This document shows positions 1 to 64,000 of a stretch of 64,000 bases of DNA, in pieces. Source of the DNA: an uncultured Actinomycetes bacterium (lineage in GTDB: Bacteria > Actinomycetota > Thermoleophilia > RBG-16-64-13); contig CAWFCL010000004.1 in NCBI GenBank assembly GCA_963814365.1, positions 495,659 to 559,658 on the forward strand. Reading direction: 5' to 3'. The translations under genes were made by a program, and so were the position numbers. The notes below the pieces were generated by a model. The model was not told where the DNA came from and did no database searches. It saw only the letters and a list, made by a program, of their open reading frames with translations. Positions within the stretch are counted from its first letter, which is position 1; each line of letters opens with the position of its first letter.

Positions 1-2
1 AC

Positions 3-3000
3 CTGTGTGGTCGACCGAGTGTTGTCCAGTCCAAGCTGGCCACAGGGGTGGTGCAGGACACAGTAGCCTACGAGTACGACGGCCTGGGGCGCACCATCTC
101 TGTCGATAACAGCACGGTAGACGGCAAGAACGCCCTGAACGTCTACGACGCCCGCGGCAACGTGGTCATCAGCTGGGCGGAGGGGGTGTGCGCGAGCACC
201 GAAGGCTACGTCCTAGAGAAGGGTACCCGATACCTGTTTGACCACGACAATGACCCCAATACCGATGAGATACCTGCTTTCGACGCCATCGGGCGCAGGC
301 TGGCAAGTACCGCCCCGGACAGCGACCCCGCCCTGTTCCACTACTCGGATCCGACCGAGCATCCTACCGATGATATCTGGCTTTGGAAACAAGTGAACCC
401 TGACGGCACCTATGTCAAGTACACCTACGACGCGCTGGGCCGGGTGGTCGCGACCGAGACCTCCCTGGGTGAGACCAGCGCGCAGTACGACCTCGGTGGC
501 CGGGTGAAGAGCGCCACCAACACCAACGGGTTCGTGACCACCTCCAGCTACAACTACCTGGGTCGGATACTCACCACCGGTGCCACACCCGACGCCCAGA
601 CCCCTCCGCCCACCTACTCCACTTTCACCTACAACAACCTGGGCTGGAAGCTCAAGATCCAGGATGCCGATGATTTCACCACGAGCTACGTGTTCGACGT
701 GGTCGGACGCGTGGTCTCGGAGACCACTGCCGGTCATGTGACTACGACCAGCTACGATGATGCGGGTCTTATCCTCTCCAGGAGCGAATCGGCTGAGAGT
801 CGGACGACGATCTTCACCTATGACGACTTCGGTCGGGCGGTAAACGAGACCCAGACCGTGGGTTCGGTGGAGGTGAAGGACAACACCGTCACCTACGATT
901 CCTTGGGTCGAATCACCGGGAGCTTCGATGATGAACGCGACCTAGAGAGTTCCACTACCTATCCCGTCAACACTCCCGCAGACACGACCACGCTAGTAGA
1001 GGTCGGGGTGGCCGGCGACGCCGTGCAGACCGAACTGACTCTGGCCGCCGATGGGTTCGAGACCTCCCGGGCCAGCGTCATAGATGGTGGGCCATCTGTG
1101 TCCCGCGCCGGTATCACAAGAGACGATGCCAAACGGGTGACGGGAGCGACGCTGAGTATCGGAGCTACCGATCTTCTGCAGGGATATGTGTATGACACGA
1201 AGGGTCACCTCGTAGGGCAATCATGGGAGGCACCCGGCGAGCAGGTGGTCTTAGACGCGTCTTATACCTACTCTGGCACTACTGGTCTAAAGACAGGTGA
1301 AGATCTCACGCTGCCCAGCATAGGCGGCGTACTGGGCGGTGGGCCCACCACCACGACCACCCTGGCGCCCACCACGACCACCACCGAGGCATCTACGACC
1401 ACTACCGAATCAGTCACGACCACCACGGTCTCCGGTACCACGACCACCGAGGTGGCCACGACCACCACGACTCTAGCCCCCACCACGACCACCGAACCAC
1501 CGACGACCACTACAGAACCGGCCACCACGACGACCACGGAGCCGGAGCCCGAGACTTCCTTCGCGGACGACTTCACCGCCGACTACACCTATACCACCAG
1601 CGGTCGCCTGGAGACGGCCACCCTCACCGGCGCCACGCAAGAACTGTATGAGTTCTATGACAACGGCAACATCTGGAAGGTGAAGCTAGACTCCTCAGGC
1701 ACTTGGCAGGATCACATCACCTTCGGCTATGACCAAGAGGACCACGACATCCTTGAGACCATGGACGTCACCGGTCAGGCGACCACCTACTTCGGTTACG
1801 ACTTCGGCAAACGCTGGCGAGAAGAGCAGGGCCCGAGCACGAACCCGGACTCGATCACCTACGCCTACACCGGTACCGGACGCCTGGCCACCTATCAAAG
1901 AGAAGCAGAAGGCGCGGAGCCCGCAGTCTCGGCCGCCTACACCTACGACGCCGCCGGTCAACGCATCACCTCGACCGTGACCCAAGGCGGGGTGGTGACG
2001 ACCACGGAGTTCACCTACACCGGCCTTGCCCTGCACAAGCTCGAGGCCACCCAGAGCGGAGGCACTAACCCAGAGAGTTGGAGCCTCACCTATCTCTATG
2101 ACGAGTACGGGAAACCGTATGCAGGTGTGTATCGCAGTCCACAGACGAGCACCACGCCGGAAGTGTTCGCCCTGGTCACCACAGACCGCGGAGATGTGGT
2201 TGAGCTTCTAGACAAGAACGGTGAGGCCTTTGCTGCCTATAGATACGATGCCTGGGGTAACCCCTTGGGTGACGGGAATGCCGGTGATGGCATGTGGGCG
2301 CAGGGGACCACGCTTCTCTCGGGCGACCTCGCCGCGAAGATTTCAGGCCGCCAGGTGCTCCGGTACGCCGGTTACTGCTACGACTCTGAGTCGGGGATGT
2401 ACTACCTCTCCGCCCGCCACTACGACCCCGCCACCAGGCAGTTCCTCAGCAAAGACCTTTCCCGCAACGACGGGGAGCAGAGTGCTTACCAGTACTGCCT
2501 GGGGAACCCGGTGAAGTATGTGGATCCGACGGGGTACGGTGCTTGGGACATCCTTGGGATGTATAGGACGGCTATCGACAAGGTGATAGATGCACGAATC
2601 AAGATACTGAACTTGGTTGAGGACGATGAGGTGACCGTAGAGGAGTACGCCGGTTGCGTGGACAGCTTGCCCAAGGTCGCGGTGCAGTGGCTCAACGACG
2701 AAATCGCGGAACGCGAGATCATCTTTAGCAATCTTGACGACAAGAGATACGACGAGGACGAGGTAGACGCGTGGGATTCGAATCCGGATGAAGAAATTAC
2801 CAAACCCGAGCTGTTCATAGAGCGGAGCTTCGCACTCTACGTCGACGAATACGACTTGATGACAGACGAAGAGAGGGACTACTTCGGGATCATTGGCGGT
2901 GGCCTGTCCGCCGCTCGCGTGTCCCCTCTCAAGCTGCTAAACGAACTGTACGAAGGCGTAGGAGGTGGACTCAAGCAGACCGCCGTGGCTGTTGGGGCCT

Positions 3001-3134
3001 ACAACAACTATGTGTACACGTATCCGTACCTGCGTACTCTTGAAAGACTGGAGCTGCAAAAGCAAATCATGAGGGTGTCGGCCTGCAAGGCGTGGGAGGA
3101 ACCGTGGTACACGGCCAAGTTTCCAGACCAGTAA
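3..3134 (+). CDS. Rhs/YD-repeat protein, module 1 (5'-partial), with Thr-rich insert and C-terminal tip CT1 (~2535-3134)
   Basis: YD repeats (YEYDGLGR, YTYDALGR, YTYDAAGQR). Rhs core end LRYAGYCYDSESGMYYLSARHYDP...NPVKYVDPTG. The frame is open from base 3, so the start may lie upstream of the window. Confidence 0.93.
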   Translation: MCGRPSVVQSKLATGVVQDTVAYEYDGLGRTISVDNSTVDGKNALNVYDARGNVVISWAEGVCASTEGYVLEKGTRYLFDHDNDPNTDEIPAFDAIGRRLASTAPDSDPALFHYSDPTEHPTDDIWLWKQVNPDGTYVKYTYDALGRVVATETSLGETSAQYDLGGRVKSATNTNGFVTTSSYNYLGRILTTGATPDAQTPPPTYSTFTYNNLGWKLKIQDADDFTTSYVFDVVGRVVSETTAGHVTTTSYDDAGLILSRSESAESRTTIFTYDDFGRAVNETQTVGSVEVKDNTVTYDSLGRITGSFDDERDLESSTTYPVNTPADTTTLVEVGVAGDAVQTELTLAADGFETSRASVIDGGPSVSRAGITRDDAKRVTGATLSIGATDLLQGYVYDTKGHLVGQSWEAPGEQVVLDASYTYSGTTGLKTGEDLTLPSIGGVLGGGPTTTTTLAPTTTTTEASTTTTESVTTTTVSGTTTTEVATTTTTLAPTTTTEPPTTTTEPATTTTTEPEPETSFADDFTADYTYTTSGRLETATLTGATQELYEFYDNGNIWKVKLDSSGTWQDHITFGYDQEDHDILETMDVTGQATTYFGYDFGKRWREEQGPSTNPDSITYAYTGTGRLATYQREAEGAEPAVSAAYTYDAAGQRITSTVTQGGVVTTTEFTYTGLALHKLEATQSGGTNPESWSLTYLYDEYGKPYAGVYRSPQTSTTPEVFALVTTDRGDVVELLDKNGEAFAAYRYDAWGNPLGDGNAGDGMWAQGTTLLSGDLAAKISGRQVLRYAGYCYDSESGMYYLSARHYDPATRQFLSKDLSRNDGEQSAYQYCLGNPVKYVDPTGYGAWDILGMYRTAIDKVIDARIKILNLVEDDEVTVEEYAGCVDSLPKVAVQWLNDEIAEREIIFSNLDDKRYDEDEVDAWDSNPDEEITKPELFIERSFALYVDEYDLMTDEERDYFGIIGGGLSAARVSPLKLLNELYEGVGGGLKQTAVAVGAYNNYVYTYPYLRTLERLELQKQIMRVSACKAWEEPWYTAKFPDQ
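1344..1559 (+). repeat. Thr-rich low-complexity (ACC/ACG) mucin-like linker inside the Rhs core
   Basis: PTTTTTLAPTTTTTEASTTTTESVTTTT...EPATTTTTEPEPETS. Second near-identical copy at ~14140-14355. Confidence 0.95.
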
Positions 3135-3510
3135 ACGTGTTGGGGTGGAATGGCGATTTGTCTCGGCCTTGCGCGGCTGCCCTCCGTCCGAATCGCCCCG
3201 CGCATGCGCGAAGAACCACGACAAGGCGGGAACAGACAAAGTGAATGGAGAGTCTGCCACGAAGGACTGCGGAATCGTGCCAGGCAGGTGCTGTTTTGAT
3301 TTGGTCTGCTTGCAGACAGTGTAGATGCTGACTAGCGGACGGTTTGGCTTGGTGGGGTGGGACTACGGAGGCCATGCGGGAGATGTCTTACGCGTGAAGA
3401 GAAAGCCGACGAACCGATGTAGCATGGGCGCGTCCGCAACCGTGCGCGCTGGCCGGGTTCGTCTGAAGCTGATGAGTTGGCTAATAGGGCGGCAAGAAGG
3501 AGAAGAAGCT

Positions 3511-4638
3511 TTGATTCACCGGAAACACTTGGCAATCTTCCTTTTGACAGTTGGGTTGCTGCTCTTGCCTGGCTGTGGGTACTCCCCTACCGGATTTCAG
3601 GTAACGCAGCTCTCCACTGAGAACCATGACATATGTCTCCCAAGCGTTGATGGGGAGCGGGTGGTCTGGGCGGAGATAGGTGACATAGAAGACAATAGCA
3701 GTCTTGAGATTTTCATCTGGACCCCATCAGATGGAGTAGTCCAGATAACTCACAACGATGTCAAGGACACCAACCCAATCGTCTCGGGAAATCGGGTTGT
3801 GTGGGAAGGGCGCGGCGGAAGCGATGGAGGTGAAGACCTTGAGTTGTTCACCTGGACTCCGGCTGAGGGCATTGTCCAGATAACGTGCGACGAGGGGCAC
3901 CTTGAGTCCGGATCGGTTTCGGAAGAGCTAGTGGCGTGGCAGGCGGGCGAGGACGCCGACTCGGAGATTTTCACTTGGACATCCTCGGGGGGCATCGTTC
4001 GCCTTACCTGCAATGGATACAGTGACTTTCGTCCGCGCGTATCGGGAGGCCGCGTGGTTTGGTGGGGCGGGAACCGAGAGGCTGGTGAGGACTCCGAGAT
4101 CTTCACCTGGACAGTCGGAAGCGGCGTCTTCCAGATAACCAACAATGAAGATAACGATGGCCTGCCAGAGGTCTCTGGCGATCGAGTTGTATGGCAGGGC
4201 CACGGGGGTAGCGACGGAGGAGATGATACGGAGATATTCACTTGGACGCCTGCTGGGGGAATCCATCAGGTTACGGCGAATGACTACGACGATGATCACC
4301 CGCGCGTCTCTGGCGACAGGGTCATTTGGAATGGTGAGGGACTTGGGGCGGACTTGCTGACATGGACTCCTGGCGACGGCATCTCTCAGGTTGTTCATAA
4401 TGGCTACTTCCACCGCAGCCCAGCCGTCTCTGGTGACCGAGTGGTGTGGGAAGAGGAGTCGGACGCTGTGGGTAGCGATTCGGAGATCTTCACATGGACC
4501 CCTGACGGCGGCATCATTCGGCTCACATCCAATAACGAGGATGACTTCTATCCCCAGGTCTCCGGAGACCGAGTAGTCTGGGTCAGTGCAATGGACGGTG
4601 GTTTTCGAATCTTGAACGCGAAGTACACTGGCCTGTAA
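3511..4638 (+). CDS. Predicted lipoprotein with TolB-like/Methanosarcina-type beta-propeller repeats (partner of CT1)
   Basis: TTG start at 3511 after AAGGAG. Signal peptide with lipobox LLLLPGC. About 8 repeats of EIFTWTPxxGIxQITxNxxxDxxPxVSGDRVVW. Confidence 0.8.
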   Translation: MIHRKHLAIFLLTVGLLLLPGCGYSPTGFQVTQLSTENHDICLPSVDGERVVWAEIGDIEDNSSLEIFIWTPSDGVVQITHNDVKDTNPIVSGNRVVWEGRGGSDGGEDLELFTWTPAEGIVQITCDEGHLESGSVSEELVAWQAGEDADSEIFTWTSSGGIVRLTCNGYSDFRPRVSGGRVVWWGGNREAGEDSEIFTWTVGSGVFQITNNEDNDGLPEVSGDRVVWQGHGGSDGGDDTEIFTWTPAGGIHQVTANDYDDDHPRVSGDRVIWNGEGLGADLLTWTPGDGISQVVHNGYFHRSPAVSGDRVVWEEESDAVGSDSEIFTWTPDGGIIRLTSNNEDDFYPQVSGDRVVWVSAMDGGFRILNAKYTGL

Positions 4639-4684
4639 GGAGACGCTCTATCGAATTGACCGGGCAAGTTCACTCGAGCTTTGA

Positions 4685-5047
4685 GACGCCATCGCCCAGT
4701 CCATCGGCGAGCTGCCCAAGCAACTGAGAAGATCGCTCACTTGGGACCAGGGAGCGGAGATGGCGCAGCACGCACAGCTTCGCGTCGACACCGGGTTGGC
4801 GATCTACTTCTGCGATCCGCAGAGCCCCTGGCAACGTGGGACGAACGAGAACACCAACGGGCTCTTGCGCCAGTACTTCCCCAAAGGCACAGATCTGAGC
4901 AAACACAGTGCAGAAGATCTCATGGCCGTCGCCACTACCCTCAACAGCCGCCCACGCAAAACCCTCGGATGGAAGACGCCAGCCGAAGCATTCAATGCCC
5001 TGCTATGCTCCTCCAACAGGAGCGGTGTTGCGACCATCCCTTGAACC
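4685..5047 (+). mobile_element. IS30-family transposase 3' fragment with right end
   Basis: LRRSLTWDQGAEMAQH...YFCDPQSPWQRGTNENTNGLLRQYFPKG...LNSRPRKTLGW is the IS30 integrase-core C-terminus. It ends in GGTGTTGCGACCATCCCTTGAACC. The 5' part is missing. Confidence 0.9.
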
Positions 5048-5051
5048 TGGG

Positions 5052-5844
5052 GAGTGCGTATGGGTATTGTCTGGGGAACCCGGTGCTTGGGATTGATCCC
5101 AGTGGGTTCCGTGTGGCCTGGGAGACCGGCAGTCGCGAGACGGATGCAGCGCTGACGGCCAAGTACAGTAAGAAGTGGGCCGAAGAAGCGGCGAGCAGGC
5201 GCGGCCGTTCCTCGGACAATCCCATCGTGCTGTCCCCAGGCCACCCGTCTTACGTGCCATTTCTCGGCCTGAACTACGTGGATGTTTCGATTCCGTGGGA
5301 GTCGGAGCCATGTACCGTGACCATCTCGGCAACTATGGTGTGGCGAGTAGTGTTCTACATGGACCACTGTGCTCTGATGGTCGTTAGTGTGGGGGACCCA
5401 CTGATGACTTCCTCCACGGAGGGCAGCATGGTCACGGGGAGTGGGAAGAGCATCGGCGGGAGCCCCTTCGACGCATACCGGACCGTGATTTCTGGGGAGT
5501 GCTGGGGTGGTTGGAGCGCTCCGGGTTCCATGTGGATGCGAGATGAGTTCACGCAGGTATGTTCCATTGAGATACGGCGCGATCGAGTGGCGATAATCGC
5601 CATTGGGAGGCAGCGCAGTGGTCTTGGATTGGTCCAGTTCGGCACGACCTTGGACGAGAGCGGCAAACCAGTTCCGCAGATTTCAGCGTCCCCTCAGAGT
5701 GTGTGGGATTGGGACTATCCGATGGGTGCGCCGCACTCGCTGATGATAGGAACAGTGCTTGAGGCTACTCTTGGGGGAATGGAACCCGCACGTCCACGCC
5801 GCGACCCATTTCAGGAACCTGTGCTGCCCTATTTTCTCAACTGA
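5052..5844 (+). pseudogene. Orphan Rhs C-terminal tip CT2 (only ~55 nt of core retained, no own start)
   Basis: SAYGYCLGNPVLGIDPSG followed by a unique 245-aa tip. ORF 4681-5844 in the track is a read-through from IS30 DNA. Confidence 0.85.
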
Positions 5845-5891
5845 GACCGACTCATCAGGATATGTGATCATACTCATTTAGGGAGGCCAAG

Positions 5892-7007
5892 ATGCCAGAG
5901 ACGAAGAGAAGCGGAGCCAGCGTGATTTTTCGGGCTGCCGCTATCGTGGTTGCTCTCGCCGTTGTGTTCGGGGCATGTTCTGGGAAAGAGGCGCAAGGGC
6001 CGTCTGTCGACTCGAGCTGTCCCTCTTCTCAGGTTTCTCTATTTCCTGTTCAGGTCGGTATGCAAGTTGGCTACATAAACCAGGCTGGCGAGATGGTGAT
6101 TAACGCCAAATTCGCAGGCGCCTCCAGCTTTTCCGGGGGTCTGGCGGCAGTGAGGGCTGTGGGGTCCGACAATTGGGGCTATATCGACCAGGCTGGCGAA
6201 ATGGTGATTGCGGCGAGGTTTGCAGGAGCCTCCAGTTTCTCTGGGGGGCTGGCAGCAGTCTTACCCGAGGGATCTGATTTGTGGGGTTATGTGAGTCAAG
6301 ACGGGGACATGGCTATCCAGCCAGAATTCTACCAAGCGAACGGCTTCTCCCATGGCCTGGCTTGTGTGCAGCCAAAGCAGGATGGTCCCTGGGGATACAT
6401 TGACGAGGGCGGTCAGATGGTTATCGAACCGCGGTTCTACCGTGCCAACTTCTTCACAGACGGCCTTGCTGCAGTACAAGTTGACCAGGATGGTCCCTGG
6501 GGATACATTGACGAGGGCGGTCAGATGGTTATCGAACCGCGGTTCTACCGTGCCAACTTCTTCACAGACGGCCTTGCTGCAGTACAAGTTGACCAGGGTG
6601 GACTCTGGGGATACATCAGTCGGGACGGGCTGATCGAGATTTCCCAGCGTTTCAGTGAGGCTGGTGTCTTCACCGACGGTCTTGCACCGGTTCGATTGCC
6701 AGATGGCGGCCTCTGCGGCTACATTGATGGGAGTGGTGCTACGGTGATTGAGCCTTCTTTCTTCCAGGTTGGCCTTTTCGCGGAGGGGCTGGCCCCAGTT
6801 CAAGTCGAAGAAGGCGGTCTGTGGGGGTATGTGGATTCAGAAGGCAAGATGCTCATTCAGCCACAATTCCGGAGCGCTTGGCCGTTCAGCAACGGCCTAG
6901 CGTCCGTGAGCTTCGATTCGTCACTGTTCTCGCAAGGCTATATCGACCCAACAGGAAGGGTAGTCTGGAGCAGTGGGCAGAACTGGACCGATAGGGGCTC
7001 CAGGTGA
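5892..7007 (+). CDS. Predicted lipoprotein with WG (KWG-Leptospira-type) beta repeats (partner of CT2)
   Basis: RBS GGGAGG. Lipobox VVFGAC. Repeats of WGYIDxxGxMVIxPxFxxAxxFSxGLAAV. Confidence 0.9.
   Translation: MPETKRSGASVIFRAAAIVVALAVVFGACSGKEAQGPSVDSSCPSSQVSLFPVQVGMQVGYINQAGEMVINAKFAGASSFSGGLAAVRAVGSDNWGYIDQAGEMVIAARFAGASSFSGGLAAVLPEGSDLWGYVSQDGDMAIQPEFYQANGFSHGLACVQPKQDGPWGYIDEGGQMVIEPRFYRANFFTDGLAAVQVDQDGPWGYIDEGGQMVIEPRFYRANFFTDGLAAVQVDQGGLWGYISRDGLIEISQRFSEAGVFTDGLAPVRLPDGGLCGYIDGSGATVIEPSFFQVGLFAEGLAPVQVEEGGLWGYVDSEGKMLIQPQFRSAWPFSNGLASVSFDSSLFSQGYIDPTGRVVWSSGQNWTDRGSR
6378..6597 (+). repeat. Exact 108-bp tandem duplication (one WG repeat unit)
   Basis: GATGGTCCCTGGGGATAC... starts at 6381 and again at 6489, with identical sequence between copies. 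Confidence 0.95.
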
Positions 7008-8875
7008 AGGCCACCACCCTCACCTACGACTCCCTGGGCCGGGTGACCTCCAGCACCGACGGTGCCCGGCATCTGGAGAGCGCCACCATCTACCCGCTGA
7101 ACACCCCCTCGGGAACCACGACCACCATGGAGGTCGGGGTCCAAGCCGACCTGGTCTCGACCCTACTCACCGTGGCCGCCGACGGTTTCGAGACCTCCCG
7201 CTACAGCACCATAGAAGGGGGACCGGAGGTCTTACGCTCCGGTATCGAGCGCGACCATGCCAAACGCCTGACGGGAGCGACGCTGAGTATCGGAGCTACC
7301 GATCTTCTGCAGGGATATGTGTATGACACCAAGGGCCACCTCGTAGGGCAATCATGGGAGGCACCCGGCGAGCAGGTGGTCTTAGACGCGTCTCATACCT
7401 ACTCTGGCACTACTGGTCTAAAGACAGGTGAAGATCTCACGCTGCCCAGCGTAGGCGGCGGCTTCACCGCCGACTACACCTATACCACCAGCGGTCGCCT
7501 GGAGACGGCCACCCTCACCGGCGCCACGCAAGAACTCTATGAGTTCTATGACAACGGCAACATCAGGAAGGTCAAGCTAGACTCCCTAGGCACTTGGCAG
7601 GATTACATCACCTTCGGCTATGACGAAGCAGACCACGACATCCTCAAGACCATGGACGTCACCGGTCAGGCGACCACCTACTTCGGTTACGACTCCGGCA
7701 AGCGCTGGCGAGAAGAGCAGGGCCCGAGCACGAACCCGGACTCGATCACCTATGCCTACACCGGTACCGGACGCCTCTCGACCTACGCAAGAGAGGCAGA
7801 AGCCGCGGAGCCCGCGGTCTCGGCCGCTTACACCTACGACGCCGCCGGTCAGCGCACCACCTCTACTGTGACCATAGACGGTGTGGTGACCACCACGGAT
7901 TTCATCTACACCGGCCTTACCCTGCATAAGCTGAAGGCCACGCGTACCCAAGGCGAGACCACCGAGAGTTGGAGCCTCACCTATCTCTATGACGAGTACG
8001 GGAAACCGTATGCAGGTGTGTATCGCAGTCCACAGACCAGCACCACGCCGGAGGTGTTCGCCCTGGTCACGACAGACAGAGGTGATGTGGCCGAGCTCCT
8101 GGACGCAAACGGCGAGCCCTTTGCCGCCTACCGATACGACGCATGGGGCAACCCCTTGGGGATGGGCAACGCTGGTGATGGCATGTGGGCGCAGGGGACC
8201 ACGCTTCTCTCGGGCGACCTCGCCGCGGAGATCAGCGAGCGTCAGGTCTTACGCTACGCCGGCTACTGCTACGACTCAGAAAGCGGGCTGTACTACCTCT
8301 CCGCCAGGCACTACGACCCTGGGACCCGGCAGTTCCTCTCGAAAGACCTCTCCCGCAACGACGGGGAGCAGAGTGCTTATGGGTATTGTCTGGGGAACCC
8401 GATCGCCAATGTGGACCCGAGCGGATATGCAACTGTCTGTGGGTCGGGTTATGGCGGCAAGGAGCAAGAAACCTCAATGGCGGAGGTGATGGCGGTTCTC
8501 GATCCTGTGGAAGCCGACGACCCCATCACTTGGCAGATGAGTCCATCGGCGGAGAATATGAGACAGAATCTCTGGATTGACCTTTGGAAGTTGGCGAAGG
8601 ATGGACACGACTGCGGGAGCTTCTCTAACCGTGAGACGTTCTACGATGGGAGAGTGGTGGTCGTGGTCGTGGGCAACTGGCATGCGGTCAACGATCTTGG
8701 CTTCCGTATTGAGGACATCGAGGTGAGAGTCTACAACGCGAATGCGAAGATAGACCTGGGAATCCCGGAGAGATACTACGCGGGGCACGAGGTTACCGTG
8801 GTCGCATCCAGTCCGCCGCTTCATGGCCCTGACCCAATAGCCATTGCGGACACGATCCGAAGCGTCTTTCGATGA
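7004..8875 (+). CDS. Orphan Rhs module 3 (partial core lacking the Thr-rich insert) with tip CT3 (~8426-8875)
   Basis: High DNA similarity to module 1 from ~870. Core end NPIANVDPSG. The GTG start overlaps the upstream stop (GTGA). Confidence 0.88.
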   Translation: MKATTLTYDSLGRVTSSTDGARHLESATIYPLNTPSGTTTTMEVGVQADLVSTLLTVAADGFETSRYSTIEGGPEVLRSGIERDHAKRLTGATLSIGATDLLQGYVYDTKGHLVGQSWEAPGEQVVLDASHTYSGTTGLKTGEDLTLPSVGGGFTADYTYTTSGRLETATLTGATQELYEFYDNGNIRKVKLDSLGTWQDYITFGYDEADHDILKTMDVTGQATTYFGYDSGKRWREEQGPSTNPDSITYAYTGTGRLSTYAREAEAAEPAVSAAYTYDAAGQRTTSTVTIDGVVTTTDFIYTGLTLHKLKATRTQGETTESWSLTYLYDEYGKPYAGVYRSPQTSTTPEVFALVTTDRGDVAELLDANGEPFAAYRYDAWGNPLGMGNAGDGMWAQGTTLLSGDLAAEISERQVLRYAGYCYDSESGLYYLSARHYDPGTRQFLSKDLSRNDGEQSAYGYCLGNPIANVDPSGYATVCGSGYGGKEQETSMAEVMAVLDPVEADDPITWQMSPSAENMRQNLWIDLWKLAKDGHDCGSFSNRETFYDGRVVVVVVGNWHAVNDLGFRIEDIEVRVYNANAKIDLGIPERYYAGHEVTVVASSPPLHGPDPIAIADTIRSVFR

Positions 8876-9549
8876 GATACTCCGAGCAAAGGGAGGGATT
8901 AGTGGGAAAGATGCTAGCCGTCTTGGCTGGAATTGGCGTTGTGCTCTGCGCGCTACCATCGGGATGCGGATCGCAGGTCTCCACGACTACGCAGCCTCCA
9001 CAATGGGTCGTCATGCGAGGTGACTCAGTCGAGCTGCGCCTGCCGGACACCTTCAAGGGAGGAGCCTCCGCAGACTCGGCTGCCGTGGCAGGTCTGCTGG
9101 AAATAGCGGAGTTGCTGGATGAACCCGCACTGAGGGACGAACTTCGTGACTGGCTAGCTACCGTGAACGACGATGAACGGTATGACACGCGCCTAGTAGC
9201 CTGGGCCGCAGTGGACGATGGGAAGGATTTTGCGCAGGTGCGGGTCACGAGGGATTCGTTACAGTACTTCACATCCTTCACCGATGGTGACGCATCACCT
9301 TCGGCCCTTGCTTCAGATCTGATGACGGGACCCTACGGTAACTGGGAAGTCGAGAGGATTACTGAGGACGAGGCGGTATTGACAGTCCACTACGACGAGA
9401 CAGATCAGGCGGGGTGGCGGCCAGAGTTGGTTGTACTCAGACCCTACGGCGAGTGGGTATACACAATCAGCTACTCCTGCCTGGAGGAGTACTGGGCTGA
9501 CTTCTACGAAATCTTCGCGAGCAGCTCTGAGTCGATCGTCATCTGGTGA
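8872..9549 (+). CDS. Predicted lipoprotein (partner of CT3), possibly PsbP/DcrB-like fold
   Basis: Overlaps the CT3 stop (ATGA). Hydrophobic stretch then LPSGC lipobox. The C-terminal pattern VYTISYS...F..S..S only loosely resembles PsbP-like proteins. Confidence 0.65.
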   Translation: MRYSEQREGLVGKMLAVLAGIGVVLCALPSGCGSQVSTTTQPPQWVVMRGDSVELRLPDTFKGGASADSAAVAGLLEIAELLDEPALRDELRDWLATVNDDERYDTRLVAWAAVDDGKDFAQVRVTRDSLQYFTSFTDGDASPSALASDLMTGPYGNWEVERITEDEAVLTVHYDETDQAGWRPELVVLRPYGEWVYTISYSCLEEYWADFYEIFASSSESIVIW

Positions 9550-9573
9550 CCCAGAATCACGGTGCGCAGTGCG

Positions 9574-9825
9574 CTGATCTCGACAGAGACCTCTCTGGGT
9601 GAGACCAGCGCGCAGTACGACCTCGGCGGCCGGGTGAAGAGCGCCACCAACACCAAATGGTTCGTCACCAAGTCCGAATACGACCATCATGGGCGTGTCA
9701 CCCGCAGTGGAGCGGTGCCCACGGGCCAGGCCGACCCCATCGCCTGGTCCGAGTATGCCTGCAACAACCTGGGCTGGAGGCTCAAGGTCCAAGACGCCGA
9801 CGGCTTCACCACCGCATGCGAGTTC
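9574..9825 (+). pseudogene. Short Rhs core fragment
   Basis: TETSLGETSAQYDLGGRVKSATNT...NNLGWRLKVQDADGFTT matches module 1 at ~450-685. Truncated at both ends. Confidence 0.85.
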
Positions 9826-9870
9826 GAGAAGAGGTTCTCGTACTTGAGTGGTTGGTGCCAGGTTGACCCT

Positions 9871-9948
9871 GTCCAGGCTGAAGAGCAGCGACGCTCGCTG
9901 ACCGCGTCCGTTCCGGGATAGAATAGAAGCCGGAGGTGGTTGGGATGG
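9871..9948 (+). repeat. 78-bp dispersed direct repeat, copy 1 (leader of the MNT gene)
   Basis: 70/78 identical by eye to 24110-24187. Contains the inverted repeat CAGCGA-cgc-TCGCTG, TAGAAT, GGAGGTGG and the ATG at 9945. Confidence 0.9.
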
Positions 9949-10247
9949 CCGAACAGTTCCTAGCCGAGAGTAAGCAGATAGTCGGTTTCTGCAGACGGCA
10001 CCAAGTCTTGGAGCTCGCCGTCTTCGGCTCTGCCCTGCGCAGTGACTTCGGTCCGGACAGCGACGTCGACCTCCTGGTGACCTTCGATCCCGAGGCAAAG
10101 GTCTCGCTGTTCGACCTTGTGGACATGGCAGATGAGCTTGCGAAGATTGTGGGCCGCCGGGTCGATATCGTGACCAAACAGGGGCTCAAGCCTCGGATAC
10201 GCCAGTCGGTACTGGACAGCTCCAAGGTCATCTATGACGCGGCGTGA
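9945..10247 (+). CDS. Minimal nucleotidyltransferase (MNT/MntA-type antitoxin)
   Basis: LAVFGSALRSDFGPDSDVDLLV (GS..DxD motif), ~100 aa, directly upstream of a HEPN gene. Confidence 0.9.
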   Translation: MAEQFLAESKQIVGFCRRHQVLELAVFGSALRSDFGPDSDVDLLVTFDPEAKVSLFDLVDMADELAKIVGRRVDIVTKQGLKPRIRQSVLDSSKVIYDAA

Positions 10248-10501
10248 CGACTTGTATCTGGCCGATATCGTCGACGCTGCCAAGGCCACTCAGTCTCATA
10301 GGCGAAGCTGCCGCCAGGGTGTCTGAGGAGACCCGACGGGCACATCCGGATATCCCATGGCATCAGGCTCGCGGCGTGAGGAATCTGCTCGTGCACGCCT
10401 ACTTCTCAGTCGACTGGGACATCGTCTGGACCACTGCCGTAGAATCGGTGCCCAAACTGGCCGAGCAGGTGGGCGCGCTGATTCGAGCGGAAGGGGATTG
10501 A
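10234..10501 (+). pseudogene. DUF86/HepT-type HEPN toxin, internally deleted and frameshifted
   Basis: N-terminus MTRRDDLYLADIVDAAKA is in one frame. IGEAAARVS...IPW...RNLLVHAY (Rx4HxY) is in another. The intervening ~25 codons typical of DUF86 are absent. Confidence 0.8.
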
Positions 10502-10502
10502 C

Positions 10503-12152
10503 GCCACCACGACAACCACAGAGCCGGAGCCCGAGACTTCCTTCGCGGACGACTTCACCGCCGACTACACCTATACCACCAGCGGTCGCCTGGAGACGGC
10601 CACCCTCACCGGCGCCACGCAAGAACTGTATGAGTTCTATGACAACGGCAACATCTGGAAGGTGAAGCTAGACTCCTCAGGCACTTGGCAGGATCACATC
10701 ACCTTCGGCTATGACCAAGAGGACCACAATATCCTCGAGACCATGGACGTCACCGGTCAGGCGACCACCTACTTCGGTTACGACTCCGGCAAGCGCTGGC
10801 GAGAAACGCAGGGCCCGAGCACGAACCCGGACTCGATCACCTACGCCTACACCGGTACCGGACGCCTGGCCACCTATCAAAGAGAAGCAGAAGCCGCGGA
10901 GCCCGCGGTCTCGGCCGCCTACACCTACGACGCCGCCGGTCAGCGCACCACCTCGACCGTGACCATAGACGGTGTGGTGTCCACGACGGAGTTCACCTAC
11001 ACCGGTCTAGCCCTACACAAGCTAGAGGCCACGCGCACCCAGGGCGAGGTCACCGAGAGTTGGAGCCTCACCTATCTCTATGACGAGTACGGGAAACCGT
11101 ATGCAGGTGTGTATCGCAGTCCACAGACGAGCGAGGACCCGACCGTCTTCTCCATGGTCACCTCCGACCGCGGGGACGTGCTTGCCCTCCTAGATGAGAA
11201 CGGATATCCCTTCGCCGCCTATAGATATGACGCCTGGGGTAGTCCGCTAGGCCAAGGTAACGCAGGAGATGGTATCTGGGCCCAGGCCACCAGCCAAGGC
11301 GAGACTGAGACCATCAGCCTGGAACTGGCCGCCACCATCGCGACTCGCCAGGTGCTCAGATATGCCGGTTACTGCTACGACCCAGAAAGCGGCCTCTACT
11401 ACCTCTCCGCCCGCCACTACGACCCCGCCACCAGGCAGTTCCTCAGTAAGGACCTTTCTCGTAACGACGGGGAGCAGAGCGCCTATGGGTACTGTCTGGG
11501 GAACCCCATCGCCAATGTGGATCCGACGGGGTTGGTCGCTGTCGCCTATGCTCCTGGTGCCCGGAAAGAACGAAACCCACAGCACGTCAGCGATAGGCGA
11601 GAGGCTGATTGGAGCAACCCTGCCAATAGGGTTGACGCCAACTTGAGGGTAGTCGTGGTTGAGAGCGCCGATATCGCTGAGCATCCGGGAGGGTTCTTGG
11701 GATATAAGGTTGGGGACGTCGTCGTGACCTACAGATGCCAAGACGAGAGTCCTTCGGGCTCCAACGGTATCGCATACGTCGTAATCGCCGTCGACTCGTA
11801 CGGTGCGGTATCGGAGGACCCGGACGTTCTGGACCTGTGGAACGGCACGTTCACAGAGGTTGTGCGCACAGCAGACATCACGCACTTCGAAGCTCGGCCT
11901 CTGCGTCCCTCATTCACCCAGTATGTCTTCCATGCTGACCTCTTGTCGAATCCTGATCAAGAATGGAGTAGTTGGTCCCCCAGGGGGGTCACCTACCAAG
12001 TTCATGTCGATGCCTACGACCGGAACGGAGGGTTCGTGGAGCATGTTTGCGCCATCACTGAAGTCTCGTGGCCCTTGTGCGACTCGCAAGGACTGCTGCT
12101 CGAGATCATGACTTACGTCGATCTGAGAGAGGGTCTATTTGGGCCCAAATAG
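10503..12152 (+). pseudogene. Orphan Rhs module 4 with tip CT4 (~11532-12152)
   Basis: Homology begins inside the Thr-rich linker (ATTTTTEPEPETSFADDF), in frame with ORF 10662-12152. Core end NPIANVDPTG. Confidence 0.88.
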
Positions 12153-12229
12153 GGGTGGCGTGCCGAAGGTTCTCTTGGCATCGTGTGAAGAGCGGAGGAG
12201 GAACCAGGAATTCCGAGAAAGATGGAGGC

Positions 12230-13378
12230 ATGATGATCTTCATGAGACTGACGGCCCTAATAGCAGCAGCAGCGGCCACAGTGGTAGTCGGCTGTTCTTC
12301 GCAGGCTCACAACACCCCGCCGTCAACCGATTCAGCATCGCCTCCCGAGGTAGTCGCCTCGATGTTCAGGGCCAACCCGGAGAGAACCGGGGAGTATGAG
12401 GCCTTAGGACCCAATGAAAACCACCGGGTTGTCTGGGTGATGTCTTCGAACGAGCGGATTGTCTCGTCGCCGGCCTTATCGGGGCGTGAGGTTTACATCG
12501 GCATCGGTGCGGACCTTGTCGTCCTTGACCTGGCGAGCGGGAAACAGAGATGGAGTTTCCCAGCGGGGGACAACATCGCGTCCTCGCCGGCTGTTGCGGG
12601 TGGCCTGGTGTACTTCGGCTCGGACGACTCGCACTTCTATGCATTGGACGCAGGGAGCGGGGAAGAGGCATGGGACTTCGTGACCGGCTCCCGGGTCTCG
12701 TCCTCTCCCGTAGTAGTCGATAACGTCGTCTACTTCGGCTCAGACGACTACCACCTCTATGCGCTCGATGCCGGTACTGGGGACGAGCTGTGGAGATTTC
12801 GTACGGGCCAAGAGATAGTCTCATCTCCCGCTATTGCGAACGGAGCGGTTTACGCCGGAAGTGGGGACGGACACCTCTATGCGATTGACGCTGACAGTGG
12901 TGAGGAGATGTGGAGATTCGCCACACGGGGCGTCATCTACTCCTCTCCGGCCGTATCGAAGGGAGTCGTGTACTTCGCCAGCTATGATCATTGGGTTTAT
13001 GCGGTCGACGCCGAGTCCGGCAGGGAACTGTGGCGATTCGACGCTCACGCACCAGTCTTCTGCTCTCCCGCTGTCTGGAGCGGTTCGGTTTACATTGGCA
13101 GCAGCAATGGTCGCCTGCACGCGTTGGATGCCGAGAACGGCGAAGAGCGTTGGTACTTCGAGGCGCGACAAGGATTCGCAATTGACTCATCGCCGGTAGC
13201 GGCGGCCGGGATGGTGTTCTTCGGCAGCAACGATGGCTACCTCTACGTGGTAGACGCTGAGAGCGGTGAGCAGGCGTGGAGATTTCGGACCAACTCGGAA
13301 ATGGTGGCCTCACCCGTGATCCACGATGGGGCACTATATGCGGCGACTGTCACGGGCGGCCTGATTGTTCTGAAGTGA
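12230..13378 (+). CDS. Predicted lipoprotein with PQQ-like (BamB-type) beta-propeller repeats (partner of CT4)
   Basis: Lipobox TVVVGC. Repeats of SSPAVxxGxVYFGSxDxxLYALDAxSGxExWxF. Start is at 12230, 12233 or 12242. Confidence 0.9.
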   Translation: MMIFMRLTALIAAAAATVVVGCSSQAHNTPPSTDSASPPEVVASMFRANPERTGEYEALGPNENHRVVWVMSSNERIVSSPALSGREVYIGIGADLVVLDLASGKQRWSFPAGDNIASSPAVAGGLVYFGSDDSHFYALDAGSGEEAWDFVTGSRVSSSPVVVDNVVYFGSDDYHLYALDAGTGDELWRFRTGQEIVSSPAIANGAVYAGSGDGHLYAIDADSGEEMWRFATRGVIYSSPAVSKGVVYFASYDHWVYAVDAESGRELWRFDAHAPVFCSPAVWSGSVYIGSSNGRLHALDAENGEERWYFEARQGFAIDSSPVAAAGMVFFGSNDGYLYVVDAESGEQAWRFRTNSEMVASPVIHDGALYAATVTGGLIVLK

Positions 13379-13419
13379 TACCAGAGGACTGCTCCCAATG
13401 TTGTGCACTCCAGTCCCAG

Positions 13420-16014
13420 TACCTGTACAACAACCTGGGCTGGAGGCTCAAGGTCCAAGACGCCGATGGTTTCACCACCAGCTACGTGTTCGACGTGGCC
13501 GGGCGGGTCACCTCGGAGACCACCGCCGGTCATGTGACTACGACCAGCTACGATGATGCCGGTCTCATCCTGTCCAGGAGCGAATCGGCTGAGAGTCGGA
13601 CGACGATCTTCACCTACGATGACTTCGGCCGGGCAGTCAATGAGACCCAGACCGTGGGTTCGGTGGAGGTGAAGGACAACACCGTCACCTACGATTCCTT
13701 GGGTCGAATCACCGGGAGCTTCGATGATGAACGCGACCTAGAGAGTTCCACTACCTATCCCGTCAACACTCCCGCAGACACGACCACGCTAGTAGAGGTC
13801 GGGGTGGCCGGCGACGCCGTGCAGACCGAACTGACTCTGGCCGCCGATGGGTTCGAGACCTCCCGGGCCAGCGTCATAGATGGTGGGCCATCTGTGTCCC
13901 GCGCCGGTATCACAAGAGACGATGCCAAACGGGTGACGGGAGCGACGCTGAGTATCGGAGCTACCGATCTTCTGCAGGGATATGTGTATGACACGAAGGG
14001 TCACCTCGTAGGGCAATCATGGGAGGCACCCGGCGAGCAGGTGGTCTTAGACGCGTCTTATACCTACTCTGGCACTACTGGTCTAAAGACAGGTGAAGAT
14101 CTCACGCTGCCCAGCATAGGCGGCGTACTGGGCGGTGGGCCCACCACCACGACCACCCTGGCGCCCACCACGACCACCACCGAGGCATCTACGACCACTA
14201 CCGAATCAGTCACGACCACCACGGTCTCCGGTACCACGACCACCGAGGTGGCCACGACCACCACGACTCTAGCCCCCACCACGACCACCGAACCACCGAC
14301 GACCACTACAGAACCGGCCACCACGACGACCACGGAGCCGGCGCCCGAGACTTCCTTCGCGGGCGACTTCACCGCCGCCTATACCTACACCACCAGCGGT
14401 CGTCTAGAGACGGCCACCCTCACCGGCGCCACGCAAGAACGCTATGAGTTCTACGACAACGGCAACATCTGGAAGGTCAAGCTAGACGCCTCAGGCACTT
14501 GGCAGGACTACGTCACCTTCGGCTATGACCAAGAGGACCACAATATCCTCGAGACCATGGACGTCACCGGTCAGGCGACCACCTACTTCGGTTACGACTC
14601 CGGCAAGCGCTGGCGAGAAGAGCAGGGCCCGAGCACGAACCCGGACTCGATCACCTACGCCTACACCGGTACCGGACGCCTGGCCACCTATCAAAGAGAA
14701 GCAGAAGCCGCGGAGCCCGCGGTCTCGGCCGCCTACACCTACGACGCCGCCGGTCAGCGCACCACCTCGGCTGTGACCATAGACGGTGTGGTGACCAACA
14801 CGGAGTTCACCTATACCGGCCTTACCCTGCATAAGCTGAAGGCCACTCGTACCGAGGGCGAGGTCACCGAGAGTTGGAGCATCACCTATCTCTATGATGA
14901 GTACGGTAGACCATATGCCGGTGTCTATCGGAGTCCGCAGACCAGCACCACCCCGGAGGTCTTCGCCCTGGTCACCACCGACCGAGGTGACATCGTCGAG
15001 CTCTTGGACGCAAACGGCGAGCCCTTCGCCGCCTACCGCTACGACGCCTGGGGTAACCCTTTGGGTGAGGGCAACGCCGGTGAGGGCATGTGGACGCAGG
15101 GGACCACGCTTCTCTCGGGCGACCTCGCCGCGGAGATCAGCGAGCGTCAGGTCTTACGCTACGCCGGCTACTGCTACGACTCTGAGTCGGGGATGTACTA
15201 CCTCTCTGCCCGGCACTACGACCCGGAGACGCGGCAGTTCCTCAGCAAGGACCTCTCCCGCAACGACGGGGAGCAGAGCGCGTATGGGTATTGTCTGGGG
15301 AATCCGATATTCGGTACTGACTCCACTGGTTTCAGACCTCTGTTCGAGACAGGCAGTCGTGAGACTGATCACGAGGCGCTGAAGCAGTGGAGCAAGCGGA
15401 AGGCAGAGGAAGCGCGCGAGGGGGCACCAGAGTGGGCTACTAAGGCGCACATAAGTCCTCTAGCTCCCGAGTGGATGTATCTGCCTTGGCAAGACAATCC
15501 TCCGAGTGACCTAACTACCTACTACAACGCGTGTATGCGTGACTGCTGCGCCAACATCAAGGGATATGGCGGTAGGGCGAAGGCGCTGCTGATAGTTCTC
15601 TACAGAATCCAGGTAACGCATGAATGGGACCCATTGGTGGTCAACGCCGGCCCGGTCAATCTGGACGCGCTGGTGGCGAACATAGGCATGGATGAACATT
15701 ATATGGACAGACACTACTTCGGAAATTTCTGGGCCGGGGTGATGTTTTCGGCGCTTGAAGAGCCATATAGGGAGATGGCTATCGAGGCCAGTCTCTTGGA
15801 GGCGCAAGTGCGGGCCAAGAATGTTCTGGAGAGTAGGTATCCGGCCATTAGAGACGGGGATTTGGATCCAATGGCTGCAAATCGAGAGTACTTCGACGCC
15901 CTTGACCACGAAGCGTGGGATCAGAGGATCATCAGAGAGGGTGTCAGGTATGGATTGACCGAAATCATGCCCTATGTCGACTACTGCGATTGCTCCTATT
16001 GGTTCTTCAAGTGA
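13420..16014 (+). pseudogene. Orphan Rhs module 5 with Thr-rich insert and tip CT5 (~15331-16014, Ntox44-like)
   Basis: Near-identical to module 1 at an offset of 12796 bp. Core end NPIFGTDSTG. No convincing start (ORF 13276 begins inside the upstream gene). Confidence 0.88.
13510..14340 (+). repeat. Long near-exact direct repeat of module 1 (714-1544)
   Basis: Identical shadow ORFs at 959-1198 and 13755-13994. Only a few substitutions visible. Confidence 0.92.
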
Positions 16015-16038
16015 TATCTGACTGAAGGAGAGAGCTTT

Positions 16039-17130
16039 ATGAAGGGCCCTATATGGAGGAAGAGCCTAGTCGTGGCAGCTTGTGGCTGCCTGGTCCTACT
16101 GAGTGTAGGGACTGGTTGCGCTGCGGATACAAAGGTGACGGCCGGGTGGCATCAGGTCCATCCGGATGGACAGGCACCGTCGGGGGGACAAGCGGCGATG
16201 GTCTACGACGAACGAGCGAAACGTATCCTCGTCTTCGCGCGGGCCAAGGATGGCCCAGAGATCGACGTCTGGTTTCTCGACCTGGAGGGTCGAAAGTGGG
16301 TTGACATACAGGCGCCATCCGTGCGACCGCCATATCGCACTGGATTCTCCGTGGCGTACGACAATGATGCACAGAAGGTGCTCCTGTTCGGAGGGGAGGG
16401 GAGCCAGGGCTACCTCTGCGACACGTGGATCTACGACCCAAGAAGCAACGCGTGGAACAACGTTGATGACGGGGGGCTATGCCCGGCCCCGAGAAAAGGC
16501 CAGGCGATGGTCTACGACCCCGTATCCAGGCGGGTCGTTCTTTTCGGCGGGGGAAGGACTGATGCTCACTTTCACAAGGCAAATGACACTTGGACCTACG
16601 ACTTCACGGCCGGTGCATGGACTGAGGTCCGTACGACAAACTATCCAGCGGCCCGGATGTGGCATTCGATGTCTTATGACACTGCGAACGGGAACATCAT
16701 CATGTTCGGAGGCGAGAGTTCCAGCGAATTCGGGGCGGTGATGAACGATACATGGGCGCTCGATATAGAGTCAAAGACTTGGACGAGGCTCGAGCCAGAG
16801 GGAGCAGTACCATCGGGCCGGGTCCAACACGCCATGGTTCTAGATCAGTCTACGGGGATCATAGTCCTTTTCGGAGGCAGTGGCGCTGACACCACTGCGC
16901 TGGGAGATACTTGGCTATACGACGGCCTCAAGAACGCGTGGACGAAACCGCGTCTTCGCGGCAAGACCCCCGCCTGTCGCCAGGGTCAATCGTTAGTCTA
17001 TGACACAGAGTCGAACCGGGTCGTACTCTTCGGGGGCTATAAGGCTTGGGCGGAGGGACCGGGCGATAGGGATGGCATAGGCGGCTCTCTGCTCAGCGAC
17101 GTGTGGGTCTTCGATGCGGCGCCCAGGTGA
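16039..17130 (+). CDS. Predicted lipoprotein with Kelch beta-propeller repeats (partner of CT5)
   Basis: RBS AAGGAG. Lipobox SVGTGC. Repeats of MVYD...VVLFGG...DTWxYD...W. Confidence 0.9.
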   Translation: MKGPIWRKSLVVAACGCLVLLSVGTGCAADTKVTAGWHQVHPDGQAPSGGQAAMVYDERAKRILVFARAKDGPEIDVWFLDLEGRKWVDIQAPSVRPPYRTGFSVAYDNDAQKVLLFGGEGSQGYLCDTWIYDPRSNAWNNVDDGGLCPAPRKGQAMVYDPVSRRVVLFGGGRTDAHFHKANDTWTYDFTAGAWTEVRTTNYPAARMWHSMSYDTANGNIIMFGGESSSEFGAVMNDTWALDIESKTWTRLEPEGAVPSGRVQHAMVLDQSTGIIVLFGGSGADTTALGDTWLYDGLKNAWTKPRLRGKTPACRQGQSLVYDTESNRVVLFGGYKAWAEGPGDRDGIGGSLLSDVWVFDAAPR

Positions 17131-17251
17131 GCAGGGCTCCGCATAGGTCTGTTGGTGGCCGGCGCCCTCTTGGCAGGTCGCAAGTGGGTGCGCACTCTCG
17201 CGCAACGAGGGTTCAAAGTGAAGTCAGAGTCGTCTTGGGGTCGTGGTCGCC

Positions 17252-20200
17252 ACGGCAAGGACGCCCTGAACGTCTACGACGCCCGTGGCAACGTGGTCAT
17301 CAGCTGGGCGGAGGGGGTCTGCGACGACACCTACACTCCGAGTGGGTACACTCTGAACCGGGCGTCGCGAGCCTGGTATGACGCGCTGGGGCGCAAGACT
17401 CAGAGCTTCTCGCCCGACAGTAAGAACGCAGTAGGCGAGGAGCGTTTCACCACCTACACCTACAACGACGACGGTCTCCTCCTGCGCACCACCAACCCTG
17501 ACTATAGCTGGGTAGAGAACACGGCGTACGACAAGTGTGGGCGCGTGACCGATACCCAGTTCTCGACAGGCGACGGTACCTCGGCTACCACCAGCGCCAC
17601 CTATGACCCGGCGGGCCGCCTCATGACGGCCACCAACGCCAACGGTTTCGAGACCGAGTTCACCTACGACCACCTCGGCCGCCAGACCGCGGCCGGATAC
17701 GCTGGGTTCACCGCCGAGTCCCAGTTCACCTACAACACCCTGGGGTGGAACCTCGCGACCCAAGACGCCGATGGTTTTGCCACCACCTACCTCTACGACA
17801 AGGTGGGTCGGGTCCTCTCGGAGACGACGGCCGACTACGTGACGGTGGCTGAGTACAACACCGCCGGTCAGTTGCTCACCCAGGCCAAGTACCCGATGGG
17901 GCAATCGAGTACCCCCGAACGCAGGACCAACTTCACCTACGACGTCTTCGGCCGGGCCATCAATGAGGAGCAACTCCTGCACCCCGGGCAACCCGAGGAG
18001 GAGACAGTCAGAGACCTCACCAACCAATACGACTCCCTGAGCCGGGTGACCCTTAGCGACGACGACGGGCTCGATCTCCACCACCGCTTCACCTACCCGG
18101 TGAACACCACCAGCGGCACCACTGACACCGCCTTCATCGGCCCCGAAAGCTCGGATTCAGCGACCGTCGTCATCACCGTGGACGCCCACGGCCTGGAGAC
18201 CAGCCGCGCCCTGGATATCGACCCGCTTGACCCCTATCAGCCTGTCGCGGAGATCATCCGCACCATCGATCCAGAGGACGGCCGTGACGACGCCCGCCGG
18301 GTGACCGCGGCTTACCTCGACCATGACGCTCTCACACAGACCCCCGACCTCCTGCAGGCCGCCTACGACTACGACCAGGCCGGACACCTCATCGCCCAAG
18401 GCGGGGTGGGCTTCACGGCGGCCGGCGCCACCTACGAATACGATGTCTCCGAGACTGAGACAACCTGGGCCAGCGGACTCAAGATCGAGGAGCACCTGAA
18501 CCTCACCTTAGTGGGCTCGGCCGGGGCGATCTCCGCCACCTACACCTACGACGAAGACTCAGAGAACCGCCTAGAGTCTGCCACCATGGATATCGACGGC
18601 GATGACACCGACGACATCACCGACACCTACGACTTCGACCAGGCCGGTAACCTGCAGAGCGTCATCGGCGCGGGCGGCACCTGGAGCTACCTCTACGGCT
18701 ATGAAGCCGACCCCGCCTCCGACTCCAACCGCCTGGTGCGCATCGACAAAGACGGCGCCCCTCAGATGCACTTCACCTTCGACCCCGAGGACCGCTGGCG
18801 GACCATGCAGGCCCCCACCAGCGCCCAAGACGACCCCGACCGCGAGCTCTTCACCTACACCGAAGCCGGGAGACTCGCCACCTACCAGAGGTACGAGGGC
18901 GGCACCCTGGCTCTCACGGCCACCTACACCTACGACCCAGCCGGTCAGCGCAAGCGCTCCGTGGTCACCGAAGGCACAGGCGAAGACGAGGTCATCACCA
19001 CCACGGAGTACACCTACGTAGGCCTCAGCCTGCAGGAGCTAAGAGCCACTCAAGACGGCGCCCAGACGGCGAGCTGGACCATAACCTACCTGCACGACGA
19101 AGCCGGTAGACCCTACGGAGGCATCTACCGGGATAGCGAGACCCAAGGCCCGCAGTTCTTCCTGCTGGTCACGACCGACCGCGGAGACGTGGTCTCGCTC
19201 ACCGACAAGAACGGAAATCCCTTCGCCGCTTACCGCTATGACCCGTGGGGGGATCCAGTAGGAGAGGTCTCACCGCCTCCGCTCGTAAGGCACGAAGAGG
19301 ACGACACCGCCCTTACCTACCAAGGCACCTGGACAACCACCCAAGACCAGGAGGCCTCCGCAGGCAGCCTCACCAGTACCGATGAGACCGGGGCCTCGGT
19401 CACCTATGAGTTCACCGGCACCGGAGTGGACTGGATAACGACCACGTCCGCCATCCAAGGCATCGCCAGCGTGACCCTAGACGGCGGCACCCCCGAGCTC
19501 ATCGACCTCCACAGCGAAAGCACGGTCTACCAGCAGAGCGCATGGACCAGCGACGCCCTGGAGGCAGGCACCCATACCCTCGTCATCGCGTGGACCGGCA
19601 CCAAGAACGAGAACTCATCGGGTACCACCATCGGGGTGGACGCTCTTGACGTCACCGGTGTCCCAGAGGCAGGTCACCGGCCACCGGGGTCTGGGCGCAG
19701 CAGACCTTGGATGCCGAGAGCGAGACGGTCATCAGCGCCGAGCTGGCGGAGACGATCAGCCGGCGCCAGGTGCTGCGCTACGCCGGGTACTGCTACGACC
19801 AAGAAAGCGAGATGTACTACTTGTCCGCGCGGCACTACGACCCCGAGACGAGGCTGTTCCTCTCCAAGGACCCTTCCCGTAACGACGGGGAGCAGAGCGC
19901 GTATCAGTACTGTCTGGGGAACCCGGTGGGGTTGGTGGATCCAACGGGGTACATACCTCTCTGGGAGACCGGCAGTCGCGAGACGGATGCAGCGCTGACG
20001 AGACAGTGGGCTGAAAAGAAGCGAGAAGAAGCGTTGGCTAGGGTACTGTTGGCGAGCCAGGTGGTCTTTCGAGGGACACCTGAGGTGCAGGGCGCGACGC
20101 AGGCAAGTGTGGAATGGGTCACGATACGCGCCGAAGAGTGGGGGATAATTCCGTACCTTGACGGCACATGGGATGAAGGGTGGTATACAGCAACGATAAC

Positions 20201-20651
20201 CATCACAGAGGGCAGGTACGGCGTGAGGGCTACGCTCACCTGGTACTGGGACGGCACCTATCACGTTTCTAGCTTGCAGCATACCGGGGAGACATCCAGC
20301 CTTTCTCCCGTCCTGGGAACCGCAGGGGACGAGATGTGGGGTGGTGGAGTGACTGCAATCATCGGGTGGAAGTGGACCACTAGCCCCTCCGGTTCGTTTT
20401 ATGGGCCGATCATGACCGACGAAGACAGCCGAGTTCCGATCGAGGCATACTTGGGAACTCTGAAGTCTGTTTGGCCCAGGTCGCATTTCGTTATCCCAAT
20501 GTCCATGCAGGGGATCACAGACAACGGCGGCTCTCTCAGTGTGAGCATGTTTGTGGTGGGCGGGAAGGTCATGCTTACCAATCTTCGTTCTCAGTACCTG
20601 GGTTGGGAGACATGGCCAGATGACATTCCCGAGATCAGTTGGGACGAATGA
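17252..20651 (+). pseudogene. Rhs module 6 (diverged core paralog, inserted beta-sandwich domain, frameshift at ~19680) with tip CT6 (~19950-20651)
   Basis: Homology starts at GKDALNVYDARGNVVISWAEGVC. ORFs 17152-19998 and 19707-20651 join by one frameshift. Core end NPVGLVDPTG. Confidence 0.85.
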
Positions 20652-20756
20652 GGCCGAGTTGAACCGTCGTGGAACCAGGATATTTGCACTTATCGAGGCG
20701 TGACGTTGTCTCGGTGTGCAGGGCAGTCTCGACGAAGTCCGAGGAGGAGACCATTC

Positions 20757-21857
20757 ATGATGAAGCGGTTGACTATGCTAGTACTGATTCTCTTCAGTTC
20801 TTCTGTCCTGGCGATCGCTGGCTGCGGCGACCCTCCAATGGGTACGGTGTCTTCAGGTACTGGTTCTACGGTCGGTACGTCCGGGTCGGATGCAGCACTG
20901 ATTGATGACATATGGTCCTACGATTCAGCTGCCCAAGCCTGGGCGCGACTATCTCCCAAGGGGGAATTGCCACCCGCAGCCTCCCACGTCGTATACGACC
21001 AGGATGCAGGTCAGGCCATTCTGTTCTCACACGACTTGAGCCATCTGTGGCGCTATGACTACTCGCGGAATGCGTGGACGCACATTGAAGCAGGTGGCAG
21101 AATACCCTCCATGCGTCAGGCGGGGAAGTTGATCTACTGCTCAGCCGATCGCCAGGTACTACTTGTTGGGGGAATGGCTCCCGATCCCAGCGGGTCATCG
21201 GAGCGCAGGGTCGCGTTCTTGAATGACACATGGTCGTACGACGTGTCCGAGAATTTGTGGTCCGAAGTTGCCCCTACAGGTGATTCTCCTGAGCTGGGGC
21301 CACTCACGGCGATGGTCTACGATTCAAGTAGGGGGCGGGTGGTAGTGTTCTCGGGCCAGCCCGACCGAGAGTCCACGGTCACGAACGACACCTGGTCGTA
21401 CGATCCTCTGCAGAACTCCTGGACAGCATTGGGACGGCCGGAGGGTCCACTGGTGATTCTGCGCGAGTACTCAGCCGTGTACGTTCCCTCAGTAGACAGG
21501 GTCCTCCTGTTCGGTGGGGCTGACCTGGATGACCCGGGAGGTGCTTCGACTGCGGACTTGTGGGCGTACGACCCGGAAAGCAACACTTGGAGCGAGCTTC
21601 ATCCCGAAGGGGCAATGCCAGCAGGACGTCAACTTCCGGTCATGGTGTACGATCCTTGGGGTGACGCAGTTCTTCTTGCGGGAGGGATAAAGCAAGATGG
21701 AGGTACGGTCTCCGTTCTGAGCGACACGTGGTCCTACGATCCTTCGGCCAACATGTGGACTGAACTTCATCCTCGGGGAACAATGCAGCAGCCGGGCTGG
21801 TTTGACCGCGCCGTGTTCGATATCGCTGCCGGAAGGATGCTTGTCATCGGGCAGTAG
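20757..21857 (+). CDS. Predicted lipoprotein with Kelch beta-propeller repeats (partner of CT6)
   Basis: RBS GAGGAGG, ATG at 20757. Lipobox LAIAGC. Repeats of LLxGG...DTWSYDP...W. Confidence 0.88.
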   Translation: MMKRLTMLVLILFSSSVLAIAGCGDPPMGTVSSGTGSTVGTSGSDAALIDDIWSYDSAAQAWARLSPKGELPPAASHVVYDQDAGQAILFSHDLSHLWRYDYSRNAWTHIEAGGRIPSMRQAGKLIYCSADRQVLLVGGMAPDPSGSSERRVAFLNDTWSYDVSENLWSEVAPTGDSPELGPLTAMVYDSSRGRVVVFSGQPDRESTVTNDTWSYDPLQNSWTALGRPEGPLVILREYSAVYVPSVDRVLLFGGADLDDPGGASTADLWAYDPESNTWSELHPEGAMPAGRQLPVMVYDPWGDAVLLAGGIKQDGGTVSVLSDTWSYDPSANMWTELHPRGTMQQPGWFDRAVFDIAAGRMLVIGQ

Positions 21858-21986
21858 ATGCACGACTGCTTAAGGGTCTGCGCACGCGGTGACGAGTGGC
21901 GAAACCAACGTGTCCCGCGTCAACTTCTTTGGCCACTTTCCCCCCAAAATAGGTGTGGCTCTTCCAGGTAGATCTCGCGCACCAGC

Positions 21987-22596
21987 TGTAGTGCGCTCCC
22001 ACCTTGTTGACAAGGAAAGGCATCGGTGAAGAGCCCTTCAGTGCGGTGTGGGGTCGTTCGTTATTGTAGTAGCTGAGCCAGTCAGGAAGAAGGGCTAGGC
22101 GTCGTTCGTTCGTCCGGTACAGCTCAGCATAGGCCCACTCCTGCAGCAGGGTGCGGATGAAACGCTCGGCTTTGCCGTTGGTCTGGGGACGATAGGGTCG
22201 AGTCGTGTGCTGCCGGATGCCAAAGTCGGTCAGGACCTGACGGAAGAGGTGGGATCTGGTGTAGTAGAAGGCCTGGTCGGTGAGGATCGCTTCTACCTTC
22301 GCCTCGTATTCGGCAAAGTGCTCACAGGCCCGCCCAAGGAAATCAGCCGTGGTACTGCCCTTCTCATCAGGTAGGACCTCTACATAGGCCACACGCGAGC
22401 AGTCGTCGATGGCCACATGCAGGAACTCATACCTCGCCCGCCGCCGGCGTTGCTCGGCCATGGTGGCGGGGGTGCGGCCATGCATGCGATGGCCCCCTCC
22501 GTCGGGGATGCGGGCCAGCTTCTTGGTATCTAGATGCAGGAGTTCACCCGGCCGCTCCTTCTGATAGCGGATGACCTCTCTCGTGGTGCGATCCAG
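21987..22596 (-). mobile_element. IS481-family element, 3' half
   Basis: RYQKERPGELLHLDTKKL...HVAIDD.SR...RPYRPQTNGKAERFIRT...YNNERPH. The terminal TGT is at 21987. The 5' part is replaced by IS3 DNA. Confidence 0.88.
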
Positions 22597-23210
22597 AGAA
22601 GTGGCCGGGTGAAACTGGAGAGCCTCTTAGGTGATACTGCCCCCCATGCGCAACAAGACATGGAGGAGTATCTACGATGTCAAGAAGACCCGGGCGCAAC
22701 CATTCGCCCGCCTTTAAGGCCAGGGTGGCTTTGGAGGCCCTCAAGGGCGAACAGCCCGTCGTCGTTATCGCCGAACGCTTCGACGTACATCCGAACCAGA
22801 TCACCAAGTGGAAGCGTCAGCTCCTGGAAAGGGCGGCGGCAGTCTTCGGAGAGGATGAACAGGCTAGGGATAGGGAGGAGGGTCCGAACATAGTCGAGCT
22901 TCACGCCAAGATCGGCCGGCTCACCATGGAGAACGATTTTTTGGCCGGTGCGCTCGGGCGCGAACGCGGAACGAGCGCAAGATGATGATCGACAGGACCC
23001 ACTCTCTACCCTTGACCGGGCAGGCTCTTCTTTTGGGACTATCTCGTTCCAGCCTCTACTACCGACCGGCAGAGACGAGCGAGACGGGTCTGAGCTTGAT
23101 GGCCGCCATCGACAAGACCCACTTGGAGCTGCCTTTCTACGGAGCCCGGAGGATCCAGGGGTAACTGTGAGAGAGGGGCTTCTCGGTAGGGCGGGACCAT
23201 GTCTCCTGTC
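22597..23210 (+). mobile_element. IS3-family element, truncated (orfA 22677-22985 plus start of orfB)
   Basis: OrfA MSRRPGRNHSPAFKARVALEA...VHPNQITKWKRQL...LHAKIGRLTMENDFL. OrfB start LLGLSRSSLYY...PFYGARRI, then stops. Ends are approximate. Confidence 0.85.
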
Positions 23211-23424
23211 TTGCCTCGGGTATTGGATATATCGACCTGCAAGTTAGGTGCGTATGGAGAGAGGAATGGGGCCACTGAATTGACGCCAATATCAGCAGGT
23301 CCAGATCGGTGCGCGCCGCGTTGTTGCCTGCGGAGACTGTTGATGATGAACTCTGAGTGTCGACACGCGCATGTCTGATTGGAGTGCCTTCGTGTGGTCC
23401 GGCCCCAATATGAGTACAGCCAGA

Positions 23425-23453
23425 TTGACCACAGTTAGCAAATCTGCTAACTT
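23425..23453 (+). promoter_or_regulatory. Sigma70-like promoter with overlapping palindromic operator; leaderless TA transcript
   Basis: TTGACC-17bp-TAACTT. Inverted repeat AGTTAGCA-aatc-TGCTAACT (23433-23452). GTG start 6 nt after the -10 box. Confidence 0.75.
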
Positions 23454-23459
23454 GGTCTC

Positions 23460-23786
23460 GTGACCTACTCCGTCGAATACTTCAACGGGCGCGTACTCAA
23501 GGAGATCGAGTCGTGGCCGGTTGGGATCCTGGCGGACTACGCACGGCTGGTCGAACTTCTGATGGAGTTCGGGGCTTTGCTCAAGATGCCTCATTCACGT
23601 CCCTTGGGTGACGGGCTCTTCGAGCTTCGGCCCCGAGGGTCGGAGGGGATCGGACGGGCGCTGTTTTGCTTCATGGTAGGGCAGCGCGTCGTGGTACTCC
23701 ATGCCTTCGTCAAGAAGTCGCAGACCACACCGCAATCCGACTTGGCTGTTGCTCGCAAGAGAATGAAGGAGGTGCGCGATGCCTAA
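23460..23786 (+). CDS. RelE/HigB-like (Gp49/DUF891) toxin
   Basis: MPHSRPLGDGLFELRPRGSEGIGRALF...VVLHAFVKKSQTTP. Toxin-first gene order. Confidence 0.88.
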   Translation: MTYSVEYFNGRVLKEIESWPVGILADYARLVELLMEFGALLKMPHSRPLGDGLFELRPRGSEGIGRALFCFMVGQRVVVLHAFVKKSQTTPQSDLAVARKRMKEVRDA

Positions 23787-24096
23787 GACTGAATACGAGC
23801 CGATACCTCACGATCACGGAGCCTTTCTGGAGAAGGCTCTGGCGCGCAAAGGTTTTGCCGAGGCCTACGTGGGTCTTGAAGATGAGTATGGGCTGGTGCG
23901 CGAACTGCTAGCCGCCAGGCTGAACGCAGGGCTGACCCAGGAGCAGGTGGCGGTATCCATGGGTACTACCAAGAGCGCGGTCTCCAGGCTTGAGGGCGTC
24001 GGCGCTCACTCTCCCTCGGTGAGCACGCTCAAGAAGTATGCCGAGGCAGTCGGCTGCGCTGTGGAGATCAGACTCGTACCGGAGTCCCGAGGCTAA
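23779..24096 (+). CDS. HigA-like XRE HTH antitoxin
   Basis: ARLNAGLTQEQVAVSMGTTKSAVSRLE...PSVSTLKKYA. Overlaps the toxin stop. Confidence 0.9.
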   Translation: MPKTEYEPIPHDHGAFLEKALARKGFAEAYVGLEDEYGLVRELLAARLNAGLTQEQVAVSMGTTKSAVSRLEGVGAHSPSVSTLKKYAEAVGCAVEIRLVPESRG

Positions 24097-24109
24097 CCGA
24101 AGGTCTGCT

Positions 24110-24187
24110 GTCAAGACTGAAGAGCAGCGACGCTCGCTGACCATGTCCGTTCCGGGACAGAATAGAATCCAGAGGTGGTTGGGACGG
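24110..24187 (+). repeat. 78-bp dispersed direct repeat, copy 2 (ATG changed to ACG, no MNT gene follows)
   Basis: Matches 9871-9948 with 8 mismatches. Confidence 0.9.
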
Positions 24188-24219
24188 ATCCCCGCAGTAC
24201 CTGTTCGACATGTGGTCGC

Positions 24220-24248
24220 TTGACGGAGCGGGCATAGATAAGTAGCAT
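24220..24248 (+). promoter_or_regulatory. Candidate sigma70-like promoter of hppA
   Basis: TTGACG-17bp-TAGCAT. Confidence 0.5.
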
Positions 24249-24393
24249 TGGCTTCTGGAATCGCCCTCCCAAGGGGACTTCAGCGTGGACGACGAGCGCT
24301 CCTGTCGCAGAAGAGGGAGAGCCGGGCTCGTTCCGCTTCTGGGAAAGCTCCGTATCACTACTGCCACAATGGCTGAGAAGGAGGCAACACTGC

Positions 24394-26946
<2,553 letters not shown>

Positions 26947-26998
26947 CAAATGGGTGCCGTGTCGCCTTCTGGCGACGCGGACCTAGAAGTGAGTTTCG

Positions 26999-27031
26999 GG
27001 CGGCCCGCCGCGCACCGCGCGGCGGGCCGCC
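26999..27031 (+). terminator. 15-bp perfect stem-loop after hppA
   Basis: GGCGGCCCGCCGCGC-acc-GCGCGGCGGGCCGCC followed by a weak T-rich tail. Confidence 0.65.
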
Positions 27032-27108
27032 TCCTTGTGTATCTTGACGCAGGCGGCTTCTGAGAGGATAAATGGGGCCGTCCGTCTGAGTCTCGAAAGG
27101 GTGGGTAG

Positions 27109-28992
27109 TTGAAGCCTCGCGCTGTCCTGAAGCGTGCACTTCTAGGTCGTCCGATCTCGACTGCTCAGGAGATGCAGGAGCGGCTGCCAAAGAAGTACGC
27201 TCTTCCCGTGTTCTCCTCCGACGCCATCTCTTCTACGGCATACGCCACCGAGGAGATACTGCTGGCCCTGTTGGCCGCGGGTACGGCCGCGGCGCTGTTC
27301 TCGATGTACATAGCGGTGGCGGTGGTGGTCTTGCTGGTGTTCGTCGCGCTCTCGTACCAGCAGACGGTGCACGCGTATCCAGGCGGCGGTGGCTCGTACG
27401 TGGTGAGCAGGGAGAATCTCGGCCTACTGCCGGGCATGATCGCTGCCGGGTCGCTCATGGTGGACTACGTCATGACGGTGGCCGTGAGCGTGGCCTCGGG
27501 AACCGCCGCCATTTTCGCTGCTTTTCCGGCGCTGGCTGCGGGCGGGCATGCTGATCGCAATCGGATACTCATCTGCGTAGGCCTGATCATCCTGGTAGCG
27601 TTGGCCAACCTGCGCGGAGTGCGTGAGTCGGGGCGTATCTTCGCGATTCCCACCTATCTGTTCATCACGTTGTGCGGTGGACTTGTGATCGTGGGGCTGA
27701 TCCGCTGGGCCACCGGCAGTCTGGCCCCGACTCCAGCGCCGAGCGGCACTACCACGGTGCAGGGGGCCGCTTTGGCGTGGATAATTCTCAGGGCTTTCTC
27801 GGGTGGATGCTCGGCCATGACCGGCACAGAGGCTATCTCGAACGCCGTACCCGTCTTCAAGGCGCCTGAGAGCAAGAACGCTTCGATGACCCTAGGGATC
27901 ATGGCGACCGTACTGGCTTTCTTGCTTCTAGGCGTCACGGGGCTAGGCCGGGTGCTGCACATCGTGCCCGATGAGGGCAACACGGTGCTTGGGCAGATAG
28001 GGCACGCCGTTTACGGCGGAGGCTTCTTCTTCTATGCGCTGCAGATCGCGACGATGTTCATCTTGGTCCTGGCGGCCAACACGAGCTTCACGGGCTTCCC
28101 ACGGCTTGCCTCGGTGCTGGCCCATGATCGTCTGATGCCCCGGCAGTTCATGAACCGTGGAGACCGGCTGGTCTTCTCGAACGGCATTGTGGGGCTGACT
28201 CTAGCGGCGATCGTCATACTTATCGTCTATAGGGCGAAGGTGCACAGCCTCATCCCGCTCTACGCGGTGGGCGTGTTCACCAGTTTCACTCTGTCGCAGG
28301 CGGGTATGGTGGTCCGCTGGTTCCGACTGCGTACACCAGGCTGGCGGCGCCGCGCCATCATGAACGGCGTGGGCGCGCTACTCACCGGAGTGGTCACGAT
28401 AGTCGTGCTGGTCACCAAGTTCACGCACGGCGCGTACATAGTGGTGATCGCAGTTATACTGCTGGTCTTGGGCTTCTACCGCGTGCGTAGTCACTACCTG
28501 CGGGTGGCGAGCTTCTTGGCCCCGCAGGGCGAGGCTCAGTTGGAGCGCCTGGGCCGGGTGGCTGTTTCGCGTCCCAGGACGACGGTGGTGCTGTTCGTGT
28601 CTCAGGTGAACGAACTCACCGCTCGTTCACTGGCTCTCGGTCGCGGTCTTTCTCCCGACGATTTTCACGCTGTCACCATCGGCAGTGATCCTCCAAGTGT
28701 TCTGTCTCTGCAGCGGACGTGGGCCGAGATGGAGATAGACGTACCCTTGGTGGTGATCGATTCCCCCTACAGGGAGTTCACACGGCCTGCTATCGAATAC
28801 GTCAGATCGCTCAAACCGGGTCGCGGGCACACGGTCACCGTTGTCATCCCGGAGTTCGTAGTCGAGCATTGGTGGGAGAATTTTCTGCACAACCAGAACG
28901 CGCTCCGACTCAAGGCGGCGCTGCTTCGGGTACCATGGGTTGTTGTGATCAGCATCCCCTTTCATATCGGCACGCCCCTTGAGGATGAGTGA
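27109..28992 (+). CDS. APC-family permease, KimA/YdaO-like (copy 1)
   Basis: FSSDAISSTAYATEEIL, YPGGGGSY, NLRGVRESG, TGTEAISN, C-terminal soluble domain ...WWENFLHNQ. Confidence 0.9.
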   Translation: MKPRAVLKRALLGRPISTAQEMQERLPKKYALPVFSSDAISSTAYATEEILLALLAAGTAAALFSMYIAVAVVVLLVFVALSYQQTVHAYPGGGGSYVVSRENLGLLPGMIAAGSLMVDYVMTVAVSVASGTAAIFAAFPALAAGGHADRNRILICVGLIILVALANLRGVRESGRIFAIPTYLFITLCGGLVIVGLIRWATGSLAPTPAPSGTTTVQGAALAWIILRAFSGGCSAMTGTEAISNAVPVFKAPESKNASMTLGIMATVLAFLLLGVTGLGRVLHIVPDEGNTVLGQIGHAVYGGGFFFYALQIATMFILVLAANTSFTGFPRLASVLAHDRLMPRQFMNRGDRLVFSNGIVGLTLAAIVILIVYRAKVHSLIPLYAVGVFTSFTLSQAGMVVRWFRLRTPGWRRRAIMNGVGALLTGVVTIVVLVTKFTHGAYIVVIAVILLVLGFYRVRSHYLRVASFLAPQGEAQLERLGRVAVSRPRTTVVLFVSQVNELTARSLALGRGLSPDDFHAVTIGSDPPSVLSLQRTWAEMEIDVPLVVIDSPYREFTRPAIEYVRSLKPGRGHTVTVVIPEFVVEHWWENFLHNQNALRLKAALLRVPWVVVISIPFHIGTPLEDE

Positions 28993-30878
28993 GGGTGAGT
29001 AGGGCATCCACCTTCAAGCGGGTCCTGCTTGGACGCCCGTTGGCCACCGCTGAACAGCACCAGGAGCGTCTGCCCAAGAAGTTCGCGCTGCCTGTCTTCT
29101 CGGCGGACGCCATCTCGTCCACGGCGTATGCGACCGAAGAGATACTGCTTGCCCTAGTGGCGGCCGGAACGGCCGCGCTGGTGTGGTCGCCGCTCATAGC
29201 TCTCGCTGTCGCGGGTCTGCTGGCTATCGTGGCTCTTTCGTACCGACAGACCGTATATGCGTATCCGAATGGGGGCGGATCGTATCAGGTCAGTCGTACC
29301 AACTTGGGCCTGGCTCCCGGGATGGTGGCCGCGGCGTCGCTGATGGTGGGCTACGTGGCGACGGTCGCGGTGAGCATATCTTCGGGTGTGGCCGCCATCA
29401 CGTCGGCTTTCCCCGCAGCCTATCAATACCGCGTGTGGATATGTATCGGCATGGTGGCGCTCATGGCCGTCGCCAATCTGCGGGGGGTCCGGGAATCGGG
29501 ACGCATCTTTGCCGCTCCCACGTATCTGTTCGTGCTCTTGTGCGCCGGCCTCGTGGTGGTGGGACTCATCCGGTGGCTGATGGGCGATCTGCCCGCCGTT
29601 TCGCCAGAGCAATACACAGAGACCGCGAAGCAAAGTGCTAAGGCCTTGACCGCTTTTGTGGTACTCAGGGCGTTTGCGAGTGGGTGCGTGGCCATGACGG
29701 GTACGGAGGCGATCGCCAACGCCGTGCCTGATTTCAAAGAGCCCGAGAGCAAGAACGCTGCACAGACGCTGGCCATCATGGCCGGACTTCTTGGCTTCCT
29801 GTTGCTCGGGGTGACAGTTCTGGCCCAAGTCGTCAAGGTTCAACCGCTCGAGAGCGACACCATACTCAGCCAGATCTCTCGCTTGGTCTACGGCGACGGC
29901 AGCTTCTTCTACTACGCTCTCCAGATAGCGACCACCGCTATCCTCGTCATCGGGGCCAACACCTGTTACGCGGGCTTTCCGCGTCTGTCATCGGTCATGG
30001 CCCGTGATGGGCTCGTGCCCAGACAGTTCATGAACCGCGGGGACCGCCTGGTGTTCTCCAACGGCATCATAGGGCTCACTCTGGCCTCCATAGTGATCAT
30101 CATCATCTTCAAGGCCGACACTCATCGCATAATCCCGTTCTATGCGCTGGGGGTGTTCATAGGCTTCACTCTGTCCCAAATGGGCATGGTGGTTCACTGG
30201 CGGAGACTCCGGTCGAAGGGGTGGGTACCCAAGGCGGCCATGAACGCGTTTGGGGCTCTGCTGACCGGCGTGGTCGCGGGGGTGATCCTGTACACCAAAT
30301 TTACACAGGGCGCCTGGATAGTGGTGGCTGCGGTGCCGGTGCTGGTGGGTCTCTTCTACTTGGTCAGGAGTCACTACCTCAAGATATCCGGAGCCTTGGA
30401 GCCACAGAGCGCTGAGGACCTGGCGGAACTCGGACTTGCGGCGGGTGAAGTCCCGCGCAGTACGGCGGTTGTCTTTGTAGCTCAAGTGAACTACATGACT
30501 GCGCGGGCCCTCGCTTTGGCCAAGGCGCTGTCTCCGGACGAGTTGCGGGTCGTCACCATCAGCAACGACCCTGACAGATCGCTGCGGCTGCAGGCCACCT
30601 GGGCGCAGCTGGGGCTGGGCGCCCCCCTGCAGGTTGTGGACTCACCCTACAGAGAGTTCGTGCGACCGGCAGCAGACTATGTGAAGTCTCTGAATCCGAG
30701 CAGCAAGCATTGGGTCACTGTGCTGATTCCGGAGTTCGTGGTAGAACATTGGTGGGAAGAACTACTTCATAATCAGGACGCAAGGCGTCTCAAGATGTCT
30801 CTGCTTAGAGTGCCGTGGGTGGGAGTAATGAGCGTGCCGCTGCATGTAGGGGCGATCGAACCAGGAGCTGACAAGTGA
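28989..30878 (+). CDS. APC-family permease, KimA/YdaO-like (copy 2)
   Basis: Same motifs as copy 1. The start overlaps or abuts the copy 1 stop. Confidence 0.9.
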   Translation: MRVSRASTFKRVLLGRPLATAEQHQERLPKKFALPVFSADAISSTAYATEEILLALVAAGTAALVWSPLIALAVAGLLAIVALSYRQTVYAYPNGGGSYQVSRTNLGLAPGMVAAASLMVGYVATVAVSISSGVAAITSAFPAAYQYRVWICIGMVALMAVANLRGVRESGRIFAAPTYLFVLLCAGLVVVGLIRWLMGDLPAVSPEQYTETAKQSAKALTAFVVLRAFASGCVAMTGTEAIANAVPDFKEPESKNAAQTLAIMAGLLGFLLLGVTVLAQVVKVQPLESDTILSQISRLVYGDGSFFYYALQIATTAILVIGANTCYAGFPRLSSVMARDGLVPRQFMNRGDRLVFSNGIIGLTLASIVIIIIFKADTHRIIPFYALGVFIGFTLSQMGMVVHWRRLRSKGWVPKAAMNAFGALLTGVVAGVILYTKFTQGAWIVVAAVPVLVGLFYLVRSHYLKISGALEPQSAEDLAELGLAAGEVPRSTAVVFVAQVNYMTARALALAKALSPDELRVVTISNDPDRSLRLQATWAQLGLGAPLQVVDSPYREFVRPAADYVKSLNPSSKHWVTVLIPEFVVEHWWEELLHNQDARRLKMSLLRVPWVGVMSVPLHVGAIEPGADK

Positions 30879-32185
30879 GCGTATCCCGTCAACAAGCGAT
30901 GGAAGCAGACCTCATCATCCGGGGGGCGGGACAGCTTCTAACCTGCCCCAGAGCAGCCGTCGGCGAGCGCGGGCAAGCGTCCTTGGGAGTCATCGAGGAT
31001 GGGGCTCTGGCCGTTCACGACGGGAGGATCGTCTGGGCGGGTAAGACCTCTGACCTCAGAGATGAGGTCTCACTGATCAGAGGCGGGAACGAGGTCGATG
31101 CCGAAGGCCGGGTGGTCATGCCGGGTTTGGTGGAGTGTCACGCCCACATCGCGTGGGCTTCTGATCGAGCGGACGAATACCAGTCTCGCCTCGGAGGCGC
31201 CAGCATCCAGGAGTTGAACGCCGCTGGGGGCGGCATCATGAGCACCGTCGAAGCTACGCGAGTGGCGTCCAGCGAGGAACTGCGGGCCATCACGCGTAGG
31301 CGTCTAGATCACTTTCTGCGCTACGGGGTCACCACGGTGGAGGCCAAGAGCGGCTACGGTCTGAGCGTAGAGCAAGAGATACGGCTGTTAGAGGTATACC
31401 GGGACGTGGGGATGGCGCACCCCGTGGATGTGGTGCCCACCTTGCTGGCGGCGGATCTTGTCCCACCGGAGTTCGACGGCCAAGCCGACGAGTATCTGAG
31501 CGTGGTCATCAAGAAACTCATCCCGCATGTGGTCAAGCACGGTCTCGCGAGGTTCTGCGACGCCTTCTGCGAAGAGGGTAACTACACTGCCGAGCAGTGT
31601 CGCCGAGTGCTCGAGGCCGGTGCCGAGGCGGGGCTGTTGCCCAAGCTGCACGGTGACCAGCACAGCAACACTGGTGCGGCGGAGCTGGCCGCAGAAATAG
31701 GCGCGGTCTCTGTGGACCATGTGGACCGCATAAGTGACGCAGGTATCGAGGCTCTGGCGGCGCCTCGTGGTGAGAAGCGTGTGCCGGTGGCCGTGCTGCT
31801 ACCGGGCGCCACCTTCTTCTTGGGCGAGGGAGGCCAGGCGCCCGCGCGTCGCCTGCTGGACGCAGGGGCGCGGGTGGCGCTCAGCACCGATCTCAACCCC
31901 GGATCCAGTCCCACAGAGAACCTGTGGCTGATGGCCACCATGGGCTGTTCGCAGCTGAAGATGACGGCCGAGGAAGTAATACGGGGCATCACCATTGAAG
32001 CGGCGGCGGCGCTGGCCATGGAGGACGAAGTGGGCGGTCTTGAGGTGGGCAAGAAGGCCGACATCTTGATCTTGGACAGCAACCGGTACGTTCAGATACC
32101 CTACCGGTATGGAATGAACCCGGTATGGCGGGTGTTCAAGGACGGTCAGATGGTCGTCAAGCGGGACCTGGCGAACAGGCTCTAG
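30875..32185 (+). CDS. hutI: Imidazolonepropionase-like amidohydrolase
   Basis: PGLVECHAH, GGGIMSTVEATR, GVTTVEAKSGYGL, STDLNPGSSP. Confidence 0.85.
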   Translation: MSVSRQQAMEADLIIRGAGQLLTCPRAAVGERGQASLGVIEDGALAVHDGRIVWAGKTSDLRDEVSLIRGGNEVDAEGRVVMPGLVECHAHIAWASDRADEYQSRLGGASIQELNAAGGGIMSTVEATRVASSEELRAITRRRLDHFLRYGVTTVEAKSGYGLSVEQEIRLLEVYRDVGMAHPVDVVPTLLAADLVPPEFDGQADEYLSVVIKKLIPHVVKHGLARFCDAFCEEGNYTAEQCRRVLEAGAEAGLLPKLHGDQHSNTGAAELAAEIGAVSVDHVDRISDAGIEALAAPRGEKRVPVAVLLPGATFFLGEGGQAPARRLLDAGARVALSTDLNPGSSPTENLWLMATMGCSQLKMTAEEVIRGITIEAAAALAMEDEVGGLEVGKKADILILDSNRYVQIPYRYGMNPVWRVFKDGQMVVKRDLANRL

Positions 32186-34761
32186 GGTCTTGCGCCGCTC
32201 TTGGCCGGCCTGCGCCGCGGCCACCAGGCCCAGCGGCCCAGAAGCACGGTGATGGCCGGCACCAGAGTGGTGCGGACCACGAAGGTGTCCAGTAGCACGC
32301 CGAAGGTCACAGCGAATCCGATCTGTTTCAGACCCAGCAGGCTGCCTGCCATCATGCTGGCGAAGGTGCCGGCCATGATGATGCCCGCCGAGGTGATGAT
32401 GCCGCCGGTGCGCGCCAGCGCCAGCCGCGTGCCCTCGCGGGTGCCGTGCAGCGCGACCTCTTCTTTCACGCGGCCTATCAAGAAGATGTTGTAGTCCATG
32501 CCCAGAGCGACCAGCATCACGAACATGAACATGGGCACCCACCAGGTGATGCCAGGTTGGTTCAAGATGTCTCCGAACAGCAGTCGCACGACGCCCAGTG
32601 TGGCGCTGTAAGAGAGCAGGATGGTGAGTATCAGGTAGATGGGGGCGACCAGGGCGCGTAGCAGTAGGATCAGCACCACCAGGATGCCGCCCAGCACGAG
32701 GATCATGGCCAGGTTCATGTCGCGGTCAGAGATGTCGCGCAGGTCGCTGAGCACGGCTGAGTTGCCCTCCACGGCTCCGTTGAAGCCGTTCTCGTCCAGC
32801 GTTGTCAGGAGCACGCCGACGGTGTCCAGGGCTTCCTCGCTGTAGGGTCCGGCATCCAGGACCACCTGCAGGCGGGCCACGGTGCCCTGTTCGAGGACAG
32901 GTAGGCGTTGGGCAGGAGTATGGCTTCGGGACGGTCCGCGAACGAGGTCGCCCAGTTGCTCCAGGCCTACTGCCAGGTCGGCGAGTCCGTCGGATAGCGT
33001 GCCAAGCAGATCGAAAATGCCCCATGTTGGCCGGGAGTGCCGGCGGACAGGACTGGAGTGGCTCCGGCGCCGGTGATGAGCGCAGCAGCGTGCGATCGGC
33101 CGCGACCGCCTGTCTGATAGCCGGGGTCTTGTGCGACCTCTGGGTAGGTCTGGGCGAGCTTGCCAGGTAGTCACCCAACACGAGCAGTTGTCGCACCGCC
33201 GTCTGGAGGAGTTCGCCGCTGGAAGCGTCCGTCTGGGCCACGCTGTCCGGAGCGTTCGGCGAGCGCCGCCGCACCTTCGCTGGCCTGTCTGCAGCGGCCG
33301 CGGAAGTTGTGCGGCCACGCTTAGCGTGGAGGGGTCGGGCAGTGCCCCGATCACGCTGCGTACGGTGTCCACGTTTTCCAGGTCCTCCAGAGTCGTTCTC
33401 CAGATCTCGCGAGGACGGCCGAGTCCAGCGGGGTCGGTGAAGCCCGAGTCGTCTTGTACCAGCACGTTGAGCGGGCGCATGTTGCCGGCACCCATGTGCT
33501 CGGCCAGGACGTCGAAGCCGGCCCTGGCCTCGTCGGTCTTGGGCAGGTCGGCCAGCATGTCGAAGTCACGGGAGAGCCCACTGCCGTACCAGGCCAGGGG
33601 TACAAGCACCACCACCGGCACGACCAGCGCGACGACTGGGTGCTTGACCACCTTGGCGGCCCAGCGCGACCACAGGCCGCGGTCGCGGACCTGCGTGGAC
33701 TTGCGCGGCCAGAAGGCGTGGTGACCCAGCACGGCCAGCAGCGCGGGGATGAGCGTGAGGCCGGCCAGCAGGGTTATGGCCACGCCGATGGCTATGGCGG
33801 GTCCGGTGGTGTTGTACAGGCCGAGTTCGGCGAAGATCATCATCGCGAGACCGACTATCACGGTGCCGGCGCTGGAGGCGATGGTCTCGCCCACAGCGCG
33901 CACGGTGGTCCGCACGGCCGGCGCCGCGGTGACGGCGCCCGTCATCTCTTCGCGGAAGCGGCTGATCAAGAAGAGGCAGTAGTCGGTCCCGGCCCCGAAG
34001 AGCACCACTATCAAGAACACGTTGGTGTACATGGATATGGTCAAGGGACCGGAGCCCAGGTAGGCGATGACCCCCCGCGAGATCAGGTAGCTAAGGCCGA
34101 TGGTGGCCAAGGGGATGAAGGGGCTCACAGGTGAGCGGTAGATGATCAGCAAGATCACCAGCACCAGGATGATGGTGATAAGGGTCACCGAGTCCATGCT
34201 CTTGAGGGACGCGCTGCTGTAGGCGTCGAGGATAGCCCCGTCGCCGGTCAGATAGGCAGTGACCCCGGCGGGCGGTTCCGCCAAGCGGTCGCGTATGTCG
34301 GCCAGAGCTTCTTGAGTGATCGGCTCGGTAGCGATAGCGTTGAAGCGCACCAGTATCAGTGCCACCCGCCTGTCGTCGCTGGTCATGCCGGCGCGGGTCA
34401 GATCGTCCCCGTGGGTGGGCGACCAGACGTCCTCGACGGCCGCGGGGGCGTCGTCGCCGGTCAGCCAGTCGGTGAGTTCGACCACGAGGTCGGCCGCGGG
34501 GCCGGAGACCGCGCCGCCGGCTGTGCCAGAGTCGATCACCACGACGGCGCTGGAGAGGGCCACCAAGTCGGGGAAGTAGTCCTTCAGCAGCTGGTTGGCC
34601 TGTAGGCTGGGCACGTCCTGCTTGAGGAAGGCCCGCTCGTCCGTGACCGAGACGTCATTGATGTTGGGCGCCAGCAGCGTGAGGATCACGGCCAGCACCA
34701 CCCAAGCGGCGATGATGTACCAGCGGAAGCGGACCGAGAATGAGCCTAGGCGGGCAAACAT
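32182..34761 (-). CDS. MMPL/RND-family transporter (central region with compensating frameshifts)
   Basis: FGAGTDYCLFLISRFREE and ALGMDYNIFLIGRVKEE. The ~32900-33420 stretch translates out of frame. Confidence 0.85.
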   Translation of the reverse strand: MFARLGSFSVRFRWYIIAAWVVLAVILTLLAPNINDVSVTDERAFLKQDVPSLQANQLLKDYFPDLVALSSAVVVIDSGTAGGAVSGPAADLVVELTDWLTGDDAPAAVEDVWSPTHGDDLTRAGMTSDDRRVALILVRFNAIATEPITQEALADIRDRLAEPPAGVTAYLTGDGAILDAYSSASLKSMDSVTLITIILVLVILLIIYRSPVSPFIPLATIGLSYLISRGVIAYLGSGPLTISMYTNVFLIVVLFGAGTDYCLFLISRFREEMTGAVTAAPAVRTTVRAVGETIASSAGTVIVGLAMMIFAELGLYNTTGPAIAIGVAITLLAGLTLIPALLAVLGHHAFWPRKSTQVRDRGLWSRWAAKVVKHPVVALVVPVVVLVPLAWYGSGLSRDFDMLADLPKTDEARAGFDVLAEHMGAGNMRPLNVLVQDDSGFTDPAGLGRPREIWRTTLEDLENVDTVRSVIGALPDPSTLSVAAQLPRPLQTGQRRCGGARRTLRTAWPRRTLPAANSSRRRCDNCSCWVTTWQARPDLPRGRTRPRLSDRRSRPIARCCAHHRRRSHSSPVRRHSRPTWGIFDLLGTLSDGLADLAVGLEQLGDLVRGPSRSHTPAQRLPVLEQGTVARLQVVLDAGPYSEEALDTVGVLLTTLDENGFNGAVEGNSAVLSDLRDISDRDMNLAMILVLGGILVVLILLLRALVAPIYLILTILLSYSATLGVVRLLFGDILNQPGITWWVPMFMFVMLVALGMDYNIFLIGRVKEEVALHGTREGTRLALARTGGIITSAGIIMAGTFASMMAGSLLGLKQIGFAVTFGVLLDTFVVRTTLVPAITVLLGRWAWWPRRRPAKSGARP

Positions 34762-34821
34762 GGTCTAACTAGTTCCCGGCTTGGTCTCGACTTAGGCAGG
34801 GCATAGCTACCGCGCCGGGTG

Positions 34822-36189
34822 TCAGGCGCGGGTGGTCTTCTTGCGGCGCTTGTAGGTCTTCGCCAGCTCCAAGAAGATGCCGACGTCGCGGTCCAGGTCC
34901 TTGTTGGTGCCGTCGAAGTAGAAGACGCGGATGGGGATGTCGTCGTGGTCTCTGCTGACGACCGGGTAGACGGCCTCGTTCACGATGCCGTTCATGCAGG
35001 TGAAGGGGGAGATGTCCACGATGCCGTCGGCTCCGCGGCGGTAGTAGGCGATGGCTCCACCCGTTGAGAGCACCATCTCGCCCAGGGCGCCTTCTTGGGG
35101 CAGATAGGGATGCGCGGCCTCGAGCACCTCAGGGACGCCCGGCTCGGGCCGCTTGGCGAACATGTGCTCGAAGTCCTTGTAGAGGGCGTGCTCGTCCTTG
35201 TGCATGATGCGGGTGGTGAGGTAGGTCTTCAGCCACTCTTTGCCGAAGCGGGTCTTCTCTTCGCGATGGCGCCTGAAGGCCTCTTCGTTGGTGTAGAGCA
35301 CCCACTCACCGATGCCGGTGAGCCAGCACTCGCCCCCCTGAGCTTCTAGGTGGCGGATGAGTTCGTTGTTGCTGAAAGTGTTGAGGCGGCAGAAGATCTC
35401 GCCCACCACTCCTATCAGCGGCTTGTCCTCTTGACTGACGGGGATGGCCTGGAACTGCTCTTTGCAGACGGCGAGGCCGGCCTTGATCTCTTTGAGCCGG
35501 TCCCTGTTCGAGACGTGCTGCCGCGAGATGATGGCGTCCATGCGGTCGATGCAGTCCAGGTAGACTTTGTCGGTCTGGCCTGCCTCGACTTCATACGGAC
35601 GGGTCATGAGCAGCAGTTTCATGAGGATGTCCTGCACCAGCACGGCGCGCCACGCGGTGCGGATCACCTCGCCGGCCTGGTCGCCGATGCCGGCGTAGCC
35701 GTCGGCCGAGGTGAACGAGAACACGTCTACCTCGTGATAGCCCTTCTCGTCCAAGATGCGGCGCACCAACCGGCAGTACTGGCCGAAGCGGCAGGGACCG
35801 TTGGCGGTGGGCAGGAGCAGGGCGGTCTTGGCCGGATCGACTTTGTCATCCTCTAGGAGCTTGAGAAAGGCGCCCAACACGATCCTCTGCGGGTAGCACT
35901 CGTCACCTGAGGTGTACTTGGCGCCCAACTCCAGCGTGCGAGCGTCCTCATCGGGCACGGGGTGGGCGTCCAGGCCGATGGACTTGAAGGCCGCGGACAG
36001 CATGCGCGTGCCCCCGTAGGGCATGCGGGGCAGGTACATGGTGCGGCTCTTGAGGTCTCTGACGGTCTCCACCGGGCTGCTGCCCAGGGTGTAGGCGGCG
36101 GTGGGCTGGGGGACGGCCTTCAGCGCCGCCTCGGCCGCTTCGCGGCTGCCCTTGCCGTTGCCTCCCTTGGAAGTGGTCTGGATCTCCAC
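34822..36189 (-). CDS. 2-hydroxyacyl-CoA dehydratase-like partner of the CoA activase
   Basis: SGDECYP, GPCRFGQY, IGVVGEIF, PFTCMNG motifs. The GTG start at 36189 overlaps the upstream TAG. Confidence 0.75.
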   Translation of the reverse strand: MEIQTTSKGGNGKGSREAAEAALKAVPQPTAAYTLGSSPVETVRDLKSRTMYLPRMPYGGTRMLSAAFKSIGLDAHPVPDEDARTLELGAKYTSGDECYPQRIVLGAFLKLLEDDKVDPAKTALLLPTANGPCRFGQYCRLVRRILDEKGYHEVDVFSFTSADGYAGIGDQAGEVIRTAWRAVLVQDILMKLLLMTRPYEVEAGQTDKVYLDCIDRMDAIISRQHVSNRDRLKEIKAGLAVCKEQFQAIPVSQEDKPLIGVVGEIFCRLNTFSNNELIRHLEAQGGECWLTGIGEWVLYTNEEAFRRHREEKTRFGKEWLKTYLTTRIMHKDEHALYKDFEHMFAKRPEPGVPEVLEAAHPYLPQEGALGEMVLSTGGAIAYYRRGADGIVDISPFTCMNGIVNEAVYPVVSRDHDDIPIRVFYFDGTNKDLDRDVGIFLELAKTYKRRKKTTRA

Positions 36190-39100
36190 TAGGACTCCAT
36201 GACGGGCTGTTTGGCGCGGTCTTCGCGTGCCCACCAGCGCAGGAAGCCCTTGCTGTCCAGATAGGCCTCGCAGCGGGTCATGGCGCCGGCGTCGTTGGTG
36301 TGCTCGTCGAACTGCAGCACCAGGAAGGGCTCAGGAGCGGCGGCGCCCATGTAGTGCTTCACGTAGGAGTCGGGACCGCACTTGAAGTTGGTCATGTAGA
36401 TGATGTGCAGGTTCGGATTCTGCCCCACGATCTTGGCGGCCTGCAGGATCTTGCGGCCGTAGTTCCAGAACATGTTGGCCGTGATGTCGCGCGTATCGGT
36501 GCCCCAGAGAGGCAGGAAGTCCATGGGGATGACGTTGACCCCGTAGTAGCGGCGGATCTTGGCGGGGATGTCCATGTTCACGCCAGAATCGTAGATGTTG
36601 TAGGGTCGACCCACCAGGACGATGCCCAGCTCTCCGCGTTCTTCGAGCAAGGCCATCGCCTCGGCTCCGGCTGCGACCAGACGGGCGCGGAATTCACTCT
36701 GAGCTTCGTACGCTTCTTTGAGGGCTGCCTCCACCACCCGACCCGGCACTCCCAGGGGCTTCAGAGACTTGCGCAGCGCCTCGGCCACGAAGTCAGGTCC
36801 GCGGCGGAAGTGAAGGATGGGTGCGTAGAACTTGTCGGCGTGCGCCTCAAAGAGCGGTGCGAAGCGGATGACGTGCGGCAGGGTCTGGCCCCAAGGGCAG
36901 GCGTGTGACTCCATCTCCGGATGATCGGTCTCTTCGTTCAAGAGGTTGGGCAAGAAGATGTAGTCGGCGCCCTCGTCCAGGAGTTCGGCCACATGGCCAT
37001 GGGCCGCGCGGATAGGGAAGCAGGGCTCGGCGACCGACCCTTCGATGCCCCGCTCTCTGATCATCTTGTCGGTCTGGCGGGACAGGGTGATGTCGAACCC
37101 GCAGGCCTTGAAGAGGGTGGCCCAGAAGGGCAGGCGATCGTACGTGTACATGGCGCGCGGCAGGCCCATGGTGCCGCGCGGGGCACCCGTGCCCGAGCGC
37201 AGGAGCACGGAGTTGTCCTCGGCTTCGGTCGACGTACGAGCACATCAGGTCTTTGCGGAACTCCACCAAGTCGCGTATGACCGGCTTCTTGTCCACCTTG
37301 GCGCGCTTGCGGTACCGGTCGGAGCACTTGTCGCCCCAGTAGGTCTTCTCGTCGCCGATGGTGAACTGGCGTATGTCGCACTCGTTGGTGCAGCCGTGGC
37401 AGGTGAACTCGCGCACCTTGTAGTCCACCTTGTCCAGGTCCCAGCCACGGAAGCGGGAGGGAGTGCGGGTGGCCGACATCTTCTCGCGGGCCAGCAGGGC
37501 CACTCCGATGGCGCCGACCACCCCGTTGTGGGGCGGCACGATGATGTCTCGGTCGAGTATCTTGCTGAAGGCGGCGGCTACCGCGTCGTTGTAGGCGGTG
37601 CCGCCCTGGAAGTAGATGGTGTCACCTATGTGGCGTTGGCCCACCAGGCGGTTGAGGTAGTTGAGGGCGATGGAGTAGGCCAGCCCGGCCACCAGGTCCT
37701 TCTTGTGGGCGCCGCGCTGCAGATACGAGTTGACATCGCGCTCCATGAACACAGTGCAGCGCTCGCCCAGGCGCACGGGGGCCTTTGAGGACAAGGCCAA
37801 CTGGGCGAACTCGCCTATGATCTTGATGCCCAGCTTCTCGGCCTGCTCCTCCAAGAAGGAGCCGGTGCCGGCCGCGCAGGCCTCGTTCATGGCGAAGTCG
37901 ACCACGACCCCGTCCTGCAGGCTTATGAACTTGGAGTCCTGACCGCCGATCTCGAAGATGGTGTCGGGCACGCGGTCGATGAGCTTGCGCCCGATGAAGG
38001 TGGCGCCTGTCTTGTGGGCGGTTATCTCGTCGTTGACGGTGTCGGCGCCCACTGAGCTCGCCTATGAGCTCGCGACCCGAGCCGGTGGTGGCTACACCCA
38101 GTATCTCCAGGCGTGGGCCCATCTCGTTCCAGATGTCGGAGAGACCTTTGTTGACCACCTCGACGGGGCGACCGTCGGTCTTGACGTAGATCTCTTTGAC
38201 CATCTCGCCGGCTTCGTCCAGCAACACCAGGTTGGTGGAGACCGAGCCGATGTCTATGCCCAGGTAGGCGCCCACCTTGTCGCCGTTGGCAGGGAACTCG
38301 TAGGGCTTTACCCGGTCGCGCAGCAGTATGACGCGGTCCATGGAGAGGGCGTCGGCGGTCTCGAAGTCGGCAGTCTTGCCCTGTGTAAGCCGATCCGGGT
38401 CGACGGTGACCATCTCGATGCCGGCCTGCTCTTCGGCCACGGTGAGAGCGCTGCCTATGGCGCCCATCCAGGCGTAGTAGGCCGGGACCATGAAGTGCTC
38501 TTTGTCTAGCTCGAAGGCCTCGCGCATGGCGGCTACGGCGCCCTTGTTGGCGGCCACTCCGCCGACGAAAGCCACCAACTCGCCTATCTGCTTTGCCCTT
38601 GGTTATGGTGCCGCGGTAGTTGCGCACGACCGCGTTGCACAGACCCTTGAGCACTTCGGGCGGTTTGTAGCCCTTCTGCTGCGCGTGGATCATGTCCGAC
38701 TTGGCGAACACCGAGCAGCGTCCGGCGATAGAGGCGGCTTTGCCCGCCTGCCCTGACGATGTCGCCCACATCTTCGATGTCGTACAGCAGGCGGTTGGCC
38801 TGTTGATCCATGAACGAGCCTGTGCCGGCAGCGCAGTCGCCGTTGGTGCCGTAGTCGACTGATGCCCACGCGACCGGTGGTCTTGTCGGTCTCTAGGTGG
38901 ATGAACTTGGAGGTCTCGCCGCCCATCTCGAACACGGTGGTGACGTCGGGATGCAGGGCGCCGATGGCGCGGGCTATCGCCCTGAACTCGTTCTCGTAGG
39001 GCAGGTCGAGCAGGGTGCTCACCAACTTGCCCCCAGTGCCGGTGACCCCGATCTGGGTGACGGTGCCGTCGGGCAGGGCGGCCATGACCTGCTTCAGGAG

Positions 39101-39319
39101 CTTGCTGGCGGCCTCGGTGGGGCTGCCCTTTATGCGCGTGTAGACGGTCGCCAATACAGGAGGAGCGTCGGGTCGGGGGAGGACCCGGCCTTCAGCGGTG
39201 GGGTCATGAAAGAGCTTGGAATCCTTGGCCAAGGCCTGGAACATCTCCCGATCTTGGGGAGTGCCCACTACCGCGATCTTCACGCTGGTGCAGCCTATGT
39301 CTATGCCAAGCGTCGCCAT
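36189..39319 (-). CDS. CoA-substrate-specific enzyme activase (two BadF/BcrAD ATPase domains plus DUF2229), split by about 5 frameshifts
   Basis: LGIDIGCTS, FEMGGETSKFI, CAAGTGSF, IAGRCSVFAKSD, LGIDIGSVSTN, FEIGGQDSKFI, FTCHGCTNEC, FKCGPDS, spread over ORFs 38690-39367, 38022-38771, 37622-38578, 36847-38052 and 36189-37208. Confidence 0.82.
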
Positions 39320-39518
39320 TTGTTCCGCGTGGAGCCTCCGAACCACTGCCACGGGGGAGACACGCATCCAAGGTCCGCGACAGCGACCGTGGGCGGCTCT
39401 ACCGCCGTAAATCTCCCTGATTTGAGCCGAGATAGACTACCACACCGGTGGGCATCCAAGAGGGGCCGCCGCCAGGTTCATCCGTGGTAACGAGAGCCTG
39501 ACTTGGTGGCTACTGCGC

Positions 39519-39953
39519 TCACTGATCCTGAAGTGGTACGTTTCCCAGCGCGAGGACTCTCTGCCGTACGACCGCAGTGGCAGCCAAGACGTCCCGCAGT
39601 AGTCTCTCATTGACCTGGAACTGTCCGCCGTAGTCAGCGGCATTACGTGCTCCGTGAGCCTTGTCGAGCACGCGCCACACATCTTGGGATAGTCCAAGAG
39701 TGTGCTCCAGGGTCTGGAACACGATGTATCGAAGGTCTGTACGGTAGCCATGCCACCGGAGCGCAGCCAGAGCGAAGGCGTGCGAAGCTCCGTAGACAAG
39801 GTCGAAGCGACCCTCCAAGGAGAGAGATGTGACCTGCCCATCCTGGAACTTGGCTTCCGCTAGCCTCAGCAGACCGTCGACCTCATGCTGAGTTGGAGGC
39901 TCACGCTTGAGCCTTCCTGTGACTACGAGGTTCTCGAGATCAGGTAAGGTCAT
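39519..39953 (-). CDS. HEPN-like protein paired with HTH-nucleotidyltransferase
   Basis: RFDLVYGASHAFALAALRWHGYR...AHGARNAADY. Overlaps the upstream MNT gene. Confidence 0.6.
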   Translation of the reverse strand: MTLPDLENLVVTGRLKREPPTQHEVDGLLRLAEAKFQDGQVTSLSLEGRFDLVYGASHAFALAALRWHGYRTDLRYIVFQTLEHTLGLSQDVWRVLDKAHGARNAADYGGQFQVNERLLRDVLAATAVVRQRVLALGNVPLQDQ

Positions 39954-40545
39954 CTTCCGACCCTAGGACGAAGATTCTGGGGTCCGTGGAAACACTCTCC
40001 AAGAAGTGATTCAGATCTTCTCTCCGTCGACGCCATTCGGTCAATGAGACTATGGTCGGATTGACGGGCCGCGCGATCATGCGCTCCGCGCCGGTGAGTG
40101 CAGCATATGCCTCTGCATACGTGACGTCCTCACTCACTATCATCAGATCGATGTCGCTCGACGCGTTGTCTAGACCCTTGGCGTGTGACCCGTAGACGAA
40201 GGCCACTGGAATCTTGGTCGCCAGTGGAGTCAACGCATCTCGCAAGGGCCCTACGATCCCGACAGTCTTTACAACGAGACTGCGCAACTCCTCGAACACG
40301 GGGGACCGCCGGTTGGCCTGGTAGTGCTTCTCCCAACCGGCGCTGCTGACGGTGATAAGCCCACTCGCGGAGAGGCGCTTGAGCTCACGATGAACAGCCC
40401 CAGTGCCCGAGCCTGCAATGGAGATGACTTCCTTGGAGAGGAAACTCCTGTCTGGCTGACCGAACAAAATGCCCAGCACTCTCTGCTGCACCTTAGTGAA
40501 TAGGGCGTCCGCGAGCCCGACATTCTCAGAGTCTAGAATTCCCAT
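39940..40545 (-). CDS. Winged-HTH plus nucleotidyltransferase fusion (MNT antitoxin-like)
   Basis: ALFTKVQQRVLGILF...GAVHRELKRL (HTH) and AFVYGSHAKG...SDIDLMIV (NTase). Likely ATG at 40545. Confidence 0.82.
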   Translation of the reverse strand: MGILDSENVGLADALFTKVQQRVLGILFGQPDRSFLSKEVISIAGSGTGAVHRELKRLSASGLITVSSAGWEKHYQANRRSPVFEELRSLVVKTVGIVGPLRDALTPLATKIPVAFVYGSHAKGLDNASSDIDLMIVSEDVTYAEAYAALTGAERMIARPVNPTIVSLTEWRRRREDLNHFLESVSTDPRIFVLGSEDDLT

Positions 40546-40575
40546 ATTGGGAATAGTAATACCCAAATTGGGAAT
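40538..40575. promoter_or_regulatory. Tandem palindromic operator over the start of the HTH-MNT gene
   Basis: ATTCCCA-tat-TGGGAAT (40538-40554) and ATACCCA-aat-TGGGAAT (40559-40575), 21-bp period. Confidence 0.75.
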
Positions 40576-40619
40576 TGTCCATCCATATATATGTCTAGTT
40601 GATCTCGGTGACTCTGCGG

Positions 40620-41456
40620 CTAGGCGGGCTGTCCCTCCGGCTCGGCGGCGTCCACCGTCGCGTGGCATTCGATGTCGTCAAGCGCCTCGAACGGATCTCT
40701 GGTGCCGTACTCCGCGATGGTGTCCTCCATCCAGGAGGCGGCCCGCTCCATCATCTCGGTGAGCTCTTTCTTCGGGAACGAACCGTCCTCGCACATGGGC
40801 GGGGGATAGAGGGGTTCGCCGAACACCTGCCGCATGTGTGGGCGATGCATGATCTCTGAACCGTCCCGCCGGTACCGCTTGGTGAACACGTAGACAATAG
40901 GCACCATGGGGGCTTGGTGCAGACAGGACATGTAGAAGGCGCCCGGCTTGAAGCGGTAGATCTCCTGGCTCAGATAGACCAGGTCGCCCTCGGGCATGAA
41001 GAGTACGTGCTGCCCGCGGCGCAGGGCTTCGCCTATGGGGTCGGTTATGGTCTTGAGTCCCCACAGTCTCGCCGGGATAGGGAAGGCCTGCACCAGGCGC
41101 AGGATGCGGCGGACCACCGGCACCTCGAAGTTGCGCTGCGCGACCGAGATGTGCAGTCGCTTGGGGAATACCGCCTTGCCGGCGAACACCGTGTCGAAGT
41201 AGTGACAATGGTTCGCGATGACGATGCACCCTTGCTTGCGGAGGATGCGTTTGTTCTGGCGACCGCTCACCCGTAGACCGAAGTAGAGGCCGGCGCCCGC
41301 GATCACCGGGTAGAGCATAAGCAGCACGGGGAAGGTGAGCAGCCTGAACCACCAGTCGAAGTAGATGTACTTGTAGGGCTTGGTGAAGTCGATCTTCTTG
41401 GTGTCGCTGGTGACCGGGATGATCTTCTCCGCCGGGATGGCGTTGCGTTCTTTCAT
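40620..41456 (-). CDS. Lysophospholipid acyltransferase (PlsC-like)
   Basis: NHCHYFD (NHx4D), FMPEG, FKPGAF. Confidence 0.85.
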   Translation of the reverse strand: MKERNAIPAEKIIPVTSDTKKIDFTKPYKYIYFDWWFRLLTFPVLLMLYPVIAGAGLYFGLRVSGRQNKRILRKQGCIVIANHCHYFDTVFAGKAVFPKRLHISVAQRNFEVPVVRRILRLVQAFPIPARLWGLKTITDPIGEALRRGQHVLFMPEGDLVYLSQEIYRFKPGAFYMSCLHQAPMVPIVYVFTKRYRRDGSEIMHRPHMRQVFGEPLYPPPMCEDGSFPKKELTEMMERAASWMEDTIAEYGTRDPFEALDDIECHATVDAAEPEGQPA

Positions 41457-42607
41457 GCGATCCCCGGCTCCAGGCTGGGCTCAGTGCTCAGACTCTCGCG
41501 CTCGAACTCCTCGTAGATGGCTTCCATGCGGTCGAGGCACCTCTCGAACCGGTAGTGCTCGGCCATCTCCAGGACCTTGGTGCGCGAAGCACGGAGTTCG
41601 TCCCGGTGCTCGTACCAGTAGTCCAGTTTCTTGGCCAGGTCGTCCGCGTCGTCCTTGCGGAACAGGAACCGGTCGTCCATGGCGAACTGCGGCGCGGCGC
41701 TGTACTCAGAGTCGCCTATGAGGCAGGGCAGGCCGCAGCCGATGGCCTCCAGGCAGGAGAGGCTCTCCAATTCGACGATGGAGCCGTGCACGTACATGTC
41801 GGCGGTGTTGAGGAACTGGAGCTTCTCTTCGTTGCTGATATAGCGGATGAGCGGCTTGTTGGGCAGTGCTTCACCCTGCTTGACGAGTTCTTCGGACAAC
41901 TCGCCCTTGCCGCAAGCCATCAGCAGGATCTTGTCCGCATACTTGGAGCGCTTGACTCCCTCTATCAGGAGGGACTGCCGTTTCTCGAGTGCGTGGCGGC
42001 CCACATTCATGAGGACGAGGTTGTCGCCGTAGAAGTCGGGGCGATCGTACTTACCTGCCGCGTACTGTTCGGGGATGCCGTTGGAGACGACCCGCGTAGC
42101 GGCGTCGCAGCCGTGCTCCCAGATCAGGTTGGCGGCGAACTGCGAGGGACATTGCACCAGCGGTACGCGGTTGAACAACATGAAGTTGAAGAGCTTGGAG
42201 AGCAGCCACTCCATGACCTTGCTCTCTTTGCCCATAGCGGCGGTGATGTTCTGGGGCTGGACGTGGCAGGCGCCCATCACGTTCTTGCCCATCTTCTTGG
42301 CCACCTTGGCGGCATTACGCGCCATGAAGAAGGGGAACTGGATTTGGACGAGGTCGACGTCGGCGAACGCCTTGCGCAACACTTTCTTCTGACCGATGCC
42401 GAACATGAAGTCCATCTCGCCCTGAGATTCTTTGGTGCCGGGTGCGTAGAAGCCCTTCACCTGAAAGAAACGTTCCTTCTCTACCGACTTGGTGGCGACG
42501 ATGGTGAACTCGTGCCCGCGTTTCTTGAGACCTTCGACCAAACGCATGGTGGCAATGCAGCCACCGTTGCCGCGGTTGTACGCGTCGATGACGATTGCGA
42601 TCTTCAT
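41453..42607 (-). CDS. GT4 glycosyltransferase (diacylglycerol glucosyltransferase-like)
   Basis: MKIAIVIDAY, VGRHALEK, ELESLSCLEAIGCGLP (Ex7E). Coupled to the acyltransferase gene. Confidence 0.85.
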   Translation of the reverse strand: MKIAIVIDAYNRGNGGCIATMRLVEGLKKRGHEFTIVATKSVEKERFFQVKGFYAPGTKESQGEMDFMFGIGQKKVLRKAFADVDLVQIQFPFFMARNAAKVAKKMGKNVMGACHVQPQNITAAMGKESKVMEWLLSKLFNFMLFNRVPLVQCPSQFAANLIWEHGCDAATRVVSNGIPEQYAAGKYDRPDFYGDNLVLMNVGRHALEKRQSLLIEGVKRSKYADKILLMACGKGELSEELVKQGEALPNKPLIRYISNEEKLQFLNTADMYVHGSIVELESLSCLEAIGCGLPCLIGDSEYSAAPQFAMDDRFLFRKDDADDLAKKLDYWYEHRDELRASRTKVLEMAEHYRFERCLDRMEAIYEEFERESLSTEPSLEPGIA

Positions 42608-42822
42608 GCTGTTACCTGCCTGTGTGAAAGTATGTATGAATGCGATAAATACGCCCCAGCAGGGGCACGCCACAAAGCAACGAACAGCCGCTGTGCGCAT
42701 GAGTGAACACTCGGTGTTCGTATCTGAACATGCTATCAGAAGGTAACTTGGGTTGCGCGACGCTTCGGTTGACCCGAGTCAGAGTGGCCTGTAGAGTCTG
42801 CGCCCACGACCAGTAGCTTGTC

Positions 42823-43704
42823 TTGCTTGGAGGGGTGATTCACGCTTTGAACCGTCGAGTGATCATCGGTATCCATGGTCTTGGTAACAAGCCCAAGCGG
42901 AAAGTCCTAGAAGACTGGTGGATGGCGTCCATCGCCGAAGGCCTGGAGCGTCACGGCGGAGGTCGCAAGCTCAAAGTGCGGTTCGAGCTGGTCTACTGGG
43001 CCGACATTCTGCATCCTGAGCCCTTGCGTCCTACCGAGATGGCTGAGCCCTATGTGGCTGCCGGAGGCGAAGGGCCGCTCCCTCGGGCCACCGTCTCCAT
43101 GCGCAAAGTGGCGGCGAGCCGGATGCGAGAGGGGCTGCTCAAGTGCCTGGGCCTGGCCTGCAAAGTGCCGCTGGGGGAGACTTTCGTCCACGACAAGCTC
43201 AAGACCAAGATGCCGGACCTCCACCTCTATCGTACCGATGAGGACCTGCGCAGGGCCGTACAGGCAAGATTATTGAAGCGCCTGCGCTCCGCTCGCAGGT
43301 GGCGTCGGAAGGTGATGCTCATCGCGCATTCGATGGGTTCGATAGTCGCCTACGACGTGCTGAGGGACGCGCAGGTCACTGTCAAGGGCTTGGATATCGA
43401 GCGCTTTGTGACTGTCGGCTCTCCTCTGGGGCTGGCGGAACTGAGGACTGTGGTCCAAGGACCTCTGGGCGTACCCGAGTGCGTGGCGCGTTGGACCAAC
43501 TTCTCCGACCCCAAAGACCCGGTATCGAGCTGGGATGCCTCCATCGCGGGGGACTACAAGCCGAACAGCCGTGGTGTGACGGTGTCGGACCGTCTGGTGG
43601 TCAACGGGTATGTGAGTCCGGCGGGCAAGGCGAACCCGCACAAGATCTACGGCTATCTGCGCACCCCTGAGATATCAGACTCGATAGCCGGCTTCGTGCG
43701 CTAG
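42823..43704 (+). CDS. Alpha/beta-hydrolase-fold protein
   Basis: IHG, IAHSMGS nucleophile elbow, TVGSPLG, DPV, C-terminal His. Start uncertain. Confidence 0.75.
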   Translation: MLGGVIHALNRRVIIGIHGLGNKPKRKVLEDWWMASIAEGLERHGGGRKLKVRFELVYWADILHPEPLRPTEMAEPYVAAGGEGPLPRATVSMRKVAASRMREGLLKCLGLACKVPLGETFVHDKLKTKMPDLHLYRTDEDLRRAVQARLLKRLRSARRWRRKVMLIAHSMGSIVAYDVLRDAQVTVKGLDIERFVTVGSPLGLAELRTVVQGPLGVPECVARWTNFSDPKDPVSSWDASIAGDYKPNSRGVTVSDRLVVNGYVSPAGKANPHKIYGYLRTPEISDSIAGFVR

Positions 43705-43808
43705 CGGAACACTCCTCAAAGCGGCAACCAGACCCTCGCTCCGCTATAATCACGGCCGGTGCGCCTGCGCGACGCGGGCCCTTGCCGACCACCGCCAAGA
43801 GGAGATGC

Positions 43809-44741
43809 ATGGATTCCTACACGGTCGAAGAGAAAGCCATGGTGGAGAAACGCTTCAGCGACTCCGTCGACGGTGTCTACCGCTCGCATCAACCCATCTA
43901 TGGGTATAAGAAGTGGCCTTGTGAGTGGTACTTCACCGGCAGGTACATCCCCACCCTCCGCATCATGAGGGAGTTGGCGCGGATGAAGGTCGATTCGATG
44001 CTAGATGTCGGTGGGGCCGAGGGCTACAAGTCGCACATCGCCAAGGGGCTTTTCGGCATAAGCGTGCACACATCGGATCTGTCCGAGGAGGCCTGCAAGA
44101 GGGCGCAGGAGATATTCGGTGTCCAGGGGACTCCATGCGACATCCACGCGCTGCCCTTTGCAGATGAGCAGTTCGACGTGATCACCTGCAGCGAGACGCT
44201 GGAGCACGTCACCGAACCCAAGCAGGCAATAGACCAGTTGCTGAGGGTCGCGAAGAAGGCAGTGATCATCACTGTGCCGGTGGAGGATCCCGAGCACCTC
44301 GAGGAGCACTACGACAAGAACAATCACATCAACGCCTTTGATGTGGACAGCTTCGACTATCTCAAGGAGCGAGGGCTGACGGTCGTCGCCAAGAAGTACT
44401 TGGACCGCCGCATCCTCCACTACGGCATGTTGCTGGAGAACTCGGCCAAGCTGGAATACACAGAAGAGTGCAAGTGGCCCCGGTTCGTGTACTCCTTGTA
44501 CAACGCCGCATCCAGAATGGCCGGCGGACGGCGCGGAGCTTGGCTGATGGCTCGGCTGGTCGACGCGGACGAACGGGCCAGCCGTTCTACCACCGACTAC
44601 GCGGGCATCATCTGCGTGATTCTCAAAGACCCCGACTGCTACGGGCGCCCGCGGCGTCGGGTGACCGCCAGCCGGATCATGAAGTTCACCGTGCCGCACC
44701 ATCGCCTAGACGCCCAAGCGGCGACGCGGGGCCAAGGATAG
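43809..44741 (+). CDS. Class I SAM-dependent methyltransferase
   Basis: MLDVGGAEG, LPFADEQFDVITCSETLEHV. Confidence 0.85.
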   Translation: MDSYTVEEKAMVEKRFSDSVDGVYRSHQPIYGYKKWPCEWYFTGRYIPTLRIMRELARMKVDSMLDVGGAEGYKSHIAKGLFGISVHTSDLSEEACKRAQEIFGVQGTPCDIHALPFADEQFDVITCSETLEHVTEPKQAIDQLLRVAKKAVIITVPVEDPEHLEEHYDKNNHINAFDVDSFDYLKERGLTVVAKKYLDRRILHYGMLLENSAKLEYTEECKWPRFVYSLYNAASRMAGGRRGAWLMARLVDADERASRSTTDYAGIICVILKDPDCYGRPRRRVTASRIMKFTVPHHRLDAQAATRGQG

Positions 44742-44798
44742 GGGGGAACGTGTCGGTGCTACGGGCAATAGCACAAGGGTCCCAAGTGGCTCCTCAGC

Positions 44799-45696
44799 AT
44801 GGTGGCGATGGGGGCGCGGCGCATGTTCCCCTACTGGCTGAGGCGGCGCCTGATACCGGCGCAGGATTCGGCTTACGGCGATTTGGAACCGATACGTCGA
44901 CCCTGGGTTCGCTCGGCGCATCAGGCGCTACGACCCAGAGACGATGCCAGAGGTCAGCATCATGCTGATCACCTGGAACCGCCTGCGGATGATGCGTGAG
45001 GGTCTGGAATCGCTGCTGGAGAAGACCAAGGACGTCAAGTACGAGGTCATCGCCTGGGACAACGGTTCCACCGATGGCACCGCGGAGTACCTGGACGAGA
45101 TCGCCGCCAAGCATCCCCAGGTACGCGTGATCCATCACCCCGAGAACGTCGGGCTCAACGGTGTCGCGCTCTCGGCCAAGGCCGCCCGGGGCTACTACCT
45201 CATCAAGATGGATGACGACATCATGCGCTATCCGGACGATTGGCTGCCCAAGCTGCTTCATGCGTTCAAGAAGGTGCCAGAGATCGGATATATGGCCTGC
45301 AACGTGGTGCAGGATGAACTCACCAATGGAGAGAAGGAGCCCCCTGAAGCCTACACCGTGGTGGATCATGACGGCATCATCCTGGAACACGGCCCCACTT
45401 GGGGCTGGTGCACCATGACCTCACTGGATGTCTTGAGCCGGGTAGGCAACTTCCCGCGGCGCCGCGGGCGCAAGTGGTACGGCGAGGATCGCGAGTACCT
45501 GCGCCGTTGTGTGCGGGCCGGTTATACGCCGGCCATACTCCAAGAAGTGGTGGTCTACCACGCCTCTGGTCCGGCCAAGAACGAGGAGTTCGGGTACCTG
45601 CAGGAGTGCATCAACAAGTATGAAGAAGCGGCCTACGCACCTCACAAGCAGCAGCGGATGAAGGAATACTTCGAGAAGCGGGAAGTGACGAAGTAG
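44799..45696 (+). CDS. GT2 glycosyltransferase paralog 1 (5' frameshift at ~44868)
   Basis: VSIMLITWNR, WDNGSTDGT, KMDDD. The leader homologous to the other paralogs is split over two frames. True start uncertain. Confidence 0.8.
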
Positions 45697-46622
45697 TGAA
45701 AGGTCCGGCTTCCAAGGCTGTGGTCGGTCTGCGGAACATGCTCCCGGTGCAGCTCAGAGCTCGGTTGCGTCCTCTCAACGACGGTTGGCTGGCGCTGTGG
45801 CATCGCTATGTGGACCCCGGGTTCGCCGGGCGCATCAAGAGATACGACCCGGCGACGATGCCGGAGGTGAGCATCGTCCTGGTGACCTGGAATCGCGTGC
45901 GGATGTTGCGAGAGGGTCTAGCGTCGCTCTTGGCGACTGCGCATGGTGACGACTATGAGGTCATCGTCTGGAACAACGGCTCCGACGACGGAACCAAAGA
46001 GTACCTAGACGAGATCGCGGCGGATCACCCCCAGGTGCGTGTGGTCCACCATCCCAAGAACGTGGGGCTCAACGCGGTCGCACTTGGAATCAAGCTGGCC
46101 CGCGGCTACTACATCGTAGAGCTAGACGATGACGTGGTGCGCTTCCCCGACGACTGGTTGGCCAAGTTGCTGCATGCGTTCAAGAAGGTGCCGCAGATAG
46201 GCTACATGGCAGCCAATGTGGTCCAGGATGAGTTCACCAACGGCGAGAAGGACGTGCCCGAATCGTACGCCGTCGTAGATCACGATGGCATCGTCTTGGA
46301 GCACGGTGTCACATGGGGTTGGTGCACCATGACCTCACTGGATGTCTTGAGCCGGGTAGGCAACTTCCCGCGGCGCCGCGGGAAGCGCTTCTTTACCGAA
46401 GACGCAGATTACGTCCGTCGCTGCGTGAGGGCTGAGTACACGCCGGCCATCCTGCAGGAGGTCGTGGTCTATCACGCCTCTGGAGCGGCCATGAACGACA
46501 AGTATGGCTATCTGGCTCCGTGCCTGGAGAAGTGCGAAGAGATCCCCGAAGCCACCAGGAAACTCGAGGCAGTCAGAGCCTACGCCCGGAAGGTGAAGAT
46601 GCGCGACACTGAGAAGGAGTAA
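45696..46622 (+). CDS. GT2 glycosyltransferase paralog 2
   Basis: VSIVLVTWNR, NNGSDDGT, ELDDD, EDADY. Confidence 0.88.
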   Translation: MKGPASKAVVGLRNMLPVQLRARLRPLNDGWLALWHRYVDPGFAGRIKRYDPATMPEVSIVLVTWNRVRMLREGLASLLATAHGDDYEVIVWNNGSDDGTKEYLDEIAADHPQVRVVHHPKNVGLNAVALGIKLARGYYIVELDDDVVRFPDDWLAKLLHAFKKVPQIGYMAANVVQDEFTNGEKDVPESYAVVDHDGIVLEHGVTWGWCTMTSLDVLSRVGNFPRRRGKRFFTEDADYVRRCVRAEYTPAILQEVVVYHASGAAMNDKYGYLAPCLEKCEEIPEATRKLEAVRAYARKVKMRDTEKE

Positions 46623-46624
46623 GG

Positions 46625-47536
46625 GTGCGCAAGCTTCTGGTCAAACTGCGAAGGTTGGTGCCGGCGTCACTGAAGCGCCCGCTGCGTCCCGCAAGAGACC
46701 GGCTGGTCGCCTTGTGGCACCGTCACGTGCACCCCGGTTTCGCGCGGCGGATCAAGCGCTACGATCCAGAGACGATGCCGGAGGTCAGCATCTGCCTGAT
46801 CACGTGGAATCGTCTGCGCATGCTGCGAGAAGGCCTTGAATCGCTCTTGGCGACTGCGCACGGTGACGACTATGAGGTCATCGTCTGGAACAACGGCTCC
46901 GACGACGGAACCAAGGAATACCTGGACGAGATCGCCGCAAAACATCCCCAGGTGCGGCCTATCCACAATCCGGAGAACGTGGGACTGAACGCAGTCGCGC
47001 TCTCGGTCGCTCTGGCCCGCGGCTACTACATCGTAGAGCTAGACGACGATGTGGTGCGCTTCCCTGACGACTGGCTGGCCAAGATGCTGCGAGCTTTCAA
47101 GAAGGTACCTCAGATAGGGTACGTAGTCGCCAACGTCGTCCAGGACGAGTCCACCACCGGGGAGAAGGACATCCCCGAGGCCTATCAGATCGTCGACTAC
47201 GACGGCACGATCATGGAGCATGGACCAGCATGGGGTTGGTGCAGCATGACGTCGTTGGACGTACTCAGCCGGATCGGCAACTTCCCGCGGCGTCGTGGGA
47301 GGCTGAACTTCACCGAGGACGAGGACTACGTACGCCGCTGCATAGCGGCCGGGTATACGCCGGCCATCCTGCAGGAGGTCGTGGTCTATCACGCCTCAGG
47401 AGCGGCCATGAACGACAAGTATGGCTACCTGGAGAGTTGTCTCAAGAAGTACGAGGAGACTGCTGAGATCACCAAGAAGCTGCAGGTGGCCCGGGAGTAT
47501 GTGCAGAAGCGCAGCGGCGGAGAGGCGGATGCGTAA
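46625..47536 (+). CDS. GT2 glycosyltransferase paralog 3
   Basis: Same motifs as paralog 2. Confidence 0.88.
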   Translation: MRKLLVKLRRLVPASLKRPLRPARDRLVALWHRHVHPGFARRIKRYDPETMPEVSICLITWNRLRMLREGLESLLATAHGDDYEVIVWNNGSDDGTKEYLDEIAAKHPQVRPIHNPENVGLNAVALSVALARGYYIVELDDDVVRFPDDWLAKMLRAFKKVPQIGYVVANVVQDESTTGEKDIPEAYQIVDYDGTIMEHGPAWGWCSMTSLDVLSRIGNFPRRRGRLNFTEDEDYVRRCIAAGYTPAILQEVVVYHASGAAMNDKYGYLESCLKKYEETAEITKKLQVAREYVQKRSGGEADA

Positions 47537-48467
47537 GGCCGTGGCCAAGCTGCGCATGCTGGTGCCGGCGCCGCTGAAGCAGCCGCTGCGCCCGCTCCGG
47601 GATTGGGTGGTGGCGCGGTGGCACAGTCACGTGGACCCCGGTTTCTCGAGGCGCCTGAAGCGCTACGACCCGGAGTCGGCGCCCTTGGTCAGCCTTGTGG
47701 TCATCACCTACAACCGGGTGCGGATGCTAAAGGAGTGCATGCGTTCGCTGCTGGAGAAGACTCAAGGCGACGAGATAGAGATCATAGTGTGGGACAACGC
47801 CTCCACCGACGGCACGGGCGAGTACTTGGACGAGTTGTCCGCTGCCCATCCTTACATGCGGGTGGTGCACAGCCCCCAGAACGTCGGCCTAAACGGGGTG
47901 GCCCGCTCGGTGAAGCTGGCTCGCGGGTACTACATAGTCGAACTGGACGACGATGTGATCAGCTTCCCGGATGACTGGCTGCCCGACATGCTGAGCGCCT
48001 TCAAGACCGTGCCTCGTGCCGGCTATCTGGCCGCCAATGTGGTGCAGGACGAGATCACCAACGGCAACAAGCCGGTCGGACCCGAGCACTACGAGGCCGT
48101 GGACCACGATGGCGTGGTGGTCGAGTATCAGGCCACCATCGAGGCGTGCACCGGGGGCTGGTGCACCATGACCTCGTTGGAGGTCCTGAATCGTGTCGGC
48201 AACTTCCCGCAGCGCCGCGGACGCGTCTTCTTCAGCGAGGACGGAGACTACGGCCGTCGTTGTCGCAAGGCCGGTTTTGCGGTGGGCATACTCAGGGATC
48301 TGGTCGTCTACCATGCCTGCGGTCCCGCGGCCAACGACCGCTTCGGATGCTTGGATGTGTGCCTTGACAAGTACTCAGACGGTCCCGAGTACAAGCATGC
48401 TCAGTCCGGGCTCAAGGACTACACCGAAGGGCGTGACCCCACGGGGCAGCGACACAAGCTGCGTTAG
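47529..48467 (+). CDS. GT2 glycosyltransferase paralog 4
   Basis: VSLVVITYNR, WDNASTDGT, ELDDD. The ATG at 47529 overlaps the upstream gene end. Confidence 0.88.
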   Translation: MRKAVAKLRMLVPAPLKQPLRPLRDWVVARWHSHVDPGFSRRLKRYDPESAPLVSLVVITYNRVRMLKECMRSLLEKTQGDEIEIIVWDNASTDGTGEYLDELSAAHPYMRVVHSPQNVGLNGVARSVKLARGYYIVELDDDVISFPDDWLPDMLSAFKTVPRAGYLAANVVQDEITNGNKPVGPEHYEAVDHDGVVVEYQATIEACTGGWCTMTSLEVLNRVGNFPQRRGRVFFSEDGDYGRRCRKAGFAVGILRDLVVYHACGPAANDRFGCLDVCLDKYSDGPEYKHAQSGLKDYTEGRDPTGQRHKLR

Positions 48468-48509
48468 GCCATACCCCACGGGCTTGCGGCCTGGTATCGT
48501 GCAACTACT

Positions 48510-50165
48510 ATGCCCGTCAGCGTAAGACAGATTCTCGAGTTGGACGTGCTGAAGCAGGCACAGCTGCTGGCTGGCGGCGAGGCTGCGCTCGACCGCAAGG
48601 TCACCTCGGTCACCGTGGGCGAGGTCCCGGACATCGCCGAATGGCTGTCCGGGGGCGAGATGGTCCTTACCACGCTCTATGCGGTCAAGGGTGACTTGGA
48701 CAAACAGAGGGAGTTCTGCGAGACGGTCATGATGGCCGACGCGGCCGCTCTGTTCATCAAGACCACCCGCTTCGTGGAACAGTTGCCCGATGACGTAATA
48801 GAGCTGGCCGACAAGCGGAAGTTCCCCATCGTCGTGGTCCCCCAAGATCTGCGGTGGACACGGTTGATGCAGGACGCCACCGAGCTCATCATCAATCGTC
48901 ACGCGTCGCTGCTGGAACGGGCGCGTTCCATCCACAGGGGTCTGCTTGGCGTGGTCATCAAGGGCGGCACCTGGCAGGAGTTGATCGATGAGGTCACCAG
49001 GCTCTTGGAACGGAGGGTGGTCGTCATGGACAGCTCACTCGAGGTGCTGGGGTCGTCCAGAGACCTGCCCATCTCGGTGGCCGATTTCAAGGCCTACCTG
49101 GACCGGCCTGCCATGCGCGAGTCGTTCATCCACATGGGGGAAGCGGAGAAACTGTTCCGGTTCAGGGGGGAGGGGCTTCCCTCCATCTTCGCGTTGCCTA
49201 TCGTCGCCAGCCATTCGCGGCTGGGCTACGTGTGCATCTTCACCGAGGCGGAGGACTTGCCCAACAACGACGTCCTCGTCTTGGAGAACGCAGCCACCAT
49301 CGCCGCGCTACAGATGGCTCAAGACAGAGTCCGCTTTGAGACAGAGGTGCGCCTGAAGGGCGACTTCGTGGATGACGTGGTCAACGGCGAGGGCAGGGAC
49401 GGTGACTCACTGGTCCGCCGCGGGGCTTTTCTTGGGTGCGACCTCAGTCATGGCGCTACGGTGCTCCTGTTGGGGGTCGATGAGTTCGATGGGCTGATGA
49501 CCCGCAGAGACAAGGGGCACGAGGATCTGGAGCTTCGAGTGGAGCGGTTCTTCAGTAGATGCTCGCGCCACGTCTCTTCGACTGAGCCGTTGTCGCTAAC
49601 GAGTCTCAAGTCAGGCCGAGTGGTTGTCTTTGTGTGCGGCGCCAGTGCACAGGATGCGAACGCTCTCAAGAAGCTGGCCGGAGCATTACAGAACATAGGG
49701 AAGACGGTCGCCGACCTCAGCGTCTCCGTGGGCATCGGCGGTTTCACCCCCGCGGCCGGTCATATGGCCCGTGGGTATCAGGAAGCATTGGTGGCTCTGA
49801 ACGTGGGTCGCAGGCTGCAGGGCTTGGGCAGCATGCTCAGCTTTGACGACGTGGGCACGTACCGTCTCCTGCTGGATACTTGGGAGCGGGACCCCGAGGC
49901 GATCCGCACCCTCTACGAGGATACTATCGGGCTGGTGGACCGCTACGACAAGACGAGTAACACTCAGTTGGTCGAAACACTTGTGGTGTTCTTCAGAAAC
50001 AACGAGAACCTCACCCAGACGGCCGCCGAACTGTTCGCCCATCGCCACACCATCCGCTACCGTTTGGAGAAGATAGCCGAGATCACCGGCTTGAGCGTGT
50101 TCCAGACCGAACACAAGGAGCGCTTGGGACTCGGCCTGAAGGCGCGCAGCCTACTTCTCAGCTAG
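48510..50165 (+). CDS. PucR/CdaR-family transcriptional regulator
   Basis: N-terminal PucR domain (LLAG...EVPDIAEWLSGGEMVLTT) and C-terminal HTH (NLTQTAAELFAHRHTIRYRLEKIAEITG). Confidence 0.92.
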   Translation: MPVSVRQILELDVLKQAQLLAGGEAALDRKVTSVTVGEVPDIAEWLSGGEMVLTTLYAVKGDLDKQREFCETVMMADAAALFIKTTRFVEQLPDDVIELADKRKFPIVVVPQDLRWTRLMQDATELIINRHASLLERARSIHRGLLGVVIKGGTWQELIDEVTRLLERRVVVMDSSLEVLGSSRDLPISVADFKAYLDRPAMRESFIHMGEAEKLFRFRGEGLPSIFALPIVASHSRLGYVCIFTEAEDLPNNDVLVLENAATIAALQMAQDRVRFETEVRLKGDFVDDVVNGEGRDGDSLVRRGAFLGCDLSHGATVLLLGVDEFDGLMTRRDKGHEDLELRVERFFSRCSRHVSSTEPLSLTSLKSGRVVVFVCGASAQDANALKKLAGALQNIGKTVADLSVSVGIGGFTPAAGHMARGYQEALVALNVGRRLQGLGSMLSFDDVGTYRLLLDTWERDPEAIRTLYEDTIGLVDRYDKTSNTQLVETLVVFFRNNENLTQTAAELFAHRHTIRYRLEKIAEITGLSVFQTEHKERLGLGLKARSLLLS

Positions 50166-50203
50166 TTCAAGAGTGCCCCGGCGGGCCGATTTCCGCGAAT
50201 GCG

Positions 50204-50249
50204 TGTCCAAATGGATAAACGAGGCATCTGCGATATGTACAGGTGTACA
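50204..50249. promoter_or_regulatory. Paired palindromic boxes upstream of amtB1
   Basis: TGTCCA-aa-TGGATA (50204) and TGTACA-gg-TGTACA (50236), 32 bp apart. Confidence 0.7.
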
Positions 50250-50331
50250 TTACCTTCCTTGACAAGCCAGGGTGTAATAAGAGCGTCGTAACGCGCGCTT
50301 GAGCGTGCGTACCTAAGAAAGGAGGGTGCAG

Positions 50332-51558
50332 GTGGAGATCAACAGTGGCGACACCGCCTGGATACTCGTCAGTACGGCTTTGGTCATGCTGATGACTCCA
50401 GGTCTCGCCTTCTTCTACGGCGGCCTGGTCCGTCGCAAAAACGTCCTCTCCATCATGATGCAATGCTTCATGCTGCTGGGGGTCATCAGCATCCAATGGG
50501 TGCTGTTCGGCTACAGCCTGGCCTTCGGGCCGGACCACGGAGGCGTGATCGGCGACTTCAGCATGGCGGCTCTGAACGGAGTAGGGCTGGAGGCGGTGAG
50601 CGAGACGGTGCAGATACCGCACATGCTGTTCATGATCTTTCAGATGATGTTCGCGGTCATAACGCCGGCTCTTATCATCGGGGCCTTCGCTGAGCGGATG
50701 AAGTTCAGCGCGTTCCTGGTCTTCTCGATCCTGTGGGCGACGCTGGTCTACGATCCCATGGCTCATTGGGTATGGGGAGGCGGCTGGCTGCAAGACTTCG
50801 GTGCTCTTGACTTCGCCGGCGGTACCGTTGTGCACATCAATGCTGGTATGGCCGCTCTGGCCGCTGCCTTGGTCTTGGGTCGACGGAAGGGATACCCGGA
50901 CACCGGTCCCCCTCACAACCTGCCTTTCGCCATACTGGGCGCGGCCCTGCTGTGGTTTGGCTGGTTCGGGTTCAACGCGGGCAGTGCTCTGGGCGCGAAC
51001 GGCTTGGCCGCCTCGGCCTTCGTCACCACCAATCTGGGAGCGGCAGCTGCCGCCGTGGCTTGGGCGGTGCTCGAATGGATACTACGCAAGAAGCCCACCG
51101 CTCTGGGCATCATCTCTGGTGCTGTAGCCGGTCTGGTGGCGATAACCCCGGCTGCCGGTTTCGTCGGACCGATGGGAGCTATGGGCATCGGTGCCATAGC
51201 GAGCATCGTCTGCTACGTCGCAGTGGTGGTGGTCAAGAACAAGCTCGGGTACGACGACTCGCTTGACGCTTTCGGAGTCCACGGCGTCGGTGGCATGGTA
51301 GGAGCGCTCTTGACTGGTGTCTGGGCCACTTCTGCGCTGTCGCCCGATGGAGTGGGCGGTGTGTTCGCGGGTAGTGGCATCCTGTTGGTCAAGCAGTTGG
51401 CCGCCGTAGCCGCCTGTGCGGCCTTCTCGTTCGTGGTCTCTTGGGTGCTACTCAAGGTCATTGACAAGACCATGGGTCTGCGCGTGGCCGAGGATCAGGA
51501 GAACATCGGACTCGACCTCACGCAGCACAGAGAATCCGCCTACACCATAGTCGGCTAG
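50332..51558 (+). CDS. amtB: Ammonium transporter (copy 1)
   Basis: LMTPGLAFFYGG, DFAGGTVVHINAG, WFGWFGFNAGS, DDSLDAFGVHG. GTG at 50332 is 6 nt after AAGGAGG. Confidence 0.97.
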   Translation: MEINSGDTAWILVSTALVMLMTPGLAFFYGGLVRRKNVLSIMMQCFMLLGVISIQWVLFGYSLAFGPDHGGVIGDFSMAALNGVGLEAVSETVQIPHMLFMIFQMMFAVITPALIIGAFAERMKFSAFLVFSILWATLVYDPMAHWVWGGGWLQDFGALDFAGGTVVHINAGMAALAAALVLGRRKGYPDTGPPHNLPFAILGAALLWFGWFGFNAGSALGANGLAASAFVTTNLGAAAAAVAWAVLEWILRKKPTALGIISGAVAGLVAITPAAGFVGPMGAMGIGAIASIVCYVAVVVVKNKLGYDDSLDAFGVHGVGGMVGALLTGVWATSALSPDGVGGVFAGSGILLVKQLAAVAACAAFSFVVSWVLLKVIDKTMGLRVAEDQENIGLDLTQHRESAYTIVG

Positions 51559-51577
51559 GTCGGAAAGGAGATAGGTC

Positions 51578-51919
51578 ATGAAATACGTCATAGCCATCAT
51601 CCAGCCCGACCGCCTCGACGAGGTGATGGTCGAGTTGGAGCAGAAGGAGATCAACCTGATAACCGTGTCTGACGTCATGGGTCGCGGTCGGCAGAAGGGC
51701 GTCGCCGAGGTCTATCGGAGCCACGTGGATAGAGGCGGTCTGTTGCGAAAGACCAAGATCGAGATAGCGGTCAACGACGAATATCTGAAGCCCACCGTCG
51801 AGGCCATCACCAAGGGTGCTCGCACCGACAATATAGGTGACGGCAAGATCTTTGTGTTCGACATGGAGGAGTGCGTGCGTATACGCACCGGAGAGACGGG
51901 CAATGTCGCTATAGGCTGA
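51578..51919 (+). CDS. glnK: PII nitrogen regulatory protein (copy 1)
   Basis: GRGRQKG, IGDGKIFV, RIRTGE. Adjacent to amtB. Confidence 0.95.
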   Translation: MKYVIAIIQPDRLDEVMVELEQKEINLITVSDVMGRGRQKGVAEVYRSHVDRGGLLRKTKIEIAVNDEYLKPTVEAITKGARTDNIGDGKIFVFDMEECVRIRTGETGNVAIG

Positions 51920-51947
51920 GTCTAGATCCGGCTACAGGAACAAGCGA

Positions 51948-51983
51948 GCTGAGGCCCCGGCGACATGTCGCCGGGGCCTCAGC
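51948..51983. terminator. Perfect 36-bp palindrome after glnK1 (terminator-like hairpin)
   Basis: GCTGAGGCCCCGGCGACA|TGTCGCCGGGGCCTCAGC. Confidence 0.65.
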
Positions 51984-51992
51984 CATTGTCCA

Positions 51993-52038
51993 GGGCCGTA
52001 TGGCCAATCTCAACACGCCATGCTTGTCCGTATGGCGA
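51993..52038. promoter_or_regulatory. Paired palindromic boxes upstream of amtB2
   Basis: GGGCCG-ta-TGGCCA (51993) and TGTCCG-ta-TGGCGA (52025), 32 bp apart. Confidence 0.6.
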
Positions 52039-52120
52039 TATCCGTCTGCCGCTAGCTGTCGTGAAATGGAAGTCTTAGTTATCGCGACACGACAGGCTTG
52101 GTCCCGAAGGGAGGTTCGAA

Positions 52121-53353
52121 GTGGCAGAGATCAACGGTGCCGATACCGCTTGGATGATAGTCAGCACGGCCCTGGTGATGCTTATGACTCCGGGCCTCGC
52201 CTTCTTCTACGGCGGCCTGGTCCGTCGCAAGAACATCCTATCTATCATGATGCAATGCTTCATGCTGCTGGGGGTCATCAGCATCCAATGGGTGCTGTTC
52301 GGCTACAGCCTGGCCTTTGGGCCAGACCACGGAGGCGTGATCGGCGACTTCAGCATGGTGGCTCTGAACGGAGTGGGCGTGGAGCCGAGCGCGGACTACG
52401 CAACCACCATCCCTCACATACTGTTTGTCATGTTCCAGATGATGTTCGCGGTAATAACGCCGGCCCTTATCATCGGGGCCTTTGCCGAACGCATGAAGTT
52501 CAGCGCGTTCCTCGTCTTCTCCGTCCTGTGGGCGACGCTGGTCTACGACCCCATGGCTCATTGGGTGTGGGGAGGAGGCTGGCTGCAAGACTTTGGCGTT
52601 CTGGACTTCGCGGGTGGCATCGTGGTGCATATCAACGCGGGCATGGCCGCTCTGGCTGCAGTGCTCGTGATCGGCAAGCGGAAGGGCTACCCGGACACCG
52701 GTCCACCTCACAATCTGCCTTTGGCGATCCTTGGGGCCGGTCTTCTGTGGTTCGGGTGGTTCGGTTTCAATGGGGGCAGCGCTCTGGCTGCCAACGGCCT
52801 GGCTGCCTCCGCCTTGATGGCGACTCATCTTGGTGGTGCGGCGGCGGCGGTGACTTGGGCCGTCCTTGAATGGATACTGCGCAAACGTCCCACGGCCCTT
52901 GGCATCATCTCCGGCGCTATTGCCGGTCTGGCAGCGGTCACGCCGGCAGCGGGATTCATCGGACCGATGGGGGCCATGGGGGTCGGTGCCCTGTCGACCG
53001 TCATCTGCTACCTGGCTGTGATCGTGGTCAAGAACAAACTAGGATACGACGACTCTCTCGACGCGTTCGGGGTGCACGGTGTCGGAGGAGTGGCCGGAGT
53101 ATTGCTCACCGGCTTTTGGGCCGTGGCGGCGCTTACACCCAGCGGTGTAGGCGGTGTGTTCGCGGGCAGTGGAGTCCTGCTGGTCAAGCAACTGGCTGCC
53201 GTAGCTGCTTGTGCAGCCTTCTCGTTCGTGGTCTCGTGGGTACTGCTCAAGGTCATCGACAAGACCATGGGTCTGCGTGTGGCCGAAGACCATGAGAACA
53301 TCGGACTCGACCTCACACAGCACAGGGAGTCCGCCTACACCATAGTCGGCTAG
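52121..53353 (+). CDS. amtB: Ammonium transporter (copy 2)
   Basis: Same motifs as copy 1; close paralog. Confidence 0.97.
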   Translation: MAEINGADTAWMIVSTALVMLMTPGLAFFYGGLVRRKNILSIMMQCFMLLGVISIQWVLFGYSLAFGPDHGGVIGDFSMVALNGVGVEPSADYATTIPHILFVMFQMMFAVITPALIIGAFAERMKFSAFLVFSVLWATLVYDPMAHWVWGGGWLQDFGVLDFAGGIVVHINAGMAALAAVLVIGKRKGYPDTGPPHNLPLAILGAGLLWFGWFGFNGGSALAANGLAASALMATHLGGAAAAVTWAVLEWILRKRPTALGIISGAIAGLAAVTPAAGFIGPMGAMGVGALSTVICYLAVIVVKNKLGYDDSLDAFGVHGVGGVAGVLLTGFWAVAALTPSGVGGVFAGSGVLLVKQLAAVAACAAFSFVVSWVLLKVIDKTMGLRVAEDHENIGLDLTQHRESAYTIVG

Positions 53354-53372
53354 GTGGGAGAGGAGACAGGTC

Positions 53373-64000: not shown

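Follow-up and report, generated by a model that had tools for sequence, protein, structure and literature searches.

The array at positions 3-21857 of the analysed window (the whole 64,000 nt stretch of DNA) comprises the 3' end of a gene for a 2995-aa Rhs protein and five orphan cassettes, and each of its six C-terminal tips is followed by a gene for a predicted exported lipoprotein. These lipoproteins, mostly beta-propellers, most likely block their tips outside the cell membrane and would be an unusual form of immunity in a well-known Rhs toxin system. We assign a probability of roughly 60% to the reading that each pair forms a toxin/immunity cassette, with a tip that acts in the cell envelope and a membrane-anchored binder that neutralises it at that site, by analogy with TelC-TipC.

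The full-length gene (G000:C4:489805-498792) encodes a signal peptide, a pectate-lyase-like domain, CWB2 (8.7e-12), DUF6531 and RHS repeats. A Pfam search places DUF6531 ahead of the repeats and found no propeller in the protein. Its C-terminal core part (3..2534, + strand; PF05593 RHS_repeat, 3.5e-10) carries a Thr-rich insert of ~78 aa and a C-terminal aspartyl-protease motif. Six copies of the core-end motif GNPxxxxD(P/S)(S/T)G are present in the window with a tip after each, and the motifs ARHYDPxTRQF...GNPxxxxDPxG recur in all six cassettes. DNA self-comparison showed that core homology (77-92% identity) stops at 2535, 8420, 11532, 15306 and 19952; these positions are the tip boundaries, and this is classic orphan-cassette anatomy. 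The end of the array is marked by a transposase fragment with an integrase (rve) core domain (21844..22485, - strand; rve_3, 3.1e-19; rve, 4.8e-12).

In array order, the tips measure 199, 245, 149, 206, 227 and 233 aa. The tip of the full-length gene, T1 (2535..3134, +), is acidic (pI 4.3), and no homologue of it was found in 60 other genomes of the family. Cassette 2 (5052..5844, +), delimited by the motif and by DNA self-comparison, consists of ~18 codons of core end (5052-5106) and T2 (5107-5844); its open reading frame upstream of 5052 is not Rhs-like. Cassette 3 (7004..8875, +), delimited in the same manner, joins a core fragment (7004-8425) to T3 (8426-8875). In cassette 4 (9562..12152, +), frameshifted remnants of core (9562-10661) precede an intact core fragment (10662-11531), which is joined to T4 (11532-12152). 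The core fragment of cassette 5 (13276..16014, +), which leads into T5 (15331-16014), shows 92% DNA identity with the main gene across 1.9 kb. The core fragment of cassette 6 (17152..20651, +) is divergent, contains an insert of ~130 aa and is frameshifted near 19.67-19.69 kb; its tip is T6 (19950-20651). The original description of a Rhs core fragment in every cassette needs correction in that cassette 2 keeps a short remnant only, the core of cassette 4 lies behind frameshifted remnants and that of cassette 6 is itself frameshifted. Similarly, the tips had been described as unique, and the six are indeed unrelated overall, although T2, T5 and T6 have their first ~30 residues in common (ETGSRETD...EEA); between T2 and T6 the common part is confined to the first 27 aa. 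All six are acidic (pI 4.3-5.3), and their N-terminal 60-aa segments are not basic (pI 4.1-6.9). None of the six scored above the cut-off against Pfam or NCBIfam, no evidence of Lipocone domains was found in the tips, and judged by sequence they do not look like nucleases. T5 has only two clear homologues among 1.84 billion representatives, and its structure model was too poor to use (pLDDT 45).

Downstream of each tip, in the same orientation, lies a gene whose product starts with a lipoprotein-type signal peptide of 22-29 aa, with a positive n-region, a hydrophobic core and a terminal Cys (LPGC, FGAC, PSGC, VVGC, GTGC and IAGC), as judged by a heuristic. The six-fold order of tip and exported lipoprotein, as originally predicted, is thus borne out by six motifs, six tips and six predicted signal peptides with lipobox Cys. 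A Shine-Dalgarno-like sequence precedes every partner start codon, and the gap from tip stop to partner start is 25-106 nt in five cases and 377 nt before P1. P1 (3511..4638, +; signal MIHRKHLAIFLLTVGLLLLPGC, Cys codon at 3574) starts at a TTG codon behind the Shine-Dalgarno-like sequence GAAGGAG and is predicted to be a Msarc/TolB-like beta-propeller lipoprotein (TIGR04275 beta_prop_Msarc, 2.5e-39, seven stretches). P2 (5892..7007, +; Cys codon 5976) is a predicted WG-repeat propeller lipoprotein (PF14903 WG_beta_rep, 5.5e-74); its AF2 model (pLDDT 94, pTM 0.87) gave Foldseek matches to 8/9-bladed propellers, BamB and eIF2A (TMq 0.65). The predicted lipoprotein P4 (12230..13378, +; Cys codon 12293) belongs to the PQQ/BamB-like propellers (PF13360 PQQ_2, 6.8e-61; PF13570, 8.5e-68), and two Kelch propellers complete the set, likewise predicted lipoproteins: P5 (16039..17130, +; Cys codon 16117; Kelch, 1.1e-56) and P6 (20757..21857, +; Cys codon 20823; Beta-prop_ATRN-LZTR1, 3.8e-50, plus Kelch families). 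The remaining predicted lipoprotein, P3 (8902..9549, +; Cys codon 8965), is not a repeat protein. Profile searches assigned it to no family and a word search of 5.8 billion proteins matched P3 itself alone, while paralogues lie downstream of two other, unrelated tips in the same genome. P1, P3, P4 and P6 probably begin within their longest open reading frames rather than at the first codon, so that the mature proteins comprise 337-361 aa (P3: 194 aa). The original prediction of five repeat proteins of 360-385 aa is accordingly right about the five propellers and too long in its sizes. Its four propeller families in the partner slot hold up: the Msarc-type, WG, PQQ and Kelch proteins are distinct in sequence and all predicted lipoproteins. 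The genome encodes Lgt (two copies) and LspA (one copy); neither VipB (T6SS) nor Omp85 was found in it (87% complete), and the host seems to be bounded by one membrane only.

The association of tips with lipoproteins is systematic across the whole genome and its relatives. Fifteen tips are present in four separate arrays of this genome, and the partner is a lipobox ORF in 14 cases and a TM protein in one. With a deliberately lax lipobox classifier, 169 of 1491 long ORFs (11%) are called lipoprotein-like, so that six lipobox partners in six consecutive cassettes would arise by chance with a probability of ~2e-6. The arrays amount to ~3.5% of the genome, yet they hold all four full-length WG proteins and three of the four P3-family proteins. 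Other propeller families lie partly outside them (Kelch, 3/6 full-length members within arrays; Msarc-type, 3/6; PQQ, 1/4), and unrelated tips in the genome can have a partner family in common.

Comparison with the sister species G001 identified a tip 52% identical to T5, and the Kelch lipoprotein directly 3' of it is the best relative of P5 (41% identity, 4.7e-95). Both T5 and P5 are more diverged from their counterparts than the core (69-75%). A second pair shows the same behaviour: between A3 and its G001 counterpart, tip identity is 39%, and both partners are small membrane-anchored proteins of one family. These alignments indicate that T5 and P5 are co-inherited across species and that tip and partner move as a unit. 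In G001, the ORF after a Tox-REase-9 nuclease tip (1.2e-29) encodes a soluble product of 84 aa. Behind Ntox44 tips lie propeller lipoproteins, of the Kelch family in G005 (1.3e-9 and 1.6e-64 for tip and partner) and of the WG family in G032 (1.9e-6 and 5.8e-66); one toxin family is thus paired with two different propeller families. Conserved adjacency of tips and propellers in related genomes is found in the T5/P5 Kelch pair and behind Ntox44. Within the lineage, partner location seems to follow the usual localisation logic, with a soluble partner for the nuclease tip and propeller lipoproteins for Ntox44, a logic that fails if Ntox44 acts in the cytoplasm. The relevant part of Zhang et al. 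(2012, PMC3482391) lists Ntox44 in a grouping of toxins by predicted activity and gives no immunity family there. Of 80 loci with the nearest WG relatives from other phyla, none has a Rhs-like gene upstream, and such scaffolds are thus not dedicated immunity families. Strongly basic N-terminal 60-aa segments (pI 9.3-10.9) occur in several lipoprotein-partnered tips of arrays A and C and of G032, and those of the G001 tips with soluble partners are also basic (pI at least 10).

Taken together, gene position, co-inheritance and analogy make extracellular immunity the best fit, although it is less unprecedented than first claimed: for toxins that act in the envelope, immunity by extracytoplasmic TM proteins or lipoproteins is already established in the cited portions of the work on TipC (PMC6193138), Tli/PefE (bioRxiv 10.1101/2023.03.28.534661) and Lipocone (PMC12419801). 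The locus would represent a WapA-like polymorphic toxin system, in which the 2995-aa Rhs protein is exported via Sec and retained at the wall via CWB2, and the C-terminal toxin tip is freed by the Rhs aspartyl-protease motif. The five downstream cassettes would serve as a store of alternative tips, each accompanied by its own immunity gene, that could replace the expressed tip via recombination in the common core. The immunity proteins would be lipoproteins on the outer face of the cytoplasmic membrane rather than small cytoplasmic proteins, with mostly beta-propellers (Msarc-type, WG, PQQ and Kelch) as binding modules. A tethered propeller may then bind and block its cognate tip in the wall zone, shielding the producer and its kin from the tips of neighbours. 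Toxicity of the tips, their site of action, and binding and neutralisation by the partners are what we infer. As no window tip has a recognisable activity, the extracytoplasmic target (membrane, lipid-linked precursors or wall) is a guess, and as partner families and tips mix across pairs, specific binding is assumed pair by pair.

Alternatively, the tips could act inside the target cell, e.g. as enzymes of the Ntox44 type, with surface propellers trapping them in the wall zone prior to entry instead of inhibiting an activity where it is exerted. Ntox44, a predicted enzymatic toxin domain (Zhang 2012, in the part cited), precedes propeller lipoproteins in G005 and G032, the basic N-terminal segments described above might be a membrane-entry module, and some membrane immunity proteins have been proposed to prevent uptake (Zhang 2012, PMC3482391, in the passage concerned). 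Still, this capture appears doubtful: the six window tips are acidic overall and without a basic N-terminal segment, a clear cytoplasmic toxin (Tox-REase-9) is paired with a small soluble ORF, and, while a Sec-exporting producer would need no cytoplasmic self-protection, capture alone would have to be near-complete to protect.

It is improbable that the partners are something other than immunity proteins, be it a tip receptor in a self/non-self recognition code or split teneurin-like arrangement, a targeting lectin, or a factor for deployment or activation. Propellers often serve as ligand and lectin modules, the partner families are present away from Rhs genes too, umbrella toxin particles target via beta-propeller lectins (PMC11062931 and PMC13274773, in the parts cited), and some immunity-like genes are required for activation of their own toxin in the cited account of Tli and PefE (bioRxiv 10.1101/2023.03.28.534661). 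Conversely, the partner is polymorphic and bound to each tip cassette, even in orphans that lack the N-terminal delivery region, which is the hallmark of an immunity gene; factors for targeting or anchoring usually accompany the conserved toxin part, as described for MafA in the corresponding section of PMC3482391. The teneurin-like or ligand-receptor code of the original prediction found no support: the propellers are of four families and tied to the tip cassettes instead of the YD shell, the full-length protein has wall-binding and pectate-lyase-like domains and DUF6531 of its own with no propeller fused to it (Pfam), and homologous positions in relatives are occupied by the bona fide toxin domains Ntox44 and Tox-REase-9. 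Mere hitch-hiking, i.e. abundant lipoprotein genes lying between Rhs fragments with no functional link to the tips, could appeal to the 11% background of the lax classifier and to propeller lipoproteins elsewhere in the genome. Given the counts of lipobox ORFs directly after tips and of WG and P3-family proteins within arrays, and the pairing in G001, G005 and G032 with one pair co-inherited, such a coincidence is very unlikely.

Among known systems, WapA/WapI of Bacillus subtilis is reportedly a wall-associated Rhs contact-dependent toxin, described by Koskiniemi and colleagues in 2013. WapI is small and cytoplasmic, and WapA tips are tRNases. The present locus resembles it in the Sec signal peptide, the N-terminal cell-wall-binding domain, the Rhs/YD shell, the polymorphic tip freed at DPxG, the immunity gene directly downstream and the lack of a T6SS, and differs in its propeller lipoprotein partners of 337-361 aa, its tips without known family and its up to five orphan cassettes. 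In the cited parts of PMC6193138, TipC of Streptococcus intermedius is an immunity protein anchored in the membrane, with the inner wall zone as its site of action. The likeness to TelC-TipC lies in a Gram-positive setting where an antibacterial inner-wall-zone toxin from neighbours is neutralised by membrane-anchored immunity. Unlike the tips, TelC is a T7SS LXG toxin with lipid II phosphatase activity, and TipC, with a TM-helix anchor and a small alpha/beta crescent fold, involves neither a lipoprotein propeller nor a Rhs orphan array in that account (PMC6193138).

Tle/Tli, with an ankyrin lipoprotein, and PefD/PefE, with a predicted beta-propeller, concern periplasm-acting T6SS effectors (bioRxiv 10.1101/2023.03.28.534661, in the part cited). 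Tli and PefE share with the present partners an exported repeat or propeller immunity protein that has to be outside the cytoplasmic membrane in order to protect; they are single pairs of Gram-negative T6SS, whereas four propeller families are distributed systematically here across ~14 distinct Rhs tips. Enterobacterial Rhs arrays, e.g. in Salmonella, similarly consist of a main rhs gene and recombinable orphan core/tip/immunity modules, but rely on T6SS delivery and small cytoplasmic immunity proteins (PMC3967940, in the sections cited). Lipocone toxins, with lipid head groups or wall precursors as the predicted targets of their tips, have immunity proteins that are all TM proteins or lipoproteins; the folds named in the cited portion (PMC12419801) are BamE-like, jelly-roll, 4-TM, OB and SAS-6-like, not propellers. 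Finally, teneurins and bacterial teneurin-like proteins enclose a C-terminal toxin in a YD shell with a downstream immunity gene, and the Gram-positive representatives are wall-anchored and Sec-exported (PMC13018210, in the part cited). Their FN-plug and NHL propeller belong to the chain of the shell in that description (PMC13018210), whereas the propellers of the present array are separate lipoproteins of four families, with one partner for each tip.

The array opens with the 3′ end (window positions 3-3134) of a 2995-aa Rhs gene (L054:805-9789) in a 2.6-Mb genome assembled into 10 contigs, the window covering positions 495659-559658 of contig C4. The encoded protein has, in order, a signal-peptide-like N-terminus, a pectate-lyase-like stretch, a CWB2 domain (8.7e-12), DUF6531 and RHS repeats. 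The RHS/YD repeat family PF05593 was found at 8e-20 in the full-length protein and at 3.5e-10 to 1.1e-17 in the core pieces of cassettes 1, 5 and 6, with a marginal match in cassette 3. Neither the T6SS sheath protein VipB nor Omp85 was found in the 87%-complete genome, which carries two copies of the lipoprotein-processing gene Lgt and one of LspA. Together, these features suggest that the main gene encodes a wall-anchored Rhs toxin exported by Sec in a single-membrane bacterium. We take the Rhs system to be of the WapA type: it combines an N-terminal signal peptide and a cell-wall-binding domain, and no T6SS was found at this level of completeness. It departs from that type in its presumed immunity proteins, as all six partners carry lipoprotein-type signal peptides in place of a small cytoplasmic protein.

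Six cassettes follow one another on the forward strand, the main gene being the first. In each, the C-terminal core end, an aspartyl-protease region of the form YDPxxxxF...NPxxxxDPxG with a predicted cleavage site, lies directly before the variable tip. The core-end motif GNPxxxxD(P/S)(S/T)G is present in all six, cassette 5 having DSTG in place of DPxG, and is followed by tips of 199 (T1, 2535-3134), 245 (T2, 5107-5844), 149 (T3, 8426-8875), 206 (T4, 11532-12152), 227 (T5, 15331-16014) and 233 aa (T6, 19950-20651). The cores are 77-92% identical, and in a blastn self-comparison this identity does not extend past the tip boundaries (2535, 8420, 11532, 15306 and 19952), a hallmark of orphan Rhs cassettes. 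With YD repeats, the core end and shared core DNA all present, the array falls among the Rhs/YD-repeat polymorphic toxins with orphan cassettes. The original prediction of repeated core-fragment and tip units thus needs some qualification: the six units of core end and tip stand, but cassette 2 keeps only about 18 core codons, frameshifted remnants of core lie ahead of cassette 4, and the core of cassette 6 is divergent, with an insert of about 130 aa and a frameshift near 19.67-19.69 kb. This insert (window positions about 19250-19690; LVRHEEDDTALTYQGTW...GVDALDV) is beta-rich, lies just ahead of the plug region and upstream of the frameshift, has no counterpart in the other cores, and by eye resembles a carbohydrate-binding module. 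A second insert, Thr/Pro-rich, of low complexity and about 78 aa long (TTTTTLAPTTTTTE...), lies within the core of the main gene (1330-1562) and of cassette 5 (14125-14360). Cassette 3 lacks this insert, its homology jumping over 1330-1562. The insert may serve as a glycosylated linker or form a loop on the surface of the shell.

The array ends at a fragment of an rve-type transposase. Between 2500 and 22400, promoter and terminator scans gave no excess over shuffled sequence (8 promoters vs 5.4±2.2, and 14 terminators vs 10.1±3.1), and no tRNA genes were found in the window. The flank (24394-62706) is ordinary chromosome, encoding an H+-pyrophosphatase, two amino-acid permeases, an amidohydrolase, an MMPL transporter, a PucR-type regulator, a PAS/GAF hybrid histidine kinase, glutamine synthetase and glutamate synthase.

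Each of the six tips is followed by a partner gene (P1-P6) on the same strand, with a Shine-Dalgarno sequence ahead of the start and a signal peptide of 22-29 aa ending in a lipobox-type cysteine. The gap between tip and partner is 25-106 nt in five of the six cassettes and 377 nt before P1. The assignment as lipoproteins (SPII substrates) is heuristic and denotes predicted lipidation, drawing on the n- and h-regions, the lipobox cysteine and the presence of Lgt and LspA in the genome; the lipoboxes LPGC, PSGC and GTGC are atypical at -3/-2. P1 is an Msarc/TolB-like propeller (TIGR04275, 2.5e-39, 132.7 bits vs a cut-off of 85), while P2 (WG repeats, 5.5e-74), P4 (PQQ/BamB-like propeller, 6.8e-61), P5 and P6 (both Kelch propellers, 1.1e-56 and 3.8e-50) all score above their Pfam cut-offs. 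The remaining partner, P3, has a mature length of 194 aa and belongs to no known family, lying outside the Kelch, PQQ, WG and Msarc families; a protein search for homologues returned P3 itself alone. Because the propeller fold of WG repeats is not obvious, mature P2 was modelled from a 36-row alignment (pLDDT 94, pTM 0.87). Its Foldseek matches are eight- and nine-bladed propellers, among them designed propellers, the lipoprotein BamB and eIF2A (TMq 0.65). Model and family matches therefore bear out the description of the partners as five propellers, drawn from four families, and one protein of another kind.

The pairing of tip and lipoprotein extends to the rest of the genome. A deliberately lax lipobox classifier scored 169 of 1491 long ORFs (11%) as lipoprotein-like, a background at which six out of six partners would arise by chance with a probability of about 2e-6. 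Three further Rhs arrays were found. Of the 15 tips in the four arrays together, 14 have a lipobox ORF after them and one has a TM protein; since one tip/partner pair is exactly duplicated in two arrays, these amount to 14 distinct pairs. The pattern first read from the window alone is thereby confirmed. Partners in the other arrays are of the WG, Msarc-type, Kelch and P3 families, together with two small lipoproteins. The share of family members that sit within arrays varies, from 4/4 for full-length WG proteins and 3/4 for the P3 family to 3/6 for full-length Msarc-type, 3/6 for full-length Kelch and 1/4 for PQQ-like proteins. On contig C10 (7801-12724, reverse strand) three lipoprotein genes, encoding a P3-family, an unassigned and an Msarc-type protein, have no Rhs gene upstream; this cluster could be an orphan immunity island or a set of ordinary lipoproteins. 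Also outside any Rhs array, a 2104-aa ORF (contig C5, 486418-492729, forward strand) scores 775 bits against P1 (P1 self-score 828), which makes it a giant protein with many Msarc-type propeller repeats.

The tips themselves are largely without relatives. None of T1-T6 matches Pfam or NCBIfam above cut-off, none of the roughly 14 distinct tips of the genome matches a Pfam family above its cut-off, and PDB sequence searches with the six gave no significant match; arabinanase matches of T5 (E 0.0036) and two further matches (E about 0.4) were put down to chance. The six tips all have an acidic pI (4.3-5.3), and none has a TM segment. By BLAST they are mutually unrelated, save for about 30 shared first residues in T2, T5, T6 and a tip of another array. 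This segment, ETGSRETD...EEA (window 5107-5200, 15331-15420 and 19950-20040; L056:12852-12950), is helical in a low-confidence model of T5; it might serve as linker, plug or recombination handle in four otherwise unrelated tips. The AF2 model of T5, built from a 4-row alignment, reached pLDDT 45 and was too poor for a fold search. Among 1.84 billion representatives, T5 has just two clear homologues. For T1 the ESM Atlas gave no usable lead (scores 0.89), and T4 had no relative in a metagenome scan. T6 has one metagenome relative, L141:572-1201, in a weak match (29% identity over 64 aa, with the shared motif GTAGDEMW); it is a secreted protein that does not adjoin an Rhs gene and appears NTF2/SnoaL-like by eye, the match being too weak for a fold assignment.

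An identity of T5 as Ntox44 (PF15607, cut-off 24 bits) was considered and set aside, as T5 has no Pfam match at E <= 10. The lead came from a language model, where 26 of the 30 nearest clusters fell in a set with about 25% Ntox44 carriers, at a recognition below the reliability mark. An hhalign comparison of the T5 family with Ntox44 tips gave a probability of 3%, while a second was dominated by the shared Rhs core in its rows and thus says nothing on the tips themselves.

Relatives were examined for the inheritance of the pairs. The Rhs core occurs in 18 of 61 sampled genomes of the genus, family and class, the studied genome included. In a sister species of the same genus, a smaller array has three full-length tips followed by Kelch, Msarc-type and Kelch lipoproteins, and a fourth cassette with a truncated 46-aa tip. 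One tip of this species (L044:16850-17485) is 52% identical to T5, and the Kelch lipoprotein directly after it is the best relative of P5 (41%, 4.7e-95); both members of the pair have diverged further than the core (69-75% identical). A second pair, the A3 tip of another array of the studied genome (39% identical to its counterpart in the sister species) and its small membrane-anchored partner, shows the same co-inheritance. Tip and partner are hence inherited together and co-diverge, as is characteristic of toxin and immunity genes, in the two pairs with tip homologues to which the comparison is limited (T1, for example, has no homologue in the family's 60 other genomes), and the expected conservation of tip-partner adjacency holds for both. 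The larger array of the sister species (L041-L043, contig C5, 1158001-1208000) comprises 12 cassettes, 11 recognized by motif and one by eye. Its partners are six small soluble ORFs, five lipoproteins or TM proteins (a DUF4352 protein, two WG proteins and two from one small family) and one ambiguous case. Several tips of this array are bipartite, with an N-terminal part of 104-121 aa that is Trp/Lys-rich and 90-95% identical between cassettes, and a differing C-terminal part of about 110 aa. The N-terminal 60 aa have a pI of at least 10 in all six tips with soluble partners, and the Trp/Lys-rich part may be a membrane-entry module.

Across 31 tips of the lineage, Pfam recognized three families with one tip each, namely Tox-REase-9 (1.2e-29), Ntox44 (1.9e-6) and, below cut-off, Cry1Ac_dom-VII (0.0038). 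After the Tox-REase-9 nuclease tip comes a soluble ORF of 84 aa. An Ntox44 tip precedes a WG lipoprotein in one relative (G032, L046:7282-9224), and a further Ntox44 tip, beyond the 31-tip scan, precedes a Kelch lipoprotein in another (G005, 1.3e-9, L049:8400-10404). Ntox44 was present in 2 of 401 genomes of the phylum; in G097, the gene downstream of Ntox44 lies on the opposite strand, so no partner can be read. In two more genomes (G020 and G018) the genes after the apparently membrane-active tips encode multi-TM or TM proteins.

The anatomy of the array is that of toxin/immunity cassettes; what is unusual is which kind of protein fills the presumed immunity role, and where that protein sits. 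In the simplest mechanism the tips would act outside the cytoplasmic membrane, where the tethered propellers would bind and block them. We favor this reading of the tips as envelope-acting toxins with extracytoplasmic immunity by their partners, at a probability of about 0.6. The lineage contrast between a nuclease tip with a soluble partner and other tips with exported partners fits such a logic. Against it, tips with no relation to one another are paired with the same propeller family, and a single toxin family is paired with two. Moreover, among the nearest relatives of the WG protein in other phyla, searched from a 3-row alignment, none of 80 loci has an upstream Rhs-like ORF when judged by a crude YD-motif test (for about eight of them the upstream sequence was shorter than 700 nt), so the scaffolds also occur away from Rhs and are not dedicated to it. 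The original prediction of extracellular immunity is accordingly supported in part.

Immunity by capture, directed at toxins acting within the cell, is a doubtful alternative. The partners would then form a modular surface repertoire of four propeller scaffolds and the new 194-aa family, membrane-tethered lipoproteins that evolve new specificities and trap incoming Rhs tips of any activity, enzyme-type Ntox44 included, in the wall zone. Such exclusion outside the cell, as opposed to inhibition at the target, is an equally tentative proposal, under which stand-alone clusters, for example the one on contig C10, would serve as orphan shields that guard against neighbors' tips. A non-immunity role of the partners as receptor, lectin or activator appears less likely still. 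The teneurin analogy, once raised for a recognition code, fails its defining test, because the teneurin superfold joins an NHL beta-propeller and plug to the YD shell in one chain; Pfam finds no propeller in the 2995-aa protein, and the propellers here are separate genes, one after each tip, within the tip cassette. Mere coincidence of tips and lipoproteins is highly improbable in view of the chance expectation for the window and of the same pairing across four arrays. 

Confirmation of the pairs would make the tips a pool of uncharacterized toxins, probably acting on the envelope of Gram-positive bacteria, and the propellers a natural repertoire of binders that can evolve while tethered outside the cell. 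It would also provide candidate immunity partners, and a hint of the site of action, for Ntox44, which is widespread as a toxin family and is listed with no immunity family in the 2012 census (PMC3482391).

Most work on the immunity proteins of polymorphic toxins concerns small cytoplasmic binders, whereas about 14 distinct Rhs tips of this genome are all paired with exported lipoproteins or membrane proteins. In that census, by Zhang et al. (2012), beta-propellers had not turned up among immunity proteins, and Imm65 was the only lipoprotein immunity family (PMC3482391). Later work includes the lipoprotein Tli with ankyrin repeats and PefE, a predicted beta-propeller immunity protein (bioRxiv 10.1101/2023.03.28.534661); components and principle therefore already have precedents. 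Within the abstracts and text passages covered, no published account was found of a wall-anchored, Gram-positive-type system in which four propeller families are systematically recruited as the lipoprotein partners for Rhs tips, although the supplementary gene-neighborhood tables of PMC12419801 and PMC13018210 may list propeller lipoproteins beside toxins; nor was literature found that combines "Rhs", "immunity protein" and "Kelch". TipC offers a precedent for the membrane-tethered blocking proposed here, as it neutralizes TelC within the inner wall zone (PMC6193138). A similar mode of action has been proposed for the immunity proteins of Lipocone toxins, which are TM proteins or lipoproteins (PMC12419801).
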